Origin: Naegleria gruberi | Taxonomy: Eukaryota | DNA: 64,000 nt | Reading direction: 5' to 3' (one strand) | Assembly (NCBI GenBank): GCA_000004985.1 | Contig: GG738899.1 | Shown here: positions 1 to 64,000 of the stretch, piece by piece | How the letters are laid out: each line of letters begins with the position of its first letter | How positions within the stretch are numbered: position 1 is the first letter of the stretch | The notes under the pieces: generated by a model | Seen by the model: the letters and a program-made list of their open reading frames with translations, nothing else | The model's database searches: none | Told to the model about the DNA's origin: nothing | Position numbers and translations under genes: made by a program

Positions 1-1885
1 ACTCAGAAAGCCAAAAATTGGAAATGCTCCAAGTAATTCTTGGATTAGAATTGACGCACCTAATGGACCTTCTCGCAGATGCGGATGTAGTTCAGTCGTT
101 TTCAGAGATATTTTGTATGTATACGGAGGAAACAATAAGGGAGCCTTTCTCGATGATTTGTATGCCTTTGATTTGAACTTGAAATATTGGACCAAAATTG
201 TCACTTTTGGAACTAGCACTGCACTTTCACATGCTCAATTATTTGCCACTGCCAATAATACACTCACTCTTATTGGTGGTATTTATGTATACCGTAATTG
301 GAATACTACAGTATTGGAGTTTTCTATTGACAGTTCCACTTGGAGTGCTTTAAAATGTGAACAGACCAAGAAATTTAACGACAGAACTGCCCTCTGTAGT
401 GTTTTACAAGATAATCAAAATTTTATCTACACTGGAGGTATTAAGAATTTGGGTTTTACTTCCCTTGCCAAAATTTCACAATCTAACCCAATCATGGCAA
501 AGGAAATGCCAGAAAAGGTTGATTCCGTAAGAAAGATGGTTAAACGATACGTTGGAGGATTAGAATATACCAGAACCTTATTCGACGTATATTATGACAT
601 GATTACCTCCCAAATTGAAAATAATTCTGACCTTATTATTAATTACTATGAAAAGGATGAGAATGGATGCACTGATCACCGTAAAATCTTTGCTCACCAA
701 TACGTTGTAATTTCAAATCCAGTTTTAAGAAGATTATTGGCCATTCAAAATGTTAGAGATCACTTGAATCAACAAGATTATCAATATAGTATGGAGGCTG
801 ATGAGGAAAATGTGCTCTCATTTAAAAATGTATATATAGACATTCAAACATTCAAAGGTTTTGAAGATTTGACTTTTAATGGTATTATGGGTTGCTTACA
901 ATTTGTGTATTCATACTCGTTTGACCCTGAATTAGTAAGAACAGATAAGGAATGCTTAGAGCTCTATCAAGCTGCCAAGAAATTCAAATTAACATTATTG
1001 TGTGAAATGTTGTGTAACTCTATCACTGCCGATTCTCTCCAATTGACCATTGGTGATTTCATTGAACAATCAATGCAAGAATTCTTAAAACCTGCAGCTG
1101 TTGGACCAGAAGAACAATACTTTTTGAATACTGCCAATGAATTTGAAACATTTTCATCAGAACAAACCAAAGACACTCCATATGTTAGAATTATTGCTCC
1201 TGATCTTTATAGCAAGTTGAATTTGGAGAGAGCAAGATACATCAAGTCCATGAATGAAGAATCTTTGGAAGAATCAGCTATTCCAGAGGAAATGCCAGAA
1301 GTGGAATCATTTGATGAGGAATTATTTGAGGAAATTGATAGTGCAAAGGGAGAAGGATTCAATTGGATGACTGATGTTCCAAAATCAGCCGATGATTTAC
1401 CAGAACTTGAATGGAAGTACATTATTGTTCACAAGAGTATTTTAGTATATAGATCCAAGTTCTTCCGTACAATGTTTAACATGGATTTCTCAGAGAGTAA
1501 GACTAATGAAATTAGATTGAATGATACCTCAATGCAATCTATTGAAGCAATTCTATATTGGATGTATTCTGGAAAGTTCCCAACCATCTTGTCAGAAAAT
1601 GCCATTGAACTATTCGTTGCTGCAAGTCAGTATGATTTGCCAGAGGTGAGAGATTGGGCCAGATCTTTTATTGAAAAGTTTATTGATGTTAATAATGTGA
1701 TTACTGTTTTGGATATTGCAGACATGATTGGTGATGTTAGTTTGAAACGTTTCTGTATCTATTTTATTGCCAATAGATTAGATATCATTTGCAGAGATCC
1801 ACTCTTTAATGAAATTCCACATAATACCAGATTTGAAATTAGATCACTCAACAGTAAGATTAATAGAAAAAAGGTTAAAAAGTAA
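1..1885 (+). CDS. LZTR1-like protein, 5' partial (N-terminal Kelch repeats followed by two BTB/POZ-BACK domains)
   Basis: The frame of ORF 113-1885 is open back to base 2, so the gene starts upstream of the window. Kelch-type motifs (RCGCSSVVFRDILYVYGG, LIGGIYVY, IYTGG) are followed by two BTB-like segments (HRKIFAHQYVVISNPVLRRLL; YIIVHKSILVYRSKFFRTMF...IEAILYWMYSGKF). Kelch-BTB-BTB is the LZTR1 architecture. Stop TAA at 1883-1885. Confidence 0.6.
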   Translation, partial: LRKPKIGNAPSNSWIRIDAPNGPSRRCGCSSVVFRDILYVYGGNNKGAFLDDLYAFDLNLKYWTKIVTFGTSTALSHAQLFATANNTLTLIGGIYVYRNWNTTVLEFSIDSSTWSALKCEQTKKFNDRTALCSVLQDNQNFIYTGGIKNLGFTSLAKISQSNPIMAKEMPEKVDSVRKMVKRYVGGLEYTRTLFDVYYDMITSQIENNSDLIINYYEKDENGCTDHRKIFAHQYVVISNPVLRRLLAIQNVRDHLNQQDYQYSMEADEENVLSFKNVYIDIQTFKGFEDLTFNGIMGCLQFVYSYSFDPELVRTDKECLELYQAAKKFKLTLLCEMLCNSITADSLQLTIGDFIEQSMQEFLKPAAVGPEEQYFLNTANEFETFSSEQTKDTPYVRIIAPDLYSKLNLERARYIKSMNEESLEESAIPEEMPEVESFDEELFEEIDSAKGEGFNWMTDVPKSADDLPELEWKYIIVHKSILVYRSKFFRTMFNMDFSESKTNEIRLNDTSMQSIEAILYWMYSGKFPTILSENAIELFVAASQYDLPEVRDWARSFIEKFIDVNNVITVLDIADMIGDVSLKRFCIYFIANRLDIICRDPLFNEIPHNTRFEIRSLNSKINRKKVKK

Positions 1886-2223
1886 ACTGTTAGTTGTGTG
1901 GATTATTTAATTAGTGGATTCCCTTTGTAATCTTTTGTTTAGGACCCATTTCGTAATAGTGAAGAAGAAATGCAATTCAGAAGGATGTAGTAGCACAGTT
2001 AAATCCCCTATTTCAATTCTATCAAACCAAGTAAGCTGTATTTACGAACCAATTGTAAAACTGTAAATGTAATGAATATAGTTAATGGAAAGTTCATTGT
2101 TTTCTAAAAGGTTACGCCCACAATTAATATTTTCATGTAGATCTCTTTGTCAACTGTGTAACCTTTCAAACTGACTTTTATAATCCAGCTCTAAATATGA
2201 TTGGCTATTAAATATCAAAAAAA

Positions 2224-2673
2224 ATGGCAAAAACAATCTTTCCTCTCCTCGATTTACACGAGGACTTCAAGTTCCTATCTGTCAAACAAATACCAACACT
2301 TCTCCTACTAAACAAATCCACTCACGGTCAATTGGTACAATCAGAAAGATTTTGGAAAGGAGCTGCCTTTAACTATGCAAGAGCATTCTCTCTCGAATTA
2401 CCAGTAGAAGATTTATCAACCGCAGATTTGCCTCAATCTTTAAGAGGACTAATTGAGGAAAAACAATCAAAAATCCACATACTCCAACAAGAAATTCATG
2501 CCGCCGAAAGTAAGGCAAGTACCTACAGGGCACAAGCAGCTAAGATTAAAGGACAAACACCAAGTGCAATGAATCTTTTTATAACAAAAACTTATGAATC
2601 TGAGACGAAGGAATTGGAGATGCATTTGAAGGAATTGAAGAAAAATGTTCAAGATTTGACATTGGAAGAGTGA
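2224..2673 (+). CDS. hypothetical coiled-coil protein (149 aa)
   Basis: Complete ORF with an ATG in A-rich context (aaaaaaaATGG). The C-terminal half is charged and helical (EEKQSKIHILQQEIHAAESKAS...ELEMHLKELKKNVQDL). No recognisable family. Confidence 0.4.
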   Translation: MAKTIFPLLDLHEDFKFLSVKQIPTLLLLNKSTHGQLVQSERFWKGAAFNYARAFSLELPVEDLSTADLPQSLRGLIEEKQSKIHILQQEIHAAESKASTYRAQAAKIKGQTPSAMNLFITKTYESETKELEMHLKELKKNVQDLTLEE

Positions 2674-2899
2674 ACTTTTCTCTTGTTGCATATTATTCTA
2701 TAATGAACTGATTTTCCAATTAAGGTATTCTTTTTAAGAGATTTAAACATGCTTGAATGGAAGGACATATTGACTTGGATCCATATTTTGAATATTATTC
2801 TTTACACCATTTGGGTATTACGCTAATACATCATTATTCCTCAATATATATTCTTGTAATTTCTCCAATAAATTGCATTTTCATACAAGTTCATTTAGT

Positions 2900-3961
2900 T
2901 CAACTTGATAACACTTGTAAAACCTTGTCAATACAAACGTCTCTATTCAAGATACTGGCATGATCTCCCTTCACATAAACCAACTCTGTATGAGGTGAAT
3001 CCTTCAAATGAAGAGGGATTGAAGCTGTCTGTTCATCTACAGTGAGAACCAAATCAGAGAAGAGAGATGGTTCATTTTGTTGGAATTCTGTCATCGAAGT
3101 GACAATATTGGTCATTCTAACCTTATTACTTAAAACAGAATCTTGTGCCCACCAAAATGATTTGGCAAATACTTCATCCCATCCATCACTTTCAACATGA
3201 TTCATAAATTGTTCCACAATGGTTGGTTCCTCTGGATAACTTCTCAAAACCTTAGCCATAGGATGAAGAAATTTCAAATCTCTTGCCAATTTTACTCTAC
3301 CACTCAACAGAGGAGAAATTTGAATCAATTTCAGAGCATCCTGTTTCAGTAAATTATCACAAATATTGCCATCATTGATATCTAAATTATTTTGTACATT
3401 ATTGACCAAAAAGTTTCTGACAATCATACTCCCCATCGAATGGGTTACAAAGTGAAAACTTTCATCTTCATTACTAATCTCATCACTTGTTTCTTGTTGC
3501 TGTTGTTCCTTAACATAATTTGAATACCATACAGAAGCACTTCTCGACAAGACATGATCTCTGCTCTGTCGATGCTCATTCAAAAAGTCATACAATCCAC
3601 TCGATGATCTTTCTATTGATTGTCTATAGGAAGGATACCAATAATTTAAAACTCTGAATTTTCCACTCTCAATAAGCTTCTTTTCAATAAAGAAGAATTG
3701 AGAGGCAAAGCCAAAACAACCATGACATAATACAACAGTGGTTCTTTGATTATTTGTAATGTTGGACATTGGATGAGAAATTGTGGTTCCGGAACCTTCT
3801 TCTTGATGATGGAAAGATAATGTTGAGAAGGTTCTTCCTTTGAGGTGATGATGAACATTCATAAAAGACCAATGTCCAATATTATTACTACTATTAAAAT
3901 CAATCAAAATCTTTTCGCTTCTTCTTCCGACAAGTCCTCCCACACTATTTAATCTCTTCAT
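2900..3961 (-). CDS. alpha/beta-hydrolase, putative serine esterase/lipase (DUF676/PGAP1-like)
   Basis: Single 353-aa ORF with ATG at 3959-3961 on the minus strand. It has a VVLCHGCFG oxyanion-region motif and a GxSxG nucleophile elbow (THSMGS). Divergent from the esterase gene at 4196, sharing a 234-bp AT-rich spacer. Confidence 0.6.
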   Translation of the reverse strand: MKRLNSVGGLVGRRSEKILIDFNSSNNIGHWSFMNVHHHLKGRTFSTLSFHHQEEGSGTTISHPMSNITNNQRTTVVLCHGCFGFASQFFFIEKKLIESGKFRVLNYWYPSYRQSIERSSSGLYDFLNEHRQSRDHVLSRSASVWYSNYVKEQQQQETSDEISNEDESFHFVTHSMGSMIVRNFLVNNVQNNLDINDGNICDNLLKQDALKLIQISPLLSGRVKLARDLKFLHPMAKVLRSYPEEPTIVEQFMNHVESDGWDEVFAKSFWWAQDSVLSNKVRMTNIVTSMTEFQQNEPSLFSDLVLTVDEQTASIPLHLKDSPHTELVYVKGDHASILNRDVCIDKVLQVLSS

Positions 3962-4195
3962 ATTTTTTTCTAATTATTATTTAAATTATTATTAATATTA
4001 TTAATAATCTTTAACAGCTTACCAATATAATATTGTTTCCGCATCATCATCATAGATAATGATTATTTTGATTAAAATTAATTCTTCATCATCGGGCGTT
4101 TTTTAAAAAGTTTTGGAAAATTTTTCAAGGCTTTGAAGTTTCTTTCAAATTTTCTTCCGTTTGAATTGCAACGAATTTCTTAGGAGCGTAAAAAA
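3962..4195. promoter_or_regulatory. AT-rich divergent intergenic spacer, putative bidirectional promoter
   Basis: A 234-bp, >80% A+T interval between the divergent start codons at 3961 (minus) and 4196 (plus). Contains oligo(A)/oligo(T) runs. Inferred from position only. Confidence 0.3.
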
Positions 4196-5638
4196 ATGCG
4201 TCAACCACTCGAAAATACCACAAGGCTTTCATTTCATAGTAATATCATTAATAATAACAATAATATTTGCCGGCTAGTAGTGGTGGTGCTGATAGCAATA
4301 ATTGTTGTTGGCTTTTTTGGCTCATCATCTTTGGTAAATGCTATTAATCAACAAGAAGAAGAATATAAAACTCTGGATAATCTTCCATCATTTAGCAAGT
4401 TGAAGAATTTGACAGTGTCGGGATTTGGTGCTGGAGCTTCTATGGCTATCATGATGCAAGTTGCTCACTCACAAAAGGTTGGAGGTGTTGCTTCGTTTTC
4501 AGGCCTTCCATATTATTGTGTGAAGAATAACATGTCTCGTTTGGAAACTTGTTTTAAACATACTGAGAAAATTCCAATGTCTGAATTTATGGAAATGTTC
4601 GACAAGTTTATTTATTTCAATTTGATTGATAATTTGGATCATCTTCCTTCCCACAAGATTTATTTGCAAAGTGGAAGTAAGGATAAGAGTTTGACTCAAC
4701 AAGCAGCTTTGAAATCTAAGGAAATGTATGAAACTTTGGGTGTTCCAAAGGGAAATATCAAGACTGTTCTTGATATTCCATCCGGTCACTCTATGGTCTC
4801 TGTTGATTATGCTAATGCCGAAAAGAATCAATGTGGAGAGAAAATCAAGGAACCATACATTCAAAATTGTGGATTTGATTTAGTAGGAGATGCTCTCAAA
4901 TTTGTCATTGGTGAAGATAATTTTGTTAATGAGGCCAATTTTGTTGCCAGTGCCGAGAATGTAAGTTTTTCATATTTAAACTTGAATTTCATGATAACAC
5001 AATGATAGCTCTTTAAAATTGACCAAAGACCATTCGATTCTGAAAGACACTTGATGGGAGATTTTGGATACATTTACATTCCATCAGCTTGTCAAAAGGA
5101 TGAAACTAAATGCAAACATATTGTAAGTTGAATTGCAAATGATTAATCATTAATTCACTATATTATAGCACGTTGCATTCCATGGTTGTGATCAAACTGG
5201 TGATGAATTCCCTCTCTACTCTGGTTACAATAGAATTGCTGAACAAAATAACATTGTTGTCTTGTATCCAAGAACTGCAGTACAAGATAGATTTAATCCT
5301 CATGCATGGTAAGTTCCATTATTATTATTATTTCTAAATTATAAATTTTAAATTATTTAAATATTCAATCAATTTTTGGAATATTGTAAAATAGTTGGGA
5401 CTTTTTTGGAACTGAAAATGGTGACGATTATCGTGCTGAATTGTATCCATCAAGAATTGGTCCACAAATGCAAACTGTTGCAAGAATGATTGAACAAGTT
5501 GGTCACGATATGGACATGAAGAGATTAATTGAACGTAGTGCTAAGGAAGCTCTTCTTCTTCTTGGAGCTCTTGTTGTCATTGTTGTCTATCAAATGTACA
5601 AGTTGACTATTGGTTCAAAGAAGGAGAAATCTGATTAA
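4196..5638 (+). CDS. secreted/membrane-anchored esterase of the PHB-depolymerase (Esterase_phd) family, 4 exons
   Basis: Exons are 4196-4960, 5009-5122, 5169-5308 and 5395-5638. Introns are GTAAGT..TAG of 48, 46 and 86 nt. Splicing gives a continuous frame with VSGFGAGASMA (GxSxG), YIYIPSAC, HVAFHGCDQTGDEF and NPHACWDFFG motifs typical of the family. N-terminal signal/TM is LVVVVLIAIIVVGFF and a C-terminal hydrophobic tail is present. Joins ORFs 4196-5005 and 5441-5638. Confidence 0.7.
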
Positions 5639-5651
5639 ATTTTAAAAACAC

Positions 5652-6701
5652 TTATTTATTTTCCATCATTCTTTGTTTGAATTTTGACACCTTCTTTGGT
5701 TGTTCATGTGTGGTATTACCTGGAGAGGCCTTAAATATCGATGATTGACTTGGTAAAGCATCTCTTTCGACAATGTTAAATGAAGTGGTATCTTTCATGG
5801 TGGAGGAAGATTGTTTTGGTGGTTGTTGAGACTTCTTTGGTTGTTGTTTTGGCTCAGTACTTGCACCACCAGTAGCTCTATGGAAATATTTGAGAATGTC
5901 TTGTTGGAGTCTCTTTTCTTCTTCACCAAATTCTTCACCTTCATCTTCTTCATCTTCCTCCTCTTCGATATGCTTATTCAAGTTAATATTCACACCACCC
6001 TTCTTCATATCTGTTGCTTCCTCTCTTTCTAATTCTTCCAAAATTTCCAAGATATCCTCTTCATCCTTCCTTGTTGTTTTGTGACGATAGTACAATTCAT
6101 CCCGATCCATTCCCTTTGAATTATATGGCAATTCAATATCCTCCATTTCTGAAAAATCAGGTAATGATCCATTACTATTCATCTCCATTTCTCTAAACAT
6201 TTGTTCAAGCTTGGTAGCTTCGGACATGTCTTGATATTCTTCCTCCTCTCGCTTTGATTTCTTTTGTTCTTCCTTGAGAATATTCGAGTGTTTACTCAGA
6301 CCAATTCCTTCATAAACTGTGTGTAATAATTTTCTCTCTTGTTCCAATTTTTCCATCACCTTTTTAATTCTTCTCTTGAGTATTTCTCTAGCTTGATAAG
6401 CAGAAGTTTTAATAAAGTAATTTTCTCCCAGCGAAACTGTAATTTCATTAGTTTGTACCAATTGTCCAGGCATGAAAGCCAATTGATGTGTTCCGATCGG
6501 TATCATACAACTTTGTTTTAAACTTTGTGGAATGAAGGTGAGAGTTTTATATAATTCCTTGTATTCTTCGAGAGTTTTTTCATAGTCTTGAATAGCTTTT
6601 CGGTGTCTGAGAGCAACTTCAGTGAATTGTCTTTCCAATTCCTTCTTGTTCAAATTATTGTTATTTGACGACGATGTTCCCTTTGATGATGATTGCAACA
6701 T
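5652..6701 (-). CDS. prefoldin alpha-like domain protein (URI1-like) with acidic C-terminal region
   Basis: Single 349-aa ORF with ATG at 6699-6701 on the minus strand. The N-terminal region (CMIPIGTHQLAFMPGQLVQTNEITVSLGENYFIKTSAYQAREILKRR) resembles prefoldin alpha/URI. It is followed by an acidic EEEDEEDEGEEF tract. Confidence 0.45.
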   Translation of the reverse strand: MLQSSSKGTSSSNNNNLNKKELERQFTEVALRHRKAIQDYEKTLEEYKELYKTLTFIPQSLKQSCMIPIGTHQLAFMPGQLVQTNEITVSLGENYFIKTSAYQAREILKRRIKKVMEKLEQERKLLHTVYEGIGLSKHSNILKEEQKKSKREEEEYQDMSEATKLEQMFREMEMNSNGSLPDFSEMEDIELPYNSKGMDRDELYYRHKTTRKDEEDILEILEELEREEATDMKKGGVNINLNKHIEEEEDEEDEGEEFGEEEKRLQQDILKYFHRATGGASTEPKQQPKKSQQPPKQSSSTMKDTTSFNIVERDALPSQSSIFKASPGNTTHEQPKKVSKFKQRMMENK

Positions 6702-6959
6702 TTTTTTTAATTTAATTATTTAATAATATTCCTGATGAAGAATTCTTCTTTAATTAATCAATTAATAACCATCATCACATCGGATTCGATATTTGTATTA
6801 TTGTTCTATATTTTGATGATGAGCAATACGAGGAAGAGACTAATAGTGCTTGCCTCCAAAATATGTAACAGTAATAAATTTAAGGTTTGGCGCCCAATTT
6901 TGAATCATCAAAAAAAATAGGAAAAAACACATCAAAGCCTTATTGCTTTGTTTTAAAAC

Positions 6960-9110
6960 ATGTCTTCGGCTGCGAACAACAATACTAACAACAATAATTT
7001 TCCATATGGGAAGAGAATAACCCACACTTCCTCGACAGTAGGGTCTTCATCTAATGTTGGTTCTGCCTCATCAAATTCTAATAGTACTAGTATGAAGTTG
7101 GGTAATCTCTCACCAATACAACATTATAGGAGCTCAAATTTACATGGCACCTATTCTCACTCTGATATCAGAGGGGAACAAACAAAGAATATGGATGAAG
7201 TCATTTTGCATAATACTCAAACCTTGATGGATTACAATACTCCAAGGGGAGCCAATAACAATGATTTTGAATTGAAGAGTAATACTTCTCCACTTTCTTC
7301 AACATCAGAGAGTAGTGCCATTTTCAATAAGCCCTTGGATCAGTTGGTAAAGTGTTTTTTATGTTTCAACAAACCTTCATCACCTCACTTGTGCCCTTGC
7401 TGTTCCAAAATTGTCTGTTTGGGATGTGCAAAGAAGTGGATCTCGGAAAAGAGTTCTTGTCCAAACTGTAGATCACCCCTTTCAACAAGTCAATTAGTTA
7501 ATTGTAAATTTGTAACAGAGATTTCATCTGAGTTGGAAAAGCTTCAAACTCAAATCAAGAAGGACAAAACTATTGTTCCTTCAAGAGCAAGTTTAGTGAA
7601 TGAACATTGTTCTAGCCACGATCTTCCTCTGATTTATTATTGTGAAACTTGTAAGGAGCCAATCTGTTCTGATTGTGCAATGTTTGAGGAAAAACACAAA
7701 AATCACAAATTTAAAAAGGTCAATGAAGTTTACAAGGAATGTGTTGACATTGTAAAGGTAGAATCTGAAACTGTTAAAACTCGTCTGAAAGATTTGAACT
7801 CTCTCACACTGAGTATCGAAGAAAATATTAAGAGAATTACCAAAGCAAAGGAGGAAACCTTAAAAACAATCAATGAAACTGTCGAAGAAATGCGTACTAA
7901 TTTGGATTCACTCTATAAGAGCAAGCTTTCATCATTGGTCTCCCAAAAGAATATGATTATTGATGAAATTGCCATGTTAGAGAAGCTAACCAAAGAGTTG
8001 GGAAGACAAATTGAGACGAGTCCACAATGTGTTTTGATATCCAAAACTCCAGACATTGTCCGTGTAGTGGATGAAATCAATAAGAAGCCAACAGTTGCCT
8101 TCAATAAGATTGCTGTAACAGAAAGTTTCCCTAATGAAATTGTTCCACCATACGAAGGAGGCCAGTTTCGTATAGAAAACTATTCTGAATTACTTAAAAC
8201 AACCGAAGTTATTTATTCTGATCCAATCACTATTAATGGATTGCAATGGAGGTTGAAGGTTTATCCAAATGGTACAGGAGTTGCCAAGGGAGTTTTTATA
8301 TCTGTCTTTTTAGAAATGTTCAAAGGGTTGACTGAACCTAAAAAGTACCACTACAAGGTTGAAATGGTAAATAAGAGAGATACCTCAAAGAATATTGAAA
8401 GATCATTTGCCTCAATTTTCGAATCTGGAGAATGTTGGGGGTATAATAGATTCTATCGAGTTTCAGAGTTGGCTGGAAATGGGTTTATTGATGTAGATGA
8501 TGATGTTTTGAACTTGAATTTCTTTGTGAGACCAACATCATACTTTGAATTATGTTTAGAGCAAGCAAGATACATTAAAGACCTGGAAGATTTCAAAAAG
8601 ATGAATCCAATTACGAGTGTTACAACTGAGGAGGAAGTTGCAGAAGAGGCAAACAACCTATTGAAGGAGGAAGCATTCAACAATCCAAATCTCTCCCCAA
8701 TTGAAGAAACAGAGACTTATCAATTCCTTGTGGAAAGTGAGGAAACAATCGGCAATCACCAAGTTCAAGAGCAAGAAAATACTTCCTTAAAGATAGAAGA
8801 AGATAATTCTTTCTCGATCAATACCCAAATAACCCCTGAAGCTGATGAATCCATATCTCCAACAGTTTTTATCAATCCAATAGATGAAGATATTGTCACT
8901 ATCGAGCAAGACACAAGCATTATATCTTCTGATGGTAGCCAACTGGTTATTGAACAGGTTGAAGAAAAATCAGACAATAAGGAACCATCAACGGCAGGAT
9001 CTGTCTGGTCCAAGTCCCAACAAGAGCAAGCATTCTCATTGCCATCAGTTGGAAACCATAGTAGTGACACCGTTAATGTTTCAATATCATCAATAGAAAA
9101 CAGTGATTAG
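6960..9110 (+). CDS. TRIM37-like E3 ubiquitin ligase (RING, B-box, coiled coil, MATH/TRAF domain)
   Basis: 716-aa ORF. RING is CFLCFNKPSSPHLCPCCSKIVCLGCAKKW..CPNCR. B-box is CSSHDLPLIYYCETCKEPICSDCAMFEEKHKNHKF. A coiled coil follows, then a MATH-like segment (GQFRIENYSELLK...LQWRLKVYPNG..GVFISVFLEM). The stop is only 31 bp upstream of the next gene's ATG. Confidence 0.65.
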   Translation: MSSAANNNTNNNNFPYGKRITHTSSTVGSSSNVGSASSNSNSTSMKLGNLSPIQHYRSSNLHGTYSHSDIRGEQTKNMDEVILHNTQTLMDYNTPRGANNNDFELKSNTSPLSSTSESSAIFNKPLDQLVKCFLCFNKPSSPHLCPCCSKIVCLGCAKKWISEKSSCPNCRSPLSTSQLVNCKFVTEISSELEKLQTQIKKDKTIVPSRASLVNEHCSSHDLPLIYYCETCKEPICSDCAMFEEKHKNHKFKKVNEVYKECVDIVKVESETVKTRLKDLNSLTLSIEENIKRITKAKEETLKTINETVEEMRTNLDSLYKSKLSSLVSQKNMIIDEIAMLEKLTKELGRQIETSPQCVLISKTPDIVRVVDEINKKPTVAFNKIAVTESFPNEIVPPYEGGQFRIENYSELLKTTEVIYSDPITINGLQWRLKVYPNGTGVAKGVFISVFLEMFKGLTEPKKYHYKVEMVNKRDTSKNIERSFASIFESGECWGYNRFYRVSELAGNGFIDVDDDVLNLNFFVRPTSYFELCLEQARYIKDLEDFKKMNPITSVTTEEEVAEEANNLLKEEAFNNPNLSPIEETETYQFLVESEETIGNHQVQEQENTSLKIEEDNSFSINTQITPEADESISPTVFINPIDEDIVTIEQDTSIISSDGSQLVIEQVEEKSDNKEPSTAGSVWSKSQQEQAFSLPSVGNHSSDTVNVSISSIENSD

Positions 9111-9141
9111 CTCAAACAATTCAATCTCCGAACAGTAAAAA

Positions 9142-12100
9142 ATGCTTCCATTTCCGCACAGGTTGTCTTATTTGTGTTTGTTATTTCTCTTCTTGGTACT
9201 CTTTACCCACCACAGCAACACAACAAACACTTTCTATCCTGTTGAATATTCTATGGAAGCAATTGTTGGCAACAGTCCAAATAGTACTTGGCATGCTTTG
9301 GATTACTTCTTCAAAGTAATACCTTCTTTCCGAGAGCCTGATAGATTCATCTACGTTCATGCAGCCAGAATGGGTGATGGTAAATTCAGTCTTCATAAAT
9401 TTGATAAATTAGAAGGAAATTATCAAAATATTGCTCCTGATGTGATGTATTTCACACTTGTTGCTCACATAACAGATGACAACTCTGTCCATGATGTGCT
9501 TTATTATGCTACCGATTCTACATGTACTTTTTACAAGTATAACGAAACAAACAACTCAACCACAAAAATTGCTGGTAATGGAGTTTGTGATACAAATTGC
9601 AATGCACGTGAAAAGCAATATAATGAGAGTCTTTGCAGGGGTTATTTAATGTCTTATCCACATAAATTCAATAATGAGAGTGAATTGTCCTTCTACTTAT
9701 ATGGTGGACAAGAAATTTATCGATTGAAGAATAATTTGGTACAGATTGTGGCAGGTCATGGAAAATCAACTTCCTTAGAAGATCAACCAGCAACAAATGT
9801 TACATTGGGTATATCTGGAACTTGTACCAACTCACTTGGAGAGATTTATATACTACAAAATTATCGAGAAGGAACAGGATATTATATTAGAAAGATTTAT
9901 CCAAATGGTATAATTACTACTGTCCTTTCGTTGATGGGAAATTATGCATATTCTGGTACTTGTTTGTTTGATAGTACTGTTTACGAGGTGGAAAATAAGA
10001 AAATGGTGTTGGATAGGTTATATATTTACGAACATCCAGCATCTACTGTAACAAAGTTTGAGCTTACTTTCGAATATCCAAACACTGGAAAGCCAACATT
10101 GCTTAATTATTCACAAACTACTCTAATTGGAAAATATAACTCTTTTGTACAAGCTGGAGATGGTGGCAAAGCAATCGATGGCAGAATTAGTACTGTAAAT
10201 GTCGACGCTTTTGATGGATTTGTTGCACTTTCTGCTCTGGGTAATGTTAGATTTATTGACAATCAAACTGGAATAATATCAGAGGTACTTTCGGCAAAAG
10301 GACATGGATTTTACACAGCAATTAATAATTTCAAATTCATACCAAAGGATATTATTTACTCTTACAATGAGGGAAATCCAGAAATTCACATAGCTGACCA
10401 TGTCTCATCTTCAATTTTGAAATATTCTTTGAAGAGCAAGAGTATGGAGCCAATGAAAAAGTATTTTATTAGCGATTTGAATAATGCCCCATCTACAGCA
10501 AAACCCTACTCTATGGCATTGGATTCCTATTCTAATTTACTTGTTTCTAATGATTTAAGCTATTGGAGCCCCAACTTTTTAGTTAATATAACCAAACTTG
10601 GACCAAAGGTGATATTTGGACAAAACAAAAAAATTGATGATTCTATTAGTTTGGATTCCTCAATATTGGGTAGGCCCTATTCCAGTTTTTTCATTATGTA
10701 CAATCAGGCGTACTATAGCATAGTTTCAGACAGAGGCAACAATAGACTCTTGCTTATTGACTTTGATGGAAGGAATATTACAACAATAGCTAGTATGAAA
10801 GATGGTATCAATGGACCAACTGGTATTTGCTATCTGAGCGATAGAAGTATGGTGATATTTTCAGATACTGGTAATCACGTCTTGAGATATTACAATATTA
10901 GGACACGTGAATTGGGAATATTTGCTGGAAGATTAGGAAAGAAAGGATTTACTGAAGGTTCTTTGCTCAACGCAACATTCAATCAAGTAAGTTTTAAAAT
11001 GAAACCAAACTAATTATACTAACTCAAAACACAGCCTGTTGGATTATCTTGCACTTTAGATAAAATTCTTGTGGCTGATTCTCATAATCATGCAATCAGA
11101 TTAATCAATATATATGCAAGCACTGTGGAAACTATTGCAGGAACTGGTAAGTGTTTTTGTTACAAAATTAAAGATCTTAATGCTCAATTCAGGAGAGGAA
11201 GGTTTTAATGGAGATTTCTTGGTACCTTTGAGTACTACATTCAATAATCCAATGGGAGTTTGCTTCCAAGAGCGTAATATTATAGTTGCTGACACGAATA
11301 ATCATAGAGTTAGAGTTATTGATGTAAACAACAGATATGTTTCCACAATCGCAGGATCTTTTTTGGATGGAGATAGTGGAGATGAAGGATTGGCCTCAAA
11401 AAGTTTACTCAATTCACCTCATGATGTTCAATATGAAGATAATGTAGTTTATATTGCTGGTATGTTTCAGGTATTTTTTGTTCAAGCTTCTAATCATTTC
11501 AGATTCTGGAAATAACAAAATTAGAGTAATTAAAGACCAAACTATTAGTTCCTTAATAGGGAGAAGTGGTAATTCTGGATTTGAGGGAGATGGAGGTCCT
11601 GGTTTAACAGCAAAGCTCAATTTCCCAACAGGATTGAGTCTTTCTACGAAATATATTGTAATTTCTGATTCAAAGAATAATAGACTTAGATTTTATTTAA
11701 AAGAAGAAAAAACTATTTATACATTAGCGGGTGGTTTTGGAGATAATGGGCCATCTGAGAATGGTATTGGAACACCGTTCGGAGTTACAATCTCTCCAAA
11801 CAATGAAATTTATGTCTCAGATGTGTTGAATAATTTAATTAGACGAATTAAGAATGGAAAAATTACAACAGTAGCAGGTTCTGGAGCATATGGATATAAT
11901 GGCGATGATATTAGTGCATTGAAAGCTTCTTTGGCATCACCTTCGAACATTGTTGTCAATCCTCTAACAAATGACATTATATTTTCAGATACAAACAATC
12001 ATAGAATTCGAATAATTTACAGTGACGGAAATATATCTACATTGGCTGGAACTGGACAAGCAGGTTATAATGGTGATGGAGTGGCTTCAGCTACTCACCT

Positions 12101-14057
12101 CCACTCACCTTCTTTTATCAAATTCATTCCACCACAATTCGAAGTGATAGTTTTTTCTGATTCTGCAAATGGAAGAATACGAAAGATTAGCAAGGTGAAT
12201 AATATTTATATGGTATCGACAATTGCAGGACCTCCTGACTTGATTGGAGTACCTGAGGGATTATCAATTTCAAACGAAGGAGATGTATATTTTGCAGATT
12301 CAAAGAATTTAAGAATTTCAAAACTAATTCCAACCTGTCAACCAGGATATGTACTCAATTTGGAAAAAACAAAGTGTATTCCTATTTGCTATGATATTTC
12401 GGCCCTTGATCCTTCCTCTTGCTCCAGTCATGGAAGTTGCATCGATAGAAACAATTGCCAATGCATGAATGGATATACTGGAAATTCCTGTCAATATTCA
12501 ATCTGTCATGGAATTTCTGGACAAAATATTAGTGTTTGCTCATATTCGGGAACTTGTGTATCTCCAAATAAGTGTGAATGTGTTTCAGGCTATGCTGGAG
12601 ATCAGTGTGAATTACCTACTTGTTTTGGAAAAACTGGAAGAGAGGGTTGTAATAATCGTGGAAAGTGCCATGCTAGAAATTTTTGCATTTGTGAAAATGG
12701 TTATGCAGGAACAACGTGTGAAACAAATGTAATATTGATTGGCTCTCTAGTTGCGGTCTTTGCTGTTGCATTGATTATTATTGGCATTGTGGTGTTAATT
12801 TTAATATTTGTCTTTTCCAAATATAGGAAACAGAAGAAGATTATTGATACCGATCTTACACTGGATGAGAGATTGTTATCACAAACTGAATTGGAAATTA
12901 GCAATACAAGTTCTAATCGTACATATCATCAAGAAGAAGACAAGTTTATCATTCCAATTGAACAATTGAATATGGATAAACCAATTAAAGTAAGTATAGC
13001 AAAGGAAATCAACATTAACAAATTTAACCTATTTTACACAGAGACTTGGAGAAGGAGGAATGGGAAGCGTATTCATGACCAAATATAATGGAATGAAGAT
13101 TGCTGTCAAAGTATTTGATTTGAACAATTTTAACATTTCCGAAGATGATTTCAAGATTGAAGCAATTTTATTAAGCAAGCTTAGACATCCAAACATTATC
13201 AACTTCTATGGCATATCGTCTACACCTACAAAGAGATTCATAGCAATGGAGGTAAGTTTCAATTATTTCCACGAGTGAAAACTGAACTATTTGAAATATA
13301 ATCACAGTGTATGGACAAGAGCTTGGAGTCCATGATTAGTTCACTGCAAAAAGGTACCTCTACATGTTCTCTTAAAATGAAACTATCCATTATTCTAAAT
13401 GTAGTGAGTGGTATCAATTATTTACATCATTTGGAGCCTAATTTTATTATTCATAGGTATGTTTTCACAAAGTGGCCTTTCACAATTTCTTATTGAATTA
13501 TATATAGAGATTTAAAACCAGCAAATATTCTCTTGGATAAAAATGGAATTGCAAAATTGTGTGACTTTGGATTGGGAAGGGCATTATCTTCCAATACAGT
13601 ATCAGCAATCACTAGTAAGGTTGGAACATATAATTATATGTCGCCAGAACTTTTCTCAGATGATATAGAAAGAGGAGATGCTCGATCAATTGATATTTAC
13701 AGTTTAGCCATCATTCTATGGCAACTCGTATTCGAAATTATGGAACCATATCAAAGCTCGGATACAAAAGTTCTTCAAAAATTGAATTTGGAAAAACCAA
13801 AAACCTTTAACAGCACTTATCATTTCCACAAAAGTATCTGTGAAGAGAAATTGAGACCAATTATTCCATTTTCCACATTGGAGGAATGTCGTGAGTGGTG
13901 TGAAAAATTCCTAGACCAAGAACAAGCCAAGTACTATGAGGTAATTTATGAGATGAGTCAATTGATTGAACAATCGTGGAGTCATGAGCCAAGTAAGAGA
14001 CCAACAAGTGTTCAGATTTTGGAAAAGATTGAGGAATGGGATGAACGAGTTTTGTAA
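9142..14057 (+). CDS. receptor-like protein kinase: signal peptide, N-terminal domain, NHL repeats, tenascin-type EGF repeats, TM helix, TKL-type kinase (7 exons)
   Basis: Exons are 9142-10986, 11035-11146, 11193-11459, 11503-12989, 13042-13251, 13308-13456 and 13508-14057. Introns are 42-56 nt, GTAAGT/GTATGT to AG. Splicing restores NHL motifs (DSHNHAIRLI, AGTGGEEGFNGD, VYIADSGNNKIRV). EGF repeats have the form CxxxGxCxxxNxCxCxxGYxGxxCxxxxC. The TM is LIGSLVAVFAVALIIIGIVVLILIFVF. The kinase shows the glycine loop LGEGGMGSVF, AVK, HRDLKPANILLD, DFG and YMSPE. Joins track ORFs 9142, 11114, 11454, 13060, 13311 and 13533. Confidence 0.75.
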
Positions 14058-14130
14058 AATTTAATTTTCAATTCAATTTCTGCATTGAGTTCAGGTTCAA
14101 AGTTTAATTTTCCAATTTCTAATAAAAAAA

Positions 14131-14472
14131 ATGAGTACCAGATCATCTGCGATTGATCGATTCACTATTAGCAATGGACCACAAAGGTGTGAAAATCAAA
14201 TTAATAGAATTTGTCCATTGTTTCTTCGGAATTTGTGTAGAAAAGGAGATGCATGCAATTTCCTTCATGAAATGCCATCAATTTCAGTGTGTCCTTTCTA
14301 TCAAGGTGGATTTTGCAAAGATGGACCAAAATGCAAATTAAAACACATCAAATCCGTGGCTTGTCCTGATTATTTATCTGGATTTTGCATCAATGGTCCA
14401 AATTGCAACTATTCACATCCTAAACTTGAATCTGATCAGATTTTCAACATGAAGTGCCAATCTGATCAATGA
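14131..14472 (+). CDS. CCCH-type zinc-finger protein (three C-x8-C-x5-C-x3-H fingers)
   Basis: 113-aa ORF with ATG after an aataaaaaaa context. Fingers are CPLFLRNLCRKGDACNFLH, CPFYQGGFCKDGPKCKLKH and CPDYLSGFCINGPNCNYSH. Resembles CPSF30/ZC3H-type RNA-binding fingers. Confidence 0.6.
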   Translation: MSTRSSAIDRFTISNGPQRCENQINRICPLFLRNLCRKGDACNFLHEMPSISVCPFYQGGFCKDGPKCKLKHIKSVACPDYLSGFCINGPNCNYSHPKLESDQIFNMKCQSDQ

Positions 14473-14921
14473 TTATCCATGAAATCCTACTCCGATTGTA
14501 TCAAGATTACAAAAAATTCATTCTTTCAAATTCCACTCCAATTCCTCTCTCTCAACATAATCCATCCTCTCATCCGACCGAAACAAATTTCAAAATACCC
14601 ACTGTTCCCGCCAAAATCATTGTAAACATGCACATGCACACCGAACTAACTCATGTCTTGCCTTAATTACTCCTAATTGTCCTGTTGAACGTGCGCTATT
14701 GCATTTTATAGCCTTTATATTGTTGCAGAGCATTTAGCCTTTGGCTCGAGAATCTTTTTGAAAACGACAATTTTTCAAAGCACTCGAAAAACGACGCTAA
14801 AAAACTCTCGAAAAAAAAATTGTCGTAATTGGTCGGTGATTGAACCACGCAAATTTCAAAGCCTAAAAGAAGATTTTTCACTACTGCAAGCCTTGACTAG
14901 ATTTAAACAGCTGTTTTAAAG

Positions 14922-16490
14922 ATGCAAGAAGCACATGAGGGAAATAACATTGAAGGAGTTTCGACTTCTGTAGAATTAGAAATTGTTGATAGTAATAATA
15001 ATAATAATGGAGAGCAACAACATGATGTAGAGGTGGTGGCGAGGAATGAAGAACAATCGACGCAGCATCAACAACAACAACAACAGTTTAATGTAATGAT
15101 AGAAGAAGAATCTCCTCAAGCTTCGAATAAGCCAATCACATATTACGAATCTTCACCAACAGCCATTGATAATAATTCTTCAATAACAACAACAACAACA
15201 AATAAGAAAAAGGTTAAATTACCTCCTCCAATGATAACCAAAAGCATTCAAACTAAGCAATGGCAAGTTGACTTCTCCAAGTTTCCCATAATCGAAACTG
15301 ACAAGGCAACTAAACTTAAAAAGCGAGTTTCCAAATTTTACGAAAAGCAAAACGAACTGGTTGAAGGTTTTGCTGATTTATATACGAATACCATTACGAA
15401 AGATTTTCTGGTAGACGGAGAAGACGGATATTTAGAATTGAACGACGAGCTTAAGGAAGAAAATCCAATTGACTCTTCAGCAAAGGACGATAGATATGCA
15501 AACTTTTGCATTCAAGCAAGTTTTTGGGTGAATATCTTGTTATTGTTTTTAAAGGTTTCAGCTAGTTTCTTATCAATTTCACTATCAGTTATTACTTCAA
15601 CTGTAGATTCGATTCTTGACATTGTTTCTGGGCTAATCCTTGTGTATACGAATCATTTGAGAAAAAAGAAGGGAGATTCTCACAAATATCCAGTTGGTAA
15701 GGATAGATTAGAACCACTGAGTTTCATTATTTTTGCAACATGCATGGCAACTGCAAGTCTTCAAATTATTAAGGAAGGTGTTGTGACAATTATTCAAGGA
15801 TTAGTGACAGGAGATCCATATTTACCTGCAAATAATGAAAACTTGATCAGTTGGAGTTCTCAACCAGAAACTCTTTCAGGTGAAATGGAATGGATGCTTG
15901 GAATCAAAGTTCCTGCCACCTTCAAGTTATTTGCCTATTCCTACAGTTTGGCTGTCATGTTGGTTGCTGTCGTTTTGAAAACCATCTTGTATTTCTTGTG
16001 TATTAGAGCTAAATCTGCTTCATGTGAAGCCTATGCCTTCGATCACAGAAATGATGTGCTCAGTAACTCATTCCTAGTTGCCTCCCTTTTCATTTCAATG
16101 TGGGCTTGGTGGGTTGATCCATTCAGTGCAACAGTTCTCTCCTGTTATATTATCTATGGATGGGTAGGTGAATCAATGGAACATGTGACCAAGCTTGTTG
16201 GTTTATCAGCTGAAAGTGATCTCATTCAGAAATTGACATTTATTGCTTACAACCATTGTGAAAAAATTGTTAAAGTTGATTTGGTCACTGCTTGGTATAG
16301 TGGAATGAATATTATTGCTGAAATTCATGTTGTCTTGCCACCTGACATGTCACTTAAGGAAGCACACAATATTGGAGCCAAGTTACAGACAAAGATTGAA
16401 TCTGTTCCAGAAGTGGAAAGATGTTTCGTCCATTTGGATTTCAACGACACTCACAAGAATGAAAGATCATTAATTGGAAAAGATGTATAA
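14922..16490 (+). CDS. cation diffusion facilitator (CDF) transporter, Mn-type (DxxxD motifs), with N-terminal polyQ/N tail
   Basis: 522-aa single exon. TM2 has STVDSILD (DxxxD) and TM5 has FDHRND (DxxxD), characteristic of the Mn-CDF/MTP8-11 group. About 6 TM helices and a C-terminal cytoplasmic domain. The N-terminal region contains (CAA)n-encoded QQQQQQ and NNNNN runs. Confidence 0.7.
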   Translation: MQEAHEGNNIEGVSTSVELEIVDSNNNNNGEQQHDVEVVARNEEQSTQHQQQQQQFNVMIEEESPQASNKPITYYESSPTAIDNNSSITTTTTNKKKVKLPPPMITKSIQTKQWQVDFSKFPIIETDKATKLKKRVSKFYEKQNELVEGFADLYTNTITKDFLVDGEDGYLELNDELKEENPIDSSAKDDRYANFCIQASFWVNILLLFLKVSASFLSISLSVITSTVDSILDIVSGLILVYTNHLRKKKGDSHKYPVGKDRLEPLSFIIFATCMATASLQIIKEGVVTIIQGLVTGDPYLPANNENLISWSSQPETLSGEMEWMLGIKVPATFKLFAYSYSLAVMLVAVVLKTILYFLCIRAKSASCEAYAFDHRNDVLSNSFLVASLFISMWAWWVDPFSATVLSCYIIYGWVGESMEHVTKLVGLSAESDLIQKLTFIAYNHCEKIVKVDLVTAWYSGMNIIAEIHVVLPPDMSLKEAHNIGAKLQTKIESVPEVERCFVHLDFNDTHKNERSLIGKDV

Positions 16491-16563
16491 CAATTTTATT
16501 ATTATAAATATTACAAAATACCATTTATTAATTTTTTCAAGATAGTTTCCTGTTCTCAACAAT

Positions 16564-19113
16564 TTACAAATTGAAATGTGGTGTGAACAAGCTCAACAAG
16601 AATGGAATCAAACATAAAATGACCAAAATCAATGGTGTGACTGATGCATTCATTAGAGAAGCACCAGAAGTGGCATTTCTATTCAAAGATCCAGTTGGAA
16701 TTGTTGAATTGTTACCATTATTGTCATTATTTCCAATGGTGGTTTGACATTGAGCTCCAGTATGTTTGGAATCACATGTGCAGGTGTCATTCTTGAGACA
16801 AGTACCAAATCCAGAGCAAACAGTGGCTGAAGTATTTGAAATTCCATAACAAACAACAACTGGTTGACTTGGTTGAGTAATGGTAGTTTCACATTTGGCT
16901 CCAGTATGCTTTGAATCACATGTACAAGTATTGTTTTTGACACAGGTGCCGAATCCAGAACAAACACTTGGTGAACTACTCAAAATTCCATAACAAACAA
17001 TCACTGGTTGAGCAATCACATTTTCACACTTTACACCAGTATGTTTGGAATCACATGTGCAGGTATCATTCTTGAGACAAGTTCCAAATCCAGAGCAAAC
17101 GCTTGGTGATGTGCTCAAAATTCCATAACAGACAATTGGAATGGTATTTTCACATTTAGAGCCTGTGTGAGATGAATCACAAGTACATGTATCATTCTTT
17201 AAACATTTACCAAATCCAGAACAGACAGCAGCTGAAGTATTTGAAATTCCATAACACATAATCACTGGTTGACTTGGTTGAGTGATGGTATTTTCACATT
17301 TGGCTCCAGAATGAGATGCATCACAAGTACATGTATCATTCTTTAAACATTTACCAAATCCAGAACAAACAGCAGCTGAAGTATTGGAAATTCCATAACA
17401 AACAACAACAACTGGTGGGTTATTATTGTTGCTATTCACATTAAAGGATGGAACAACCAATAAACTTGCACTTCTTGCATCCAATGAAACAGTTACCTTA
17501 CCATCAACTGAGCTAGTAGTCAGAGTTTGAGAATTCTTTGAAATAGTTCCAGGAGAAACAAATGTCCAAGTGGTGATGGATTTGCTCTTTCCAACGTCAC
17601 CTGCCAATTGTAAACTAACACTTGAAGCTGAAGTTAACTTGTTCACAAGGACAATGTACAATGTATTTGAGGCAGAGTTGACAAATGAGTAAGCTCCAAC
17701 ACTGTCAACATTTGAACTAGTGGTATTGACATAGGCTCCATTAATGCCAGCTCCCTTTCCGTCATAATTCATTAAAAATTGGAATGATTTCTCAACCATT
17801 GAACCACTTTTTGGAACTGTAAAACGAGTTGCCAAATCAACTCCTTCTCTACCAAAAATGGTTAAAATTTCAACTTGGGCCAAAGCAGAAGACCAAAGAT
17901 TGTCAGCTCCAAAATTATATTCAGTAATGGCCAACTTCAACTCTGGACAATACTTGGCAATGGATGCTTTCATACGTGGAATGAGTGCAACCCTTGAAAG
18001 TGGTCCATTAGATTCAGCATCAGTAATCCAACTTTCATCAACATAATTAAAATCATACAAGCTCTTGACAGTTCTCAAACGAAGATCTGAATTCGTATCT
18101 GCTGTTTGAGTGTCATCATAAATTCCACTTGCTTGTGGATAATAGTGAATATCCAAATAGTCAACCAACAAAATTCCAGTATTCTTCTTATATTCACAAA
18201 CCTTTGTCAAGTAATAATCAATGAGTGGTAAATTGGAATGAGCTTGACGATCAGCACCAGAGGAACAACCATCTGCAGGGGAATAATAATATCCGCAATG
18301 TCCCCATGAATTTGGACCAAATGTCTTGATTGTGGAATCTTCTGTCTTGATTGCTTTGGCATATTTCTCAGTTAAGGTCCACATTTCATCGTAGGTTATT
18401 GGATTTGGATGGACATCATGATGGGTGGAATGCCACAAGTCCATTTCATTATCCAATGACCACAATTTGACAGGTGTTCCTCTACTTTTCATGTATTTGA
18501 TCCAGTTGACTACATAATTTTCATCAATGACTTTTGAAGTTTCTGCTGGATCATTTCCAGTAACATAGATATTACCAGTCTTTTTACCATTACCAGCATC
18601 TCCCATACACCAACTAGGAAAACCAGTTCTAGTACATTCAGTTTCCAATTGACTACCATATTTAGCAACTGAAAAACCCCACTTTTTAGAACGATCATCC
18701 AATGGAGTATAACCAATCAAACTAGCAGTCAGCATCAACTTGGATCCATGCTTATTAGCTGTGTCCATAAACATTGTAGCTGCAGATCCATTCGGCAAAA
18801 TTTGTCCGCTCTCAATTTCGTCTGGAATATTCATGAAAAACCAATCCTGAGCCGTGTTATGAATATTCTGTTGCCAATTATAACGAGTATCTGAATTACC
18901 ACCTTTACGATTGATTGTATATTTAACAGATTGAAAATTGGCTTCTTGTGCGTAGTTGACTCCAAAAATGTCTTGGTTGAGTTGGTTGCCGATTGGGAGG
19001 GAAGAATCAATTTTAACGGTGAGTTGTTGGTGGGTGGGGAAGAGGAGGAAGCAGATGATTGTCAGAAATAACAATCGACATGATGGTGTCAAGAGTTTGT
19101 TGACTAGTGACAT
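16564..19113 (-). CDS. GPI-anchored clan GH-A glycoside hydrolase (GH44-like) with six tenascin-type EGF repeats
   Basis: The start is re-set to ATG at 19111-19113 (MSLVNKLL...signal peptide). The track ORF 16564-19227 begins 38 codons upstream with no Met. The catalytic region has RKGGNSDTRYNW. It has a LDNEMDLW acid/base NE motif and an AITEYNF nucleophile TE motif, as in clan GH-A (beta/alpha)8 retaining glycosidases. Six repeats of the form VCYGISNTSAAVCSGFGKCLKNDTCTCDxxHxGxKCE follow. The Ser-rich C-terminus ends in a hydrophobic tail (NATSGASLMNASVTPLILVILCLIPFLLSLF), consistent with a GPI signal. Confidence 0.65.
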   Translation of the reverse strand: MSLVNKLLTPSCRLLFLTIICFLLFPTHQQLTVKIDSSLPIGNQLNQDIFGVNYAQEANFQSVKYTINRKGGNSDTRYNWQQNIHNTAQDWFFMNIPDEIESGQILPNGSAATMFMDTANKHGSKLMLTASLIGYTPLDDRSKKWGFSVAKYGSQLETECTRTGFPSWCMGDAGNGKKTGNIYVTGNDPAETSKVIDENYVVNWIKYMKSRGTPVKLWSLDNEMDLWHSTHHDVHPNPITYDEMWTLTEKYAKAIKTEDSTIKTFGPNSWGHCGYYYSPADGCSSGADRQAHSNLPLIDYYLTKVCEYKKNTGILLVDYLDIHYYPQASGIYDDTQTADTNSDLRLRTVKSLYDFNYVDESWITDAESNGPLSRVALIPRMKASIAKYCPELKLAITEYNFGADNLWSSALAQVEILTIFGREGVDLATRFTVPKSGSMVEKSFQFLMNYDGKGAGINGAYVNTTSSNVDSVGAYSFVNSASNTLYIVLVNKLTSASSVSLQLAGDVGKSKSITTWTFVSPGTISKNSQTLTTSSVDGKVTVSLDARSASLLVVPSFNVNSNNNNPPVVVVCYGISNTSAAVCSGFGKCLKNDTCTCDASHSGAKCENTITQPSQPVIMCYGISNTSAAVCSGFGKCLKNDTCTCDSSHTGSKCENTIPIVCYGILSTSPSVCSGFGTCLKNDTCTCDSKHTGVKCENVIAQPVIVCYGILSSSPSVCSGFGTCVKNNTCTCDSKHTGAKCETTITQPSQPVVVCYGISNTSATVCSGFGTCLKNDTCTCDSKHTGAQCQTTIGNNDNNGNNSTIPTGSLNRNATSGASLMNASVTPLILVILCLIPFLLSLFTPHFNL
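16720..17380 (-). repeat. tandem coding repeats of about 110-120 bp (EGF modules) with near-identical DNA copies
   Basis: Units such as ccagtatgtttggaatcacatgtgcaggtgtcattcttgagacaagtaccaaatccagagcaaac recur near 16770 and 17040 with 2-3 mismatches. A second unit type (gtacatgtatcattctttaaacatttaccaaatccagaacagacagcagctgaagtat...) recurs near 17190 and 17320. Read directly from the sequence. Confidence 0.7.
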
Positions 19114-19876
19114 TTTTTTTGAGTGATGGGTTTGTTGGGTGCTTTTCAAATTTGTTTGAATATTTTTATGTTGCGATGAGGCTACTGATTTGGTAATTGA
19201 TTGTTGTGGAAGGTTTTTGAAAATCAACTGTTTCGAATAATTATGTTGTAAAGGTTCACCAATTCAATAATTAAAATTCGATTAGGTAAAAACCTTCATT
19301 CTTGCCAACCACCTTAATAGCAACTTGAAGCAATATCCAATGATTCAAGTGGTAGTCACAAATCAATTAACAAAACATTCAAATATACCAACAATTTAAA
19401 ATACAAGTGTCAAATCCTTTGGATGTGAACAAGCCAGAAGCTTCAGCTGTGGCAATAACTTGTCCAGAACTATATTCTACATGATGACCTCTCCCCAATC
19501 ATTGTGCCCTTAAAACGAGGAATTGCCTATTTAGAGAATGGAAATGAAAATACCCTTTAATAAAACGGATTGGGGACCAGTGGGAATCGAACCCACGGCC
19601 TCTCGCACCCAAAGCGAGAATCATACCACTAGACCATGGTCCCTTACACATGGTTTTTCAAAAACACTTTCAGTAGGCAAGCCTTATTATCATTTGCCTT
19701 AATTCAAAGGACGTCTCTTCTTTCAGTCTTGACAAATTGCTCATATTTTGATTGACTGCTACAACAGCCACAAATGGTAATACTACGGCAAGTGTTTCAA
19801 CCTCAAAAAAAAATGTGCGTTCCTACTAGACATATGAAATAAGTAAAAAAATCCAACAATAACTCGAGCAAAGATA
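19114..19876. promoter_or_regulatory. divergent intergenic region between the GH gene (minus) and the UGT gene (plus), containing tRNA-Pro
   Basis: 763 bp between the divergent ATGs at 19113 and 19877. A-rich stretches sit immediately 5' of both ATGs. The tRNA gene with its internal Pol III A/B boxes is embedded here. Confidence 0.3.
19572..19643 (-). tRNA. tRNA-Pro (anticodon UGG)
   Basis: The minus-strand reading is GGGACCA TG GTCT AGTGGTA TGATT CTCGC TTTGGGT GCGAG AGGCC GTGGG TTCGATT CCCAC TGGTCCC C. This gives a 7-bp acceptor, a D-arm, an anticodon stem with loop TTTGGGT (UGG), and a T-arm GTGGG/CCCAC with loop TTCGATT. Discriminator is C. A T-run lies downstream on the minus strand. Confidence 0.9.
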
Positions 19877-21763
19877 ATGATGATTCATCGTTTCCTCTTC
19901 CGAAGCAGCAATCCTTTAATATTTTGCATTCTATTCATCCTTGTTACTACTATTTTATTCTCCTCTCATCAAGGTACGATAAATTTTATTTAAATATTAA
20001 TTAATTAAATTAAATTAGCTTATTGTGATGAGAAGAATATTTTGATATTGTCATTACCATTTCCAGGCCATATTCGTCCGAATGTAGAGCTGATGGAATC
20101 CCTTTCAAATTCTCCAACTGTATCGAATATTACTTTGATGACTGTAAAGATTGGAATGATGGCTGATCCTAGATTGAAAAAGTGGTATTCTCAAGTGAAT
20201 GGTACAGACGCAGATAGAAAAGTTCATGTTGCAGTGATGGAGAGTGAGTCATTCTTATCTGAAAGTTCTGATCTTTCATATCTTTACAATGAAATGAGTA
20301 AGATTAGAGATTTGGATGTAATTGACCAATTCAAATTTACTTTCAATAGATTTATGATTCCATACGAACGTTTACTTATTCAAAGTTTGGAAATTGCTGA
20401 AGTTTTAAATGGAAAAGTTATTAATATTGTCCCATTGGAAGAACGTTTACAAAAATTAGCTAAAACTCCCCAAAAAGGTGTCAAGAGATTTATGAGAATT
20501 CGTAATGATCCATCTGAAACTCTATTCGATCAGGCAGTTGTCGATTTTGCTTTGATTTCAATGCAAGCTATCGTTGCTGGAGGAAATATTCCATGCACCA
20601 AGATTTATGCTGCCTACTTTAGACAATTCATGTTCCATTATCCAGCCATTTCGGTTGCTTCGATGGATTATTTCACAACCTACCCAAAGAGATTAATCAT
20701 GCCTTTCAAGGCCCTTAAAGACTTGTTCTTTATTACAGAATACATGGCCGGATTGGGTAGTTATTTTGAAATGGAAGAATTGGGAAAGAGTGATTATTCA
20801 TGTGCCTTGATTCAAACCACCAGTTTTGGATTCGAATATGCTTCAAGTAATGTGCAACAGTTTGGTGCTTTCCTTGTTGGTCCATTCATTAATGATAATC
20901 ACATTGCAAATGAAATTGACCATTTGAAACAATTGGCAGGCACCTCCAACGAAGTTTCCAATAAGTGGACAGAAACTTCTGGCTATGAAGGATTCTTTGA
21001 ATGGGTTGATGAACAACAAGATATCATGCTAATGATTCTTGGATCTACAATGGTTTTAGATGATAATATCATGGCCAAATTGATTAAGGGATTACAAATT
21101 GCCCTCCAAGAAAATCCAAACATTTCCATCATTACTGCATTTGGTCATATTAATATGGATCTTTTTGAAAAGTTGGCACAAACAAATGCTCCACTCGTTC
21201 AATCCGTACTGAACAATAAGAGATTCAAATTATTGAAGGGTTTCGTTCCTCAGAAAGCTTTAATGTCCATCGAGAAGGTCAAAATTTTCTTTACTCACTG
21301 TGGAGCTAACAGTGTAAATGAAGCTCTTTACTTTGGTAAATTGCTGATTGGATTCCCATATGCTTTCGATCAATGGAAGGTAGCTCATACTATTGAAGAA
21401 TTCCAACTTGGACGTGCCATCTATAAATCCAGAGAGGAATCTATGGTATGGAAATCAGAAAGTATTTCACAAGCCATTCACGAATTGCTCTACAATGAAG
21501 AAAAGAGAGAACTCTACAAAACCAAAGCAAGACACACCAAATCTCTCATGAGAAGATCAGGAGGCGTAAAGAGAGCTGCTGAAATTGTCGAAATGGTGTC
21601 GGAAGTTGATGGTGATCTCTCTTGGAAAATTGCAGACAAACACCTCACATGGTGGCAATACTATTGTCTTGATATTGTGTTAGTCTATTCATTCCTCATG
21701 TATCTTGTAGTCAAATTAGCATGCTTGCTTTGTTGCAACAGAAGAAAGGTAAAGAAGGAATAA
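19877..21763 (+). CDS. UDP-glycosyltransferase (GT1 family), signal peptide plus C-terminal TM anchor, 2 exons
   Basis: Exon 1 is 19877-19973 (MMIHRFLFRSSNPLIFCILFILVTTILFSSHQ, signal-like). The intron is GTACGA..TTAG of 45 nt. Exon 2 is 20019-21763. Splicing at 20018 keeps the conserved N-terminal GT1 motif NILILSLPFPGHIRP. The C-terminal signature THCGANSVNEALYFGKLLIGFPYAFDQWKVAHTIEE (HCGxxSxxE...DQ) is present. The terminal TM is VLVYSFLMYLVVKLACLL followed by a lysine-rich tail. Confidence 0.7.
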
Positions 21764-21810
21764 CATATCACTCTCCAAGCTCAATGACTGAATGGGATGA
21801 CTATGAAAGT

Positions 21811-23175
21811 TCAATAAATTAAAATCCAAACATTTCCATCTATACCTATTTCACATTTGAATTTAATAGACGTCAATTGTCTCTTATCCTTGTTGAATAC
21901 CTTGAATACAACTCCTTCAGATCCACATTCCAATACTGAAATGAAATCATACTCCTCCTTTAGATCTTTGTAATAAAAATTGAGAATTTCAACTGACTTT
22001 GCAAACTCTCCATGTAATTCGTTATATTTGCCGAGTATTTCTTTGTAATTATCGAAAGTTTTCTCATCTTCCAGCCATTTTGTGGCGAACAGCATCAACT
22101 GTTGGATTTCCTTTTCGGTATAAAATGATGTATCAAACTTTTCTGAAATATATTCCACAACGTACTTCAATTCTTTCACATTAGTTGAAACAGCAGGATT
22201 ATCTTCCATAAATTTATCCAATCTAAAACAAAATAAGTAATAATCAATACTGTCTTCTTGACTAACCTCAATGTTAGATTCTGAATTATTAACTCTCATT
22301 AATATTTGAAATATAATCAACTTTTCCACAAAGCTGGGTGAGTAGTTGCGGTTGAACTTGAACAGAGTCTTCTTTAGTTTTGGATTCATATTTGGCAATT
22401 CGATACAATAAAATAGTTCAGTTTCATCACTGAAATTTTGATATAACTCAATAATATTCCGTGATAATTTGGTTTGGAGATTGTAATGTTCAATAATTTG
22501 TGTTAGATCAGGTGAATATTCTCTTGCTTTTGGTAAATTTTGTTTTGATAATAAATAAATAAATTTGACATTTGACTTCAATGATTCGCTGGCATATATC
22601 AGAGAAAATGCATTTTTCTTAACAGATTCCAATACAATTTCTTCATCTTTTTTAAATATTTCATTGGTATAGTACAGAACTAATCCATTTTTCTTGACAG
22701 CTTCCAAAATAAATTCTCTATCTTTTCGTAACGATTCATTTGCAAAATTGAGTGAAAATTCATTCAATTCAATAGCTTCCAACAAAAACCCTCTATCCCT
22801 TCTCAATGTTGAATTGGCATAATTCAAAGAAAAGCTATACTTTCCAACAGCAGCCAACAATATCTCTCTATCTATCCTAAACGATTCGTCTACAATTTCA
22901 ATTACTGATCCGTCCTGTTGAACAGCTTCCAATGCCAATTCTCTATCCTTCTCCAAGTCAATGGCATATACCAGTGCAAATCCGTTTTTCCTAACTGCCA
23001 ACAATATAAATTCACGATCCTTCCGAAGTGAAATGTTTGCTTTCAAGAGACAAGAACAATCATTGCCAAAGGAGGGAATTTGTTGTAAAACGAATTGTTC
23101 ATTGGACTGGTAAAAGTTGGATTTATGAAAGTTAGTGATCAGAAAATGTTAAATACTAACCCATTGATTTTGCAT
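21811..23175 (-). CDS. DUF4116 repeat protein, 2 exons
   Basis: The track ORF starts at TTG. An upstream acceptor (ttttaccAG) at 23107-23109 joins a 15-nt first exon, 23161-23175 (ATGCAAAATCAATGG, MQNQW), through a 54-nt GTTAGT..CAG intron. The main exon, 21811-23106, carries 8 or more repeats of about 25 aa (KDREFILEAVKKNGLVLYYTNEIFKKD...), the DUF4116 pattern. Stop at 21811-21813. Confidence 0.55.
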
Positions 23176-23532
23176 TTTTTTCAAGTTGACCTAGTTGTTT
23201 ATTCAACCAATTCATGATAGGTTACCACTTGGTAACAAATTATGTTGTGCTGATAGAATTGATTGGTGGAATATTTACTACGGCGAATTAAATGGTAAAC
23301 TCCCCTAATTGATCAATTTCCTGCTGTTTTCACAAACTTGGTAAGACGAGATCGCATCTCTGAATACAATCCTAGCTCAAATTTAAAAGACATGCCAAAA
23401 CCATGTTTCCATGATGCATGCATCCAATTACATGTTTGCTTGTTGGTAACCATGTATCACAAACTTGATGGCCACACATTTTCATGCTCCATGAAAAGTG
23501 ATTTGTCATCAAAAATACATGCTCGCCCAAAG

Positions 23533-23880
23533 CTAATCACCAACTGCCTCTTGCAAGATGGCAAATATGACATGCAAAAGACCAGGTACGTAGCACAACA
23601 TGGTCAGCATGGCACAAACAACAATCTGTCTCACCTTCTCTCCCTTCTCCATTGGGTGCTTGAGATGGAATCTTAACAAGATCCCCATCGCCAAAGGAGG
23701 AAACAGGATAGCTGTCGTTAGCAACATTAAAGAGCAAGATGATGAGCCAGAATTTTCATCCTCCTTCCTCGAGGATGAATTCTTAGCCTTCCTAATTTCA
23801 TCATCAGATGATGCTGATGAGGGAATATTTACTATTACAACGCCTCCTCCTCCACTGCCAACACTACTTCCCTCTGTCAT
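23533..23880 (-). CDS. Pmp3/UPF0057-family proteolipid membrane protein with a Ser/Gly-rich N-terminal extension
   Basis: 115-aa ORF with ATG at 23878-23880 on the minus strand. The C-terminal 65 aa (LMLLTTAILFPPLAMGILLRF...VVCAMLTMLCYVPGLLHVIFAIL) matches the two-TM Pmp3 pattern (ILLPPLGVFL...LLGYIPGIIHAIY). The overlapping plus-strand ORFs here are judged spurious. Confidence 0.5.
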   Translation of the reverse strand: MTEGSSVGSGGGGVVIVNIPSSASSDDEIRKAKNSSSRKEDENSGSSSCSLMLLTTAILFPPLAMGILLRFHLKHPMEKGEKVRQIVVCAMLTMLCYVPGLLHVIFAILQEAVGD

Positions 23881-24411
23881 GTAGTAGTGATTTCTGGTTG
23901 ATATTCCTCTCTCTGTTTATTTACACCACCAGTTCTTGGATGATTACCGAATATTCGTTTTGTGTTCTTTGAAAAATCAGAGTGTACGCTGCTGAAAACT
24001 TTTGTATTTTTTTTGAGGTGCGCACTGGAGTAGAATGGAAACGAGGCTACAAATGGCATGCTCGGGTTGACTTTTGTGGACTGGTATGAAATATTGTAGT
24101 GGCCACCACTTTACAACTCATTTGCATAATACTGTAATAGTACTTAATGAGCTTGAGGTACTTTTATGAAACCTTTTGCTTGTTGGGAGTAGATACAATC
24201 CACGAATGTAAGAGTAGAGAATATTTGGAAAGCAAAAAATTTGAAGTTTTACAATAGTTTACAATTTGTGAATTTACAAAAATTGGAAAGACGTTCCAAA
24301 CATCTTTCAAATCTCAAGTGATCGTTGGAGTGCAAAGGTATCAGTGATGCTGCAGGGTATTATTATTTTACAAGAGTCAAAAATGTTACTTTGGATCAAA
24401 GAAATATCAAA

Positions 24412-24927
24412 TCATTTTAGGAAGGAGGTGGAATAGGAAACAGACATTTGATATTTTGTTTGGTAATGGTTATTGTTACAATACGTCAATGAGTTAGCAA
24501 ATGCAGTTGTAGAGGCAGCAGAAGTATAATAACTGGAGGTAGTTGTTTGAGGAATCACTGCAAGTACATCTGCAGAAGATCGTTTGGTTCTCTTAGATTG
24601 TTTGTTCTTCTTTGGTTGTGCAGTGTTGGCATTTGAATTTGATTGAAGTAAATTCTCGAGGAAGGAACACACCATACTATCATCTTCAATATTGGTAACA
24701 TCCATAGATCCCTTTCTCTTTCTCTTTTTAGAAGAGTTTGAATCAGTCTTCATTGAAATATCTGAATCAGTTGTTCCTAACTCTAGTGAGCCGTTGCTGT
24801 TGGTGTTATTACAAAATAATTGTGGTGGAGATGAAAGGTTCAAGGAAGGAGAGTAAAGTGTCACCAAACAGTTTTGAGAAGGTGTAACTCCTTCGTTGCA
24901 ATGAAAGTTATCGTCCCATGATCTCAT
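24412..24927 (-). CDS. hypothetical Ser/Asn/Thr-rich protein with basic KKRKRK motif (possible nuclear protein)
   Basis: 171-aa ORF with ATG at 24925-24927 on the minus strand. Low complexity. Contains SKKRKRKGS and KKNKQSKRTKRS basic clusters. No recognisable domain. Confidence 0.35.
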   Translation of the reverse strand: MRSWDDNFHCNEGVTPSQNCLVTLYSPSLNLSSPPQLFCNNTNSNGSLELGTTDSDISMKTDSNSSKKRKRKGSMDVTNIEDDSMVCSFLENLLQSNSNANTAQPKKNKQSKRTKRSSADVLAVIPQTTTSSYYTSAASTTAFANSLTYCNNNHYQTKYQMSVSYSTSFLK

Positions 24928-27111
24928 TCTTCAATTAACTGTAGGTTGTTTGGAATTGTTTCTGTTCGGTTTGGTTTGAGTCCAATTTTTTGATGTTGAG
25001 TTATTCGTAAAAGAATCAATCTTCTTTCTAATCGAATCGTGTTATTAATAAATGTGTGCAGCAATTCAATGAAAGATGAGAAGGTTGATAAAGTTGATTG
25101 TCCAATATTGATCAACTTCTGTTTGTGAGTATTGTTCTTTTTTTGAGAATGTATTCATAATGTAAAAAGATTCATGCTTTTTCAATGTGCAAGAAATGTT
25201 ATTGTGAAAAACCAGATGAAGCAGATAGAATCGTGCATTGACAAACAAGTCATTTTTCTGTAAAAGGGTATTGAAATGGTAAAATATTGATAATACGAGC
25301 AGTTCATGTACTAGCTTGAAATGGTCTTTGGTTGATGCCGTACATTCATAAAATGAAAAACACTATCATTAAAAAAATTCATGAATTCATCTCATCATGT
25401 ACCTATAAACAATATTGGCATTAGCATGTTGACAATCATTAGACGGCATACCAATTATTGTACCAAGAATATTTCAGATAAATATCATAATCAGTGAGAT
25501 TAAAAAGTGTAACTTTTCGATATGTATTTCCATATGTTAACATGGAGAAGAATAATTTGTAAGAATTATTTGTTGTTGTTGCCTCCTCGGTGTATGAGTT
25601 TACAATTCATAATAACCGTAGTTATCTTGTTGTTGTAAATCTTGTTGTTAATTTCTGTAGATGATGTACACAGACGATGTAATGTTTGAAGGATGTGGTA
25701 AAATCACGTTGGTTGATGATACTAAACTATTGTCCTTCTTTTTGTTTAAACAACACCATGCTGTTTCAAAAATCAGTATTGATTTTGTTCTTGTTGTTGT
25801 GTAAACTTTTCTATTATTTTTGTCATCCTTCACAAAGTTTTCTAGTGACAATCAAATTTTTCTTTCAACGAAATCTCTCAGGGTTGATCTGGTACTAACC
25901 ACTTTCATCAAGATAGGAAGTTGAATTAGTGCATTTTTTTTAATTTTGCTTCAATTCAACCGCCACAAAATGTCATCTTGTTAAACAAGGCCAGACAAAA
26001 ATCTTGCTTACCCAGTGCTGATCTGATACTGCCAGATTGCTTGTGTGCTTTTCACAACTTTAAATGTATTATCTAAAGATGTCGTGTACTATTATTGGAT
26101 GCTCTTTTGGGGAACCATAGATTTTAAAGGGTGAATACGTCAGTAGCAATTTGTAATTCCATATTGCCATTCGAGTTCGTTAATTGGCGCGACACATGGA
26201 CTGTGTGTGAGTTCTTCAAAATCTACAACTGTAGTAATTGATAATACATTCAATAAAGAAAGAAGCACAATGGGGTAGGACAATGGACAATCTTCAAACC
26301 GAAACTAATTTTGTAAATTTTTACAATTTTGCATTGTAACAAAATGCACTACAGCAGTCGCGACATTCTGTCCATTAATATTATAATAATAAAATTGTAA
26401 TGTGGCAACCAATCTCAGTATCTGGTATCGTCGTGATAGCATGTTAAAGAAGGTTTCTGCCTTAAATTTGAGATTTCTAAACAGAGTACCATTCACCTGT
26501 TTAATGAAACAGCTGTTTCGTACATTATTTTCAATGAGGAAGTCACTCAATCATTCCTATTTCAATTATTCGAACAGTTAACGACAGCATTAATGAATAC
26601 TCCTTCCTCAAAACCTCACCCATCAAAAATATTATAAATATCTTTGCATCGTCATAATCGGCCAAACTATTAACTTCTTAATATTACCAATAAGCAACAA
26701 CAAGAATCTAACGATTAAAAATCCATTCATCCGAGACTATTTGTTCTCTTCCAAGTTAACATTCGAAGGAGAAAAATCTCATTTCCTTTGCCACATGTTT
26801 TCATCATCATCAGCAACCAATTCGGCACAAGGCAAACAACGGCGTATTTCGTGATGAATAGTATCTTTGCCTCATTTGCGTGTTTGTGTTGCCTTTCTAA
26901 AAGTGTTGTAGAAAACGCGCCATTTTTTTAAGCAGGCAAAAAATTTAGGCTTTACACTTCCACTTTACGCTGGAGAACTTGTGAGTCTTCCAAATTTATC
27001 AATTAAAAAAAAGTGAGAACAGACGTATTCAACAATTCTGTTAGAGATCTCTTCTGTGCTTTGATACAACCACAAAGAAGAAAATTTTCGTCTCGAGATA
27101 ATTTAATTATA

Positions 27112-27747
27112 ATGAATGGTCAATCATTTGTGGTGATGACTAACAAGTCAAACAATGAACAACAATGGAATGAAAAGTGTTTATTTCGATCCTTGATACA
27201 CGATGAGGATATTTCGAATGTATTAATACATGATGAAGAGGAGGAAATGAATGATACATTGAGTCATGATGGTTGCTTAGCAATAGAGGATGGAATGGAA
27301 GAGGAATTATTTGATAATGTATTCTTTTTCAATGTGACGATGAAATTGAATGGTAAAATATTGTCCTGTGGAGTTTCCTTCTGTGATACTAATCAGGTCA
27401 ACCAGAGGAAGGACTCGTATATAATACTCACGACTGATATGATACCAATGAGTGACTCCATTTCGATACATCAGCTGTGTCTGTACATACCAGAAATCAT
27501 TCTCAATTATTCACATATGAAATACAAGTGCAATAACTTGCATATTGTCATTGAAATGAAACAAGCAAACCAAACAATAGAAATACAAATGAATTGCCAA
27601 ACAGAATGCATCTATTCAGAGCTTCTACCACTCAACAATGTAAATATTACGACCACCAACACGGTCAACAAGGATGGAAGGACGCTGCCACTATTACAAC
27701 TCAGACTGATGCAAACCCGTCTTCCTCTTTCATGGTCGGTTGATTAA
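27112..27747 (+). CDS. hypothetical protein (211 aa from first ATG)
   Basis: The track ORF 27013-27747 starts at GTG. The first in-frame ATG is 27112 (MNGQSFVVMTN...). Acidic stretch DEEEEMND. No recognisable domain. Confidence 0.3.
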   Translation: MNGQSFVVMTNKSNNEQQWNEKCLFRSLIHDEDISNVLIHDEEEEMNDTLSHDGCLAIEDGMEEELFDNVFFFNVTMKLNGKILSCGVSFCDTNQVNQRKDSYIILTTDMIPMSDSISIHQLCLYIPEIILNYSHMKYKCNNLHIVIEMKQANQTIEIQMNCQTECIYSELLPLNNVNITTTNTVNKDGRTLPLLQLRLMQTRLPLSWSVD

Positions 27748-27928
27748 TCACCTTCCCTAAATAACTATAATAAACCCTGAATAATTGTTTTGTAATGTAG
27801 ATCTGCATTTTCGCTCTTCCAAACCGAATACTACCACTTGCCAAGTATGGCAACACAATCTATTCATTTTCAAAAAAGTTACACCTTCTAAATACATAAA
27901 TGTAAAGGATATGGTTTTAATTTGGTAT

Positions 27929-29839
27929 TTAGTATGAACTTGCGAGTTTAGAATGCAATGCTTCGGCCATCATTTTGCCCTTGTTGTGAATTCTCTTGCC
28001 TTCGAGATATAAAATTGCTTCTAAATAAGTGTCTGGAACGACTTTGTAAACTATTGGTGAGTTGAATGCAAAGTGGAAAATGTTACAAAGCATCTTCTTT
28101 TGAGTTGGTGGATCCAAGACCCAAATTTCACATCGAATTTCCAATGATTTTTCACCAGCATAGACAATTTGTGAAGTGAATTCGACAACACTTCCTACTT
28201 CAACTGGACGTAAGAAACTGTTTTCATTCAAGGCAAGGAAAACTGGTTTGTGTTTAGTGAACATGTATGCAGTCAAGAATCCCAACTCATAGGCCTCTAT
28301 TTTAGTTCAATAAATTCCAAATTTCAAAAATTCCACAATATTAATTCCATAAATATATTATAATGGATTTGAGTAAAATTAAAAATATAAATTAACAATT
28401 AAAACATACCCTTCAAGAGGAAACCACCAAAGATTTTTCCATGAATATTTCTATTAGTTGGATGCATAATCTTAATATTGCTTTGACGAGTTGTTGCCAT
28501 TGGCATGCAAGCTTGAGGTTCTCCTCCATCCAAGGATAATTGGTGGACAGTGAGACAGTTTGGATTTGAATTATCAAAGTCAGTTGTGATTTGTGGTTGC
28601 TTCATCTTTTGAAGGAAAATATCGTGAATGAGTAATCTTTCTTCATCACTTGGTGGCTTCTTCATGAGACTTAGGTCGCTCATTAATTTTCTTCTTGTTT
28701 GATTTTCCTTACCAATTTCGAACAAAATCTTATCCTCTTGAGTGTCTGGACTAATACTGTGAACAACAGTGGACTTGTTGGAGGACTTGTCCAAGGCAAC
28801 CATGACGAAATAAGCAACCATGACAAGATCTCTTTGTTCACTCAATCCATTATTTGTGAAAGTATTGCTGTACAATGAGCTATCACTTGTTGGTGAGTCC
28901 TTCTTCAAACTGTGAACTTCAATTCTGATTTCCATACTAGATTTACCAGTACATGTAACTTTACCAACAATTTCCAAATCAAAGAAAGGAATAATTGGCT
29001 TTTGTAATTCAATTCTATCGATGGCTGCAGTGACAATGGTCAAAGGTCTTCTCTTATCAAAACCATCGGAGTGTTTATAAGCTACTTCTCCTGCAAGAGC
29101 ATCCAAATCTTCCAACTATTTTTCAATATATATGAATTCCAAATGTTAACATTGATTATTAGTAATATTTCAAATAGATATATAATAATAATATTAATAA
29201 TATTGTTAATGATATTATTCACATAATTTGATAGTAAAATAAAAACTTACAAGACGACCAATTCTCATTCCATTAAAAGCATTCATATAGATATCTCTCA
29301 ATTTAGAATCGGTAGAGAATGGCAATTTAATAACAACTTCACTTTCCTTTGGTGATTTTGACTTGATTTCGAAAGGCTTTTCCTCAGCAGGTTGTCCATT
29401 ATTTAACATTTCATTCATGTGATCTTCTTGTTGTTGAGAGAGGTATCTTCTTTCAAATCTGTGCTTGTTCAAATGATAATCAATACTTTAACATTATTCC
29501 GAAATAATATATTAATAGTAATAATAATAATAATAATGTAAAATCATCGTGATCATCCACAATTAATCCGATCATTAGAGAGAAGTAGAATAATATTAAC
29601 CAATAATCCGTAATGATCAAGATATATCAAAAAGGATTGAAAATAACCTACTCTTTAGCGACTCTTACAGACAAGGATTCGGCATCTTGTACTTCTGTTT
29701 CTTGAGTTTGATTTCTCATCAATTGATTGGAGTGATAACAGCCCTTTGATGATGCTGAGAATCTCACCACCAACAACGAACATGAGGAAGAACCAATTCT
29801 TCTTGTGGCTCTTGAAAGTGTTGAAGTGAATGATTTCAT
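27929..29839 (-). CDS. acyl-CoA thioesterase, double hotdog-fold (ACOT9-like), putative mitochondrial presequence, 4 exons
   Basis: Exons on the minus strand are 29839-29669 (MKSFTSTLSRATRRIGSS... presequence-like), 29463-29251, 29115-28410 and 28296-27929. Introns are GTAAGA/GTAAGT/GTATGT to AG of about 205, 135 and 113 nt. Splicing joins four separate track ORFs into one frame with two hotdog modules (IHGKIFGGFLLK|EAYELGFLTAYMF; SMEIRIEVHS...VMVAYFVMVAL). The first intron's acceptor (caAG at 29464) is the least certain. Confidence 0.6.
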
Positions 29840-29984
29840 TTTTTTAAATTCTAATTTTAAATAATTTTAAGGAAAAATATTCTTTTTTTCATATTTATTT
29901 GAATTGAAATAATATCAACATGAAATTTACATTAAGAAAAACTATTTTTAAGACAAAATTGATTGAAAATTTGAGCATGTTAAC

Positions 29985-30692
29985 TTAAAGTGATTTGGAA
30001 GGTGTTGGTGCACGGGTCAATCTTAAATACCATTCAACAAATAAACATGAAGTCACCCAACCAGCAATGAATTCGAAAGCAAAGAGTTTGTGAGCTGTGG
30101 CAGTAACTAACCAAGCATCTGGAGCACAGAGGACATTCTTTGCAATGGTGACCAAAATTCTCATGTAGAAGACTCCAAAACAAAGAGCCCACATTCTACA
30201 AGCCCATTCTCTATGAGCTGCAAAGTCCTTTCTTCTAGCACTTTCGAATGATTTGTAAATACACACCAAGGTATAAGGTGCAAACACAAATGTTGCCAAT
30301 TGACACAAAATACCCATCTTGGAGGTCAAAACCAGCAAGATTGAAGAGATGACCGAAACAACAGCACTCACAAATGTAATCTGACCTAACAATTTGTGAA
30401 CTTTTCCACCAACCATCTTTCTCATCACACCCAACAATTGGAAAGGAGACAAAACAAAGACCACTCCTCCACAAACCACATGTCCCAAAAACAATGCATA
30501 CTTGACCAATCCACTCTCATGATAGGCCTTAAACCACTTATCATAAAATCCCTCTCCCAAACTCTCTGTTGTGCTGGCTCTATGATAGCTATCACTGTAC
30601 ATCATCAGACAATGAATGCCGAAATAGAGAGAGGCCAATGTCATTAAACTCCACAAGGAATAAGAAGCAACCGAAGATAAAAAAGCTTTCAT
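29985..30692 (-). CDS. uncharacterised multi-pass membrane protein (about 6 TM helices)
   Basis: 235-aa ORF with ATG at 30690-30692 on the minus strand. Several hydrophobic helices (LWSLMTLASLYFGIHCLMMY; VVCGGVVFVLSPFQLLGV; VVSVISSILLVLTS; LATFVFAPYTLVCIY; MWALCFGVFYMRILV). No confident family. Confidence 0.45.
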   Translation of the reverse strand: MKAFLSSVASYSLWSLMTLASLYFGIHCLMMYSDSYHRASTTESLGEGFYDKWFKAYHESGLVKYALFLGHVVCGGVVFVLSPFQLLGVMRKMVGGKVHKLLGQITFVSAVVSVISSILLVLTSKMGILCQLATFVFAPYTLVCIYKSFESARRKDFAAHREWACRMWALCFGVFYMRILVTIAKNVLCAPDAWLVTATAHKLFAFEFIAGWVTSCLFVEWYLRLTRAPTPSKSL

Positions 30693-31212
30693 TTCTGGTT
30701 ATTTGCTTGGATTATAGCAGTGTAGTTGTTTTTTTTGAATGTTACAAATGCAATGAGAATGTTGGTGCAAGGTTAGGTGGTGATTTAGTTGGTTTTCACA
30801 CAGAGTGCCAAAAGGTAAGTAGTTGTTGGTCGATTCGAAGATGATCCAACAACTCCTTAATTTCCCCGTTTGGAGCATATTAATAAGATCAATGAGATTA
30901 CAATAAAAATTGTCCGCATCGTTGACTAATATCTTGTGTTGTGAAAAATAATGATGGTTGTGAAAATAATTGACTCGATTTCAAAGAACACATAGGATTC
31001 ATTCGTTGATGATGCACTTTTTGTTAAGGCAAGTCAACAAGAGTTCCTAAGAGGATGATGTTTCTCAATGCCGTGAACAAACCTTTGTTATTGAGTATCA
31101 ATTATTATAAATTGAGATGGTAACCAAGTCGAAACCAATTTCCTTTTAGGTAATTTAAAAACAACTTTTGGTCATTGCCTATCAAACAATCCAATTAGAA
31201 AAAAAATCATTG

Positions 31213-34200
31213 ATGATGATTAGAACGATGACTCTAAATTTCCTTTGCATTGCTTTACCACTAGTTGCATTGCTTTTCATCAGCTCCCAGTGGATTGTCT
31301 TTTCGAAACCTGTCGAATATCAAATAGAAACACTATCAGCCACTTCCCAACCATTGTCTTTTTCCTTCACACTTGGTCGGCAATCTTCATCACAAAACGA
31401 ATTAATTTACTTTCTTTCTTTTTACCAATTATTCGAATTCAACCAAAATGGTGGAAAATTGTCACAATTAATTGGTTGTGATTCCTCTTCATCTGGCAGT
31501 AAATTGTCATGTGAAAGCTTTTCGCATTTCAAGAATGGTGCTAAATTCTCATCTGCCAATCGAACCAATATTTTGTTTTCCAGTTTTCATGTGGACGAAA
31601 GTGATGAAAATCAAATTTATCTTTCCAGTTTTTATCAAATTTATTTATTTAATAAGAGGGAAGGTATTATTACACTACTTTCCGATAAGGATTTTGATAA
31701 AAAAACGAATGCACGAGATGGAATGTTTCTAAACGAAACTGTATTTACTGAAATACGGTCAATTACGAAAGATTTTATTGGAAATATGTTTATTTGTGAT
31801 GATGAAGTAATTTACAAAGTTGGTTTAGATGGAATTTTACGAGAATTGACCTCTCGTGAGGGAACTTCACTTAAAAAACAAAACGGCTATTCGAATCAGA
31901 CTATTCTCCTGAACCCAACTTTTATTTCACATCATAAGGGTTATATATATGGATATGACATATTTTCCATCTTTAAAATCAATATAGAAACAGGTTGGTT
32001 GACTGTTATTTCAGGAAAAGTATTTGGTTCATCATCTGGCACTGATGGACCTGCGTTGGATACCGTAATTTCGCCGAAAGGTCTTTCGTTTCTTCCAGAC
32101 GATTCGATTCTGACATTGGATCATGAATATTTCAAGATTATTAATCAGACAGATGGAATGTTGAGAACACTATTTAAATTAGAAAGTTTCAAGCCAAGTA
32201 CAAGTTCTTTCGTTTTTGGGAATTATTTGATTGGAAATGAAAACAAAATTCTAAAGATTGATTGGTTGGCTGGAAGAGTTTCATTAATTTTGAAAGGAGG
32301 AATAGGTGCTTTTGGAGATGGAGTTAATTTAAAGAATAGATATTTCAAATCAATTTCTGCAATTGCATTTAATGAGTCGAGTGGTGAATTATTTGTTGCC
32401 GATTCATCATCTGAAAATACTTTGGAAAAAATTAACATTTCAAATGGAACGTTGCAAAGCATTTCTCTAACATTTTCGAATGTTTCATGTTGGAATTCAT
32501 CAATAGAGACGAGGAGTGTTATTTCATATAATCCAGTTTCATTGCAAATCAAGGATTCGAATTTGTTTTTGGCAAATACTGGAAGCCAAAGTTCAATTCA
32601 AAAATTTGATCTAGCTCAGAAAGGTGGATCGAGTTGTTTTTATGCAGGTTCAATCAGTAGTGATAGATTATTATCTAGATCTGGACCTCTTTCAGTGATA
32701 ATGAATAATCCAAATGGAATTCATTGTTCACAAGTTTATGATGAAATTTATATTGCAGGTTTGTTTCGCATATTTTGGAAAATCAAATAACTTTCAATAA
32801 TAGATACTGATAATCATCGAATTTTGAAAAGTAGAAGAGGAACAGTGGAAGTTATTGCTGGAAATGGTATTCAAGGTTATTCAGGTAAGTTGCCATTTCT
32901 AATAATTTTATAAATTATAATAAATTTTAAGGTGATGGAGGTTTGGCTATTAATGCTCAGTTAGATAGACCTCATTCAGTTTATTATGAAGGTAGCACAA
33001 GAACTCTGTACATAGCAGACTCTGGTAATCATCGAGTGAGATCTGTACAAATGGATACTGGAATAATTTCAACAATTCTTGGAACTGGAAATTCTGGTTT
33101 CAATGGAGATGATATGAATCCGTTAGAAATTCAACTAAATTTCCCAAAATACGTTGTCCACTCACCAGGATGGGGTCTATTCATTTCAGATAGCAATAAC
33201 CACAGAGTGAGATGGTTAAACAATTCGGTTGTGACTACCATTTTAGGAAGTGGAAATTCTGGTTCAAAAATTGTGACTAACAATCCGACTCTGACTGAGC
33301 TTACTTCACCATTTGGATTATTTTTTGAAGCCTTGGCAAGTACTCTCTACGTTGCAGGTATGTTTCATATGAATTAATTTCAGTGTTTGACAAATTCGTC
33401 TAGATTCGTTCAATCACAGAATTTTATCTGTCTCCCTATTCGATGCAAGATCTGTTTCCATAATAGCAGGAACTAATTCACCTGGTTACAATGGAGATGG
33501 TATGAATCCAACACAAGCCAAGTTATTTCTTCCTAGTTCTGTTTTCATGTTATCTAAATATGAAATTTACATTGCTGATTCGTATAATAATAGAATTAGA
33601 AAGATTAGTAATGGAATTATTTCAACATATGCAATGGCTTCTCAAAAGACAGATCTCAATATACCAATTGGAATGTGTGGATATGGAAATGACCTCTTTA
33701 TTTCAACCGAGAATGAAATAATAGAATTAGTTGGAAGTTATATTTATAAGAAAGTGGGAGGATTAGGAGATGGATTGAACGTCTTCTATGCTCACGTCAA
33801 TCCAACAAAGATTCTCTTCTATCCAGACAATAGAATGTTAATTTCAGAATCAAGTACGAATAGAATTCGATTGGTGAATGAAAATGGAACGATTTCAACA
33901 ATTGCTGGAACTGGTAAATTTGGATATGGAGGAGATACAAGTGAGGCCAATGTTGCCATACTTGCTTCACCGACTGGTCTGTCATTTAGCCCTAATCATT
34001 CCACAGTTTACTTTGCCGATTCCTCCAATAATCGTATCAGAAAATTGGTTTCGGATTTGGTTTTCCTTGTTGCTGGCACAGGGGATGCTGGAAAATCCTC
34101 ATCAACCGATCCTTTTCAATCCAAATTCAATAATCCTAGACTAATTGCCACTCTCACCAATGGAGACGTTGTAATTGGAGATACTCTGTCCAATGAAATT

Positions 34201-36099
34201 CGAATTATTTCCAATAAGGAAGGAACAATTCGAACAATTGCTGATATCACAGCAGCCACCGACATGATTTCCACACAAAACAATACTCTCTACATCTCCA
34301 CCAATGAACAGATCATCAAGGCAACTCCACGCTGTGAAACAGGATTCCAATTAGTGAAACAAAACACTGAATGTGTTCCAATTTGTTATGGAATGTTTGA
34401 GAGTGGAATGGTTTGTTCAAGTCGTGGTGAATGCACTTCTCCAGATAATTGCAAATGTTGGAATGGATTATACACGGGAAAGGAATGTGAAATTCCAATT
34501 TGTTTTGGGATCTCTGCAAATGATCCTAATGTATGCTCGTATGGAAATGGAACTTGCATGATCAATAACAAGTGTCAATGTTTGGATGGATTTTATGGAG
34601 AAACTTGTCAATTTCCAATTTGTTTTTCTAAAATAATTGGAGAATCATGTGGTGGACCAAGCAGAGGAGCTTGCACCAATAAGGATGTTTGTAAATGTGG
34701 TCAATTTTACACTGGCGAACAATGCCAATACCGAATGTGTCAAGGAAAGAGTGAAATAGACAAATCTGTATGTAGTGGACATGGAAAATGCCAAGCTAAT
34801 GGAAGATGTGAATGTGACACTCTTTATATTGGAGATGATTGTTCCAATATGTCACAAATTTATGGATTGAGCATTGCTTCTGCACTCATTATTGTTATCC
34901 TCACTACAATGTTGGTAGTTTCTCTCATTTTGGGAGTAATCGTCTATAGGAAGAATAGGCGAGAGAAGAAAATAATCGAAACTGAACTCTCACTTGATGA
35001 AAGATTATTATCCTCAACTGATATATATGAAATGTCTCTATCTCACGGTTCATTAGCATCGCATGCTACTGTATCAACTGAAGATGCTTCTTCCTTCGTG
35101 ATTCCACTTCACAAGATTGGAATGGATAAACCAATTAAGGTTAGTTTCAAATTAATTATTCTATTAACAATTGAATCTTGATAAATTAATTTAACACAGA
35201 GACTTGGAGAAGGTGGAATGGGAAGTGTTTTTATGACCAAATTTAATGGAATGACAGTTGCTGTCAAGGTCTTTGATTTGAATAACTTGAATATTTCAGA
35301 GGAGGATTTCAAGAATGAAGCAATAGTATTAAGCAAACTTCGTCATCCAAATATTATTAACTTTTATGGAATTTCTACATCACCAACTAAACGATACATT
35401 ATCATGGAATGTTTGGATCAGAGCTTGGAGAAGGTAATTGCCAAATTGGAAATGAAACAATTATCTTTCACACTCGAACAAAAATTGAGAATGTTGCTGA
35501 ATATTGCTAATGGAATTGAATATTTGCATTTTTTGAAACCGAGGAGGATTATTCATCGCGATTTGAAAACAGCTAATATTCTACTAGACTCGAATGGAAA
35601 CTGCAAGGTTTGTGACTTTGGGTTGAGTAAATCCATTTCACAAGCAACTGTTTCCGCACTTACTAATCAATTGGGTACACATTTTTATATGGCTCCAGAA
35701 TTATTCGATATCAAACCGATTGATCCGACCTATGCCACATCAGTTGATATCTACAGTTTTTCTATTATCATGTGGCAATTACTATTCGAAATTAAGGATC
35801 CCTATCTCAGTAAATCTCCAGAAATATTGAGAAAGCTTGGAACTACCTCAATTCTTGAACAAGTAACTTCCTACCAATTGACCAAAATGATTTGTGAGAA
35901 CAACCACAGACCAAGCATTCCTTTCAATTCCATTGAATCATGCCATGAATGGTGTTTCGAATACATGCCTTCCTCCCAAGACGAATCTCCTCAAATCTTT
36001 GCACTTTCCCAATTAATCCAAGAATGTTGGCAAACTGATCCAAAACTCCGACCAAACATTGAACAAGTTATCCAACACCTTCAATCCCTACTCACCTAA
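31213..36099 (+). CDS. receptor-like protein kinase, paralog of 9142-14057: signal peptide, N-terminal domain, NHL repeats, EGF repeats, TM, TKL kinase (5 exons)
   Basis: Start at ATG 31213 (MMIRTMTLNFLCIALPLVALLFISS). Exons are 31213-32758, 32804-32884, 32932-33357, 33404-35139 and 35200-36099. Introns are 45-60 nt, GTTTGT/GTAAGT/GTATGT/GTTAGT to AG. Splicing restores NHL motifs (YIADTDNHRI, GYSGGDGGLA, YVADSFNHRI, IYIADSYNNRIR). There are 5-6 EGF repeats and the TM IASALIIVILTTMLVVSLILGVIVY. Kinase motifs are LGEGGMGSVF, AVK, HRDLKTANILLD, DFG and YMAPE. Joins track ORFs 31168, 32943, 33502 and 35218. Confidence 0.75.
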
Positions 36100-36387
36100 G
36101 GAGAAGGTAAAAACCCATATCACATCATCCTACTATCTTCTTTCTCTAATTTTTTGTAAACTCTCTTCCAATTCCTCAATAAATCCACACGAAAAAATTT
36201 GGCAATGAAAATTTTCAAGTCCATTTTTGAGCAGCTGATGATAAAAATTCTTTTTGAAAAAAATTCAAATATTCGTTTCGCTAGGAAGGTGCTGTTTAGA
36301 GTTTCATCATCCCGCGTTTTTTATTTACCGTTACGAACATTATAAAACCATCATACCAATATATATATAAATTTATTAAATACAAAG

Positions 36388-38146
36388 ATGATGATGATGA
36401 ATCAAAAGAGAATATCTGCCGTTAGATCATTGATGAAGAATGTTAATGGCAAGAATTCCATCATCATGATGAATAAGTGTTCCAATATGATGTTGATGAA
36501 GAATAATTATCACTCGAGTTTGTATCAATCGATGAAGGTTGTTCATCCGGTTGAGATTGCTGCTACACCAGAGAATAAGGATACTTCACTTCCAACTGCT
36601 GAGGAAATTCAATTTGTTGCTCCTATTGAAGATGGTGGTTTGTCGTCGACTGCTCATGTTTCCTTCTATGATATTGAAGAAGCCTTTGCAAGAATTAGTA
36701 AGTTTTGTATATATTGTTCATCAATTCTCATCATATCATGTAATTTATACATTGTTTATACTTCTTTCCATCATCATGTTGCTAATTTAAATCTTCTTCA
36801 TCATCTTTCATTTATAGAACCACTTTTACCTCCAACCCCACTGCAAGAATCAGCTGTTTTAACACAAGAAATATTCGGACAACAAAAGAACGTTTTGCAT
36901 CCTAGAAAGGTCTTTTTGAAATATGAAAATAAGCACATGACTGGAAGTTTTAAGGAAAGAGGAGCTATTAACAAGTTAGCTGCTTTGGATACAGAACAAA
37001 GAAAGAGAGGTGTTGTTGCCTCATCTGCTGGTAACCAGTAAGTATATTATCTAAATTCATTTTAGTTAAATTTCAATAGTGCTCAAGGTATGTTGAAAAT
37101 GCATTTTGTGGAGTTTTTAACTGTTTTTTAACTGTTTGATCAATATTTGGAATACAGCTGTTGCTTATCATGCTATGAGACTTGGAATTAAGGCTACTAT
37201 TTGTATGCCTGTGAATAGTCCACTTTCTAAAGTGGCCGGAACAAAGAGATATGGAGCTGAAGTAGTATTATTCGGAGAAAGTGTCGATGATGCCTATCAA
37301 GAAGCTTTGAGAATTAAGGAGGCAGAAAATAGAGTTCTCGTCCATCCATTCAACGATGACGCCATTATTGCTGGCCAAGGAACATTAGGTTTGGAACTTT
37401 TGGAACAATCACCATATATTGACACAATCGTGTGTCCAATTGGTGGAGGTGGTCTTATCAGTGGTGTTGCCATTGCTTGTAAGACTGTTAATCCAAAGAT
37501 TAAGGTTTATGGTGTTCAAACTGAAAATGTTCCTTCCATGGTTACTGCCAAAAAGAATAGAAAATCCACAACTGTTCCTTTCCATGCTACCATTGCTGAT
37601 GGTATTGCTGTTAGAAGAATTGGTGATTTGACATTCCCAATTATTGATCAATTTGTCGATGATATTGTTACTGTCACGGAAAGTGAAATTGCTCACGCTG
37701 TTCTCGTCCTTTTGGAAAGAGAAAAGACTCTCGTAGAAGGAGCTGGTGCTACTCCAGTTGCTGCCCTTTTGAGTGGAAAGTTAGAGGAAGTGACAAAGAC
37801 AAGCAGTGGTTCTCATCGTGTCTGTTGTATACTTTCTGGAGGTAATATGGATGTTGGTACTGTTAGAGATATTATCGATAGAGGTTTGGCACAAAGTGGT
37901 CGTTTAGTTCGTTTGAGAACTGTCGTTCCTGACGTTCCAGGTCAATTAGCTAAGGTTTTGACACTTTTGGGAGAACTTAAAGTCAACATTAGAGAAGTTG
38001 ACCACGAAAGAAATTACAATGTTCCTGTTGGTTATACTGGTACTGTTATTACATGCCAAACAAGAGGTTTTGAACACATTGAAAATGTCAAGAATAGTCT
38101 CATTCAACACGGTTTCAGTTTTGAAATGATTCAGTGTCATGATTAA
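36388..38146 (+). CDS. threonine dehydratase / serine-threonine ammonia-lyase (PLP fold type II) with C-terminal ACT-like regulatory domain, 4 exons including an 8-nt microexon
   Basis: Exons are 36388-36697, 36818-37037, 37080-37087 (tgctcaag) and 37158-38146. Introns are 120, 42 and 70 nt. The PLP-lysine motif is GSFKERGA. Only the microexon model restores the conserved SSAGNHAQAVAYHAMRLGIKATICMP (SAGNHAQGVA) block, and every single-intron model breaks the frame. GGGGLISG glycine-rich loop is present. The C-terminal segment of about 90 aa is ACT-like. N-terminal MMMMNQKRISAVRSLMK may be a targeting peptide. Confidence 0.7.
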
Positions 38147-38179
38147 ATTCTTTTCAACATTACTATCATTTAAAAGATA

Positions 38180-38258
38180 TTGGAAATATCGGACTTGAAC
38201 CGATGACCTACTATTGTAATTGCCAATAGCTTGCTCTCCCAAACTAAGCTAATTTCCA
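38180..38258 (-). tRNA. tRNA-like gene with perfect acceptor, D and T arms but an over-long anticodon arm (anticodon unresolved; possible very short intron or pseudogene)
   Basis: The minus strand reads TGGAAAT TA GCTT AGTTTGGGA GAGC A AGCTATTGGCAATTACAATAGT AGGTC ATCGG TTCAAGT CCGAT ATTTCCA A, then TATCTTTT (T-run terminator). The 7-bp acceptor and 5-bp T stem pair perfectly. The D-arm and variable loop are identical in pattern to tRNA-Phe-type genes. The region between position 26 and the variable loop is 22 nt instead of 17. It can form a 7-bp stem, GCTATTG/CAATAGT, with loop GCAATTA. Confidence 0.5.
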
Positions 38259-38358
38259 AATATCACTTCTTAATCCCTCAATGGTCTGGAGTAATTAATA
38301 TTTTAAAATAAGGTAATTTATGGTATGGAGCAATTCATATTTTCATTGGACATCAGTT

Positions 38359-41300
38359 TTATTTTTCTGTATTGTGATAAATACCATTCCAATCTCTTGG
38401 TGGATGAACAGCGTACTCTCTACATCTTTCTCTCAATGTTCTCGAAGGGCCATCTTCTGGTCGAATCTTTAGACATTCCTCAAAGAATAGTAAAGCTTGA
38501 GCAAAATCTCCAGATGCATACATTTCCAACGCTCTTTCGTATATTTGTCTGAGTCTCATTATTTCATCGTTTGGAGTTGGGAGAGGTCTACTACTCTTTG
38601 TATCTTTTGAGGGTTCTTTAATTGAATTGTTGGTTCTTCTTCCAAGCAACTCATATATAACACAACCAACACTCTTACCCTTCACACTGATTTGGTCAAT
38701 CTTTCTCACCTCCAATTGTTCGGCAACATAAGGTTGGAGGAATGTATCTTCAGACAACAGAATGCTGGTTCCATAAAACTTGTTTGTTCCTTCCAAACGA
38801 GAAGCCAAATTTACAGAATCACCAATAATGGTAAAGTTTAGTCTCCAAATACTTCCAATATTACCAACAACACAGGACCCACTATGTAACCCAATACGAC
38901 ACCTAAACAGTGGCTTTGCTTCCCTTTGCCATTTTCTTCTAAGGTCAGACATTCTTTGTTGACATCTCAAGGCAGCTCTACATCCTCTTAAACCAGAAAT
39001 TGCTGATGTGTCAGGAGCTCCCCAGAAGGCCATTACTATTTCAAAATTTTTGTTACATCCTGAAATCGTTAAACTTACCTGAATCACCAATATACTTATC
39101 CAAAGTTCCATTCTCGTAAATAATTTCTTCTGTCAACACATGAAAATATTCAGAAACATGTTGAATCAACATTTCAGGATCCAATTCTTCACTAATTGTT
39201 GTAAAATTTTCAATATCTGAGAAAAATATTGTCAAGTTACCAACAAGCCTACCACCCAAAGTAATTTCATTACCATTCTTCAACATGTCTCTCAGTAGTT
39301 CATTTGGAACAAACTTTTTAAATGATCGAACAGTTGTTTTCATCTTATCAAAGGCAATAGAAAGTTCATGAATTTCAGTTGTGGTGTTGTAAACTTTTGA
39401 AGTTTTTGGAGCTTCTAAATTTGAGAGAGCCTTACTTTCTCTTGAGAAGAATCTCAATGGTTTGGACACAGCTTGAGAGAATATGCAACTAAAAAGTACA
39501 CCAAAAGCAAGGCACACAAATGCGATACCAATTGTTAGTCCCAACATGAGCATAACATTACTGACAAAGTCACCATCTGGAGCAACTACGACAACAATCC
39601 AATGCATGTTCAAATCGACTGTTCTTTTTACTACTCCATGGGCAACAACATAGTCTTCACCACTAAAGGAAAAGGAATTCAAATGTGGATTATACTCAGC
39701 TGTGGACTTATTCTTATAGCCAGAGTAATCACTTGGTAAGATGTTGAGTAATACGTGTTTCAGTAAAGGATCTGAAACTTCGTGTGCTTCAGCAATTCTG
39801 ATATCGAAAGTGGAACTTTCATCAAAAACTGCTATTGCTGATGAATTCTTGAACCCAAGAACACGCTTATGGAGAACGGGTGCACCGCTATTGCTCTCTC
39901 TAGTGAAAAATTCAACAATAGCTACAAAAGAATTTGGAGAAACATAGAACGATCTAACAAAATCTGACAAGTATTTGATGTTAACATTGATACTGGTCAT
40001 TCCTAGAAAAGTTGAATCATATGGAGAATAAACGTTAGATTGGTAGCAGGTATAGATTCTTTCCTCAATTGACGATCCCTGCCATTGAACATCCATTGGA
40101 ACGAGGGCCTCTTTGTGTTTGAGAGCTAATTTGTAGAACTCTCCTTGAGTTGGGTCCCATTTATCCATTAATTCTGAATCAGTGACAGTTCTCAATTTTC
40201 CATATTTCGAAAAGTAGTAAAACGACTGAAATGTTTCATCATTTGCCTGCTTCATCAGAAAAACTCTTTGCATATTGTCGAATTGCCCCTCATCTTCGTT
40301 TGAAACTGGAAGTACTAGTTCATAACTTTCATCAACATACAAATAATCTGTATTTGGGCAAGTAAAATCCACCAAGAATATCTTTCCTATATATTGATGA
40401 TGGCTTACAGCTAGTAACCTTAAAATATTTACATAATTTTCATAAGAGTAAAAGTTACTAGTTGAAGAATTAGTATTAAGGCCACCCTCATTCATAAAAT
40501 AACTCCTATAGATGGCATGTCTCTGTTGTCTTGTTGCCTCCATACATATCCACAAAAAGTCGGAAACATAAGACTCTGCTCTGAAATATGACTGTGCCAT
40601 TACTTGATTTTTAACATCATTGGAAGCAAGAATTGAAAATCCAATAGAAATTCCTATTAATGAAAGAACTGGTATCACTAACATTACTAGCATCATGGTG
40701 ATCAATAAACATCTGAATGAGCAAATATAAAAATGTGGCCTCAATTCAACAGAAGTTGGTCTCTTCTCCTCTCCGGTAATACTTTGTGGCGTAACTATAG
40801 AATCGTTATCAAAAAGCTTTTTTGTACTAGTTTTAAAGCTTGATGCCAACGACTCTTGCTCTGCCAAATTGTGGAAGGAAATTTCTCGAGAAGGAGCAAC
40901 ATAATAAAGTGAGTTGGAACGAGCAAGTTTTTCTTGAGGTTGAATTTGGAGCATACTATTTCTCCTAGAATTTGGATTGGATGATAACTTAGAATTTGGG
41001 GATTTGGTGGAGGACATTGTGTTTGTACTTTTAACATTTGGAATAAAAACACTGGAAGAAGGTGGAGCTTGTACTTGTTGAACTGGAGTTGAATTTGGTA
41101 TACTAGTGATGGACTCTAAACTTTGTTCATTGTTGGCCGTCTTGGTCATCACATAAGTATTTAAATTATGAACTGTGGTTGGGACAGACTCTTGGTCCGA
41201 CAAATCACGAAAGAAGAATTCCTTCACTGGTGGAGCATAATAGATGGGATTATTGGCGTAAACTGGTGTTCTATCAGGAAGAGAGGGTGGGATTTGCATA

Positions 41301-41422
41301 ATACTATTCCTTCTCGAACTTGGGTTCGATACAGGATATTTAGAAATAAGATTGGGTAGTGATTCATTACTACAAGATTCAATGAGTGGTGTTACTTTGT
41401 TGCTGTGCATTGGATTCGTCAT
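38359..41422 (-). CDS. sensor-type class III nucleotidyl (adenylyl/guanylyl) cyclase, ACG-like: cytosolic low-complexity N-term, TM, extracellular sensor domain, TM, cyclase domain, C-terminal TPR-like segment (2 exons)
   Basis: Exons on the minus strand are 41422-39079 and 39035-38359. The intron is 39036-39078 (43 nt, GTAAGT..ATAG). Splicing joins ...LDKYIGDS|VMAFWGAPD across the conserved class III metal-binding motif. Further motifs are RIGLHSGSCVVGNIGS and IGDSVNLASRLEGTNK. TMs are LITMMLVMLVIPVLSLIGISIGFSIL and MLMLGLTIGIAFVCLAFGVLFSCIF, flanking an extracellular region of about 330 aa. The C-terminal YERALEMYASGDFAQALLFFEECLKIRPEDGPSRTL resembles the tail of protist sensor cyclases. 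ATG at 41420-41422. Confidence 0.7.
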
Positions 41423-41732
41423 TTAAGGTTGCGCTTAATGTTGTTGAAGTATGTTGGTAGTAATTAATAGCCAATGATGAAGATGATGATGAACAGCGTT
41501 ATCAATAATTATTAAGGAAAAAAAATGAAGAGAATGGCCTTATCCAACTGCGCTTATTTTTTTTAAAGTACGTTAAATAACCAACAAACGCGTTAATGCA
41601 TCAGATATAGCTCGAGCCTTTTCAGGCGATTAAGTCCCGAAATTGAATCTATAAGTTGGCTTTAAAGTGAGTTTGTTTTTTAAACCTCAATACCTTAATA
41701 CAAACTCTAATTATGATTTTCATCAATATCAA

Positions 41733-43880
41733 TTACTTTTTACTTGAATTCAAAAATTCTGAATACCATGATCGATTTGGATAGGTTTTCATGTTTTCTC
41801 GAAGTGTTTTGAAGAGATGAAAGTCATCCTTATTCTCTACTCGATAGAGAGAATCCACAAATGCATCCACTGAATCGTAATTAGATACCTCGGGTTTGTC
41901 CTGTTTTTGTCTCAACTCCATTGCTTGACAGTGAGAATGCCACTCCTTCTCATAGAGAGGCAAATTCTTCTGAAGGGCTTCCCTTAATTCCTTTCCTCTC
42001 GATTTGGTCAATAATTTAAAATACAAATCACCTTGGAAGGGAAGTCTAAGATCTGCATAGGTGAGAGTGACAAGGCGTGTTGTCGTATCTGAGGTTTTGT
42101 AAAAGTAGTGAATGGTCAATCCATCAGCACTGATTGGTTCCTTTCCATCTGTTGTTCCATTCACTTCATTAGATACAGATGAATCACTATTCTCGTAGGT
42201 TTTATGATACATTATGAAGCAATCAAGCCCAGCATCATAAATCAAGCTACACAGATAATGGAACACTCTCTGACTGAATCCCAATCCAATTGTGAAAGGA
42301 ACATCTAATGTGGTAAAGGCAAGATGCGCTTCTTTTGAACACCTTGGGGAAATAGGTGGAGAACCCGATAAACAAGAGCAGGATTTTGAGTTTCTCAGAA
42401 TGGTTCTTGGTACTTCATCCTCTGGAACAGTACATTTGAACTGTGTAGTATCAAAGATTCGATTTGAAGAGTTTTCTTTCTGTGCAAGAGGTGATACTTG
42501 TTGGGAACCTGTTGTATCATTGCTCATACTAGTTCTGGTGCCTCTTGGTGATTGAGTTGTTTGGGGTGGATTCAATGCTGAACTTGTTGAACTTGTTGAA
42601 GATGATTGAGGGAATATTGAGGCAGTGGAAGAATTTCCTCCAGAATAGGTGATATTCTTGAAATCCACAACCCAAGGGTCCAACTTTTTACGGACCTCTT
42701 TACTGGACGCATAAATTGCCAGCACGTAATCTCTTGGGTAGGGTAATTGATAGACATACTTGATACACTTGAGTCCTTTCAAATTCTTTCCAATCATGAA
42801 ATTGGTCGAGGAAATGTAGCGAGCTGTTGACATTGGTTTCTCCTTCTCATAGACACAATTCCAATAGGGTGAGTCTTCAATGAGAGCAAAACTATTCGTA
42901 ATGTGATGATCTGACAATGTCTTGTGAATGAAATCCTCAGTCTTGAATCGACAATCTCTTCCCTTGGTTGTGTCCAATGCAATGGCTCTGGTAAATTCCT
43001 CTCCATTCTTTAAGAGAAAGTTTTTCAAAAAGTCACTCCTTGAATATCGTGGAAATTGGTCCAATTTCATGTCAGTGAGTACAGCCAAGTAGACAGTGCT
43101 GAATAGATTCTCAGGCGATAGTAACTCAACCATTGTAATGAAATGATAAGCCTCCTCTGGCCATTGATTGGCTTCATAGACATTTTGTAAAGTTTCCCAA
43201 TTATTTTTCACCTTCTTATTTATGATATTTGGTAAATTCAACCCACCAATAATATACTTCTCCATAATTACAGAAGCCAATGCATAACAAATCTTGATGG
43301 CATTCACATAGGGTTCTGCCACTGATGAGCTAGCAACGACCCCCGAAAAGATGTCATTCACAAAATTCAAACTACGCACAGATTTTGTATCCAATGTTTG
43401 TGGTGTATTGCCACCAGTTTTTCTCCTTCCAAATAGTGAAGTTCCAGTACTATTTCTTGGAGTACTTGTTGTTGAGGATGATGAGGTGGTAAAGGATGAA
43501 TTCGGTAACAATCGGTTGCCAAATCTGAGAAAGTAAGCATTCTTGTACTCTTCAAAATCTCTCAAAAAGTGAACAGTTTCATTACAGAGGGCAATATTGG
43601 TGAGATAGTCATAGAAATGATTTCTTGCAGCTTCCACTTCCATAACTTCAGTAAATTGGACAGCATACTTGGAAATATCAAAAGAACCAGAATTATTATT
43701 GGAAAATGCTGAACAATTATTAGAAAGATGTCCACCGTTAGGAGAGGTTTCATTCAATGAAGAAGAATTTGATGATGAACTTGCCGAGGAACTATTCGAA
43801 TTGTTAGAATTATTGAAGAGGAGTGGAAACAGAGAACGAGACGATCTCTTACTCGGTGTAGAAGGAGAATTGACCATCAT
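41733..43880 (-). CDS. RGS-domain-containing protein with Ser/Asn/Thr-rich low-complexity inserts
   Basis: The track ORF starts at TTG (43895). The first ATG is at 43878-43880 (MMVNSPSTPSK). The RGS-like domain is split by a low-complexity insert: FTEVMEVEAARNHFYDYLTNIALCNETVHFLRDFEEYKN ... WPEEAYHFITMVELLSPENLFSTVYLAVLTDMKLDQFPRYSRSDFL. The C-terminal 400 aa are unassigned. Confidence 0.45.
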   Translation of the reverse strand: MMVNSPSTPSKRSSRSLFPLLFNNSNNSNSSSASSSSNSSSLNETSPNGGHLSNNCSAFSNNNSGSFDISKYAVQFTEVMEVEAARNHFYDYLTNIALCNETVHFLRDFEEYKNAYFLRFGNRLLPNSSFTTSSSSTTSTPRNSTGTSLFGRRKTGGNTPQTLDTKSVRSLNFVNDIFSGVVASSSVAEPYVNAIKICYALASVIMEKYIIGGLNLPNIINKKVKNNWETLQNVYEANQWPEEAYHFITMVELLSPENLFSTVYLAVLTDMKLDQFPRYSRSDFLKNFLLKNGEEFTRAIALDTTKGRDCRFKTEDFIHKTLSDHHITNSFALIEDSPYWNCVYEKEKPMSTARYISSTNFMIGKNLKGLKCIKYVYQLPYPRDYVLAIYASSKEVRKKLDPWVVDFKNITYSGGNSSTASIFPQSSSTSSTSSALNPPQTTQSPRGTRTSMSNDTTGSQQVSPLAQKENSSNRIFDTTQFKCTVPEDEVPRTILRNSKSCSCLSGSPPISPRCSKEAHLAFTTLDVPFTIGLGFSQRVFHYLCSLIYDAGLDCFIMYHKTYENSDSSVSNEVNGTTDGKEPISADGLTIHYFYKTSDTTTRLVTLTYADLRLPFQGDLYFKLLTKSRGKELREALQKNLPLYEKEWHSHCQAMELRQKQDKPEVSNYDSVDAFVDSLYRVENKDDFHLFKTLRENMKTYPNRSWYSEFLNSSKK

Positions 43881-44209
43881 GAAGGAGATGACCAATTTTC
43901 AAAATGTATTTTGTTTTACTTGTTTTTTTACCTTTTTGAGGAGAATTTGAAAGGTGACTAGTCTCTCAGGTATGGTTAATTTATGAAGGTTGATGAAGGA
44001 GATGAAAAATCCTGAAACCAAGTACGAACCAGGTCCAGCACCACCTGTTGATATCTCATTGGAATTAATCGGGCAACTTGAGAATGAATTAAGGTACTTT
44101 CGAAAATGTTACAAAAAAAAACTGTAAAACAAGTTGGACAGAGATTGTAACCGGATAACCATGATAAGAACCTTGCTTCCTCATTTTATTCTTTATTCGA
44201 ATCCTGAAA

Positions 44210-45209
44210 CTAGTCTTCAGCAATTTGTTCAAAGTAAATTCCATCTCCTCGTCTAGTAATCATTAAGAAATACATTGACCAAAATGTGCCAATACCACTC
44301 CCATAATATTCTGCAATAATTGGACATTCTCTCTCAAGATACAATCTCAATCCATTCAAATCTTCAGAAATTCCATCACTCTCTCCACCAATCATGGTTT
44401 TCATCAATTCAATTAATTCCAAATCACGATCTGCTTTATCTTGTTCATAAGTTTTGTCATCCTCAGACCAATGTCCTGATTCTAATACTTTCTCTGTATT
44501 GATTCGATATGTTTCAATGAAATATGTAGAGTTGGAAATCCTTTCTTCCATGTATTGAAAATAAGGACTATTCCAATAAATTTTAAAAAATGATTTCATG
44601 AACTTGAAGAATTGATTTCTAATTTGCTCATCATGACTGATCATTCTTTTCAATATTACCAATCCAAAAGTGGAATTCATTTTGAATTTTCTTATGGATC
44701 CTTCAGAACCATAATTAATTCCGCCTAATCCTTCAAATTCAACTTTGTAAACTTTGGAAAGGTCATTTGGCAAGTAATTTGGTGAAATTAATCTCCTCAT
44801 GTCTATCAATTGTCAATTCCGTTGCAGAATTGTCATTAGGGGAAATGATAATAGAATTTCTATTGGCCAACAACTTCCAAATATTAGGAGAAGTGTCGGT
44901 GGTGTTGATTTTCCAATGTAATAATTGATGCCATTCCTTGCAAACAAGAGATGCAGCATAAAGAGTATGGAGTTGCCATTCATCATTAAAACCTTCCAAG
45001 AGTGTTGTCAAAATCTCAAGCCACAAGTCTCTGCTCAGTAATTGCATTTTGTTTTTACAAAACATGTGAACAAACTTCACCACAGAAGTTCCTACAGTAA
45101 ACCGCATATTGTTACCGTTAAAAAATTCAAAAAAAAAACCAACACTTCTTTGCATGTGTTCACCATCTTGATAGGTTTTGTTTTGGAGGTTAGTGGTTTT
45201 TGGCATCAA
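44210..45209 (-). pseudogene. F-box protein locus split into two overlapping reading frames (frameshift, unrecognised intron, or sequencing error)
   Basis: The upstream ORF, 45209-44763, carries an F-box (LWLEILTTLLEGFNDEWQLHTLYAASLVCKEWHQLL) and stops at 44763. A second frame opens at ATG 44800 (MRRLISPNYLPNDLSK...) and runs to 44210. The two frames overlap by 38 nt. No canonical GT donor upstream of the stop joins them in frame. Confidence 0.4.
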
Positions 45210-45664
45210 CTACTTCACCAGAATTAGCACTTCCTTCAATCCGTGTAGTGAAATAATAATATCATATTACTATCATCTACAAGAGGTTAAGATGTAGAGT
45301 AAGAAAATTTATCAATATTCTGTATTGACCAATTCCTCAACAACAATAAACCTCCACTACTGAATCAACACCAACATGTTCTTCAGCCTTCATTAATCCA
45401 AGTTCCATGTCATCCTCGATAAGCCACTCCTCCAAAGGAATGAAAGCCATCAATTTTCATCACAGAATCGCAAAAAAACACAACCAAATCCTCCCCAAAC
45501 TACAAAGATCAAAGGCTTTGTTTTTAATTTAGCCTGGCAAAATATAGAGTAAAACACAATTTTGGCGTTTTTGTGTTCAGTCAATTATTGATTTTTGTTG
45601 TATTTTGAATCATTGACAATCGTAATAGTTACATAATTATTTAAAATTTATATATATTTAAAGA

Positions 45665-48139
45665 ATGTTAACTTCTAGTTCGAATAATAACAATACTACC
45701 TCTAGTACGAATGGTAGTACTAATAATAATTCATCATCATCAATAACGTCATCAGCAAGTACATCTATTTCTAATACAACAACGACATCTTCAATAATAA
45801 CTTCAAATAATAATAACAACAATGGAAGTACAACAACTGGTGGTAATAACGTTGGATCATCATCATTAGGAACTTTGAATAGTAGTTCTAATAATGCAAA
45901 TAACAATAATAATAATGGAGGATCATTGTTGACAACACCTACAATTGCAACTCCTGGTATGAATAACAATTTAATGTTGAATTCTGGAGGAGTTTCATTG
46001 TTAAGTATGGCTCAATCTCCACCTTCGAATAATTCTATTCTAAACTCTGGACTTCATTCGTCAAGTTTGTATGGCATTCAGAAAAATGCAACTGAAAACG
46101 TTCCTACTAATAGTACAGTAACAACAAGAGATGAAAATTCAGTGTATGGAAACTATTCGAAAATTGTTGAAAAATCAGAAACCTTTAGAACAGTGACATA
46201 TGCAAACGTTTCACGTTTGGCAACAGATTTTGGATTTTTAATTGATAACGAGGAGTTGAGTGACGTACAACTAAGAATTGGAAGTGGGAAGAATCAAAGA
46301 ACATTCCATTGTCATAAGGTTATATTATGTCAGAGATCTGAATATTTCAGAAATATGTTCCTTGTGAGTAGGGGAATGTTTTTAGAATCTGGAACACCTC
46401 TTTCAACAGGTACAAGTTTACCATTCTCTGGTAATTCAGAGGTGTTGACTAATTCGTTCGGCACTAGAATTTCAATTGTAGAAAAACCAAATATTACACC
46501 TATTGTTTTTGAAAAGGTATTACAATATATTTATACTGGAAGAGTTACGTTTACCACACAACTCAAACATAAGAAAATCAAGGATAAAACAGTGCATGTC
46601 ACTCACATGATTAGCACAGATGATATTGATAATGTCATTTCAATGTGTATGCATGTATTGGCAGCTGCTGATGAATTGATTTTGTTGGAACTCAAGAATT
46701 TCTGTGTTGACTATGTAAAGCAATACATTGATTCGGAGTCGGCCATTGTTCTATTGGACTTGGCATCAAAGTATGGTTCTGAGGATTTAATTGAAAATTG
46801 CTTTGACTTTATCAAGCATAATGCTAGAGAAGTGATTGCAAGTGAATCGTTACCTTTTGTATCCAAGCTCACTATGAAGACTTTCCTTGAGAGTGAATAT
46901 CTCGCTGTGGATGAAATTGAACTGTTTCGTGCCTTGTTGAGATGGGGTTTGTCACAAATTGAACACTGTCAAGATGAAGATGCTGTAGAGACCTACATTG
47001 CCAATGCAGATGATGAGGAACTTTCTGATGAAGAAGAGGAAATTGCTCTCGGCAGCAATGGTCTATCACCAGAGGATATTTCACACATTAAGGAGATACT
47101 ATCACAACCTCCAGAAGAGGAAGAGTTAATCTTCCGTAAAAAGCATATAGCCATGTTCAGAAAGAAACAATTACTGAATGATTACGAGAGCCCAAATGAT
47201 GGAGATGACACTGAGACAATTCCATTTGCTGTTGTCAAAAATCCACTGAGGGATGACATTAGTTTGCACACAAGACTCTCATTAGATCCTGTACCTCAAA
47301 ATAGACATCATACCGATTTGATTCAACTTGCAAATAGATTGAGGGATGAGGATAAACAACTATTAAGAGATGCTTGCATGGATTTAATTTCTTGCATTCG
47401 TTTCCCTCTCATGACAGCTCATCAATTGACAGATGTTGTGGAAATATTTAATATTGTGGAGGATTCACTATTGTTGGAAGCTTACAGGCATGTATGTGCA
47501 CCAGATAGAACACCACTTGTGAATTGCAAAAGAGCCCAGAAGAGAAAGGGAGCCACTGAAGGAGAGAATACTCACTTTGGAATTTCCACCATTTTGAAGA
47601 GTAAAAACAGGCAGGAACTTATCAAAATGGCTGGAGAAACCTCTATTACAAAAGGAAAAATTTGGACCTTGGCTTTCAAAGCTACAAAGGATGGATTTGA
47701 CAGTAATGTATTCCACAAAATGTGTGACCAGAAGGGACCCTCCATTCTTGTTTGCAGAACTACTGAGGGTTACATATTCGGTGGATACAATTCAGTGGAG
47801 TGGAATTCAAGTAATCAATGGCTTAAGGCAAATGATACTTTCCTCTTTAGTTTGATCAATCCATACAATGATGGTCCAAGAAAACTCAAAGTTAAGAATA
47901 CACAGAGAGCTGTCTATTGTCATGCAAGTTCAGGTCCATCATTTGGTGGAGGTACAAATCTCGTATTCGATCCCTATGATTTATATCTCGATTCCACCCT
48001 TAAACGAGGCCATACCAATGTTGGAGGTGCTTATTCAACATTCAGAGGAGGATTCAGAAGTGATGAAGCTCAAAAGAGTTTAGCAGGAAGCTTGAATGCA
48101 TGGATTTTAAACGAAGTTGAAGTTTATCTTCTCCAATAA
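45665..48139 (+). CDS. BTB/POZ-BACK-TLDc domain protein with long N-terminal Asn/Ser/Thr-rich region
   Basis: 824-aa single exon. The first 170 aa are N/S/T homopolymer-rich. The BTB is LSDVQLRIGSGKNQRTFHCHKVILCQRSEYFRNMF. A BACK-like region follows. An acidic linker is DDEELSDEEEE. The C-terminal TLDc-like domain is WTLAFKATKDGFDSNVFHKMCDQKGPSILVCRTTEGYIFGGYNSVEW...HASSGPSFGGGTNL. Confidence 0.6.
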   Translation: MLTSSSNNNNTTSSTNGSTNNNSSSSITSSASTSISNTTTTSSIITSNNNNNNGSTTTGGNNVGSSSLGTLNSSSNNANNNNNNGGSLLTTPTIATPGMNNNLMLNSGGVSLLSMAQSPPSNNSILNSGLHSSSLYGIQKNATENVPTNSTVTTRDENSVYGNYSKIVEKSETFRTVTYANVSRLATDFGFLIDNEELSDVQLRIGSGKNQRTFHCHKVILCQRSEYFRNMFLVSRGMFLESGTPLSTGTSLPFSGNSEVLTNSFGTRISIVEKPNITPIVFEKVLQYIYTGRVTFTTQLKHKKIKDKTVHVTHMISTDDIDNVISMCMHVLAAADELILLELKNFCVDYVKQYIDSESAIVLLDLASKYGSEDLIENCFDFIKHNAREVIASESLPFVSKLTMKTFLESEYLAVDEIELFRALLRWGLSQIEHCQDEDAVETYIANADDEELSDEEEEIALGSNGLSPEDISHIKEILSQPPEEEELIFRKKHIAMFRKKQLLNDYESPNDGDDTETIPFAVVKNPLRDDISLHTRLSLDPVPQNRHHTDLIQLANRLRDEDKQLLRDACMDLISCIRFPLMTAHQLTDVVEIFNIVEDSLLLEAYRHVCAPDRTPLVNCKRAQKRKGATEGENTHFGISTILKSKNRQELIKMAGETSITKGKIWTLAFKATKDGFDSNVFHKMCDQKGPSILVCRTTEGYIFGGYNSVEWNSSNQWLKANDTFLFSLINPYNDGPRKLKVKNTQRAVYCHASSGPSFGGGTNLVFDPYDLYLDSTLKRGHTNVGGAYSTFRGGFRSDEAQKSLAGSLNAWILNEVEVYLLQ

Positions 48140-48285
48140 ACTTCACAATCACCACAAGTTCATTTTAATGTTTTACGTAAAACAAGTGGACTCGTCATCT
48201 GGTTATATTCTCCGATTTTCTTCCTGTCCCTCATATCCATAGAAGAGTTCGGAAATTTCTTTGCACAAGAAACACAAAGAAAAAA

Positions 48286-50016
48286 ATGTCTGCAGGATCT
48301 TCATCGTTATTGGGACAACAGTTACCACGTAAACGTGTTTGTATTGTAGGTGCTGGGTGTAGTGGTTTGTGTGCCATTAAAGAATTGGCAGCATCCAATG
48401 ATCAAGTTTATGAAAATCAAGAATTTGCCATCAAATATCAAATTCCACTCTTTGATATTGCTTGCTATGAGGCTTCTAATGATATTGGAGGATTGTGGAG
48501 GTATTCAGAGAAGGAAACTGATTTCTCATCGGTTTATAAATCAACAGTGATCAATACAAGTAAGGAGTTGATGAGTTATTCGGATTTTCCAATTCCTGAT
48601 GAATTTCCAACTTTTCTTCCTCATGAAAAGGTTGTAGAATATTTGAAATTATATGCTGCCAAGTTTGAATTGGAACAATATATTGAATTTAATACTCGTG
48701 TGGAGAATATTGATCTTGTCAATTCTGGATCAACTGACAAGTATAAGGTTATTATTAGAAAGGGTGATCAGTTGAGTGAAGAAACTTTTGATCATATTAT
48801 GGTTTGTACGGGACATCACTCAACACCAAATATTGCAACATTTGAGGGATTGAAGGAAAATTTCAAAGGAAATGTCATTCACTCACATTCTTATAAGAAT
48901 CCATTCGATTCTGACATGTTCATGAATAAGAATGTGCTTGTAGTTGGAATTGGTAACAGTGGTGGTGATATTGCTGCAGAATTGGCTAAAAATGTGGCCA
49001 AACAAGTGATCTTATCAACCAGAAGAGGATCCTGGATTATACCAAGAGAACTACTTGGTGATCCACTTGATCATGTTCCAAGATTTGCATGGATGTTACC
49101 ACGTAGAGTTATTCAATATGCCAACGAGTTCTTATTAACTCTTGTGAATGGAGATTTGAAAAAATTCTCTAAATACTTGGCTCCTCGTCATCGATTCTTT
49201 GGTAGCCACCCAACTGTAAATAGTGAACTCATTTCCAAGATTAATAATGGTGTAGTTCGTGTAGTTCCAAATATTGTGAGATTTTCCAGAGATGGCCACA
49301 CTTGTAGATTTGAAAATGATGAAAATGCTTCGAATATTGATACAGTAGTTATTTGTACAGGATATAGAATTTCATTCCCATTCTTTAAGGATGGTTTCTT
49401 TGAGGATTGTTTCGATGAGAATAACAAGGTTTCACTATACAAGTACGTTTTTCATCCAAAACATGGAACTGGTATTGCATTCATTGGACTCATTCAACCA
49501 TTTGGTGCCATCATTCCAATATCTGAATTACAATCAAGAGTTGCTGTGAGAATGTTCAGAGGAGATTACAAACTTCCATCCGAATCCGAAATGAAACAAG
49601 ATGTCGAACAAAAACGTGAAGCAATGGCCTCGAGATATACTGAATCAAAGAGACACACTGTTCAAGTTGACTATCCACATTACACAGACGAATTGGCCGA
49701 CATTATTGGTGTGAAACCTCAATTTACAAAACATTTAATCAAAGACCCTCAATTAGGATCCTTACTTTTATCATCACCTGCCTATCCATGTACATACAGA
49801 ATTGAGAAGGAGACGAGTTTAATTACAAGTGAAAGTCATCAAAAGAAGGAACGAGAACAGGCCATCAATCTCATCAAACACTATAGAAAGCAAACGAGTA
49901 AGGATGAAACAAGTACTTTTGGAAAGATTTTGGCAATTATCAAGGCAGTTTTCTTCCTCTTATTCTTATTTGTGAAGGTAATCTTGTCTAAATTCATAGA
50001 TTGGGAGAAGGTGTAA
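48286..50016 (+). CDS. flavin-containing monooxygenase (FMO) with C-terminal membrane anchor
   Basis: 576-aa single exon. FAD motif VCIVGAGCSGLCA, GGLW, the FMO-identifying motif FKGNVIHSHSYKNP (FxGxxxHxxxY), and the NADPH motif VLVVGIGNSGGDIA are present. The C-terminal hydrophobic helix is ILAIIKAVFFLLFLFVKVIL. Confidence 0.8.
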   Translation: MSAGSSSLLGQQLPRKRVCIVGAGCSGLCAIKELAASNDQVYENQEFAIKYQIPLFDIACYEASNDIGGLWRYSEKETDFSSVYKSTVINTSKELMSYSDFPIPDEFPTFLPHEKVVEYLKLYAAKFELEQYIEFNTRVENIDLVNSGSTDKYKVIIRKGDQLSEETFDHIMVCTGHHSTPNIATFEGLKENFKGNVIHSHSYKNPFDSDMFMNKNVLVVGIGNSGGDIAAELAKNVAKQVILSTRRGSWIIPRELLGDPLDHVPRFAWMLPRRVIQYANEFLLTLVNGDLKKFSKYLAPRHRFFGSHPTVNSELISKINNGVVRVVPNIVRFSRDGHTCRFENDENASNIDTVVICTGYRISFPFFKDGFFEDCFDENNKVSLYKYVFHPKHGTGIAFIGLIQPFGAIIPISELQSRVAVRMFRGDYKLPSESEMKQDVEQKREAMASRYTESKRHTVQVDYPHYTDELADIIGVKPQFTKHLIKDPQLGSLLLSSPAYPCTYRIEKETSLITSESHQKKEREQAINLIKHYRKQTSKDETSTFGKILAIIKAVFFLLFLFVKVILSKFIDWEKV

Positions 50017-50116
50017 ACTGGTCTGGTCGAGTTTCGTCTTGGCAATTCTCTGTCCAATTATTAATAAAACAATAAATTATTAAAACGAAATGGCCATAAT
50101 CATTTGGAAAATTCGT

Positions 50117-50635
50117 CTATCCAGCCATTGCTGAAGATACATTGCTAAGGGTAATGATGGGCAAAGCTACGGCCACAATGGACATCAAAACGAGTAGTAA
50201 TATGGTAAGGAAGAAAAGAGCTAGACTAATCCTAGCACAGATTCTTGCTCTAAGGTTTTGTGAGTTTCGAAACTGAAAAATTGAAAACATTCGAATGTGA
50301 AATTGTGAAATAATTTAACATACCATGACATAGTTGGCGATCCAAACGACCAGAAAGAAGAAACCGATAATTAACAAGACGATTGCAGTGGAAGCTTCTT
50401 CACTGATTAATTCATCATCTACAAGCCATCGCAAATCTCCTTGTTGGTAGTAGAAATCTTCCGAAACTTTATCTTTCGAATAATTATTTTCATCAATTGG
50501 TGATTTATGATTTTGTTTAATTCTTGAATTATCATCGTAAAGACAAGACGCTGATGAAGACAATGATGAAGCAATATATTCTTGTTTACCCATTCCGCAA
50601 GGTTTCCAATCTTTTTTTCTGTGTTTCCATTCCAT
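50117..50635 (-). CDS. small two-TM membrane protein, 2 exons (hypothetical)
   Basis: Exon 1 on the minus strand is 50635-50324 (MEWKHRKKDWKPCG...AIVLLIIGFFFLVVWIANYVM). A 51-nt intron runs GTATGT at 50323 to TTTTTCAG at 50273. Exon 2 is 50272-50117 (FRNSQNLRARICARISLALFFLTILLLVLMSIVAVALPIITLSNVSSAMAG, stop TAG). The track ORF shows only exon 1 running into the intron. Confidence 0.45.
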
Positions 50636-52559
50636 TCAATGTTTCTTTAATGTATCTTATTTTACTTTTCTCAACATTTCAGTGTTACTTTTCCGAATCA
50701 TGAAATGTTAAAAAAGGAAAGCAAGGTGCCTCGTGATTTTTGCCTACTAATCATGAAAAGGTTTCGTTTAGTTTACAATAAATAATGGGTGGACAAGGTA
50801 TTGAAATGGGTGTTTCTCTAATGTTTCGTGATAGTATCCTTTCAGACTTTTCATTCTTCGCACATAATTTATGATCAAAACGGACATTAGTTGAAACATG
50901 TTAAGAAAGATTTTTCTGTCCACTCTCCTAATACCCAAAAAGTTGCAAGAGCAAGATCAAGGGTAAAACTGCATAATCACTGTGGAAATTACAACAAATA
51001 ATGTTTTGTGTAATCGTATCATGACTGTCTCCAACCTTAGAAATTCTATTATTGAAATCCAATTTTATCAACTAAGTTGGGCCAAATAGCTAATGACTAC
51101 AACCGCATAATTACACTCTCTTTTTGGAGAAACTCTCTCTTGTCCTAATACCAGCAAAGACTCCTCCACTTTAATCTCCACCACAACTTTACTAAGTTAA
51201 CGACATTATTTGTGACCTCCTGATATCTCGGATTCCTCTTAGCTTAGGATAGAATTTGATGGTGATGATGATAATTGTTTTCTTTCTCCATCGTTGCACT
51301 GGTAATGACTGGCTTAACAAGTCAAAGCCCAATAACATGGCCGTAGAAATTTACAAACAAGAATTCAACTGTCCCAATGCAAGGTTCACTATTACCTGGA
51401 ATACCTCTCTTCCTACCAGAGGAAGACGCAAGACTTAACATCAACTCTCAAACACAGAGTCTAAACTTAATGATTGAAGGCCTCATCTCTCAGGTCTAAA
51501 CGATTCAAGAGACGTTAACAATCAATTTTGAATTTTCTGTAATTTTTACTGTAAAACACAATGAATAAATAAAGAACTTTTAATACACTACTTGTAACAG
51601 TTCAACATAATGGAAACAGGTCAGTTAATCAATTATCATAAACATATATGGACCATTGATCAATTTGGCTGTAAATCACAATAATGAGGAAAACACTCAT
51701 CTGCACTTTGTAAAGTCCGAGTTGAAAGAAAGGATGAAGATATGATATTGCTATGAAAAGTTCCCGCTCAAATGTTCAGTTTTTAATTTTAAAAAATATC
51801 ATCACAACTAACCGCCATCATGATTCACTCTCATCCATTCCTTGGTGCAAGGGGAACATTGTTAAAAAGACACACAACAATGCAACAACAGCTGCATGAC
51901 GATTTTTCAGCTCGGAATAACAATGTCGTCATCCTCGGCCAAACCAAGGGATGTAATTATTGTTGGACAAATAGGATTCGTTGCATCACCTTCTAGCCTG
52001 GCACGAAATTAACAATCGAAGAAAATCATTACTTTTGAAGAGTGGGGAACCAATAGTAAGAGAAATGCAAAACCGTTAGTTAGATAACATGTTAGTTGAC
52101 AATCGGATTCAAATCATTCTTTTAAAGTTAAATTTTCGCATCAATGCGATGGTGAAGGACCCCAATCAAGAATAGCCTTCTCAAACAAGACATTTCAGTT
52201 GAATACTTCCTTTTATTACAACGGACTATAATTGAGTGTTCGTAATGAATAGAAAGGAAAGATACCACATTCTCGATATTACTCTCTAAAAGACCAGGTC
52301 ACCTTGTCTTTCTTCATGCAACGCACATTTCATTGAGTTTAATTTTTGGACCGAGTAAGGGTGAAAGGCACATCTTGGAACGTTAAGCTCGTCAGCATTT
52401 CATTCGGTTAGGTGTTTAATAGCGCGATAATTGTGTCTTACTATTTGAATTGGTGCTGCTGCATATTTTTCGATTTCAATCGTCGACAGACTTTCTCTTC
52501 CTCACATTAATAGCACAACACGAAAAAAAGACTCAGTTCAGTATTACGTCTGCACTCCA

Positions 52560-55500
52560 ATGGCACTGGTAAGTTTTATATGCGTTTAATGCGTGATTCA
52601 ATTTTGATAGAGAAACATTTCGAATGCAACAATAGTTAAATCAATTGTTGTTGCAGCAGTTGTTTTGGGTACTTTGATAGGTGCCCTAGTGATTACACTC
52701 GCTGTTACTCTAACAATCAAGTCTGATTTGAATGGCCAATTCACAGATTATGTTAAAGGATACAAGAATAGTGATATTGTAGTCCAACCAACAATTTCAA
52801 CAACATCTTCCAGTTCTCCTGCTCAATTAGACATTTCACAACAAGGATTAGAAAAGCCATATCATGGCTCCCTCAGACTAGGTTCAAACAATACCATCAT
52901 CTACCACTCTGAGAAGTATTTCTCAGGTAATGATACTTTTGAATATTATGTTACCTATGGCGAAAGCTCTTCTCTAAAAGTAAAGAACAGAGTATCCATT
53001 CTAGTTATGAATAGAGATCCAAAAGCTGTACCACTCACATTCGAAATACCAAAGAATTCTCATGATAACATCATTGATATCTTTGAAAAGAATGATAAGT
53101 TTGGAATGAAGGTTACTGATGACGATGATGATATTCTCGAGTTGGTTTCAGTATCCACTCCAAAATTGTCTGGCTCTGTTGTCTCCTCCAATAGTAAGCA
53201 AATTATCTACACTCCATGCACTAATTGTATTGGTGTAGATTCTTTTACATATACTGTTACTGATTTCAATTCAACAGTCTCCTCCACAATTACTATCAAC
53301 TTGGTCAATACTCCACCAAATGCTGTTAGAGATGATTTTACCATTAGCAAGAACAAGTTGGCAACTCTCAATGTCCTCTCCAATGATATTGATGAGAATC
53401 TTGACGAGTTGTACATCATCTCTGCTGGAACTGGTGAAGGTTCTATTGGTAGCGTTGTTGTTTCAACAGACAGAAAGTCATTGATCTATTATCCTAAAGC
53501 TGATACTAAGCCATACCTTGACGTTTTTAGTTATGTCATTACAGATGACTTGAATAATCCAAATTCAACCTCTACAGGTTCTATCCATGTTACAGTTACC
53601 AATTCACCACCTAATGCTCCTGAAACCAAACAAGTTTCAGTTTCCAAGAATTCAGCCAACTCTACCATTGATCTAACCTTTACTGATAATGATATTCTTG
53701 ATACTGTGAATGTTGAAATATTATCAACACCAAAGAGAGGTTACTTTTCTTTTGTTCAACAAAAGTATATTGATTCTGTTGATTATTTGGGTCAAATCTA
53801 TGTAGATGTTCTCAAGTTAAGATATCAATTATTGTACTCTCCAGAGAAAGGTGTTTCCTATTCTGAGAGTTTCAATGTAAAGGTAACAGATGGCTACTCA
53901 AGTTTGATTACAAGTATTATTATCAATGTGGTCAACACTCCTCCTATTTCTGTTAATGATACCATTACATGTACAAAGAATAATGAAGTAGTTGTTGACG
54001 TAATCTCCAATGACTATGATGTTGATGGTGATTCTATCAAGTTGTCTACCACCGATTGGGAGCCAAATAGTTTCAATGGTGGAGAAGTTTTCAGAACTGA
54101 TGACAGGTCAATAACATACAAAGCTCCTCAAGGGTTTGTTGGTATTGATACTGTAAGATATTACATTACTGATGGTGAATCAATTTCATATGGATTCTTG
54201 ACTGTCAATGTTCAAAGTGTAAAGCCGATTGCGGTGAATGATGTATTCTTTGTTCCAAAGGGACTCAAGACGTTCTTGAATGTATTGAACAATGACTACA
54301 GTCCAAGTAAGGATGAAATTTTGTTATCCTTTGCTACCATTAGAAGTGTTGAAGAATCCAATGTAGTACGTAGTCTCAGAAATAACGTCTATGGTTACGA
54401 ATACTCTGCCTCAGATGTGGAATATGTCGATACATTCAATTACAAGGTTGTTGATGTTTTTGGATTGACTTCCGACTCTGCAGTAGTAACTGTTAAGGTT
54501 GTAAACACTCCTCCAAAAGCTGTTGATGATGTCATTTCAGTTTCTTGGAATAGAGATGCTGTTTTGAATGTTCTCGAAAATGACTATGATGAAAATCCAA
54601 GTGATAATCAATTACTTGTTGTTAAGAGAACTATTCACGGAGAAAATCAAACAGTTCCTACTCCAGTCATCTTTGAATCAGGAAAGAAGTTACTCCTTTC
54701 CCCACCAAATGGCTTCACTGGTACTTTTGAATTTTTCTATGTTATTTCTGATACTTTTGATGAATCTAATGTGGCTAAAGTTACCGTTTCTATTGTAAAT
54801 CACCAACCAATTGCTAATGATGATCATGTTAGTGTTCATTGGAGAGATGGAATTTCTGTTATTAATGTTTTGCAAAATGATAGTGATGAAGATGGTGATA
54901 TCCTATTAATCAAGTCTTTCACTCAACCATCCAAAGGATTTGTGGTCAAGAAAGCACTCCCTGATGGAACTGAAGTATTTGAGTACTCTATTCTTGCTTC
55001 TGTAAAATTTGTCGGTATTGATAGTTTCCAATATGAAATTACAGATAATGGCAAGTCCTCAACAGCCACAGTCTATGTCAATGTTACCAACTTTTCTCCT
55101 GTAGCTAATGAAGATTCCTACAATGTACATTGGAACGCAGAGCAACAAGAGTATGAGATTCTCTCTAATGACTTTGATGGCGATTCTGATCCATTGAAAA
55201 TTGTTCCAAACTCTCTCATAATACCAAGTCAATTCAGAGGTCAAACTGAAATCAATGCTGATGGAACTGCAATCAAATTCAAACCTTCAGTTTCAGGTGT
55301 ATTTACTCTCACTTACAGAATTAGTGACACAGTAAGCCAATCATTGGACACTAAAGTTACTTTTAATGTGACCAACTTGGACAAACCGCTCCTGAGAACA
55401 ATCGAAAAGAACATCCATTGGACTATGAACCAACCAATTTCTATTCCTATCACAACTTTCACAAGAGATTCTGATGGTGATTTGCTTGTCATTTCTTCAG

Positions 55501-58500
55501 AGTTTGTGAAACAACCAACTAATGGTAGTATTGAGAGTGTTAATTATGGAGATGCAAATACAGTACCATCTCTTGTTTATAAGAAGAATCCAGGTTTCTT
55601 TGGTTCTGATATCATTCAAGTTTTATTGACTGATGGTTTAGACTCTGCCATTATTACTATCAAAGTCAATTCTATCAATCAAATTCCTCTTTGTCAAAGC
55701 ACTATAAAGGAATCAGTATTTTGGAAGGATTTACCATACGTTAGAAATAGTTTACTTATTGCAGGTGCACTCGATCAAGATAGCGAAGATATTGTCTATT
55801 TGAAGAGCGTTGCCAACAGCTTTAATGATATTTCTGTTAATGGTGATGAAATAACATTCTCTCCATTGAAGGGATTTGTTGAGGAAAGAAATGCTCAATT
55901 GATATTCTCTGACGGATTGGACATTTGTACAAGTATTTTGAAAATCAAGGTAAATGATTCAAAGCCTCAAGCAACCCCTACTATCAGTATGATTCACTGG
56001 TCTAAATCATCTTCCCTAATTGATGTCTTGTCTACTATTGTAGACGCTGATGGTGATTCATGTGATTTCAGTATCAAGTCACAATCTGACTACTCAATTG
56101 GAAGTGCCAGTATTGAATTGAATGCAAATACTAAATTTGTAAAGTGGACTGTATCTAATGATAAGAACTTAGGAGAATCCACTTTTGATATTGAATTCAC
56201 AGATGGTTATTTAACAGATACAGCAACTTATAGAGTCCAAGTTTACAACAATATTCCAATTGTTCCTCAAAAAACCATTGAAGTCCATTGGTCCAAATAT
56301 TTGAATGGTATCTCTATCAATTTGTTACAAGATATTATTGATAATGACGAACAAGATACTGTTTCAATCCCATTAAATTCTTGGGTAACAAGCAAGGTTG
56401 GAACTATCACAATGACTTCCGACAAGATTGCTCTCTATAAACCAAAGCAATCTTATTTGGGAGATGATGAAATTAATTTCACAGTAACTGATGGTTTGGC
56501 CATTGTCAATGTTACTTACAATATTAAGGTCATTAACAGAAAACCTGTTGCTGTTGATGATAATATTTCAGTTCACTGGAATGATACTAGTGTCGATATT
56601 AATGTTTTAGCCAATGACTATGATCCAGATCAAGAAGATACCATCTACATTGCTGCTTTACTCACAGAACCAAGTTCTGGAAGAGTAGAAAAGATTTCAA
56701 CCACAACTGTAAGATATTACTTACCTGAAGATCACTCTGTTTTGGGTGATTTTACTTTCCGTTACTCAGTCACTGATGGTACTGAGATTGCTGAAGCTAA
56801 TGTTACTGTAGATATTGTAAATAGAGATTATCCAATAGATGCCTCTATTTCAAGATCTATCCATTGGAGAGAAGCTGTTTCTGGACTTGCAATCAACATT
56901 GTTCCTTCCAAGAATGATCAAGATGGTGATTTAATAATTTTAAATATTGTTGAATCAAACAATCCTGGCATATTTAGCATTTCCAATGATGTTAACTTGC
57001 TCGTAAAGAGTGAAGAACCTCTCAAGGGAGACTTTAACGCCTCAGTTTCTATCTTTGATGGTATCTCTGTTGCTAATGCACATATTCAAACCTCAATTTA
57101 CAATCATGCTCCAACATCAAGGGATTTGTATTTCAACTTCCACTGGAGTACAATTAGTAGAGGAGTCTATATTGATCTAGTTCAACGATCAAATGATATT
57201 GACTTGCAAGATAAATCAAAGTTGAATATCAAGCATGCTCAAGTTATTGCTGGACCAGATGCTAATGCCGTAACCATTGTAAACAATACTCTTTACTTCA
57301 AGCCAAGCATTCTTGAAATTGGCAACACAACAATTGAGTTTATTATTAGTGATGGATTTGAAGATTCTGATTTACATACCATGATTATTGAAAGTAGAAG
57401 TGTTGTTGCTCAGAAAGCAGATCAATACTTTGATGCTCATTGGCGTTCGTTTGCTTTTGGTAATATCTATGGTCTCGATGAATCATTCAGTAATGAAGAA
57501 ATGATTACCTTATTGGATGTCATTCAACTTCCTGATCATGGAGGACAAGTATCCATTAGTACTATTAGAAACGTTACTTACTATCCTAAAGAAAACTTTG
57601 TTGGTACTGAAGTTTTTGCTGTTTCCTACACAACAGGCATTACCTCATCAAATATTACTGTTCATGTTAATGTCTATAACAATAATCCACAAGGTGCTCC
57701 AAAAGATTATGAAACTCACTGGAGAAATCCTGTTTTGATGAATATTCTTAATGGTGCCTTTGATGAAGATGAATACGATAGATTCTACTTGTTCCCAGAG
57801 TTGCTTGAAGAGTCAACAACAGGAACTTTGTCACAAATTGCTCCTGATGGTTCTGTAACCTTTACTCCAAATGTTACTTCTGGTTTTATTGGAACAACTA
57901 CCTTCTATTACAGAATCAATGATGGAAATAAGGTCTCTTTACCAACTCCTGTAACAATTACCATCAATAACAATCCACCAACATCACACACTAAAGTATT
58001 GAATATAATGTGGAAGAATTTCCTTGATGGTGTTGATTTTGACATTATTTCAACAAATCCAACAGACACTGATTCTGACTCTTTAGATATTCCATTCTTA
58101 TTTGTAAAGAGTTTCAATCAACCATTGCCTTTTGGAGAAGTTTCTCGTTTATCTTCATCCAGAGTCAAGGTTCAAGGTAGTTCATCGTTCCTAGGCTCAA
58201 CTTCATTCTCTTATGTTTTATCAGATGGTGCCATGAATGGTGATTCTACTGGTATTGTGGCCATTAACGTTTACAATAACAAACCAAACTTGACCCAAGA
58301 TACAATTACCACACACTGGAATGTCGACTTTATTGATATTGATGTTTTGTCCAACGATTTTGATATTGATAATAATCCTCTCTTGATTACAACTCTTAAG
58401 AATTATGCCTCACCTGACTCACAAATCATTTTGAATAATAAGGTGAGATATTATCCAAGAACTTGTTCTTCCTCTTCAGATAAATTTAACTATGTAGTTT

Positions 58501-61500
58501 CTGATGGCATTGAATCATCAGAGAGTGAAGTTAATGTAATCATTCTCAATAACAAACCAATTAGCAAGAATTATAATACCACCCATGTATGGCACAATGC
58601 TATTGGAGGTGTAGTTTTCGATATTGTCTCTGAATCAGTGGATGTCGATGGAGATTCTATCAGTATTGTTAAATTCAGCTCTATTCCTTCAGAACAAGGT
58701 ACATTAGAATTGACCAACAATAATAAGAGTCTAATCTATACTCCAAGACTTGGTTTTATTGGTAGTGTTGAAACAATTTCCTATGTAATTACCGATGGAA
58801 GAGATGAAGCTGTTGGTACTATTGATATTGAAATTACTAATAATTTCCCATCTTTGGGTGTTTCTGCAGTTTCTTCTCATTGGAGAAGTGCATTGGAAGG
58901 AACTTTATTCGATTTGAGCTCGAAGTTTATTGATACAGATGGCGATAATGTAATCTTGAAGGCTGTCATTCACCAAGCAGCTAAGGGAACTGTATCAATC
59001 ATTGATTCCAAGACAATCAAATATCAAAGCTCATTTTCTTTCAAGGGTAGTGATTCTTTCACTTTACAATTATCAGACGGATACAACCTTGTTACTGTTG
59101 ATTTGGAAATTGATGTTACTAACAATTTACCAACCTTGAGTGATATTTCTATCCAAACTCTTCACAGATTATCTGGAAATGTAATTATTCCATTGATTAA
59201 CAGAACCGATTCGTTGAAACCAAAAGATTTGGATATTCTCGACAATGACAAGCTTACCATTTCTGCTTTCACTCAACCAGGTATTGGAAGTGTTGTTTTT
59301 TCTGATGCTACACAACTTTCATTCACCTTCTCCAATGTTTTGGGTAATCTTTTGGAACAAACCTTCTCTTACACTGTGTCAGATGGATTGGAAAGTGCAT
59401 CTGCATCTATTACCATTCAAATTCTTAACAATCCTCCAGTTTTGGTTGATGCTGCAAAGAGTTTCCACTGGAGATCTATCTATGAAGAAGGTGGTTCAAT
59501 TGCTCTTGATATTTTGAAGGAATCTAATGCTTTAGATGCTGATGGCGACAATTTGTTCGTAAAGAGCTTTACTCAACCAAGTGTTGGTTCTGTATCTTCC
59601 TTGAATACTTCTCATGTCACATTTAGTCCTGTTGCATTTAAGGCATTTACAACAAGCTTCAAGTTTACTGTTTCAGATGGTGCTCAACAAGTTGAGAAAC
59701 AATTTGACATTTCTATTACAAACACCAATCCAAAGGCAGTTGATGACAGCTTGAACAAATTGTGGAGCAACAAGGTGTTCACTTTCTCTCCATTGGTTAA
59801 TGATTATGATGATAATAATGATCAAATCACTATCGTCCCAGAGTTGACTGAAAAAGTTTCAAGATTGCGATCAGCCTCAATTACTGTAAACAGTGACTTG
59901 AAAACTATTACCTATTCTGATACAGGTTCACTCACTACAGGATCTGATTCCTTCTCCTATACTATAACAGATGGTGTAGCAACAAGTTCTGCTATTGTTT
60001 CTATCACTTTTACTAATACCGAACCTTCAGTTGAATCATTTGAAGTTTCTGTCAAGTGGGATCAATCTATTACTTTTGATAATCTCCTTGGTAGATGTAA
60101 AGATCTTGATGGTGATGCATTGTCATTTGCTGGTATTACTCAAGGGATGTTAGGAACTACTCAATTGATTGACTCTCAAATCGGAACTTCTAAATATACA
60201 CCAAATCGTGCCTTGACCTATACCAACAAACCATCGACTGGTAATTGGACAGTTGTTGATACTATCCAATACTCATGCACAGATAGTGTTGTTCAAAAGG
60301 CAGGTACCATTTCAATCACAATTTACAATGAACCACCAAAAGGAAACGATATTTCCATCTCTCAAGTTAGAAATTACAATAATCCTCAAATTTCAATTGA
60401 TGGATATTCAATTTTATCTCAATCTAGTGATTCCAATGGAGATTCTATTACAATTACCAAAGTCAAACTCTATGATAACCAAAATATTGAAACTTCTGTT
60501 GTTTTACAAGCTGACAGTTCCATCAAATTCAAATATGGCAAGTCTTTCATTGGAATTCAAAAATTCTACTATACTATTTCAGATGGACAACTTGAAAACA
60601 CATACACATATTCTGTTGAAATATTGGGAAGCCCATCTTTGTGCGTCGATTATACCATTTCTACATTCAAAGACGCTTTGTCAACAGCATTCGGATCTGA
60701 CTTGAATTCCAAGTTGAATTTGGCATTTGATGGCGAGCCAATCTCTGTAACAGTTTCTGGAACCTCAACCTTGAGCTCTGTTGGTACTATTAGCACTGTT
60801 GATAATACCCTCACATATACTCCAAATAAGAGAAGATCCTGTATTAACAATGCTTGTTATGCCACCTACACAGCAATCAATGCTGCTGGTCAATCAGCCA
60901 CTTGTAAGATTATTGTCAATCAATCTAACCAAGCTCCAAATAATCCAAGCTATACCTACAAGTATTCTGCCAGAAGAGATGGAAACAACTTGATGATCTT
61001 TGATTATCTTGTTGATGCAGCTGTAACCGATCCTGATAGTACAGACAGCGTTTCTATTCAATCAATCTCAAGTCTTGGATCATGTTCTGATAAGGCCACT
61101 ATTTCTGTTAGTAATGGAAAGATTTCATTCACTAGACAAGCCACCTTCCTTGCTTCCACTTGTACATTCAACATTAAATTACAAGATGATGATGAATTAA
61201 CACCTGCTACAAGCATTGCCTCTATTACAGTTAATCCAACTATTTCTCCACCGTTGGCAGTTTCTGATAACATTATGGCCACTTTCAATTCCAACAGAGA
61301 TATTGATGTTTCTGTTTTGCTTCAAAATGATATTGATTTATTGGGAGGTAGCTTTACATTTGATGGTTTATTCTGCCCAGACGCAACTTACTGCAAGAAT
61401 GGTCTTCCAACCTTGTTGAATGCCAACACTGTTAGAATTCCTTTCAAGACTGGAAGTTGTGAAGCTGAAAAGGTTCAATACAGAATCAAGTCAACCCAAG

Positions 61501-64000
61501 ATGGATCTGTATCATATGCCAATATTATTATCAGATATGCTGGTTGTGTTTGCGAAAATATTTTCGACGTTGTTTTCATTGTTGATGGTTCTTATTCTAT
61601 TTCAGATGCCAATTGGGTCAGTTTGAAATCATTCTTCTCCAATATTACCCAAAGCTTGAACGTTGGTCCTTCTGCAACTAGAATTGGTATTGTTCAATAC
61701 AGTTCTGATGCAACTGTTGAATTAGATCTGAATAGTGGAACTTCGTCTAATGCTATTGTCAATCGTATTAGTAATATTGCTCAAAAGAAATCAGCAACTG
61801 CTTCAATTTATGGTATTGATAAGGCTGTTGAATTGATGGTCTCTCAAGGAAGAAGTGATGTTCCAAACAAGCTCTTTATTCACGTAACTGATGGTCAAAG
61901 TAATATGCCTTGCTCATGTGGTGAATGTAAGAATTATTATGGAACATTTGAAGGATGTAACTCTGTCTTATATCCTGGTAAATCGTGTGACTATTGCTCA
62001 TGGAATGATCCTCAAAGTCGTTGTGCACCTTGTTCAGATTACACAGAAAAATGTCAAAGAATTAACAAGTGGAGAAGTGGTAATAATGATAATCCTGAAC
62101 CATCTAAGAATTGGAATTATAGAATGATGGCTATTGGTATTGGATCTGGTGTCAATAATCCGTACGGTCTAGTTCAATTAGAAAAATCAAACTATGACCC
62201 ATCCCTCTTCCATTTATTCGATTGGAATGATTTGAATTATAAGATGATTGTTGATGAATCATGTGCTGCTTCTTATAACATTTATGGTGAAACTGCTCTC
62301 CAAAATACTACTTACGCTGATTCTCAAATTACAGTTCAATATTCTGGTAGAAGTGTTGTCAATCAATCAAATATTGCTAGTACAACATTTACCTATGTCT
62401 TGACAGCACCAACAAGCACAAAGCAAAAGAGTATCAAGAAATTCGTACTTTCCAATTCAATTTCTGATCCAGAATCATATGTTTCATACAACCCAACATT
62501 CCCTGTATTTGTTGGAACTGAATCCTTGACAAGCTTATTTGGATTTGTGTGGGACTCTGTTCCTTCCTCATCACTTGTTCCAATGGGATCATCTAAAACT
62601 GTTACCATTACTGTATGCGGTGATGTTCCTGAAAGTATGGTTTCTTTTGGTGTTGTTAGTGAATCCTTCATTACCTATTCAACAATTAAGGGACCAGCTA
62701 CTTCACTCTGTGTTGATAAGCCAGTTATTGATCCTAATACTCAATGTTTTGCTAAATCTGGAGCTTCATCATGTAGTGGACATGGTTTGTGTGTTCAACC
62801 TGATCTATGTCAATGTAATTCTGGATACACTGGAACTGAGTGTGAAACTCCTATTTGTTTCGATTTGACTGGTAACTTTGCATGCTCTGGTACTTCTAAG
62901 GGTACTTGTACTGGACCTAATACTTGCCAATGTCAAACTGGTTGGACTGGTACTGATTGTTCTATTCCAATTTGTTATGGTCTTGCAGCAAATAATGCTG
63001 GTTCTTGTAGTGGTTCCTCAAAAGGTACATGTATTTCTAAAGACACATGTCAATGCCAAACTGGATGGACTGGATCTGACTGTTCAGTTCCTATTTGTTA
63101 TTCACAGACTGGATCATCTGCCTGCTCAGGACCATCTCAAGGAAGTTGCATTTCTAAAGATACTTGCCAATGTCAAACTGGTTGGACTGGACCTGAATGC
63201 TCAATTCCAATCTGTTATGGATTAGCAGCAAATAATGCTGGTTCTTGTAGTGGTTCATCAAAGGGTACTTGTATTTCTAAGGATACATGCCAATGTCAAG
63301 ATGGTTGGACAGGATCAGATTGCTCAATTCCTATTTGCTTTGGTCGTCCACAAACTGATACATTATCTTGCTCTGGTTCCTCCAAGGGTACTTGTGTTTC
63401 AAAGAGCAGTTGTTCATGTCAAACTGGTTGGACAGGTTTCGATTGTTCCATTCCAATTTGTTATGGTGTGAATAGTACATCTACATCTGTTTGTGGTGGC
63501 TCCTCAAGAGGTTCCTGTACATCTAAGGATACCTGTCAATGCCAAACTGGATGGACTGGTTCTGATTGTACCGCTCCTGTCTGTTATGGAGCTTCTGGCA
63601 GTAGTGCTTGTGGTGGATCCACTAAGGGAACATGTACTGCACCTAATTCTTGCTCCTGTAAGACTGGTTGGACTGGTTCTGATTGTACAACTCCAATTTG
63701 TTTCTCAAATACTGGAACATCTGCTTGTGGTGGTTCCTCTAAGGGAACATGTACTGGTCCAGACACATGCCAATGCCAAACTGGTTGGACAGGATCAGAT
63801 TGCACAACCCCAATTTGTTATTCACAAACAGGATCTTCAGCTTGTGGTGGTTCAACTAAAGGTACTTGTACAGCTCCAAATACTTGTTCATGTCAATCAG
63901 GATGGTCTGGAAGTGACTGTACAACTCCTGTATGTCCAGGAAATTGTAATGGTAGAGGTTCATGTTCTGCACCAAATTCATGCAGTTGTAATAGTGGATG
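52560..64000 (+). CDS. giant extracellular adhesion-type protein, 3' partial (>3,790 codons in window): signal-anchor, 35 or more cadherin-like/Big_9-type repeats, VWA domain, tenascin-type EGF array
   Basis: Exon 1 is 52560-52568 (ATG GCA CTG). A 42-nt intron runs GTAAGT at 52569 to GATAG at 52610. Exon 2 starts at 52611, and its frame stays open to base 64000. No track ORF ends in this frame, and the open frame was checked by eye. The N-terminus MALRNISNATIVKSIVVAAVVLGTLIGALVITLAVTLTI is a signal anchor. Repeats of about 95-100 aa have the form (V)VNTPPxAVxDxxxVxWxxxxxIxVLxNDxDxDGDxLxI....F.Y.V.DG. The VWA block near 61560-62200 is DVVFIVDGSYSISDANW...IGIVQYSSDA. From about 62720 there are at least 12 C-rich EGF repeats (PICYGLAANNAGSCSGSSKGTCISKDTCQCQTGWTGSDCS). 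Confidence 0.7.
53290..60360 (+). repeat. array of diverged tandem coding repeats of about 290-300 bp (cadherin-like/Big_9 Ig-fold modules) inside the giant gene
   Basis: Periodic recurrence of VNTPP/VYNN(K/N)P, xDD..xVHW, (V)L(S/A)NDYD(V/P)DGD and ..TDG motifs every 95-100 codons. Copies are diverged at DNA level, so there is no recent homogenisation. Confidence 0.6.
62720..64000 (+). repeat. tandem EGF-module coding repeats of about 96-105 bp at the 3' end of the window, continuing beyond
   Basis: Repeated ccaatttgttatgg...ggttcttgtagtggttc(c/a)tcaaa(a/g)gg(t)ac(a/t)tgtatttctaa(a/g)ga(c/t)ac(a/t)tg(t/c)caatg(c/t)caa... units. Adjacent copies differ mainly at synonymous sites. The periodicity also generates the out-of-frame ORFs 62539, 62878, 63235 and 63584 in the track. 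Confidence 0.6.

Follow-up and report, generated by a model that had tools for sequence, protein, structure and literature searches.

The textbook examples of receptor kinases come from animals and plants; how diverse these proteins are in other eukaryotic supergroups is poorly charted. Naegleria gruberi, the host of the genes described here, is a heterolobosean amoeboflagellate and not an amoebozoan. Transmembrane (TM) kinases of Entamoeba (TMKs), of other amoebae and of oomycetes, as well as the plant RLK/Pelle kinases (CERK1 and SOBIR1 among them), are type I proteins in which a single TM helix separates a variable ectodomain from a TKL-like RD kinase. Their ectodomains carry LRR, LysM, lectin or CXXC repeats. 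It has been reported that protist receptor kinase families grow by ectodomain swaps on a conserved kinase (PMC10463195); Naegleria, NHL and EGF are absent from the text of that survey.

Propellers occur in several other systems. Teneurins and bacterial teneurin-like proteins combine a six-bladed NHL propeller with teneurin-type EGF repeats, which lie between the propeller and the membrane. Teneurins lack a kinase, have type II topology and form a superfold of FN-plug, YD shell, ABD and Tox-GHH (PMC13018210). ROS1/Sevenless have YWTD propellers interspersed with FNIII domains and a true tyrosine kinase (HRDLAARN). In the LDL-receptor family (LRP4/5/6, LDLR), YWTD blades alternate one-to-one with EGF, and there is no kinase. 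The bacterial kinase PknD of Mycobacterium tuberculosis has its kinase at the N-terminus, inside the cell, and a single C-terminal propeller outside, without EGF.

In this study, we analyzed a window of N. gruberi DNA, by which we mean the whole stretch of 64,000 nucleotides. It holds two paralogous genes, gene 1 (g1) and gene 2 (g2). Like the protist and plant receptor kinases, both encode predicted type I proteins that cross the membrane once and carry a TKL-like RD kinase, but their ectodomain consists of NHL propellers and EGF repeats. The NHL and EGF modules and their order relative to the membrane are shared with teneurins; however, teneurins are type II, whereas g1 and g2 are type I (signal-like N-terminus, TM helix at aa ~1151-1199, C-terminal kinase). 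Teneurins carry eight teneurin-type EGF repeats next to the membrane; three EGF repeats are present in g1 and four in g2. A Pfam scan of g1 and g2 at E<=0.01 gave no match to any RHS/YD, TTR, FN-plug or Tox-GHH model. Membership in the teneurins was rejected because the superfold is absent and the membrane topology is opposite. The label teneurin-like, used in an earlier sequence-only reading of this DNA, is thus apt for the domain families (TEN_NHL, EGF_Teneurin and the nearest solved NHL structure) and not for superfold or topology. Unlike ROS1/Sevenless, g1 and g2 have NHL blades followed by clustered EGF repeats, and the Pfam scan gave no fn3 and no Ldl_recept_b match; the propeller fold class is the sole common feature. 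NHL blades also set them apart from the LDL-receptor family. The order of PknD is the reverse of theirs. It recurs in metagenomic kinase-then-NHL fusions (L007-L010, L016, L017), one of which (L010) has no TM helix at all. A literature search found no description of a family combining NHL, EGF, TM and TKL kinase, as the sequence-only reading had supposed.

Gene models and domain architecture

Both genes lie on the + strand, 17.2 kb apart, at the positions given by the sequence-only reading (about 17 kb). They have canonical GT..AG introns of 43-60 nt, and the spliced frames are uninterrupted. The features, in window coordinates, are as follows.

9142..14057, + strand: gene 1, 1539 aa; spliced model, clean frame, GT..AG introns of 43-56 nt
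9142-10986, 11035-11146, 11193-11459, 11503-12989, 13042-13251, 13308-13456, 13508-14057, + strand: gene 1 exons
9142..9210, + strand: gene 1 putative signal peptide, aa 1-23, MLPFPHRLSYLCLLFLFLVLFTH; core LCLLFLFLVLF, Kyte-Doolittle 3.45
9211..10659, + strand: gene 1 divergent N-terminal region, aa 24-506; sub-threshold Pfam TEN_NHL, E 0.0016
10660..12359, + strand: gene 1 canonical NHL blades, aa 507-1027, about 10; introns 1-3 inside; Pfam NHL 4.5e-29
12336..12719, + strand: gene 1 two-Cys lead-in and 3 six-Cys EGF repeats, aa 1020-1147; cysteine-pattern scan, Pfam EGF_2 and EGF_TEN
12729..12815, + strand: gene 1 TM helix, aa 1151-1179; hydropathy peak 3.59
12816..12989, + strand: gene 1 juxtamembrane block, aa 1180-1237, KKIIDTDLTLDERLLS...MDKPIK; kept in g2, L001 and L002, partly in P0031
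13042..14057, + strand: gene 1 predicted TKL kinase domain, aa 1238-1539; introns 5 and 6 inside; Pfam Pkinase 1.7e-46
31213..36099, + strand: gene 2, 1562 aa; spliced model
31213-32758, 32804-32884, 32932-33357, 33404-35139, 35200-36099, + strand: gene 2 exons
31213..31290, + strand: gene 2 putative signal peptide, aa 1-26; core IALPLVALLFI, hydropathy 3.02
31291..32655, + strand: gene 2 divergent N-terminal region, aa 27-481; predicted ~8 degenerate four-stranded propeller blades
32656..34320, + strand: gene 2 canonical NHL blades, aa 482-990, about 9-10; introns 1-3 inside; Pfam NHL 1.2e-24 and blade HMM
34333..34842, + strand: gene 2 two-Cys lead-in and 4 six-Cys EGF repeats, aa 995-1164; cysteine-pattern scan, Pfam EGF_Teneurin
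34858..34947, + strand: gene 2 TM helix, aa 1170-1199; hydropathy peak 3.05
34948..35139, + strand: gene 2 juxtamembrane block, aa 1200-1263, KKIIETELSLDERLLS...MDKPIK; 75% identity to the environmental orthologue L001
35140..35199, + strand: gene 2 intron 4, phase 0, between juxtamembrane and kinase exons; equivalent in gene 1, 12990-13041
35200..36099, + strand: gene 2 predicted TKL kinase domain, aa 1264-1562; K1286, D1384, D1402; Pfam Pkinase 9e-49

The exon junctions of gene 1 restore the NHL blade periodicity and also yield a gap-free kinase alignment with gene 2, which is intronless in the kinase. The two proteins are 38% identical (g1 556-1532, g2 497-1558). NHL and Pkinase were both detected by Pfam with the E-values listed, along with TEN_NHL (1.7e-8 in g1, 2.6e-18 in g2) and EGF_2 (about 1e-9). 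These matches, the hydropathy profiles and the sequence identity agree with the paralogous architecture that had been proposed: an NHL and EGF ectodomain, one strong TM helix, a juxtamembrane block and a putative TKL-type kinase. At the level of gene models and comparison, signal peptide, ectodomain, single TM helix and cytoplasmic kinase of a type I receptor-like kinase are found in one polypeptide. The signal peptides are putative, being called from sequence hydropathy alone; the orthologue of gene 2 (P0296) has a signal-like segment at its N-terminus too.

Ectodomain

Repeated four-stranded blades of ~45-55 aa matching the NHL profile (PF01436) were observed in both proteins. An HMM built from the family's own blades gave 10 matches of 14-73 bits in the NHL stretch of g1 (iteration 0 only; later iterations were circular). 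The best matches of the NHL array are bacterial proteins (28-38% identity), and the nearest solved structure to the NHL region of g2 is the NHL domain of a teneurin-like protein from Bacillus inaquosorum (9IFO/9PT5, 2e-38).

The N-terminal halves of the two paralogs had been described as unrelated. No significant homology was detected when a profile of the g2 and P0296 N-termini was aligned with the g1 N-terminus in hhalign; however, the N-terminal ~480 aa show marginal collinear similarity (local z 2.8, global z 4.3), and in g2 they are predicted to form more blades (moderate confidence, pLDDT 54). The blade HMM had zero matches in this region of g1, and a single-sequence AF2 model of the g1 N-terminal exon reached a pLDDT of 32. 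By analogy, we infer that the g1 region may fold like the g2 blades. Judging from the models, the divergent region most likely represents more degenerate NHL-type blades and not another kind of domain. It is the fastest-evolving part of the protein: identity to the orthologue is 39% in this membrane-distal region, 51-57% in the NHL array, 63% in the EGF repeats, 75% in the juxtamembrane block, and 80% in the kinase. The difference between the N-terminal halves makes it plausible that the paralogs bind different ligands.

A cysteine-pattern scan revealed three (g1) and four (g2) six-Cys EGF repeats plus a two-Cys lead-in, fewer than the five to six repeats first counted. The score against EGF_Teneurin (PF23106, cut-off 24.3) is above the cut-off in g2 (34.1) and just under it in g1 (23.3); EGF_TEN (PF25024) is under its cut-off in both. 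An EGF module of the same type also occurs within the window in a GH44 glycosidase and an EGF-array protein, which makes it a generic Naegleria extracellular module. Each protein has 14-15 N-x-S/T sequons.

Juxtamembrane block and kinase

The juxtamembrane and kinase strings quoted in the sequence-only reading occur verbatim in g1 and g2. All kinase motifs are present in g1 (GxGxxG, VAVK, HRDLKPAN, DFG, SPE, RP), and a complete catalytic core, including the αC-Glu, was observed in g1, g2, L001, L002, P0030, and P0031 (GxGxxG, VAVK, HRDLKxxN, DFG, (S/A)PE, RP). Pseudokinase status was rejected, as every catalytic residue is intact; the counterpart of K1286 of g2 is K1260 in g1. The best PDB match to the kinase is CTR1 (5.5e-32), followed by DLK, ZAK, CERK1, TAK1, and BRAF, all of them TKL kinases; Eph tyrosine kinases rank below these among solved matches. 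The catalytic loop, HRDLK(P/T)AN, is Ser/Thr/TKL-like. On the closest PDB matches and the catalytic loop, the kinase probably belongs to the TKL group. The kinase has no clear placement in the RLK/Pelle clade: RLK/Pelle proteins match it at 30-39% identity, but CTR1 and MLK-type MAP3Ks score higher among solved structures.

Family members and variation

The gene pair in the window is not unique. At least three further N. gruberi members (P0029, P0030, P0220) are present in public databases as 'predicted protein'. In a more distant relative, the TM/juxtamembrane/kinase chassis is the same but the ectodomain is unrelated, which supports modular ligand-sensing domains on a common kinase. Comparison of g2 with a wild-strain allele (L085) revealed 20 synonymous and 11 nonsynonymous changes and an in-frame indel. 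The whole frame and all GT/AG sites are kept, intron 4 is identical, and there are no nonsynonymous changes in the kinase. Gene 2 is demonstrably under purifying selection.

Bacterial NHL proteins dominated a search of full-length g2 against an index of 5.8 billion proteins, in which no match shared the architecture. An exhaustive HMMER search with g2 exon 4 returned mostly giant EGF or NHL repeat proteins, with a kinase in one of 150 (P0220). A scan of JGI metagenomes with the family kinase alignment found distant kinases only (<=37% identity).

Proposed function and alternatives

We consider it probable that g1 and g2 belong to a small family of the Naegleria lineage and are type I receptor protein kinases with a single membrane pass, acting as follows. 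The signal peptide would send an ectodomain of ~1150 aa to the cell surface or an organelle lumen. The ectodomain would be a long array of roughly 17-18 NHL-type blades; blade counts and one model (pLDDT 54) suggest that these most likely form three tandem six-bladed propellers, the membrane-distal ones strongly diverged. Below them, three to four disulfide-bonded EGF repeats would provide a short rigid stalk, and one TM helix and the conserved juxtamembrane block (…LDERLL…MDKPIK) would link the ectodomain to the kinase. With its catalytic residues intact, the kinase is predicted to be an RD-type, TKL-group Ser/Thr kinase, possibly of dual specificity. A putative ligand, possibly a carbohydrate, a protein or a surface molecule of bacterial prey, would bind the variable distal propeller(s) and alter receptor oligomerisation. 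The kinases would then trans-phosphorylate their Ser/Thr-rich activation segment and pass the signal to targets in the cytoplasm. With the same intracellular chassis, different paralogs may read different ligands.

A gene-model artefact, in which one gene for the NHL-EGF-TM protein and a neighbouring one for the kinase have been joined, might be suspected from the deposited paralogs P0029 (270 aa) and P0030 (303 aa), which hold the kinase only. Both look truncated, however, since P0029 has no Gly-loop and begins with an internal Met, and P0030 begins with the Met of MDKPIK in the juxtamembrane exon, from which it is spliced across the intron before the kinase exon. Five comparative observations, all at the level of sequence, support a single gene. 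The gap between the two parts is a GT..AG intron of 52-60 nt, which lies in phase 0 exactly between MDKPIK and RLGEGG in g1, g2, and L001, so that no start codon precedes the Gly-loop within the kinase exon. This intron is absent from L002/P0028, where juxtamembrane block and kinase share one continuous ORF and exon (L002 has an apparent 1-nt frameshift between TM and juxtamembrane block, which could be an assembly error or mark a pseudogene). TM, juxtamembrane block, and kinase are contained in a single ORF in P0031; EGF, TM, and kinase are joined in the deposited model D2V423 (P0220); and L004 and L001 together reconstruct a full-length orthologue. On the strength of the conserved intron, the continuous frame of L002 and the joined models, we rejected the split-gene reading as extremely improbable.

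The proteins could also be receptor kinases of an internal compartment, with NHL and EGF facing the phagosome or endosome lumen, where they would report which bacteria have been ingested or how far a vesicle has matured; VSK3, a vesicle-surface kinase of Dictyostelium, would be comparable. Topology and domains would be the same as in a surface receptor, Naegleria is a phagotroph, and nothing in the sequence separates a plasma-membrane from an endomembrane destination. We nevertheless regard an internal location as distinctly unlikely: no sorting motif was identified in g1 or g2, a long glycosylated ectodomain on an EGF stalk is characteristic of proteins at the cell surface, and the EGF module is also found on the apparently secreted or surface GH44 enzyme. 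A primary role in adhesion or recognition (cell-cell, cell-substrate, mating), with teneurin-like homophilic or matrix binding and a secondary, modulatory kinase, would fit the teneurin-type Pfam matches and the nearest solved NHL structure, and a link between the NHL sensor of PknD and laminin adhesion has been reported (PMC3322341). The kinase is conserved more strongly than any other part of the protein, though, and has kept all of its catalytic residues, which argues that catalysis is central and not accessory; YD shell and FN-plug are lacking as well. Adhesion as the main function is therefore very unlikely in our judgment.

Going beyond the receptor-kinase reading that we prefer, the family may be an independent invention of multi-propeller receptor kinases in the Naegleria lineage, convergent with ROS1/Sevenless and LRP-type proteins and assembled from bacterial-type NHL arrays (possibly by lateral transfer), a generic EGF stalk and a TKL kinase. 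Its fast-evolving distal propeller would recognise bacterial prey, or self/non-self or mating type. We hold this scenario to be unlikely; if true, it would amount to a pattern-recognition receptor-kinase family in a heterolobosean.

Significance

The two genes represent a real and apparently undescribed version of a receptor kinase. Among the deposited N. gruberi models of the family, several are cut to the kinase, so kinome and receptor surveys that rely on them miss the family; the paralog entries D2VBV8, D2V8X1 and D2V423 are short of a complete ectodomain. The relative with the same chassis and an unrelated ectodomain indicates that evolution by swapping the ectodomain and keeping the kinase is seen in Discoba. 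Tandem NHL propellers on an EGF stalk joined to a TKL kinase in a heterolobosean would add one more independently assembled receptor kinase of the propeller type, and the family members are candidates for environmental sensing by a free-living bacterivorous amoeboflagellate.

Gene models and genomic setting

The two genes that the sequence-only reading had described as paralogous receptor-like TKL kinases with NHL-propeller and EGF ectodomains are genuine, as judged from spliced frames, Pfam matches, a TM helix and kinase motifs. GC content of the region is about 35%, and its ORFs are broken up by short frame-breaking gaps. The introns of both genes are canonical (GT..AG, 43-60 nt), and their removal yields two uninterrupted frames:

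Gene 1, 9142-14057, + strand, 1539 aa: exons 9142-10986, 11035-11146, 11193-11459, 11503-12989, 13042-13251, 13308-13456, 13508-14057
Gene 2, 31213-36099, + strand, 1562 aa: exons 31213-32758, 32804-32884, 32932-33357, 33404-35139, 35200-36099

NHL blade periodicity was recovered across the splice junctions of both models, and the kinase of gene 1, once spliced, aligned gap-free to that of gene 2, which is intronless there. The exact models have no entry in the protein collection searched. On either side of gene 1, the ORFs match EFC39449.1/D2VUH3 and EFC39451.1/D2VUH5 of N. gruberi NEG-M exactly, and the taxon was corrected to N. gruberi. The upstream neighbor (6960-9110, same strand), a RING/B-box/MATH (TRAF-like) gene corresponding to EFC39449.1, ends only 31 nt before the ATG of gene 1 (window 9110-9142), which leaves scarcely any space for a 3'UTR, a promoter and a 5'UTR. 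Other features detected in the window were:

16567-19227, - strand: GH44 glycoside hydrolase (Pfam 7e-69) fused to five teneurin-type EGF repeats, the same modules as in the two kinases, and a C-terminal hydrophobic tail
19572-19643, - strand: tRNA-Pro(TGG), on which Rfam and ARAGORN agree
21814-23046, - strand: DUF4116-repeat protein (Pfam 1.3e-46)
38180-38258, - strand: tRNA by Rfam (44 bits, 79 nt) with no ARAGORN call, which may be intron-containing or atypical
38362-41422, - strand: receptor-type adenylate/guanylate cyclase, another sensory membrane enzyme adjoining the kinases, with a large N-terminal region, TM helix, cyclase domain (split across ORFs 39056-41422 and 38362-39111) and then a TPR repeat
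62706-64000, + strand: long teneurin-type EGF/DUF7949 repeat array (EGF_Teneurin 1e-46), part of another large extracellular protein that continues past the window end

Introns 11460-11502, 32759-32803 and 33358-33403 occupy an identical position in different NHL blades ('…YIA|D…', phase 1, Asp codon) and open with similar sequence (GTATGTTTCA / GTTTGTTTCG). The same blade position is interrupted in the environmental contig L004 (~3873-3910, and by a second intron further downstream). In the environmental orthologue of gene 2, this position carries an intron in a blade that is uninterrupted in gene 2, and introns 1 and 2 of gene 2 are missing. The shared position and the differing intron sets suggest that blades were duplicated with their intron, followed by differential intron loss, or that a protosplice site acquired introns more than once.

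Domain architecture

NHL repeats and a kinase were found by Pfam in both proteins: Pkinase (gene 1, 1.7e-46; gene 2, 9e-49), PK_Tyr_Ser-Thr (3e-36; 6e-45), NHL (4.5e-29; 1.2e-24), TEN_NHL (1.7e-8; 2.6e-18) and EGF_2 (~1e-9 in both). EGF_Teneurin passed its cut-off for gene 2 alone; EGF_TEN scored below its own for both proteins. Each protein has a hydrophobic signal-like segment at the N-terminus and one strong TM helix (gene 1, 1151-1179; gene 2, 1170-1199). With a blade HMM trained on the clear-cut NHL repeats, about 10 canonical blades were recognized per protein (507-1027 and 483-964, respectively). The five to six EGF repeats counted earlier were reduced by the cysteine pattern to three six-Cys repeats in gene 1 and four in gene 2, each set after a two-Cys lead-in. 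From gene 1 residue 556 and gene 2 residue 497 to the C-terminus the proteins are 38% identical.

The N-terminal regions (~480 aa) had been considered unrelated. Direct BLAST gave no match between them, and a profile of gene 2 and its environmental counterpart P0296 (from L004) found nothing significant in gene 1; shuffle-calibrated alignment gave only marginal collinear similarity (local z 2.8, global z 4.3; observed score reached in 1/300 shuffles), and both mature proteins start with PVEYx[MI]E. Pfam matches to TEN_NHL/NHL in these regions were all sub-threshold, and the unbiased blade HMM placed a single blade, at 362-418 of gene 2, with no hit in gene 1. Most parsimoniously, the entire pre-EGF ectodomain would consist of ~17-18 NHL-type blades, an interpretation that has moderate support in gene 2 and that we only infer for gene 1; the blades would probably form three six-bladed propellers, the distal ones highly diverged.

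Both kinases and four relatives have the GxGxxG, VAVK, αC Glu, HRDLK(P/T)AN, DFG and (S/A)PE motifs and the subdomain XI Arg. The nearest solved kinases all belong to the TKL group (CTR1, 5.5e-32; DLK/MAP3K12; ZAK/MLT; CERK1; TAK1; BRAF), with Eph tyrosine kinases and Roco4 just behind, and the best non-Naegleria matches in a large protein index were plant RLK/Pelle kinases (30-39% identity). On the basis of these motifs and closest matches, we would call the kinase RD-type and place it no further than the TKL group. The C-lobe carries a family-specific insertion of ~40 aa between subdomains IX and XI (window 35200-36099 and 13508-14057). The insertion, shared by all close relatives, has a Cys pair within its conserved motif RPxIPF…(E/S)CxEWC.

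Linkage of ectodomain and kinase

Comparative evidence, consistent across six observations, would join the ectodomain to the kinase in one protein. The pre-kinase intron of gene 1, gene 2 and environmental contig L001, in phase 0, falls precisely at the …MDKPIK/RLGEGG junction, so that the kinase exon opens at the Gly-loop without a start codon of its own. In environmental contig L002 (protein P0028) the juxtamembrane block and kinase are continuous in a single exon, and NHL blades, four EGF repeats and a TM helix lie upstream on the same contig. A single ORF of environmental contig L003 (P0031) comprises TM helix, juxtamembrane block and kinase. In D2V423 (P0220, 1064 aa), a model deposited for N. 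gruberi, ~19 EGF repeats are joined to TM helix and kinase. Contigs L004 (encoding P0296) and L001, from one metagenome, abut and together give a full-length gene 2 orthologue, with everything between the signal peptide and the kinase included. Gene 2 of a wild strain (allele L085) shows 20 synonymous and 11 nonsynonymous substitutions (rough dN/dS of 0.17), none of the latter in the kinase, and one in-frame 3-nt indel; it retains 4/4 GT/AG pairs, and intron 2 divergence (10/47) is far above that of the exons.

L002, otherwise an intact family member, has an apparent 1-nt frameshift between TM helix and juxtamembrane block (~1340-1375), which could be an assembly error or mark a pseudogene.

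Two deposited paralog models are kinase-only: D2VBV8 (P0029) is without the Gly-loop, and D2V8X1 (P0030) opens with the MDKPIK Met and has the same pre-kinase intron spliced out. From their sequences both look like truncations. D2V423 begins within the last NHL-like blade, without a signal peptide. Together these models indicate that the family is under-annotated in the reference proteome.

Divergence and distribution

Identity between gene 2 and its environmental orthologue increased towards the C-terminus: 39% in the N-terminal region, 51-57% in NHL, 63% in EGF, 75% in the juxtamembrane block and 80% in the kinase; the corresponding values for gene 1 versus gene 2 were 25, 35, 47, 48, and 54%. 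In the more distant relative L003, an unrelated GGAI-repeat ectodomain precedes the shared chassis of TM helix, …EKRLL… and kinase. Given this swap, and the teneurin-type EGF module on the GH44 glycosidase and the EGF-array ORF, the family appears to have arisen by domain shuffling among the extracellular modules that are standard in Naegleria. The L003 ectodomain, rich in GGAI/GGAL-type repeats, has a beta-helix look; one stop codon separates ORFs 2-964 and 974-2356.

In the protein index and environmental contigs searched, close kinase relatives were confined to N. gruberi (genes 1 and 2, P0029 and P0030, with P0220 more distant) and a few environmental contigs of Naegleria-like composition. 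A JGI metagenome scan found no relative nearer than 37% identity; some distant loci couple a kinase and NHL repeats in reverse order, kinase then NHL. Such fusions occur on the unrelated contigs L010 (1133-2725), L007-L009, L016 and L017. In L010, from an AT-rich organism, the kinase passes straight into NHL blades without a TM helix; its predicted product is a cytosolic kinase-NHL protein.

Comparison with known receptors

Teneurins have type II topology, a superfold of FN-plug, NHL and YD-shell, and a Tox-GHH domain (PMC13018210). Membership of gene 1 and gene 2 in this group was rejected: their topology is type I, and Pfam did not find FN-plug, YD-shell or Tox-GHH. What stands of the teneurin-like description is the NHL and EGF domain families only, and their arrangement, with EGF repeats membrane-proximal and NHL distal in both. 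The nearest solved NHL sequence is the bacterial teneurin-like protein of B. inaquosorum (2e-38), with animal teneurin-2 far behind (~1e-4). ROS1/Sevenless have multi-propeller ectodomains, but the blades are of YWTD type, FNIII domains are included and the kinase is a tyrosine kinase. By function, plant and protist receptor kinases with a single TM pass come closest. In PknD, a bacterial kinase with an NHL sensor (PMC3322341), the kinase/NHL order is reversed. A survey of protist transmembrane kinases (PMC10463195) does not mention Naegleria, NHL or EGF. Our literature search, with the Naegleria genome paper beyond its reach, returned no paper pairing 'Naegleria gruberi' with 'NHL repeat' and no description of NHL/EGF receptor kinases of Naegleria.

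The two kinases cannot be called teneurin relatives in a strong sense; they belong to a small, under-annotated Naegleria family, for which we infer ligand specificity and signaling. Receptor Ser/Thr kinases as such were already known, and the new part is the ectodomain variant.

Follow-up and report, generated by a model that had tools for sequence, protein, structure and literature searches.

Family GH44 is known as a family of bacterial enzymes acting on plant cell walls, of which a basidiomycete branch has recently been recognized. The eukaryotic GH44s of the literature searched are the xyloglucanases of basidiomycetes and a putative chytrid counterpart; for these, too, transfer from bacteria has been suggested (PMC8741620, PMC11655419). 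The activities of the characterized GH44s range over endoglucanase, xyloglucanase and glucanase-xylanase.

Here we describe a GH44 protein of Naegleria gruberi (P0001) with an EGF stalk, which is probably of bacterial derivation and probably held at the amoeba surface by a GPI-type anchor, where it would cut beta-1,4-glucans. The closest solved structure is that of CelM2 (PDB 3FW6/3II1), a bifunctional GH44 glucanase-xylanase from an uncultured bacterium, at 31% identity. Common to both proteins are a barrel with a beta-sandwich and the motifs LDNE(P/M)xxW, AITEYN(W/F)G and RxGGN...YNW. CelM2, in contrast, is a soluble bacterial enzyme without EGF modules and without eukaryotic secretion or anchor signals, and it reads NEP where P0001 reads NEM. 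Cel44A (CelJ) of C. thermocellum, the C. acetobutylicum enzyme and XG44 of Paenibacillus polymyxa share family, fold and catalytic pair with P0001, but are only 23-25% identical to it. None of them is membrane-anchored; they are built into bacterial cellulosomal or multi-enzyme proteins, together with CBM, FN3 or dockerin modules (PMC3190823). The fungal GH44s are secreted soluble enzymes in which, to our knowledge, there are no EGF or GPI signals; the lists of homologue matches used here contain no fungal GH44 sequences.

A similar layout is found in other families. The mammalian hyaluronidase PH-20/SPAM1 combines a GH56 catalytic domain with an EGF-like domain and a GPI anchor, fungal Gas1 joins GH72 to a Cys-rich CBM43, a Ser-rich stalk and a GPI anchor, and KORRIGAN of plants is a membrane-anchored GH9 endoglucanase. 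Like P0001 in its predicted layout, these are glycosidases brought to the surface by an anchor, lipid or membrane-spanning, in combination with an EGF-like or Cys-rich module. They belong, however, to unrelated families and lineages and have one EGF-like or Cys-rich module each, where P0001 has five in tandem. Judged by analogy, the likeness is one of convergent design and not of homology.

Gene and Domain Organization

The window analyzed is a stretch of 64,000 nucleotides of N. gruberi contig GG738899.1 (assembly GCA_000004985.1). On its minus strand, an open reading frame without internal stop runs from the first ATG at 19113 to a TAA at 16564-16566 (Table 1). The gene is real in N. gruberi: its product of 849 amino acids is 100% identical over 849 residues to the NCBI entry "predicted protein [Naegleria gruberi]," which is unannotated. 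The order of domains is signal peptide, GH44 barrel and beta-sandwich, Asn/Pro linker, five EGF modules, Asn-rich linker and GPI-type signal. An earlier note on this DNA had proposed a fusion of enzyme, EGF modules and GPI-like C-terminal signal, and the single uninterrupted reading frame bears this out at the genomic level. The architecture is unusual for a well-known enzyme family and is not a new kind of system; enzyme family, modules and anchoring principle are all known already, and no paradigm is changed.

Table 1. Features of the P0001 gene and its product, with positions given in the window
Feature	Residues (aa)	Position	Strand	Basis
Complete single-exon CDS, GH44-EGF5-GPI-signal protein	1-849	16564..19113	minus	849 codons + TAA stop
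Predicted signal peptide (MSLVNKLLTPSCRLLFLTIICFLLFPTHQ)	~1-29	19027..19113	minus	Inspection of sequence
GH44 (beta/alpha)8 barrel + beta-sandwich	30-556	17446..19026	minus	Pfam, phmmer vs PDB, AlphaFold, Foldseek
RKGGNSDTRYNW motif, conserved N-terminal GH44 motif	69-80	18874..18909	minus	Alignment
LDNEMDLW motif	220-227	18433..18456	minus	Read from translation
Glu223 codon, predicted general acid/base	223	18445..18447	minus	Alignment + conservation
AITEYNF motif	395-401	17911..17931	minus	Read from translation
Glu398 codon, predicted catalytic nucleophile	398	17920..17922	minus	Alignment + conservation
Asn/Pro linker FNVNSNNNNPP	557-567	17413..17445	minus	Collinearity with EGF-less paralogue stops here
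Tandem array of EGF-coding units		16729-17412	minus	TRF: period 144, 5.0 copies, 74% matches
EGF module 1 (Cys1-Cys6)	572-606	17296..17400	minus	Cys pattern + Pfam
EGF module 2	620-654	17152..17256	minus	91.4% nt identity to module 1
EGF module 3	662-696	17026..17130	minus	84.8% nt identity to module 5
EGF module 4	707-741	16891..16995	minus	Cys pattern
EGF module 5	755-789	16747..16851	minus	Cys pattern
Asn-rich linker with N-glycosylation sequons and candidate omega site	796-823	16645..16728	minus	Rule-based scan
GPI-attachment-type hydrophobic signal (LILVILCLIPFLLSLF + TPHFNL)	824-849	16567..16644	minus	Rule-based scan

Catalytic Domain

Pfam profile PF12891 matches aa 85-328 with E=6.8e-69 (232.7 bits; cutoff 25.1), covering profile positions 2-223 of 223. 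A phmmer search of the PDB gives 3ii1/3fw6 (CelM2) at E=2e-76 across aa 42-556; over this same range the matches reach all solved GH44 enzymes, and the alignments to 3ii1, 2e0p, 3ik2 and 2yih cover both barrel and beta-sandwich. The AlphaFold model has a pLDDT >90 for most of aa 30-556. Its best Foldseek match is 3fw6 (E=1.4e-52, TM(target) 0.90-0.91), and GH44 enzymes fill the top ten places (10/10, TM(target) 0.77-0.91). The earlier suspicion of a GH44 enzyme is thus confirmed by the profile, the solved structures, the model and both catalytic Glu residues. After GH44, the next structural neighbors are GH79, GH51 and GH30, all of the TIM-barrel plus beta-sandwich type, at E ~1e-17. Since these are the neighbors and the acid/base Glu lies in an N-E-x motif common to clan GH-A, "clan GH-A-like retaining (beta/alpha)8 glycosidase" is a fair label. 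The NEP motif is common to GH44 and clan GH-A (PMC3190823).

The three motifs that had been pointed out are all present, at aa 69-80, 220-227 and 395-401. The first, RKGGNSDTRYNW, aligns with "hryggnntsrynw" of CelM2 and "krfggnrttgynw" of Cel44A; among 50 sequences no change occurs at R69, G71, G72 or N73, and conservation is 90% or more at T76, R77, Y78 and W80. In the second, the counterpart of E223 in C. thermocellum Cel44A is the Glu of "sidnEpalw," for which the variant-sequence entries 2eex/2ej1/2eqd have Gln, and D221, N222 and E223 are invariant in the 50 sequences. The third aligns with AITEYNWG (CelM2) and AITEYDYG (Cel44A), with E398 and Y399 invariant in the same set. Catalytic roles and a retaining mechanism have been described for GH44, with retention shown for CtCel44A; in PpXG44 the proton donor is Glu-187 and the nucleophile Glu-358 (PMC3190823).

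The residue following the acid/base Glu is Met (NEM), as against the Pro of the canonical NEP. Because this position varies within the eukaryotic clade (P, M, W and F), the Met is probably tolerated. The NEM reading, along with a layout resembling that of adhesion-type surface proteins elsewhere in the window, might be taken to indicate that the GH44 domain has lost catalysis and is now the part of an EGF-stalked surface receptor that binds carbohydrate or mediates adhesion. We consider this very unlikely. Across 50 homologues, presumably active bacterial enzymes included, there is no change at either catalytic Glu or at some 70 further positions; the one deviating position is variable in the clade; and the paralogue (P0002), 75% identical to P0001, shows strong conservation around the active site. 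In the best reading of the sequence, P0001 would be an active enzyme, namely a retaining endo-beta-1,4-glucanase or xyloglucanase.

EGF-Containing Stalk

The pattern C-x10-C-x5-C-x6-C-x-C-x7-C occurs in exactly five units of P0001. Pfam likewise finds five stretches each of EGF_2 (82.8 bits; cutoff 22.1) and EGF_Teneurin (63.3 bits; cutoff 24.3), and the stalk has no cysteines outside the five units. The six modules counted in the earlier note must therefore be reduced to five. AlphaFold models aa 570-827, where the alignment is without depth, at pLDDT <50, so that the EGF fold is assigned here from cysteine pattern and Pfam.

At the DNA level, the units were compared over their 105-nt Cys1-Cys6 cores. 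Identity is 91.4% (96/105) between units 1 and 2 and 84.8% between units 3 and 5, and the other eight pairs lie at 70.5-81% ungapped, or 72-81% with a gapped aligner; the longest exact run is 48 nt. With such values, the description of the units as "almost identical" was overstated. Between units 1 and 2, 79 of the first 81 nucleotides agree, after which seven differences fall in the last 24. At positions encoding the same amino acid, units 1-2 use the same codon 28 times in 32, against 14.9 expected from codon usage, and units 3-5 do so 25 times in 29, against 13.5. Only in these two pairs does codon identity clearly exceed what codon usage predicts; others, for example 2-3 (15/28, 13.2 expected), are at saturation. 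The "very recent duplication" once suggested for the units thus claims too much, as the synonymous excess is found in two pairs only and even these are 9-15% diverged. Judged from these identities, the array is a mixture of older and younger duplicates or of partial conversion tracts.

The contrast that had been drawn with the EGF arrays of a giant gene in the window is qualitatively right: the median pairwise nucleotide identity is 79.5% here versus 65.8% there, where the best pair reaches 97% identity in protein and no more than 85% in DNA. Among themselves, the five units of P0001 are 69-91% identical in protein, and their identity to any other EGF array, in the rest of the window and in 1.8 billion representative proteins, is at most 47%. 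The stalk is best read as an insertion specific to N. gruberi that was amplified internally.

Assemblies classically go wrong at tandem repeats of this size (126-144 nt), and the evidence comes from a single assembly. The assembly might have collapsed or expanded the repeats, or the whole fusion might have arisen from a bacterial contaminant gene linked to an EGF gene of the amoeba. On balance, such an artefact is very improbable. The five units differ by 9-30% in DNA, so each can be placed individually, and since all are distinguishable an assembly artefact in the array appears unlikely. The reading frame runs unbroken through all junctions. The GC3 of the GH44 part is host-like, at 0.29 versus 0.29-0.33 in neighboring genes, and this part is accompanied by a predicted eukaryotic signal peptide. 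Moreover, orthologues or paralogues occur in N. lovaniensis, in Willaertia and on eukaryotic metagenome contigs, and the database record places the gene on a 331-kb scaffold.

Predicted Secretion Signal and Membrane Attachment

By inspection, the N-terminus possesses a basic n-region (K6, R13) and a 12-residue hydrophobic core, LLFLTIICFLLF, followed by PTHQQ. AlphaFold places a helix at aa 10-23 and the first strand of the domain from aa 31, and all eukaryotic GH44 homologues have an equivalent N-terminus. At the other end of the protein, a rule-based scan reveals S816-G817-A818 or G817-A818-S819 as the candidate omega site; this SGA or GAS is followed by a spacer of 8-9 residues, a stretch of 16 residues with a mean Kyte-Doolittle value of 3.1, and six non-basic residues before the end. 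The hydrophobic C-terminal tail preceded by small residues, as read previously, is therefore upheld by this heuristic. The AlphaFold model has a helix at aa 826-843, over the hydrophobic stretch. N-glycosylation sequons number 11 in the stalk (aa 557-820) versus 2 in the catalytic region.

The same arrangement of omega site, spacer and hydrophobic tail is found in five other eukaryotic GH44s, that is, in six of the seven members of the clade, and in no bacterial homologue. One paper remarks that the pangenome of Naegleria shows "evidence of GPI-anchored proteins" (PMC9928731). The seventh member (P0007) clearly has a transmembrane segment and a basic cytosolic tail instead. With this precedent, and with L828-F843 offering 16 hydrophobic residues that are predicted to be helical, the same enzyme might be a type-I membrane protein held by its C-terminal helix, with a 6-residue cytosolic tail, rather than a GPI-anchored one. 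We regard this as unlikely. Sixteen residues broken by a Pro are short for a span of the plasma membrane, no basic stop-transfer residue lies behind them, and the SGA/GAS triplets precede them by 8-9 residues, a spacing typical of canonical GPI signals; furthermore, four homologues stop exactly at the hydrophobic stretch without any further tail.

Under the preferred reading of a GPI signal, the precursor would enter the ER, and its C-terminal hydrophobic peptide would be swapped for a GPI anchor near S816/G817 (or, less likely, kept as a membrane anchor). The enzyme would then sit on the outside of the plasma membrane of Naegleria, where a rigid stalk of teneurin-type, probably N-glycosylated EGF modules may keep the catalytic cleft at some distance from the membrane.

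Relatives and Origin of the Enzyme

Among the matches, the eukaryotic GH44s number seven: P0001 and P0002 of N. gruberi, P0003 of N. lovaniensis, P0005 of Willaertia magna, and the metagenomic P0004, P0006 and P0007, whose contigs also bear eukaryotic genes. They form one clade in 100/100 NJ bootstraps, as does the N. gruberi pair. The catalytic domains of the other six are 48-77% identical to that of P0001. The nearest bacterial relatives are Acidobacteriota-type enzymes at 46-49% identity, and among the best matches everything outside the eukaryotic seven is bacterial or metagenomic (42-51%). The catalytic domain is thus likely to be of bacterial origin and anciently transferred; donor lineage and direction of transfer are what we infer from an unrooted NJ distance tree of the 120 best matches, made without fungal GH44s or deep bacterial sampling.

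BLASTP alignment of P0001 and P0002 is collinear to aa 562, at which point P0002 goes directly into its C-terminal tail. None of the other six members of the clade has EGF modules; their stalks are absent (P0002) or consist of low-complexity linkers rich in Ser, Pro, Lys and Asn. The GPI-like tail is kept across the amoebal clade (6/7), and the EGF stalk is unique to P0001. Additional N-terminal modules, of unknown family, are present in P0006 and P0007. A database that includes N. fowleri proteins gave no homologue from this species, not even when searched with the N. lovaniensis protein.

Proposed Function and History

The substrate of P0001 would be beta-1,4-glucan backbones, such as cellulose-like glucans, xyloglucan and possibly xylan or mixed glucans, which would be cleaved by the double-displacement, retaining mechanism of GH44, in which Glu223 would be the acid/base and Glu398 the nucleophile. 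The enzyme probably digests, on contact, beta-glucans from the environment or associated with prey, and does not have an essential function in the cyst wall, since N. fowleri apparently is without the gene.

One question to be weighed is whether the enzyme acts instead on a polysaccharide of the amoeba itself, remodeling or trimming a beta-1,4-glucan in the wall of the cyst, possibly by transglycosylation. All members of the amoebal clade have a predicted membrane tether, and such tethering is a hallmark of wall-remodeling glycosidases in fungi and plants (KORRIGAN; the GPI-anchored Gas and Crh proteins), and retaining GHs are capable of transglycosylation. N. fowleri, however, makes cysts, and yet no homologue was found there. 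Closely related species differ in copy number and stalk type, in keeping with an accessory gene, and the literature search gave no paper in which cellulose or a cellulose synthase is documented for the cyst wall of Naegleria. By analogy with these other systems a wall function is conceivable, but we think it improbable.

Contact digestion, the role favored here, suggests that Naegleria can attack beta-1,4-glucans at its surface, and bears on the grazing of cellulose-containing biofilms or detritus; the apparent absence from N. fowleri would mark the gene as part of a free-living toolkit and not of the core cyst program. With a monophyletic and apparently surface-anchored clade in amoeboflagellates that feed on bacteria, the GH44 family would now reach into Discoba. 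Gene transfer from a bacterium to a protist followed by "domestication" with signal peptide, GPI signal and EGF stalk would thereby gain another clear candidate. More tentatively, and with somewhat less than even confidence, we propose that the heterolobosean clade as a whole (Naegleria, Willaertia and uncultured relatives), not described before, consists of bacterial-derived GH44s turned GPI-anchored ectoenzymes. No GH44 tethered to a membrane, and none from outside bacteria and fungi, would have been reported earlier. These might cut cellulose- or xyloglucan-type matrices (bacterial biofilm cellulose, plant or algal detritus) on contact during grazing; the stalk would evolve fast from one lineage to the next, with an EGF unit captured in N. 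gruberi from the repertoire of surface proteins and multiplied to five, and the gene would have been lost in the pathogen N. fowleri.

As to the history, the catalytic domain would have passed from bacteria, the Acidobacteriota type being nearest, to an ancestor of Naegleria and Willaertia, where the gene fully took on the base composition of the host and gained eukaryotic secretion and anchoring signals that were then conserved in the amoebal clade. A gene duplication specific to N. gruberi would have preceded the gain of EGF. One copy may then have acquired, between beta-sandwich and anchor signal, an EGF unit of a type common in Naegleria surface proteins, and tandem amplification would have brought this to five, with pairs 1-2 and 3-5 as the youngest duplicates or as partial conversion tracts. 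The array is a compact example of how a stalk may grow through unit duplication and partial conversion. The same EGF type appears at the visible end of the giant cadherin/Big_9/VWA protein of the window, whose anchor is not seen because the reading frame runs off the window, and in two NHL-EGF-TM proteins of the window, in which it lies directly before the membrane anchor.

Gene and genomic context

The GH44 gene lies on the minus strand of the window, and the coordinates proposed for it in the earlier note proved exact. The frame requires no intron. The translation of 19113-16567 (849 residues) matches, end to end and with 100% identity, a "predicted protein [Naegleria gruberi]" in NCBI/UniRef, the sole name under which it has been deposited, and that record places the gene on a 331-kb scaffold. 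The GC content of the window, 31-40%, is consistent with this species. The flanking cation-diffusion-facilitator gene is convergent with the GH44 gene, their stop codons being 73 nt apart; upstream, and divergent, is a UDP-glycosyltransferase-like gene with a C-terminal hydrophobic segment. A 94-residue ORF with a GTG start is found within the EGF array, in a frame other than that of the GH44 CDS, and is most likely a by-product of repeat composition and no gene.

Features of the window, of the GH44 protein and of two metagenomic contigs
Feature	Location	Strand	Remarks
NHL-repeat-EGF-TM protein	11454-13088	+	Single TM
Cation-diffusion-facilitator (zinc transporter-type) gene	14922-16490	+	Flanks GH44 gene
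GH44 ORF	16564-19113	-	Frame open from 19263; first ATG 19113 (MSLVNKLL...); stop TAA 16564-16566
94-aa ORF	16683-16967	-	
UDP-glycosyltransferase-like gene	20042-21763	+	Flanks GH44 gene
DUF4116-repeat protein	21811-23046	-	Four stretches, E=1e-46; function of family not assigned
NHL-repeat-EGF-TM protein	33502-35181	+	Single TM
Giant ORF	52611-63998, past window end	+	At least 3796 aa; 17 Big_9, cadherin-like domains, VWA, EGF array
Asn/Pro linker of GH44 protein	aa 557-567		C-terminal to β-sandwich, before EGF modules
Asn-rich linker of GH44 protein			Between EGF modules and C-terminal tail
P0006, metagenomic GH44	L002 5001-7127		
P0007, metagenomic GH44	L003 115-2961		

The catalytic domain

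On every criterion that could be tested, the protein is a member of GH44. Pfam Glyco_hydro_44 (PF12891) is covered end to end with E=6.8e-69 (232.7 bits vs a cutoff of 25.1), and a phmmer search of all PDB chains returned GH44 enzymes only. The best of these is CelM2 (3ii1/3fw6; E=2e-76, residues 42-556); the others are C. thermocellum Cel44A (E about 1e-45), C. acetobutylicum EG-A, and Paenibacillus XG44, and the alignments cover both the barrel and the β-sandwich. An AlphaFold2 model, calculated from a 50-sequence alignment, shows pLDDT values mostly >90 over residues 30-556. Its first ten Foldseek matches in PDB are the ten GH44 entries, with a TM(target) of 0.90-0.91 and an rmsd of 2.4-2.8 Å for CelM2, followed by the barrel-plus-sandwich enzymes of GH79, GH51, and GH30 (E about 1e-17).

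The three motifs picked out in the earlier note are real family motifs. In RKGGNSDTRYNW (residues 69-80), R69, G71, G72, and N73 are invariant, and T76, R77, Y78, and W80 show conservation of at least 90%. D221, N222, and E223 of LDNEMDLW are invariant, as are E398 and Y399 of AITEYNF. In the alignment, the counterpart of E223 in Cel44A is the Glu of "sidnEpalw," a position occupied by Gln in the variant-sequence entries 2eex, 2ej1, and 2eqd. Ariza et al. (PMC3190823) identify the equivalent residues of PpXG44 as the proton donor Glu-187 and the nucleophile Glu-358; the same paper describes the NEP motif as common to GH44 and clan GH-A, and cites the work in which CtCel44A was shown to be a retaining enzyme. 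In the window's protein the residue following the acid/base Glu is Met (NEM), a property it shares with the N. gruberi paralogue P0002 and N. lovaniensis P0003; other members of the eukaryotic clade have P, W, or F.

Predicted secretion and anchoring

The N-terminus resembles a signal peptide, with a basic n-region followed by a hydrophobic core of 12 residues. The C-terminal tail reads ...NATSGASLMNASVTP-LILVILCLIPFLLSLF-TPHFNL, and a rule-based scan locates the small-residue triplets SGA and GAS 8-9 residues before a 16-residue hydrophobic stretch (mean KD 3.1), after which six residues remain. This layout is canonical for a predicted GPI-attachment signal. The stretch could possibly serve instead as a short transmembrane anchor, and one of the seven eukaryotic GH44 proteins, P0007, does carry a transmembrane segment, which is followed by a basic cytosolic tail. 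The other six end in a GPI-type tail, that is, small residues, a short spacer, and a hydrophobic stretch no more than six residues from the C-terminus; nothing resembling it was found in the bacterial homologues examined. From this distribution, surface tethering is presumably a conserved, functional feature of the eukaryotic clade.

The EGF stalk

Six EGF modules had been claimed for this protein. That reading was rejected, since the pattern C-x10-C-x5-C-x6-C-x-C-x7-C occurs exactly five times, and Pfam EGF_2 and EGF_Teneurin each match five stretches. The stalk contains 11 N-x-S/T sequons vs 2 in the 527-residue catalytic region; AlphaFold confidence here is too low for structural use. Among the seven eukaryotic GH44s, EGF modules are present solely in the window's protein. 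P0002 is collinear with it as far as residue 562 and then passes straight into its own tail, and the linkers of the other clade members are Ser/Pro/Lys/Asn-rich. The stalk is therefore probably an elaboration that arose recently in one paralogue and is specific to N. gruberi.

The EGF units were also described initially as near-identical at the DNA level, which is not the case. TRF and a repeat finder reveal five copies, each 70-80% identical to a reference copy, at periods of 126-144 nt. Over the 105-nt Cys1-Cys6 cores, units 1 and 2 are 91.4% identical, units 3 and 5 84.8%, and the remaining eight pairs 70.5-81%. With a maximum of 91%, every unit can be told apart from the others; assembly collapse was rejected on these grounds, and collapse or expansion of the array is unlikely. 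Of the first 81 nt, 79 are the same in units 1 and 2, with an exact run of 48 nt among them; of the last 24, 7 differ. This clustering has a P of about 0.03 if differences were placed at random. At positions encoding the same amino acid, a clear excess of identical codons is seen in pairs 1-2 (28/32, vs 14.9 expected from local codon usage) and 3-5 (25/29 vs 13.5) only, with pairs such as 2-3 (15/28 vs 13.2) and 3-4 (17/31 vs 14.0) at saturation level. The array is therefore of mixed age: old duplicates under protein-level selection, plus younger duplications or tracts of partial conversion, one or two in number. The contrast drawn in the earlier note with the EGF arrays of the giant gene holds qualitatively: median pairwise nucleotide identity is 79.5% in the GH44 gene vs 65.8% among ten units of the giant ORF, the most alike of which (units 3 and 5) share 97% identity in protein and 85% in DNA.

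This type of EGF module, "CYG(I/L)...CSG.G.C...C.C...TG..C," is also found in three further genes of the window. The GH44 units are 69-91% identical to one another at the protein level and only 30-45% identical to the modules of those three genes. A HMMER search of 1.84 billion representative proteins with the array revealed no close donor: all 1119 matches, mainly to proteins of 1000-7000 residues, are at most 47% identical, and the most similar named protein is a GPS-domain protein of N. fowleri. A word-indexed search gave two weak matches and missed the query's own protein, and is unreliable for so repetitive a query. The simplest history is that one unit was captured and then internally amplified or later homogenized. 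In both NHL-repeat proteins the EGF modules directly adjoin the membrane anchor, which suggests that the type is a standard membrane-proximal stalk of Naegleria surface proteins; the giant ORF leaves the window inside its EGF array, its anchor region lying outside.

Relatives and probable origin

The closest matches other than the query are P0002 (597 residues, 75% identity), N. lovaniensis P0003 and Willaertia magna P0005 (53% each), and the metagenomic proteins P0004, P0006, and P0007 (49-58%). The contigs of the latter three also encode RhoGAP, P450, WAC/WSD, CFAP161, Ras, and Arf proteins, which indicates that they are eukaryotic. Next come roughly a thousand bacterial proteins (42-51% identity) belonging, where named, to Thermoanaerobaculia, Vicinamibacteria, other Acidobacteria, and Myxococcota. 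In a bootstrapped distance tree of 36 taxa and 505 columns, the seven eukaryotic GH44s form one clade in 100/100 bootstraps, and the two N. gruberi proteins pair in 100/100. GC3 is 0.29 in the GH44 part and 0.29-0.33 in neighboring genes.

Bacterial contamination was rejected in view of the host-like GC3, the eukaryotic signals, and the orthologues that occur in other heteroloboseans as well as on eukaryotic contigs. Host-like GC3 and the overwhelmingly bacterial membership of the family point to a probable old transfer from a bacterium to a heterolobosean; the transfer is inferred, as the tree lacks fungal GH44s and deep sampling. Using the N. lovaniensis protein as query, no homologue was found in N. 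fowleri, whose proteins are included in the database; the gene appears to be missing from this pathogen, which suggests gene loss. The GH44 gene neatly illustrates a probable transfer with subsequent domestication in a eukaryote and evolution of the stalk; it involves no new mechanism.

P0006 and P0007 carry one to three N-terminal modules of approximately 110 residues ("FTITPQ..(E/D)WWFQFSP..C.."), which have no Pfam match and may represent an undescribed carbohydrate-binding module.

Proposed function

Computational analysis shows an intact GH44 catalytic machine and fold, predicted secretion and anchoring signals, and a five-module EGF spacer. The precursor would enter the ER and receive a GPI anchor near S816/G817, the stalk would be N-glycosylated, and the enzyme would be displayed on the plasma membrane. 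It would cut β-1,4-glucan backbones in a double-displacement reaction, E223 serving as acid/base and E398 as nucleophile. Characterized GH44s are endoglucanases, xyloglucanases, or glucanase-xylanases (PMC3190823).

The favored role is contact digestion of environmental or prey-associated glucans; the main biological rival is KORRIGAN/Gas-like remodeling of the amoeba's own wall. Contact digestion is preferred because the gene is accessory: N. gruberi has two copies, N. lovaniensis and Willaertia have one each, and in N. fowleri, which is cyst-forming, none was found. A further reason is that cellulose in Naegleria cyst walls is without literature support: the literature searched yielded no usable statement on it. 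The same literature contained no substantive link of Naegleria with GH44 or with endoglucanases of its own.

Within GH44, the combination of the catalytic domain with EGF modules and an anchor signal is new. Other families offer convergent precedents: PH-20/SPAM1 (GH56, EGF-like, GPI), fungal Gas1 (GH72, Cys-rich module, GPI), and plant KORRIGAN. The GH44s characterized to date either come from bacteria, as soluble or cellulosomal enzymes, or are secreted by basidiomycetes (PMC3190823, PMC8741620, PMC11655419).

Other predicted surface proteins of the window

The giant ORF has at least 10 EGF modules of the teneurin type and resembles a huge surface protein of the adhesion type, composed largely of "bacterial" Ig and cadherin modules. 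With NHL repeats, EGF modules, and a single TM, the other two proteins follow, in a protist, an ectodomain logic like that of teneurins. The motifs KKII[DE]T[DE]L[TS]LDERLLS and F[IV]IP..MDKPIKVS are common to their cytoplasmic tails, suggesting that the two are receptors of one family and share an intracellular partner.

What the first reader, a model, noticed from the sequence alone, without database searches (positions are those of the whole stretch)
38180..38258. tRNA-like gene with canonical acceptor, D and T arms and Pol III terminator but a 22-nt anticodon region
The arms and the TATCTTTT terminator suggest a transcribed Pol III gene. Yet 5 extra nucleotides sit between position 26 and the variable loop. 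That is far shorter than known eukaryotic tRNA introns, and the alternative 7-bp-stem fold gives a loop (GCAATTA) lacking U33. Possible anticodons are GGC, AAU, UAC or ACA, depending on the fold. This could be a pseudogene or a tRNA with an unusually short intron. It could also be a tRNA-derived regulatory RNA or SINE remnant. It sits 34 bp past the stop of the threonine dehydratase gene.
Basis: seen in the sequence. Interest (0 to 1): 0.5.

Follow-up and report, generated by a model that had tools for sequence, protein, structure and literature searches.

The report
Odd tRNA-like gene in Naegleria
A single-copy, alanine-tRNA-like gene in the amoeba Naegleria gruberi has every tRNA feature intact except the anticodon arm, which is 5-6 bases too long; it is most likely a tRNA gene that is still transcribed but cannot decode, so a curiosity rather than a discovery.

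Summary
On the minus strand at 38258->38180 lies a 79-nt tRNA-like gene (Rfam tRNA 44.2 bits against a cut-off of 29). Its acceptor, D and T arms are perfect, the A and B boxes are intact, and a T4 terminator follows the 3' end. The anticodon region is 22 nt instead of 17. The window is Naegleria gruberi. An independent assembly carries the identical 79 nt. The gene is absent at both flanking genes' orthologous loci in N. fowleri, N. lovaniensis and Willaertia. ARAGORN misses it by default; in intron mode it calls tRNA-Ala(GGC) with a 6-nt intron. The body is closest to bacterial-type tRNA-Ala. However, the universal alanine identity pair G3.U70 is G3-C70 here, and eukaryotes normally do not use GGC. 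Removing the 6 nt leaves only a 4-bp stem with an A.A mismatch. The extra bases also lock the arm into a 7-bp hairpin (95% of the predicted ensemble) that buries the 3' splice site. GC is 39%, against 58-60% for ordinary Naegleria tRNAs. Best reading: a lineage-specific tRNA-derived Pol III gene with a disabled anticodon arm, in effect a pseudogene. A spliced micro-intron tRNA is not excluded. Six nt is the lower bound of predicted eukaryotic tRNA introns, not far below it. Interest is low.

The parts
38180..38258 (-). 79-nt tRNA-like gene (5' end at 38258, discriminator A73 at 38180)
   Evidence: Rfam RF00005 44.2 bits, model positions 1-71; ARAGORN -i call; identical in the independent contigs L004/L005
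38252..38258 (-). Acceptor stem 5' strand UGGAAAU. It pairs with AUUUCCA at 38181-38187: 7/7 Watson-Crick pairs, with U1-A72 and G3-C70 (no G3.U70)
   Evidence: Sequence; Rfam alignment; comparison with bacterial tRNA-Ala
38239..38251 (-). A-box region / D arm start (UAGCUUAGUUUGG; D stem GCUU/GAGC spans 38233-38249)
   Evidence: Sequence matches the tRNA positions 8-19 consensus in the Rfam alignment
38210..38231 (-). Enlarged 22-nt anticodon region AGCUAUUGGCAAUUACAAUAGU. The 7-bp hairpin is GCUAUUG (38224-38230) / CAAUAGU (38210-38216) with loop GCAAUUA (38217-38223)
   Evidence: hairpin -7.0 kcal/mol, 95% of the arm's ensemble
38222..38224 (-). GGC, the anticodon under the canonical-intron model (U32 U33 GGC A37 is in register from the 5' side)
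   Evidence: ARAGORN -i; column-for-column alignment to bacterial tRNA-Ala(GGC) through A37
38215..38221 (-). The 6 extra nucleotides: AAUUAC (38216-38221, ARAGORN's placement) or equivalently AUUACA (38215-38220, exactly 37/38)
38191..38201 (-). B box GGUUCAAGUCC within the T arm (AUCGG UUCAAGU CCGAU, 38188-38204)
   Evidence: Rfam alignment
38172..38175 (-). T4 run, a putative Pol III terminator, starting 5 nt after the 3' end
   Evidence: Sequence; the same placement downstream of Naegleria tRNA-Pro, -Met and -Gly genes
36388..38146 (+). Neighbour: threonine dehydratase gene (two ORF blocks, 36388-37041 and 37136-38146, separated by a short intron), convergent with the tRNA-like gene
   Evidence: Pfam PALP + ACT; homologs in N. 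fowleri and N. lovaniensis
38359..41422 (-). Neighbour: cyclase/TPR gene on the same strand; its stop codon is 100 nt upstream of the tRNA-like 5' end
   Evidence: Pfam Guanylate_cyc + TPR; 100% identity to an N. gruberi predicted protein

Best explanation
This is a lineage-specific tRNA-derived RNA polymerase III gene of Naegleria gruberi. It descends from an alanine-type (GGC-anticodon, bacterial/organelle-like, AT-rich) class I tRNA, and its anticodon arm has been disabled by a 6-nt insertion just after the anticodon together with a one-base register loss on the 3' side of the stem. The internal A and B boxes, the terminator and the whole acceptor/D/T body are intact. It is therefore probably still transcribed, trimmed by RNase P and RNase Z and given a CCA tail (inferred). 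The product folds with a 7-bp anticodon helix and a loop (GCAAUUA) that lacks U33. Even if the 6 nt were removed, it would carry an alanine anticodon without the G3.U70 pair that alanyl-tRNA synthetase requires. Functionally it is a tRNA pseudogene / tRNA-like RNA and not a decoder. Shown here: sequence anatomy, tRNA-model match, isotype affinity of the body, absence from orthologous loci, predicted fold. Inferred: transcription, end processing, lack of aminoacylation, and the mutational history.
For: Strong tRNA-model match with only the anticodon arm failing. ARAGORN finds nothing in standard mode, and its other modes give mutually inconsistent calls: Ala-GGC with intron, mt-type Val-UAC, undetermined. 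Exhaustive enumeration shows that no single excision restores a 5-bp stem plus a canonical 7-nt loop; the best options give 4 bp plus an A27.A43 mismatch and a 4-nt variable loop. The candidate spliced products Ala-GGC, Val-UAC and Val-GAC score about equally (110-112.4) and below genuine Naegleria tRNAs (116.7-121.5). The body is Ala-like. The best full-length phage matches are tRNA-Ala. Among 413 unselected bystander tRNAs the 8 nearest are all Ala. Yet G3-C70 replaces G3.U70. The arm's 7-bp hairpin holds 95% of the predicted ensemble, and the canonical pre-tRNA conformer with the 3' splice site in a bulge is 9.4 kcal/mol worse. The gene is absent next to the dehydratase in N. fowleri, N. 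lovaniensis and a third Naegleria contig, and absent next to the cyclase in N. lovaniensis and Willaertia. The review literature treats short insertions in single eukaryotic tRNA gene copies as presumed pseudogenes (PMC4090602). From established knowledge (Marck and Grosjean-type surveys): eukaryotes decode GCY with A34/I34 and lack tRNA-Ala(GGC).
Against: Everything outside the anticodon arm is flawless: all 16 stem pairs, all tertiary-interaction bases, both promoter boxes and the terminator. That is not what long neutral decay looks like. Relative to bacterial tRNA-Ala, the AT-rich acceptor stem differs by paired changes (U1-A72, A4-U69, A5-U68), which implies a history under selection for pairing. 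The insertion sits at or next to the canonical intron position, and 6 nt is within the published range of predicted introns. No expression data could be consulted. Absence from syntenic positions is weak evidence, because tRNA genes relocate often. Identity between the two N. gruberi-type assemblies is uninformative: there are 2 SNPs in 133 flanking nt, so about 1.2 would be expected in 79 nt, and P(0) is about 0.3.
Confidence: 0.55

Rival explanations
1. A working tRNA gene with a 6-nt micro-intron at the canonical 37/38 position. The Sen endonuclease, measuring from the tRNA body, removes AUUACA and ligation yields a 73-nt tRNA with anticodon GGC.
For: ARAGORN in intron mode makes exactly this call (score 105.0; 112.4 once the intron is removed). 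The 5' side is in perfect register with bacterial tRNA-Ala(GGC) through A37. Predicted canonical introns in eukaryotes go down to 6 nt, the enzyme uses a ruler mechanism, and anticodon-intron pairing is not required (PMC4090602). A U32-A(intron -3) pair followed by a 3-nt bulge can be drawn. Promoter and terminator are intact.
Against: The product has G3-C70 instead of G3.U70, so AlaRS should not charge it. GGC is not a normal eukaryotic anticodon. The stem left behind has 4 bp plus an A.A mismatch and shortens the AGGUC variable loop to GGUC. The splice-competent conformer is 9.4 kcal/mol less stable than the 7-bp hairpin that buries the 3' splice site. GC is 39%, against 58-60% for genuine Naegleria tRNAs. 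No orthologue was seen.
Confidence: 0.12
2. A valine tRNA (anticodon UAC) with a 6-nt insertion at a non-canonical site (31/32 to 33/34) that is removed by an unknown mechanism, as in nucleomorph tRNAs.
For: Removing UUGGCA or GGCAAU leaves AUUACAA or UUUACAA, good loops with U33, A35, C36 and A37. A73 and G20 fit valine identity (established knowledge for E. coli and yeast tRNA-Val). Among tRNAs sharing the GGAAAU/AUUUCC acceptor stem, Val is the commonest isotype (38 of 85), and the single best-scoring neighbour is a Val-UAC. Excision of 3-nt non-canonical introns is documented in nucleomorphs.
Against: No bulge-helix-bulge motif can be formed by a 6-nt insert, and no such splicing is known in Discoba. 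That acceptor search was forced to G3-C70, so it could not return Ala. With unselected tRNAs, Val ranks fourth, behind Ala, Ile and Pro. The stem and variable-loop defects are the same as in the Ala model.
Confidence: 0.04
3. A tRNA-like RNA or DNA element kept for a non-decoding job. Possibilities: an RNase P/Z cleavage site that forms the 3' end of the cyclase mRNA transcribed through it (mascRNA-style), a TFIIIC/Pol III boundary between two convergent genes only 212 bp apart, or a source of small tRNA-derived RNAs.
For: It lies on the same strand as the cyclase gene, 100 nt past its stop codon. The tRNA body needed for RNase P/Z recognition and the A/B boxes needed for TFIIIC are perfectly preserved, while the part needed only for decoding is not.
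Against: The cyclase orthologues of N. lovaniensis and Willaertia have no tRNA-like element downstream, so any such role is recent. There is no covariation or expression evidence. A young pseudogene gives the same pattern.
Confidence: 0.13
4. A question of origin that is compatible with the best explanation: the gene is a piece of foreign or organellar DNA, either a nuclear copy of a mitochondrial tRNA gene or a tRNA acquired from a bacterium, phage or giant virus. It did not arise as a duplicate of a Naegleria cytosolic tRNA gene.
For: GC is 39%, against 58-60% for three ordinary Naegleria tRNAs. The D-loop GGGAGAGC, the AGGUC variable loop, the T arm and the GGC anticodon match bacterial/phage tRNA-Ala. 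Naegleria mtDNA is 75-78% A+T and encodes 20 tRNAs (PMC5421314, PMC4202320). The adjacent dehydratase gene itself looks like an old bacterial acquisition.
Against: No close source was found. The best body identity to any collected tRNA is about 84% (score 39 of 57), and strict-pattern scans of metagenome, viral and bacterial/archaeal collections found no near-identical sequence. Mitochondria usually carry Ala-UGC, not GGC. The Naegleria mitochondrial genome could not be fetched with these tools.
Confidence: 0.3
5. One member of a dispersed tRNA-derived repeat (SINE-like) family in N. gruberi, which has an unusually high count of 924 predicted tDNAs.
For: The high tDNA count reported for N. gruberi (PMC2888827); the lineage-specific presence at this site.
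Against: The similarity stops at the tRNA borders. There is no tRNA-unrelated tail, no poly(A) or target-site duplication evident in the 212-bp intergenic space, and no second copy in the window or in any fetched Naegleria or Willaertia locus.
Confidence: 0.06

Closest known systems
Eukaryotic tRNA pseudogenes / aberrant tRNA gene copies with short insertions
   Same: A single gene copy with a few extra nucleotides in one arm and an otherwise tRNA-like sequence. tRNA finders give it reduced or inconsistent calls, and its identity elements disagree with its anticodon.
   Different: The rest of the molecule shows no decay at all, and its base composition (39% GC) is unlike that of the host's normal tRNAs, so it is not a recently degraded copy of a standard cytosolic gene.
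Canonical intron-containing eukaryotic tRNA genes (intron at 37/38, predicted lengths 6-133 nt)
   Same: The insertion is placed immediately 3' of A37. Its length equals the published minimum. The intron's 3' end pairs with anticodon-loop bases.
   Different: After removal the anticodon stem has only 4 pairs and the variable loop is shortened. The predicted structure buries the 3' splice site in a helix. The resulting Ala-GGC tRNA lacks G3.U70.
Nucleomorph (Guillardia theta, chlorarachniophyte) and Cyanidioschyzon tRNA genes with 3-24-nt non-canonical introns
   Same: A very short insert inside a tRNA gene of a eukaryote. Excision of such inserts has been demonstrated there without a known mechanism.
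   Different: In those genomes many essential, single-copy tRNAs carry such inserts. Here there is one gene in a free-living heterolobosean nucleus, no sign that it is the only gene for its anticodon, and no BHB motif.
Bacterial/phage tRNA-Ala(GGC/UGC)
   Same: U8-A26 region including GGGAGAGC, loop UUGGCA, variable loop AGGUC, T arm AUCGG-UUCAAGU-CCGAU, A73 (alignment A3).
   Different: U1-A72, A4-U69 and A5-U68 in place of GC pairs; G3-C70 in place of G3.U70; an extra U in the D loop; U13 in place of C13; the 6-nt insertion.
tRNA-like 3'-end processing elements (MALAT1 mascRNA type)
   Same: A tRNA-like fold with an aberrant anticodon arm lying downstream of, and on the same strand as, a Pol II gene.
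   Different: This one has its own complete Pol III promoter boxes and terminator, and there is no evidence of read-through transcription or of conservation in orthologous genes.

Membership tests
tRNA (Rfam RF00005) | Covariance-model score at or above the gathering threshold | tested here: met
   44.2 bits against 29, full model length
tRNA (Rfam RF00005) | Cloverleaf with 7-bp acceptor, 3-4-bp D and 5-bp T stems and conserved tertiary bases | tested here: met
   All pairs standard; U8, A14, G18G19, A21, G53, U54U55C56, A58 and C61 present
tRNA (Rfam RF00005) | 5-bp anticodon stem with a 7-nt loop carrying U33 and a purine at 37 | tested here: not met
   22-nt region; the 7-bp stem has loop GCAAUUA (C at position 33). 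The Rfam model marks all five stem pairs as non-standard
Intron-containing eukaryotic tRNA gene | Insert located one nucleotide 3' of the anticodon (37/38) | tested here: inconclusive
   ARAGORN -i places a 6-nt intron there, but excisions at 30/31 to 39/40 give equally good products
Intron-containing eukaryotic tRNA gene | Removal of the insert restores a canonical anticodon arm | tested here: not met
   The best result is 4 bp plus an A27.A43 mismatch, with the variable loop cut to 4 nt. ARAGORN scores 110-112 against 117-121 for genuine genes
Intron-containing eukaryotic tRNA gene | Splice sites accessible (single-stranded; 3' site in a bulge next to the anticodon-intron pair) | tested here: not met
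   Predicted fold only: the 7-bp hairpin holds 95% of the ensemble, and the bulge conformer is +2.4 against -7.0 kcal/mol
Intron-containing eukaryotic tRNA gene | Spliced mature RNA exists | not testable with these tools
   No RNA-seq or small-RNA data accessible
tRNA-Ala | G3.U70 wobble pair in the acceptor stem | tested here: not met
   G3-C70
tRNA-Ala | NGC anticodon and A73 | tested here: inconclusive
   A73 is present. GGC is in register from the 5' side only, and only if the 6 nt are removed
tRNA-Ala | Body sequence closest to tRNA-Ala | tested here: met
   The top 8 of 413 unselected tRNAs are Ala; mean top-5 score is Ala 33.2, Ile 27.4, Pro 24.0, Val 21.8;
RNA polymerase III type 2 gene | Internal A box and B box and a downstream T-run | tested here: met
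   UAGCUUAGUUUGG and GGUUCAAGUCC; T4 starting 5 nt downstream, as in the Naegleria Pro, Met and Gly genes. Transcription itself was not tested
SINE / dispersed tRNA-derived repeat | Multiple dispersed copies with a shared tRNA-unrelated region | tested here: inconclusive
   No other copy in the 64-kb window or in about 116 kb of Naegleria/Willaertia loci; the whole genome was not searchable
Nuclear copy of mitochondrial DNA (NUMT) | Sequence identity to the species' mitochondrial genome beyond generic tRNA similarity | not testable with these tools
   N. gruberi mtDNA could not be fetched. Only composition (39% GC) hints at this origin

The most novel reading that the evidence does not exclude
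The gene is functional. It would be a nuclear-encoded, organelle- or bacterial-type tRNA whose 6-nt insert is removed as the shortest canonical tRNA intron experimentally seen in a free-living eukaryote. Its alanine identity would be created post-transcriptionally, for example by C70-to-U editing restoring G3.U70 after import into mitochondria, where Naegleria is known to perform C-to-U editing.
Probability: 0.04. Interest if true: 0.65.

Novelty: new member of a known kind. Interest (0 to 1): 0.2.

Why it matters
If it is a disabled tRNA gene, as I think most likely, it matters only for annotation. It should be flagged as a pseudogene or tRNA-like gene and not counted as tRNA-Ala(GGC) in the Naegleria gruberi tRNA set. 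It also shows that intron-tolerant tRNA finders can rescue broken genes by inventing 6-nt introns. If the micro-intron were really spliced, it would test how small a substrate the eukaryotic tRNA splicing endonuclease can handle when the 3' site is base-paired. It would also raise the question of how a GGC tRNA lacking G3.U70 is charged.

Tried and rejected
(1) Synteny test on both sides. I fetched dehydratase orthologues (N. fowleri L001, N. lovaniensis L002, metagenomic Naegleria L003) and cyclase orthologues (N. lovaniensis L006, Willaertia L007). None has the tRNA-like gene, and gene order differs, so no orthologue was available for covariation analysis.

(2) Strict pattern (D arm + B box) against metagenome and viral contigs: 0 hits.

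(3) The first bacterial/archaeal scan used the wrong gap, N{20,30}, which excludes normal 17-nt arms. It only shows that no prokaryotic genome in that collection has this body with an enlarged arm.

(4) The acceptor-stem-anchored scan gave more than 120 metagenome and 40 viral loci. Isotypes were mixed, Val being commonest, and none was closely related. Because that pattern forces G3-C70 it could not return Ala, so I rejected it as an isotype test and used unselected bystander tRNAs instead.

(5) Tandem-duplication origin (CAAUUA/CAAUAG): only 4 of 6 bases repeat, so this is not convincing.

(6) Is the 3-bp helix extension a sign of selection? About 25% of random AT-rich 6-mers would give it, so I rejected it as evidence.

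(7) Selenocysteine, suppressor and 8-9-nt-loop readings do not fit the sequence.

(8) I considered a search with the six-frame translation of the gene to find copies hidden under spurious ORFs, and did not run it. Only one 25-aa frame is open, and no ORF was called across the gene even on L004.

(9) The Naegleria mitochondrial genome paper (PMC3594069) is not held. Other mitochondrial genome papers give tRNA counts but no sequences.

Full report
WHAT IS THERE. The Rfam tRNA model (RF00005) matches window 38258->38180 at 44.2 bits (gathering score 29; E=3.8e-6 for the whole window against all families). It covers model positions 1-71, and only the anticodon arm fails to align. The RNA reads UGGAAAU-UA-GCUU-AGUUUGGGA-GAGC-A-[AGCUAUUGGCAAUUACAAUAGU]-AGGUC-AUCGG-UUCAAGU-CCGAU-AUUUCCA-A. 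The acceptor stem (7 bp), D stem (4 bp, one G.U) and T stem (5 bp) are all paired, and the conserved tertiary bases are present. The A box (UAGCUUAGUUUGG) and B box (GGUUCAAGUCC) are good. A T4 run begins 5 nt after the discriminator base, the same arrangement as downstream of three ordinary Naegleria tRNA genes. Between A26 and the AGGUC variable loop lie 22 nt where 17 are expected. The dehydratase stop codon ends at 38146, 34 bp from the tRNA 3' end.

ORGANISM AND CONTEXT. The neighbouring proteins identify the window as Naegleria gruberi. The cyclase gene (38359-41422, minus strand) is 100% identical to an NCBI N. gruberi predicted protein. The threonine dehydratase is 83% and 86% identical to the N. 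fowleri and N. lovaniensis proteins. The tRNA-like gene sits in a 212-bp space between the convergent 3' ends of the dehydratase (+) and the cyclase (-). It is 100 nt past the cyclase stop codon, on the same strand. An independent metagenome assembly of a near-identical strain (L004/L005) carries the same 79 nt without a single change and has two SNPs in the flanks. This excludes an assembly artefact. It says nothing about constraint, because about 1.2 differences would be expected in 79 nt at the flank rate.

IS IT CONSERVED OR REPEATED? Neither is seen. Nothing tRNA-like lies downstream of the dehydratase in N. fowleri (L001), N. lovaniensis (L002) or a third Naegleria contig (L003). Nothing tRNA-like lies downstream of the cyclase orthologue in N. 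lovaniensis (L006) or Willaertia magna (L007). Gene order differs on both sides. BLAST of the 79 nt and of the whole intergenic region finds no other copy in the window or in any fetched Naegleria or Willaertia locus. The whole N. gruberi genome, for which 924 tDNAs have been reported (PMC2888827), could not be searched.

WHAT tRNA FINDERS SAY. ARAGORN in its standard mode finds nothing. In intron mode it calls tRNA-Ala(GGC) with a 6-nt intron (aattac) at the canonical site. In metazoan-mitochondrial mode it calls Val(UAC). At a relaxed threshold it reports an undetermined type. I enumerated every single excision of 5 or 6 nt. None restores a 5-bp stem with a canonical loop. The best solutions all use the stem AGCUA/UAGUA (4 pairs plus an A27.A43 mismatch), borrow A44 into the stem so that the variable loop shrinks to GGUC, and yield GGC, UAC or GAC depending on where the 6 nt are cut out. 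When presented as intron-less genes, these products score about equally in ARAGORN (110.2-112.4), below genuine Naegleria tRNAs (116.7-121.5).

WHAT KIND OF tRNA WAS IT? The best full-length matches in phage records are annotated tRNA-Ala. A scan of one genome per bacterial and archaeal species for the D-loop GGGAGAGC plus this exact T arm returned 11 loci. In the alignment the Naegleria gene matches them column for column from U8 through A37, including U32-U33-GGC-A37, and the extra bases follow. That scan fixed the T arm, so I also ranked 413 bystander tRNAs that matched none of my patterns. The eight nearest are all tRNA-Ala, and the mean top-5 scores are Ala 33.2, Ile 27.4, Pro 24.0 and Val 21.8. 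A scan anchored on the acceptor stem gave mixed isotypes with Val commonest, but it forced G3-C70 and so could not return Ala. The body is therefore alanine-type, in agreement with the GGC read from the 5' register. No collected tRNA is a close relative: the best scores 39 of a possible 57, about 84% identity outside the arm. The source remains unknown.

WHY IT PROBABLY DOES NOT DECODE. First, the universal alanine identity element G3.U70 is G3-C70 here, so the only anticodon reachable by canonical splicing belongs to a synthetase that should reject the molecule. Second, from established comparative surveys of tRNA sets, eukaryotes read GCY codons with A34/I34 and do not keep tRNA-Ala(GGC). 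Third, the arm is predicted to fold into a 7-bp hairpin (GCUAUUG/CAAUAGU, loop GCAAUUA) at -7.0 kcal/mol, which is 95% of the ensemble. The canonical pre-tRNA arrangement, with a U32-intron A pair and the 3' splice site in a 3-nt bulge, is 9.4 kcal/mol worse. The whole-molecule cloverleaf with that hairpin (-19.8 kcal/mol) is within 1 kcal/mol of the MFE. Fourth, the valine reading (A73, G20, A35, C36 all present) would need excision at a non-canonical site. A 6-nt insert cannot form a bulge-helix-bulge motif, and no such activity is known in this lineage.

WHAT ARGUES THE OTHER WAY. Six nucleotides is not 'far shorter than known'. The review PMC4090602 gives 6-133 nt for predicted canonical introns. 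It notes that the endonuclease uses a ruler mechanism, that anticodon-intron pairing is dispensable, and that 3-nt nucleomorph introns are really excised. It also says that many predictions are unverified and that short insertions in single gene copies are usually taken as pseudogenes. The rest of the molecule is undamaged. Its AT-rich stems differ from bacterial tRNA-Ala by paired changes (U1-A72, A4-U69, A5-U68), which indicates an ancestry under selection for pairing. At 39% GC, against 58-60% for Naegleria tRNA-Pro, -Met and -Gly, it is not a decayed copy of a normal cytosolic gene. An organellar, bacterial or viral origin is plausible, but I could not demonstrate it: strict scans of metagenome, viral and prokaryotic collections gave no near-identical sequence, and the Naegleria mitochondrial genome was out of reach. 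The neat 3-bp extension of the helix is not evidence of selection, since a quarter of random AT-rich 6-mers would produce it.

VERDICT. The most likely account (about 0.55) is a lineage-specific, alanine-type tRNA-derived Pol III gene whose anticodon arm was disabled by a local 6-nt insertion and register shift. It is probably still transcribed and end-processed into a tRNA-like RNA that cannot be used in translation. The alternatives are a genuinely spliced 6-nt canonical intron (about 0.12), a tRNA-like element with a non-decoding role such as 3'-end formation of the co-oriented cyclase transcript or a Pol III boundary (about 0.13), a non-canonically spliced Val tRNA (about 0.04), and a SINE-family member (about 0.06). 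A foreign or organellar origin (about 0.3) is compatible with any of these. This is a new example of a known kind of object, and interest is low. A single tRNA-seq or RT-PCR experiment plus a whole-genome and mitochondrial-genome BLAST would settle it.

Noticed in passing
L101 3160-3237 (minus strand): This metagenome contig carries a bacterial rRNA operon (16S - tRNA-Ile - tRNA-Ala - x - 23S - 5S). In it, a 78-nt tRNA-like sequence (Rfam tRNA 33.6 bits) sits between tRNA-Ala and the 23S gene. It has U1 and the same GGAAAU/AUUUCC acceptor stem as the Naegleria gene, and it also has an over-long, untypable middle region. ARAGORN gives no call at default settings.
   Followed up: partly
window 36388-38146 (+): Outside Heterolobosea, the best matches to the Naegleria threonine dehydratase (PALP + ACT, one short intron at about 37042-37135) are Deltaproteobacteria/Myxococcota proteins at 52-55% identity. 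It is shared with Acrasis kona. This looks like an old bacterial acquisition.
   Followed up: no
L002 10001-16959: The N. lovaniensis annotation appears to split the dehydratase into a 399-aa PALP model and a separate 100-aa ACT model, and to fuse an ADA2-like gene with a CitMHS transporter into one 1432-aa model. N. fowleri has these as separate 582-aa and 827-aa genes.
   Followed up: no
window ~35000-41500 versus L001, L002, L006, L007: Gene order around both the dehydratase and the cyclase differs completely between N. gruberi and N. fowleri, N. lovaniensis and Willaertia. The tRNA-like gene sits exactly at the junction of the two non-syntenic blocks.
   Followed up: partly
window 19572-19643 (minus strand): An ordinary tRNA-Pro(UGG), 62.4 bits, 60% GC. 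It is the only other tRNA in the window and a useful internal control for what a normal Naegleria tRNA gene looks like.
   Followed up: yes
window 38359-41422 (minus strand): The cyclase gene is split into two overlapping ORFs in different frames (38359-39111 and 39053-41422), which implies an intron near 39053-39111. The guanylate-cyclase domain is divided between them, and a TPR repeat follows it.
   Followed up: no

Follow-up and report, generated by a model that had tools for sequence, protein, structure and literature searches.

The locus on the minus strand between positions 38,359 and 41,422 of the 64-kb window (the whole stretch of Naegleria gruberi DNA analysed here, 64,000 nucleotides) raises the question of what kind of signalling protein it encodes, since an earlier note, made from inspection of the letters, read it as a sensor nucleotidyl cyclase like the adenylyl cyclase G (ACG) of dictyostelids and could assign its extracellular region to no obvious family. 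We conclude that the product is very probably a membrane-bound class IIIb adenylyl cyclase of the receptor type, built to a bacterial design, with a putative dCache_1-like ectodomain and a predicted HAMP-like linker. The order of its parts is a low-complexity head, TM1, ectodomain, TM2, HAMP-like linker, class III cyclase and TPR-like tail, and the features are as follows.

41422..38359, minus strand: whole gene, ATG at 41422, stop codon at 38361..38359, two exons
40718..41422, minus strand: cytosolic low-complexity head, aa 1-235 (S 17%, P 11%, N 10%)
40619..40717, minus strand: TM1, aa 236-268 (Kyte-Doolittle scan; AF2 helix 236-309)
39566..40618, minus strand: sensor, aa 269-619, a putative diverged double-Cache (dCache_1-like) domain
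39467..39565, minus strand: TM2, aa 620-652 (Kyte-Doolittle scan; AF2 helix 616-667)
39311..39466, minus strand: HAMP-like linker, aa 653-704, SKPL...(AS1), a 14-aa connector and TEIHELSIAFDKMKTTV (AS2)
39257..39310, minus strand: short helix or signalling segment, aa 705-722, FKKFVPNELLRDMLKNG... (AF2 helix 707-715)
38638..39256, minus strand: class III cyclase homology domain, aa 723-914, split by the intron
39078..39036, minus strand: spliceosomal intron of 43 nt, GTAAGT...AATAG, phase 1 in the Val782 codon, between GDS and VMAFWG
38569..38637, minus strand: low-confidence linker, aa 915-937 (pLDDT about 57)
38362..38568, minus strand: TPR-like three-helix tail, aa 938-1006, ending ...PPRDWNGIYHNTEK
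38180..38258, minus strand: tRNA-like gene, intergenic and outside the cyclase gene (Rfam RF00005, 44.2 bits, cutoff 29)

The gene joins two minus-strand open reading frames, 39053..41422 (789 aa) and 38359..39111 (250 aa), into a predicted spliced coding sequence of 3021 nt that specifies a protein of 1006 residues. Without splicing a TAA is met nine codons into the intron, and across the exon junction the protein reads from ...LDKYIGDS directly into VMAFWGAP..., which is the motif that N. lovaniensis and a Naegleria sp. contig carry uninterrupted. The public model, NAEGRDRAFT_72673 (XP_002672261.1, D2VUI4; annotated "predicted protein"), has 1002 residues because it starts at Met5, and is 100% identical to ours with an identical junction, in agreement with the earlier proposal that an intron divides the catalytic motif between GDS and VMAFWG. 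The locus is thus a genuine N. gruberi gene, already catalogued and uncharacterised, and a literature search with the gene identifiers of the cyclase found no papers.

The convergent neighbour is a gene of the threonine-dehydratase type (PALP plus ACT) that ends at 38146, leaving a gap of 212 bp (38147..38358), and both this arrangement and the tRNA-like gene in the gap had been recognised before. The tRNA is detected by Rfam and is not called by ARAGORN under default settings, but when introns are allowed (-i) the program reports a tRNA-Ala(GGC) with a 6-nt intron. This call conflicts with the G3-C70 pair that is present, because the identity pair of alanine tRNA is G3:U70; the alternative reading as Val(UAC) would need an intron at a non-canonical position.

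The class III cyclase core was confirmed with the profile that had been named for this purpose, Pfam Guanylate_cyc (PF00211), which matches residues 728-903 with 71.8 bits (E 6.9e-20), well above its cutoff of 21.9, and the motifs quoted in the earlier note lie at residues 774-787, 828-843 and 847-864. All six catalytic residues are present (the metal-binding Asp736 and Asp780, the adenine-specifying Lys776 and Thr850, and the transition-state Asn857 and Arg861), each being conserved in 60 or 61 of 61 homologues, with the lysine in all of them and the threonine in 60. In the PDB the best relatives are cyclases of class IIIb or of bacterial origin (CyaB, 4.9e-31; CyaC, 1e-21), Lys776 and Thr850 align to the corresponding Lys and Thr of CyaB (3r5g), and a Thr in place of the substrate-binding Asp is part of the class IIIb hallmark (PMC2613629). 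Judged by sequence, Lys776 and Thr850 indicate an ATP-specific class IIIb enzyme, so that the choice between adenylyl and guanylyl cyclase, which the earlier note had left to these residues, falls on the adenylyl side. Single-domain class III cyclases with all six catalytic residues form homodimers with two symmetric active sites, and since all six are carried here by a single catalytic domain, the same arrangement would be expected of the Naegleria enzyme. The catalytic domain of Pseudomonas aeruginosa CyaB (3r5g) and Spirulina CyaC (1wc0) are likewise class IIIb adenylyl cyclases, but their sensory parts differ: CyaB contains the MASE2 membrane domain and CyaC is soluble, with several domains; neither is known to have a dCache ectodomain or a HAMP domain.

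Hydropathy together with the Guanylate_cyc match bears out the description of the protein as a two-TM, receptor-type class III nucleotidyl cyclase, and we infer the membrane topology from the two hydropathic segments. The head is about 235 residues long, close to the 230 estimated previously, and contains an internal repeat of about 80 residues with RRNS in each copy (aa 37-40 and aa 153-156); it is not conserved in the orthologues, whose coverage of the query is only 73-77%. The sensor region had been placed at 39600-40600, very near to the interval mapped here, and does lie between the two TM segments, although it measures about 350 residues rather than the 330 claimed.

Modelling suggests that the sensor consists of a long N-terminal helix, into which TM1 runs unbroken in the AF2 model, followed by a membrane-distal and a membrane-proximal PAS-like module. 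The first model had an overall pLDDT of 64.8, with 42-57 for the distal module, and the better model was built on an alignment that included bacterial dCache sequences, which could impose the fold. There is no match to dCache_1 (PF02743) at E<=10 in a Pfam search of the N. gruberi or N. lovaniensis protein; the Willaertia orthologue reaches 13.4 bits (E 0.055; cutoff 45), and Pfam finds otherwise just a chance match to a TBK1 coiled coil in the sensor and linker. An exhaustive profile search with the sensor against 1.84 billion representatives returned just two heterolobosean proteins, and the sensor is therefore without sequence-detectable relatives at that level. Aligned by hhalign to the sensors of Pfam-positive bacterial homologues, however, it scores 97.5% (E 6.5e-12) over 190 columns. 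Folding and profile comparison of 39600-40600, as the earlier note had advised, thus give a modelled double-Cache fold and a link to bacterial dCache_1. Of the suggestion of a CHASE- or Cache-like domain, the superfamily was right, with dCache_1 as the likely type, but CHASE was not: the Naegleria protein has no Pfam match to it, and the CHASE structure 3t4j comes out lower than every dCache structure. The dCache domains of the chemoreceptors PctD (7prq), PacA (7psg), McpX (6d8v), McpU (6f9g) and PctA (9koo/5ltx) share only 8-15% identity with the sensor, and in these proteins the output is an MCP signalling domain, whereas in the Naegleria protein it is a cyclase.

We also observed a HAMP-like linker that joins TM2 to the cyclase, a feature absent from the earlier note. 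It comprises about 50 residues directly after the last TM segment, with a predicted helix-connector-helix form (in the AF2 model the helix ends at 667, a loop spans 668-681 and a second helix 682-704). Neither the full-length sequence nor the linker taken alone matches Pfam HAMP (PF00672), P0012 and P0013 (heterolobosean relatives) have no match either, and a phmmer search of the linker against the PDB gave a single chance match; residues 653-704 are nonetheless colinear with the Pfam-positive HAMP (aa 232-285, 39.4 bits) of the bacterial protein P0044, inside the full alignment of the two proteins described below. The assignments of both sensor and HAMP rest on structure prediction and transitive homology. 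At the junction with the cyclase, residues F701, V705, P706, L709 and V710 are at least 90% conserved in an alignment of 61 sequences, and PDB matches that reach upstream of the catalytic domain include OaPAC, a phytochrome-cyclase fusion and NPR-A (query starts at aa 679, 699 and 652, respectively). The tail may be called TPR-like, as it had been before, with three modelled helices (938-955, 959-972 and 977-991) and a weak TPR_2 match that at 19.1 bits (E 0.0013) does not reach the cutoff of 27; in P0044 the homologous tail has 25 bits. Columns Y, A, D, R, P, W, G and K of the tail are nearly invariant in the 61-sequence alignment, and bacterial homologues keep the tail down to the C-terminal Lys, as seen in the alignments with P0044 and P0006.

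Comparison with bacteria shows where this design is common. A search with the cytoplasmic half gave about 7000 matches, and the best bacterial ones, of the dCache_1, HAMP, Guanylate_cyc and TPR_2 type, align over 96-100% of its length at 38-42% identity; a protein from a Planctomycetota MAG (P0044, with all four domains) aligns with 34% identity over 542 columns (E 2e-90). Colinearity with such proteins starts at the Cache domain and holds through to the final residue, with identities to bacteria of 49.5% in the cyclase, 32.8% in the tail, 26.6% in the HAMP and about 14% in the sensor. The bacterial receptors (P0044, P0063, P0069 and P0099) share with the Naegleria protein the domain order, about 40% identity from TM2 to the C-terminus, the Lys/Thr class IIIb active site and a tail ending PPxDW(N/D)G...K. 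The Naegleria protein differs in adding an unconserved cytosolic head of about 235 residues and a spliceosomal intron, in a sensor some 50-70 residues longer, and in having both sensor and HAMP below Pfam detection. The Naegleria gene is a eukaryotic copy, since diverged, of a sensor-cyclase design that is very common in bacteria, where the family otherwise occurs in massive numbers. It has orthologues in Willaertia magna, in N. lovaniensis and among uncultured relatives, and neighbour joining places the heterolobosean sequences in a single clade; the genes flanking the N. lovaniensis and Willaertia orthologues are different ones, so synteny lends no support.

Such overwhelmingly bacterial relatives are what bacterial contamination, or a very recent transfer that would leave no true amoeba gene, might produce, but we give that explanation virtually no credence. 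The intron signals GTAAGT...AATAG are identical to those of an intron in the neighbouring gene, the flanking genes are of eukaryotic type, the low-complexity head is eukaryotic in style, and composition is uniform (all 2-kb bins of the window have a GC content of 0.31-0.40, and the gene itself has 0.36); moreover the orthologues in N. lovaniensis and Willaertia lie on large contigs and have introns of their own. A guanylyl cyclase, or an enzyme of some other nucleotide specificity, is also very improbable, because the protein carries Lys776 and Thr850 as CyaB and CyaC do, with the near-complete conservation noted above, whereas guanylyl cyclases have a Glu in place of the lysine and, at the Asp/Thr position, a Cys or some other residue. 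The ACG reading deserves a somewhat fuller hearing, as Dictyostelium ACG and the Naegleria protein both have a TM-flanked ectodomain of the Cache clan together with one class III domain in the cytosol (PMC4399386), and to this extent the ACG-like label describes the outline correctly. It is nevertheless unlikely that the protein is a homologue or functional equivalent of ACG, with an ectodomain that works as an intramolecular osmosensor of the CHASE type and not as a receptor for a ligand. The ACG ectodomain, compared here by description only, is a CHASE domain (PMC4399386), whereas that of Naegleria appears dCache_1-like; ACG is reported as conserved only in dictyostelids (PMC4399386); and the nearest relatives of the Naegleria protein are heterolobosean and bacterial, grouping with bacterial dCache-HAMP cyclases. 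We therefore reject the CHASE/ACG reading on the absent CHASE match, the low rank of 3t4j and the dictyostelid confinement of ACG, and retain that of a dCache-HAMP receptor adenylyl cyclase.

What such a receptor might sense can be approached through the AA_motif of dCache_1AA sensors, defined as Y121, R126, W128, Y144 and D173 in PctA numbering (PMC8915833). Amino-acid binding has been demonstrated for a dCache_1AA cyclase of Legionella pneumophila (WP_154766400.1), and in PctA the D173N substitution abolishes it (PMC8915833). These five residues are mostly kept among the bacterial dCache-bearing relatives sampled, but correspond to W422, G427, F429, Q446 and N479 in the Naegleria protein (none of five identical), and the motif is replaced in all four heterolobosean sequences. 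A canonical amino-acid sensor is therefore rejected, and any ligand would not be an amino acid bound in the canonical manner. It is possible, if rather doubtful, that the heterolobosean clade has retuned an amino-acid-type dCache pocket to a different extracellular signal, with both amino-group contacts swapped for Gln446 and Asn479, which are invariant in Naegleria, Willaertia and uncultured relatives.

The same replacements could instead mean that the sensor is a relic, an ectodomain that has lost ligand binding and is kept solely as a scaffold for dimerisation, with activity controlled from the cytosolic side, through an effect of CO2/bicarbonate on the class IIIb domain, for instance, or through phosphorylation of the head at its RRNS sites. 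The amino-group contacts Y144 and D173 and the carboxyl-binding R126 are all lost, the sensor is the most diverged domain when compared to bacteria, the head has two RRxS sites, and every prokaryotic class IIIb cyclase tested at the date of one report answered inorganic carbon (PMC2613629). Yet the sensor is 56% identical to that of N. lovaniensis and 41% to that of Willaertia, about as high as the HAMP, and neither the head nor its RRNS sites are conserved in orthologues; Q446, N479 and many neighbouring positions are invariant in the four heterolobosean sequences, which suggests a pocket retuned rather than decayed. A relic seems to us rather unlikely. If the protein is a working receptor, the analogy with homologous bacterial receptors would have a small extracellular molecule bind the membrane-distal module of the dCache domain, and the conformational change would be relayed by way of TM2 and a HAMP-like four-helix bundle to the short pre-catalytic helix; how the two catalytic domains stand to each other, and with it the rate of cAMP synthesis from ATP, would be set in this way.

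Within N. gruberi the gene is an ordinary member of a greatly expanded family, with Naegleria cyclases numbering at least 81 by one count (PMC9928731), and no new kind of system is revealed. Two other N. gruberi proteins, D2VLR9 (894 aa) and D2V3A4 (745 aa), have been assigned dCache_1 plus Guanylate_cyc, and Heterolobosea as a whole have been credited with 13 dCache_1, 2 CHASE and 5 CHASE4 domains (PMC4822843, supplementary files 12 and 17). These two proteins, compared by description, are termed a bacterial-type adenylate cyclase with a Cache sensor (PMC4822843); D2VUI4 (1002 aa) is not among the entries in the portion of those supplementary tables covered here, and it is without a dCache_1 match in current Pfam. 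A "predicted protein" with a family-less ectodomain can now be read as a probable diverged dCache-HAMP receptor cyclase, which enlarges the Cache-clan repertoire of Heterolobosea by one protein and illustrates that eukaryotic sensors of this kind are missed by profile searches and recovered by structure prediction. Residues 269-619 define a concrete, expressible ectodomain for ligand screening. If the pocket has indeed been retuned, a free-living amoeboflagellate would turn an environmental or prey-derived cue into cAMP by way of a bacterial-style chemoreceptor, and the protein would be an entry point to the inputs of the greatly expanded Naegleria cyclase repertoire.

The gene lies on the minus strand as two long open reading frames, 39053..41422 (789 aa) and 38359..39111 (250 aa). 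The first runs into a splice site at ...ATT GGT GAT TCA G/GTAAGT and the second begins at ...AAATAG/TA ATG GCC TTC TGG; excision of the 43 nt between them gives a 3021-nt coding sequence for a 1006-aa cyclase with an unbroken ...LDKYIGDSVMAFWGAP..., while the unspliced frame meets TAA after nine codons. The encoded protein shows 100% identity with XP_002672261.1 (EFC39517.1, D2VUI4, NAEGRDRAFT_72673), publicly labelled "predicted protein", and the public model, although starting at Met5, uses the same junction; the two exons are thus predicted to join within the catalytic motif, as the earlier note proposed. Comparison with relatives also supports the junction, since the GDS/VM(A/G)FWG motif is unbroken by an intron in the N. 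lovaniensis genome and likewise in a Naegleria sp. metagenome contig, and in Willaertia magna a 49-nt GTAAGT...AAAG intron lies in phase 0 past the Met codon, 5 nt downstream of the N. gruberi site. Either the intron may have slid, or introns may have been gained separately at adjacent AG/G sites.

Parts of the cyclase gene and the compared introns
40718..41422, minus strand: low-complexity head, ~235 aa (aa 1-235)
39036..39078, minus strand: N. gruberi intron in the GDS/VM(A/G)FWG motif, phase 1, in the Val782 codon
Willaertia locus L002, gene nt 1887-1935: intron in the same motif
N. lovaniensis locus L001, gene nt 2219-2263: the region compared

We note that the annotated N. lovaniensis orthologue C9374_013432 (4001..6951 of its locus; 890 aa) stops short, its last residues being ...FDELWRRIRR, and the conserved PPxDWNG...K tail end is missing; a 3' intron or exon was probably mis-called there. 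The introns in its annotated span total ~278 nt, compared with 43 nt in N. gruberi.

Hydropathy places two TM helices at ~aa 236-268 and ~aa 620-652, around the ectodomain as described earlier. The catalytic domain needs access to ATP, and both helices are bordered by positive charges on their cytosolic side, from which we infer a cytosolic head and catalytic half and an extracellular sensor. Within the head a stretch of ~80 aa is repeated (local alignment score 110). Both copies have SRRNS(I/M)(M/L)QI and, after it, YY(A/V)(P/A)P...(E/S)QES, and the two RRNS sites match the basic-kinase (PKA-type) R-R-x-S consensus. The head is not conserved, being absent or unrelated in orthologues, and a regulatory role is speculative.

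The sensor (aa 269-619) has no Pfam match, the Willaertia orthologue gives only a sub-threshold hint of dCache_1, and a profile of three orthologous sensors, run against 1.84 billion representative proteins, picked up nothing beyond Willaertia and a single heterolobosean fragment of 437 aa. Where these sequence methods fail, the predicted structure appears to resolve the fold; and, independently of any structure model, hhalign matches the heterolobosean sensor profile to the sensors of Pfam-positive bacterial homologues (97.5% probability, E 6.5e-12, 190 columns). The ectodomain is thus a diverged dCache_1-like domain. Of the CHASE or Cache-like sensor suggested previously, the Cache half therefore stands and CHASE does not. 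As for the proposed model, Dictyostelium adenylyl cyclase G (ACG), the N. gruberi protein has the same outline, but it lacks CHASE and falls among the dCache-HAMP cyclases of bacteria.

A search that took the part from TM2 to the C-terminus as query returned ~7000 proteins, the best bacterial relatives (38-42% identity, 96-100% of the query covered) coming from Planctomycetota, Syntrophales, Myxococcales, Spirochaetota and other groups, with a precomputed architecture of dCache_1 (± MCP-like_PDC_1), HAMP and Guanylate_cyc (± TPR_2). The Planctomycetota protein P0044 is colinear with aa 465-1002 of the N. gruberi protein (34% identity, 542 columns, E 2e-90): the match begins where the distal and proximal Cache modules join, takes in TM2, HAMP, cyclase and tail, and reaches the ending ...PP.DWNG....K, which both proteins share. 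Mean identity to bacterial homologues is 49.5% in the cyclase domain, 32.8% in the tail, 26.6% in the HAMP and about 14% in the sensor. A simple neighbour-joining tree places the heterolobosean sequences together in a single clade amid bacterial ones, which is indicative only because the tree carries no support values. A related cyclase of heterolobosean type, P0013 (46% identity from TM2 to the C-terminus), is encoded on metagenome contig ERZ27315067 k141_1112044 beside an ionotropic-glutamate-receptor-like gene (Lig_chan + SBP_bac_3), and points to the presence of this receptor cyclase in uncultured relatives as well.

The linker is the one element that the earlier note, whose observed elements are all real, had omitted. 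The Pfam HAMP of P0044 (aa 232-285, 39.4 bits) aligns onto aa 653-704, predicted to form a helix, a 14-residue connector and a helix; homology and topology suggest a HAMP domain, and we call it HAMP-like since Pfam itself gives it no score. The tail, previously called TPR-like, is only weakly TPR by HMM, but its three helices are nevertheless conserved across the family.

A class III match is clear (Pfam Guanylate_cyc, aa 728-903, E 6.9e-20), and among solved structures bacterial class IIIb enzymes come closest. The six canonical residues are all in place (Asp736 and Asp780 for the metals, Lys776 and Thr850 for base recognition, Asn857 and Arg861 for the transition state) and are kept in 60-61 of 61 aligned homologues. 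Replacement of the substrate-binding Asp by Thr is part of the class IIIb hallmark (PMC2613629), and on the question of adenylyl or guanylyl specificity, Thr850 with the retained Lys776 points to an ATP-specific, homodimeric class IIIb adenylyl cyclase. Inorganic carbon elicited a response from every prokaryotic class IIIb cyclase that had been tested by 2009 (PMC2613629), so modulation by CO2/bicarbonate is possible by analogy.

The top matches of the bacterial sensors of this family are the amino-acid chemoreceptors Mlp24, PctA, Mlp37 and PctB/C, and the calcium-channel subunit α2δ-1, and many of these sensors contain the published dCache_1AA motif (Y121/R126/W128/Y144/D173 in PctA; PMC8915833). 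In N. gruberi these positions are W422, G427, F429, Q446 and N479, and because D173N abolishes amino-acid binding by PctA (PMC8915833), we reject identification as a dCache_1AA amino-acid sensor. All four heterolobosean sequences have Gln446 and Asn479 without variation, and replacements kept in this way suggest that the specificity has changed and that the pocket has not simply decayed. If the protein works like the homologous bacterial receptors, a ligand in the membrane-distal module would shift TM2, and the HAMP-like bundle and a short conserved helix ahead of the catalytic domain would relay this to the dimeric core and alter cAMP output.

The convergent threonine-dehydratase-type (PALP+ACT) gene lies 212 bp away, stop to stop, and the tRNA-like gene noticed in this gap is matched by Rfam.

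Neighbouring features
33502..35181: EGF/NHL-repeat protein gene
35218..36099: kinase domain
36388..38146, plus strand: threonine dehydratase gene (PLP-enzyme motif region 37038..37157)
37038..37079, plus strand: its intron, 42 nt, GTAAGT..AATAG, read by eye
37080..37087, plus strand: 8-nt micro-exon TGCTCAAG between the two introns, read by eye
37088..37157, plus strand: its intron, 70 nt, GTATGT..ACAG, read by eye
38180..38258, minus strand: tRNA-like gene, Rfam 44.2 bits, 39% GC
41733..43895, minus strand: 720-aa Ser/Asn-rich protein, upstream of the cyclase

The two short introns are apparently required for the conserved motif SSAGN-HAQA-VAYHA, and the dehydratase gene thus appears to have a micro-exon. 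Default ARAGORN does not find the tRNA-like gene; when introns are permitted, the gene is read as Ala(GGC) with a 6-nt intron, yet its acceptor stem is U1-A72/G2-C71/G3-C70, without the G3:U70 identity pair of Ala tRNAs. Alternatively, the loop AUUACAA reads as Val(UAC), the intron then being at a non-canonical position. The Ser/Asn-rich neighbour has a weak N-terminal RGS-domain match (E 3e-4, under the Pfam cutoff), and the kinase and EGF/NHL genes lie on the other side of the cyclase; several signalling genes thus cluster here, by proximity alone, with no functional linkage implied.

A literature search by gene identifiers found this gene named in no paper. Cache-bearing "bacterial-type adenylate cyclases" of Naegleria are already on record (D2VLR9 and D2V3A4; Upadhyay et al., PMC4822843), in a survey that counts 13 dCache_1, 2 CHASE and 5 CHASE4 domains for Heterolobosea (supplementary files 12 and 17); D2VUI4 does not appear in the parts of those tables consulted. 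The gene is a further, unusually diverged member of this known kind. Naegleria has at least 81 cyclases (PMC9928731), and the significance is modest: the Cache repertoire of a cyclase-rich amoeba is widened, and a defined ectodomain is now on hand for ligand discovery.

Follow-up and report, generated by a model that had tools for sequence, protein, structure and literature searches.

The described systems closest to the gene reported here are the Sib proteins and the bacterial RTX adhesins. The Sib proteins of Dictyostelium (SibA-E, 'Similar to Integrin Beta') have been implicated in attachment to substrate and particles. They are amoebal surface proteins that bring together bacterial-type adhesin repeats, a VWA domain and a Cys-rich region; they are of type I, their repeat regions number four, and at the C-terminus they have a GxxxG transmembrane (TM) helix and a talin-binding NPxY tail (PMC9453864). 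In RTX adhesins an N-terminal anchor is followed by an extender of Ig-like domains stiffened by Ca2+, and the domains that bind ligands, among them a vWFA domain with an insert, lie at the distal end (PMC12077191, PMC7493085). The gene analysed here lies at the end of a 64-kb window of Naegleria gruberi DNA (the window being the whole stretch that was analysed). Its features are listed below, with amino acid positions counted in the main open frame.

52560..52568, + strand: proposed exon 1, ATG GCA CTG (Met-Ala-Leu), read from the sequence
52569..52610, + strand: proposed 42-nt intron, GTAAGT...TAG (GT..AG), with an in-frame stop
52611..63998, + strand: main exon, a stop-free frame of 3,796 codons running past the window end
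52641..52718, + strand: single TM helix, aa 11-36, SIVVAAVVLGTLIGALVITLAVTLTI, from a Kyte-Doolittle scan; taken to be a signal anchor in type II orientation
52719..61220, + strand: 29 cadherin-like Big_9 / tandem-95 repeats of ~98 aa each, aa 37-2870, from profile tiling; read as an extender or stalk
61221..61535, + strand: 30th repeat or neck, degenerate and Cys-containing, aa 2871-2975; weak HMM match, conserved in homologues
61566..62267, + strand: VWA domain, aa 2986-3219, with a complete MIDAS (D2992, S2994, S2996, T3063, D3094); Pfam, alignment and AF2
61905..62102, + strand: Cys-rich insertion within the VWA fold, aa ~3099-3164; conserved pattern in the family alignment
62331..62696, + strand: post-VWA beta-sandwich, Ig-like, aa ~3241-3362; alignment and AF2
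62745..63998, + strand: teneurin/tenascin-type EGF units of 39-41 aa with 6 Cys each; 10 complete, with the 11th interrupted where the window ends

The earlier note had placed a single giant frame at 52611-64000, and we recovered it without a stop codon anywhere in the given sequence and still open at the window end. The chance of a stop-free frame of this length at the given base composition is P ~1e-122, and the second-longest open frame within the window has 899 codons. No ATG other than that of exon 1 is available in frame upstream of the main frame, and the first in-frame Met inside it lies at about aa 132, a start that would delete the conserved TM anchor. Since the main frame would otherwise have no start codon, the proposed first exon and the predicted 42-nt intron joining it to the main frame are required. 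The GC content of the window is 35.1%, against a published 35% for N. gruberi. This N. gruberi gene is real, and its coding sequence spans at least 3,800 codons. The species assignment is supported by the FMO gene next to it, which matches XP_002672200.1 of N. gruberi with 100% identity.

The N-terminal signal-anchor helix that had been claimed is present and is conserved in homologues. It is 26 residues long and is preceded by a stub of ~13 aa, and the hydrophobicity scan of the whole window product (3,796 aa) revealed no second TM-like segment. Among 21 homologues examined, 12 include the N-terminal region, the remaining ones starting further in, and all 12 have an equivalent TM helix after a conserved NxSL[LIMV]K motif. 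In these homologues the segment bearing the motif ahead of the helix is 25-40 aa long, whereas in the N. gruberi gene the cytoplasmic stub is shorter and keeps the NxSLLK motif only in part. A C-terminal TM segment is absent from the orthologue-like proteins examined. The protein is thus probably oriented as type II. With a cytoplasmic stub this short there is no evident connection to the cytoskeleton or to signalling, and it is therefore doubtful that the protein is an adhesion receptor in the integrin sense. The part of the gene 3' of the window may encode another TM segment, a lectin module or domains of other kinds.

The identity of the repeats was settled by profile searches. Big_9 (PF17963) matched with E=3e-170 and 554 bits (cut-off 23.6), Cadherin_5 (PF17892) and Cadherin_4 (PF17803) also matched in Pfam, and the bacterial NCBIfam model for the tandem-95 repeat, NF012211, gave E=3.4e-129 and 421 bits (cut-off 90), so that the cadherin-like/Big_9 assignment of the earlier note holds. 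Its count of 35 or more repeats proved too high: an HMM built from the gene's own repeats yields 29 contiguous units and the one degenerate unit. Mean identity among the repeats is 21%, and the acidic motif positions are retained in 19-26 of the 29. An AF2 model of repeats 13-15 is all-beta with a pLDDT of 92.5, and Foldseek matched it to cadherin-23 EC1-3, N-cadherin EC1-3/EC1-4 and the cadherin-like domains of GH107, with E-values from 1e-13 to 1e-9; the prediction confirms an Ig/cadherin-like beta-sandwich fold for the repeats. They thus match structurally the tandem beta-sandwich architecture of classical cadherins, but the Pfam Cadherin family PF00028 has no match in the window product, and the N. 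gruberi protein differs from cadherins in being N-anchored, in having no catenin-binding tail, and in topology and domain order.

The VWA domain had likewise been claimed correctly (Pfam PF00092, 1.6e-23, match spanning aa 2986-3099). Its MIDAS motif, D-x-S-x-S...T...D, is invariant across an alignment of 16 family sequences; the metal-site residues are intact, and metal binding is predicted. The Cys-rich insertion, with a conserved P-C-x-C-xx-C...C...C...C-P-C pattern, sits after the beta-strand carrying D3094 and is of lower confidence than the rest of the AF2 model. The beta-sandwich that follows had no match in Pfam, and its conservation is confined to the Naegleria/Willaertia subgroup. 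For the VWA domain and sandwich together (pLDDT 85.4, pTM 0.80), Foldseek returned integrin alpha I domains, vWF A1-A3, ANTXR2 and MIC2, as well as mussel byssus PTMP1. Integrin_beta, the beta-I domain that integrin beta chains carry together with a PSI/hybrid/I-EGF stalk, is absent among the Pfam matches, and the structures closest to the VWA domain are of the alpha-I / vWF-A type. The top matches, ANTXR2/CMG2, integrin alpha I and vWF A, share the MIDAS-type VWA fold with the N. gruberi domain at 13-21% identity but have neither Cys-rich insert nor stalk. In ANTXR2 the VWA domain is followed by an Ig-like sandwich, as here, but that receptor is small and of type I, unlike the N-anchored giant.

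From aa 3385 onwards Pfam reports EGF_TEN, EGF_Teneurin, EGF_2 and DUF7949, with teneurin/tenascin-type profiles at 132 bits (PF25024, cut-off 65) and 120 bits (PF23106). The units fit the profile models of teneurins and tenascins, from which the protein differs in topology and domain order. The tenascin type proposed in the earlier note is therefore borne out by the profile matches, while its figure of 12 or more exceeds the 10 complete units and one partial unit present. EGFs of the same type are fused to a GH44, a secreted-type enzyme encoded in the window.

About 20 proteins that cover the VWA region in one stretch came out of an exhaustive HMMER scan. They include W. magna KAL9644294.1 (3,559 aa), N. 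lovaniensis XP_044542534.1 (3,429 aa, annotated 'Tandem-95 repeat protein') and the N. gruberi paralogues XP_002672240.1 and XP_002676992.1. In BLASTP the N. lovaniensis and Willaertia magna giants align with the N. gruberi gene end to end and colinearly over ~3,400 aa, at 38-39% identity, and each repeat best-matches the repeat at the same position in 28 of 29 cases against both proteins, from which it follows that the array is ancient. With its N-terminal TM anchor, some 30 positionally conserved repeats and a VWA domain with a Cys-rich insert, the gene is, on these alignments, a member of a conserved, uncharacterised heterolobosean family. It is noteworthy, yet it is a family member and not a one-off; the view that a cadherin-like array together with VWA is unusual in a giant eukaryotic protein does not survive this comparison, Sib ectodomains also being known already. 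The family differs at the tip. In relatives a C-type lectin(-like) module closes the protein about 140 aa past the beta-sandwich, and EGF motifs are absent, whereas within the window the N. gruberi gene has at least 10 EGFs directly after the sandwich instead. In the N. lovaniensis relative the module is a Pfam match (Lectin_C, 9e-11), consistent with a ligand-binding tip; in the Willaertia protein and the N. gruberi paralogues it is lectin-like by sequence resemblance only. The EGF array is absent from every homologue retrieved, and this addition is the sole unusual part of the architecture. We found no expression, localisation or binding data in the literature for the gene or any family member.

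The order of anchor, extender and distal vWFA domain with an insertion is the same design as in RTX / tandem-95 fibrillar adhesins (LapA, MpIBP, FrhA, AhLap). RTX adhesins have a beta-roll of RTX nonapeptides and a C-terminal T1SS signal; the nonapeptide GGxGxD occurs 0 times in the 3,796 aa of the window product. Where RTX adhesins have a periplasmic retention module, which plugs the pore in the outer membrane, the N. gruberi protein has its stub and one TM helix; RTX extenders are often near-identical, in contrast to the divergent repeats found here; and, unlike RTX adhesins, the gene has a eukaryotic context and a proposed intron, and its window product contains EGF modules as well as 35 sequons for N-glycosylation. 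The protein is neither a bacterial RTX adhesin nor a member of the Sib family.

We favour, with a probability of about 0.6, the interpretation that this member of the heterolobosean family is a giant type II-anchored surface protein serving as a fibrillar adhesin or ligand-capture receptor. It would be anchored in the plasma membrane by the ~13-aa cytoplasmic stub and the single TM helix, and its 29-30 cadherin-like Big_9 beta-sandwich domains would form a stalk of ~100-130 nm, at ~4.5 nm per domain. Two conserved acidic motifs in the stalk, DxDxD and TDG, are of the kind usual in extender domains that Ca2+ stiffens, and suggest that the same may hold here. A ligand-binding head at its distal end would comprise the MIDAS-VWA domain with its Cys-rich insert, the Ig-like sandwich and the EGF array, the last replaced in relatives by the C-type lectin-like module, and its binding, whether to the substrate, to prey or to the surface of other cells, would depend on divalent cations. 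The candidate role in cell-cell or cell-substrate adhesion suggested in the earlier note is, as regards surface adhesion or ligand binding, reasonable given the domains.

A more far-reaching proposal, which we regard as tentative and probably wrong in at least some part, is that the protein is a surface adhesin of ancient origin that follows the plan of bacterial RTX adhesins (N-anchor, fixed-length stalk of 30 domains that are each conserved individually, MIDAS-VWA head and lineage-swapped tip), captured from bacteria or reinvented before the Naegleria/Willaertia split, and a principal substrate/prey attachment molecule. If true, the amoebae would attach to substrate or prey without an integrin/talin link, N. 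fowleri possibly to its host as well, and the tip would have been swapped between lineages, being lectin-like in N. lovaniensis and, as it appears, also in the Willaertia protein and the N. gruberi paralogues, and an EGF array here.

It is possible, but unlikely, that the protein is instead a secreted or shed component of a matrix, glycocalyx or cyst wall, the helix serving as an export signal or the ectodomain being released. Matrix proteins typically contain VWA and EGF modules, vWF and the mussel byssus protein PTMP1 are among the structural matches in the PDB, the stub on the cytoplasmic side is tiny, and in the window EGFs of this type are also found fused to secreted-type enzymes, for example the GH44. 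The helix, however, is 26 residues long, the conserved-motif segment that precedes it in homologues does not resemble the n-region of a signal peptide that is cleaved, and the position-specific conservation of the 30-domain stalk fits a fixed-length spacer.

The surface-anchored interpretation also has to be weighed against a Sib-type receptor, a type I protein with a GxxxG TM helix and an NPxY talin-binding tail at a C-terminus beyond the window. Bacterial-type repeats, an extracellular VWA domain and a Cys-rich region are common to both, a likeness drawn from the description of the Sib proteins, and the 3' end of the gene does lie outside the window. Unlike Sib, the heterolobosean family is N-anchored and has ~30 repeats, its full-length Willaertia and N. 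lovaniensis members and the N. gruberi paralogues are lectin-like-ended with no C-terminal TM segment or NPxY tail, and the sole NPxY in the window product, at aa 2778, falls inside the ectodomain. As Sib proteins have moreover been reported only in dictyostelids, we consider a receptor of this type very improbable.

Equally little speaks for the locus not being one functional gene, whether as a pseudogene, an assembly chimera, separate Big_9-VWA and EGF genes read through, bacterial contamination or recent HGT. In the exhaustive HMMER scan none of the public predicted proteins covers the VWA part of the gene, though the organism has been sequenced, so that a giant adhesin-like gene is apparently missing from the public protein sets of the N. 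gruberi reference genome; the EGF array, as noted, occurs in no homologue. Against this stand the length of the stop-free frame, its unbroken passage from the conserved beta-sandwich into the EGFs, colinear orthologue-like proteins conserved along the whole length, eukaryotic neighbours and the proposed intron. An HGT-like origin had been raised, but composition is uniform and host-like and the repeats have diverged from one another, with no sign of recent transfer. The public model of the adjoining FMO gene is imperfect too, and poor annotation is therefore a sufficient explanation for the missing model.

Hardly any weight can be given to cell-cell adhesion for multicellular aggregation, with which the domain content would be compatible through homophilic or heterophilic contacts, since N. 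gruberi is a solitary amoeboflagellate with no known aggregative stage and the equally non-aggregative N. lovaniensis and Willaertia have orthologue-like genes; this part of the earlier adhesion proposal falls. Short introns and EGF-rich neighbouring genes had pointed to Acrasis or a dictyostelid, but the window is N. gruberi DNA. The giant protein may still take part in transient cell-cell contacts.

A single reading frame runs without a stop through 3,796 codons (52611-63998) and is still open at the end of the window, so the giant frame proposed in an earlier note is real in this sequence. At the base composition of the window, stops are expected about every 14 codons and a stop-free run of this length has a probability of about 1e-122; the second-longest open frame in the window spans 899 codons. 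The first in-frame Met of the main ORF is found only at about residue 132. We sought an alternative first exon in the 2.6 kb upstream (50014-52610), including one encoding an 'MPE..'-like N-terminus as in homologues, and found none. Since neither another candidate first exon nor an early in-frame Met is present, the two-exon start suggested earlier would be the simplest model:

52560-52568, + strand: exon 1, ATG GCA CTG, proposed from the sequence directly upstream of the intron
52569-52610, + strand: proposed intron, GTAAGT...TAG, 42 nt, holding an in-frame stop

Base composition is flat and host-like along the whole gene, and the GC content of the window is 35.1%, compared with the 35% published for N. 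gruberi. A search for the exact 35-mer of the window end in metagenome contigs returned no match.

The first 2,900 residues of the product match the Pfam families Big_9 (E=3e-170), Cadherin_5 and Cadherin_4, and the bacterial 'tandem-95 repeat' model of NCBIfam matches the protein at 3.4e-129, which confirms that the repeats are cadherin-like modules of the Big_9 type. The estimate of 35 or more repeats was too high. When an HMM was built iteratively from the repeats of this protein, it tiled residues 37-2870 with 29 contiguous units of ~98 aa each, followed by a Cys-containing 30th unit (residues 2871-2975) that matches the repeat HMM weakly. Pairwise identity among the 29 repeats averages 21% and does not exceed 36%, and Tandem Repeats Finder detected nothing in the array at the DNA level; the 29-repeat array is old. 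Of the 29 units, 19-26 keep the acidic DxDxD cluster and the TDG motif. The predicted structure of repeats 13-15 consists of three tandem beta-sandwiches (pLDDT 92.5), and its best PDB matches are cadherin-23 EC1-3, N-cadherin EC1-3, LI-cadherin EC1-4 and the cadherin-like domains of a bacterial GH107 enzyme. Searching PDB sequences with three of the repeats gave no match, and neither the classical Cadherin nor the Integrin_beta family is among the Pfam matches of the protein.

The array is followed by one VWA domain (residues 2986-3099; Pfam, 1.6e-23), as the earlier note had described. Its metal site (MIDAS) is formed by D2992, S2994, S2996, T3063 and D3094, all invariant in an alignment of 16 sequences, as is a Cys-rich insertion, P-C-x-C-xx-C...C...C...C-P-C, that follows the D3094 strand. 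The model predicted for residues 2960-3385 (pLDDT 85.4, pTM 0.80) contains a VWA Rossmann fold with an insert and then a beta-sandwich at residues ~3241-3362, which corresponds to no Pfam family. The best PDB matches of this model are ANTXR2 (VWA plus Ig-like domain), integrin alpha I domains, vWF A1-A3 and Toxoplasma MIC2.

In order to identify relatives, 1.84 billion representative proteins were scanned exhaustively with HMMER, the query being the VWA domain and its flanks (residues 2871-3385). Most matches are multi-VWA proteins aligned at the VWA core only. About 20 proteins align in one stretch that begins at the query start and includes the VWA domain, and about six of these continue through the post-VWA sandwich. 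Four members are named here, and the remainder of this set is metagenome-derived:

KAL9644294.1: Willaertia magna, 3,559 aa
XP_044542534.1: N. lovaniensis, 3,429 aa
XP_002672240.1: N. gruberi paralogue
XP_002676992.1: N. gruberi paralogue

Word-indexed protein searches with residues 2600-3450 and 2960-3385 returned three bacterial Big_9 proteins only, or nothing. The sole metagenome locus from the single-protein scan (L001, Ga0066256_1003907) was rejected as a family member, being an unrelated small VWA protein beside a SET-domain gene on a eukaryotic contig of 72% GC.

End-to-end BLASTP alignments of the window protein with its counterparts in N. lovaniensis and Willaertia span ~3,400 residues and show 38-39% identity, and the repeat HMM finds 30 units in each of the two counterparts. 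In both species, 28 of the 29 window repeats find their best match in the repeat of the same number, and these pairs score about threefold higher than the median of other pairings. This indicates that the stalk of about 30 domains predates the split between Naegleria and Willaertia and that every position has been conserved individually, a clean case of a very old tandem array. The paralogue XP_002672240.1 (P0011) has just 22 repeats; at residues ~1490-1740 they are interrupted by ~250 aa of non-repeat sequence ('...NVYWLVGAAGISGTFYGHVLSNG...'), a genuine additional domain or else an artefact of the gene model.

Beyond the sandwich, from residue 3385 on, the window protein matches EGF_TEN, EGF_Teneurin, EGF_2 and DUF7949, consistent with the tenascin type assigned previously. 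The window holds ten complete EGF units of 39-41 aa with six Cys each and an 11th interrupted by the window end, fewer than the 12 or more first counted. The units are 61-75% identical to each other in DNA (one pair 85%), which suggests that the EGF array is younger than the repeat array. The two colinear relatives stop ~140 residues past the post-VWA domain and have no C-terminal TM segment, and the N. lovaniensis protein ends in a C-type lectin domain (9e-11). No EGF motif was found in the retrieved homologues. New in the window gene is an EGF array where its relatives carry a lectin-like module, a modular swap of the tip (lectin versus EGF) on a constant stalk.

Teneurin-type EGF/DUF7949 modules are also found on other ectodomains nearby (16567-19263, - strand; 11448-13085, + strand; 33391-35178, + strand); one of the nearby EGF genes combines GH44 with five EGFs and two combine NHL repeats with EGFs. 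The occurrence of the same EGF type on GH44 and NHL ectodomains within the window suggests lineage-specific shuffling of this module. One NHL-EGF ORF (33391-35178, + strand) directly precedes a protein-kinase ORF (35185-36096, + strand), and the two are probably parts of a single receptor kinase interrupted by an intron.

The N-terminus of the window protein, MAL-RNISNATIVK, is followed by 26 hydrophobic residues, and this stub is shorter than in homologues. Among 21 homologues examined, the 12 that include the N-terminal region (the rest start further in) have 25-40 residues with NxSL[LIMV]K, then a hydrophobic helix and the repeats. The retrieved homologues P0007, P0011, P0016, P0062, P0067, P0088, P0096, P0116, P0117, P0140 and P0145 share a conserved, putatively cytoplasmic juxtamembrane motif ahead of the TM helix, G-[FL]-N-x-S-L-[LIMV]-K-x-x-T-x-x-Q. 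This motif, of which the window gene retains just 'NIS....K', might be a sorting or partner-binding signal. No second TM-like segment occurs in the 3,799 residues of the window product. The long helix and the conserved segment before it speak against a cleaved signal peptide and in favour of a type II signal anchor that is retained.

Little is understood about the attachment of Naegleria to substrates, to prey and, in N. fowleri, to host tissue, and to our knowledge canonical integrin machinery provides no obvious answer. We propose a membrane-held N-terminus from which a stalk of 29-30 cadherin-like domains would extend. With the textbook length of ~4.5 nm for one cadherin-type domain, the stalk would measure on the order of 100-130 nm. 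It would keep three modules at a distance from the cell: the MIDAS-VWA head, the Ig-like sandwich and the EGF array. Ligand would be bound in a divalent-cation-dependent manner. We favour an attachment or ligand-capture fibril for substrate or bacterial prey. The main rival is that the protein is shed or belongs to the matrix or cyst wall. An integrin-like mechanotransducer is disfavoured because the 13-aa cytoplasmic stub has no handle for talin-type coupling. The role in multicellular aggregation raised earlier is unsupported, as N. gruberi is a solitary amoeboflagellate.

We found no characterisation of this family in the literature on Naegleria or Heterolobosea. The overall design proposed here is also that of bacterial RTX adhesins, in which a Ca2+-stiffened Ig-like extender lies between an anchor at the N-terminus and distal domains that bind ligand, among them a vWFA domain with an insert (PMC12077191, PMC7493085). 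However, the window protein has no GGxGxD motif, is anchored by a TM helix and is encoded by a eukaryotic gene with eukaryotic neighbours, and it is thus not an RTX adhesin; moreover, bacterial adhesin extenders are rapidly homogenised, the opposite of the individually conserved units of this family. The Sib proteins of Dictyostelium, reported in dictyostelids only, share bacterial-type repeats, a VWA domain and a Cys-rich region with the window protein, and thus a similar ectodomain logic, but they are type I proteins whose C-terminus carries a GxxxG helix and an NPxY tail that binds talin (PMC9453864). Judged against that description, the window protein would not be a Sib family member, given its N-terminal anchor and the lack of such a tail in full-length relatives.

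A bacterial origin of the repeats is plausible in view of their fit to a bacterial NCBIfam model. The best bacterial matches are just 27-30% identical, a level also seen between the repeats themselves, so any transfer would be ancient, with no discernible donor. Overall, we rate the gene as a putative giant modular surface adhesin of a known kind with an EGF addition. The conserved N-anchored fibrillar proteins of this family (2,200-3,600 aa or larger), with their predicted metal-dependent VWA head, are concrete candidate adhesins.

Among the 1.84 billion representatives, which include the two N. gruberi paralogues, none exceeds 44% identity to the VWA/post-VWA part of the window ORF. The gene, or at least its VWA part, is apparently absent from public N. 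gruberi predictions, or is only partly annotated. The adjacent FMO ORF (48286-50013, + strand) is uninterrupted over 576 aa with full-length Pfam coverage, and 84% of its length aligns at 100% identity with N. gruberi XP_002672200.1 (EFC39456.1, NAEGRDRAFT_72677). This identity led us to reject a dictyostelid or Acrasis origin of the window, which had been suggested by the EGF-rich and TRAF-like neighbours, by a gene-family content (Kelch-BTB, TRAF-like, BTB-BACK-TLDc and DUF4116 proteins) that recalls Amoebozoa, and by the introns of 9-95 bp reported for Acrasis kona. That public model has 481 aa and looks truncated or over-spliced; a 576-aa version is present in ENA (P0278). Since the neighbouring model is also shorter than its ORF, poor annotation is a sufficient explanation for the missing window protein, and a gap in an old assembly may also account for it. 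The case flags annotation gaps for giant repetitive genes.

The paralogue XP_002672240.1 lies on the same 331-kb scaffold as the FMO gene, 40 accession numbers apart. Other features of the window are the following (tRNA genes from Rfam RF00005):

2-1882, + strand: Kelch and BTB protein
6957-9107, + strand: TRAF-like RING/B-box/MATH protein
19572-19643, - strand: tRNA gene, 62 bits
21814-23148, - strand: DUF4116-repeat protein
38180-38258, - strand: tRNA gene, 44 bits
45665-48136, + strand: BTB-BACK-TLDc protein
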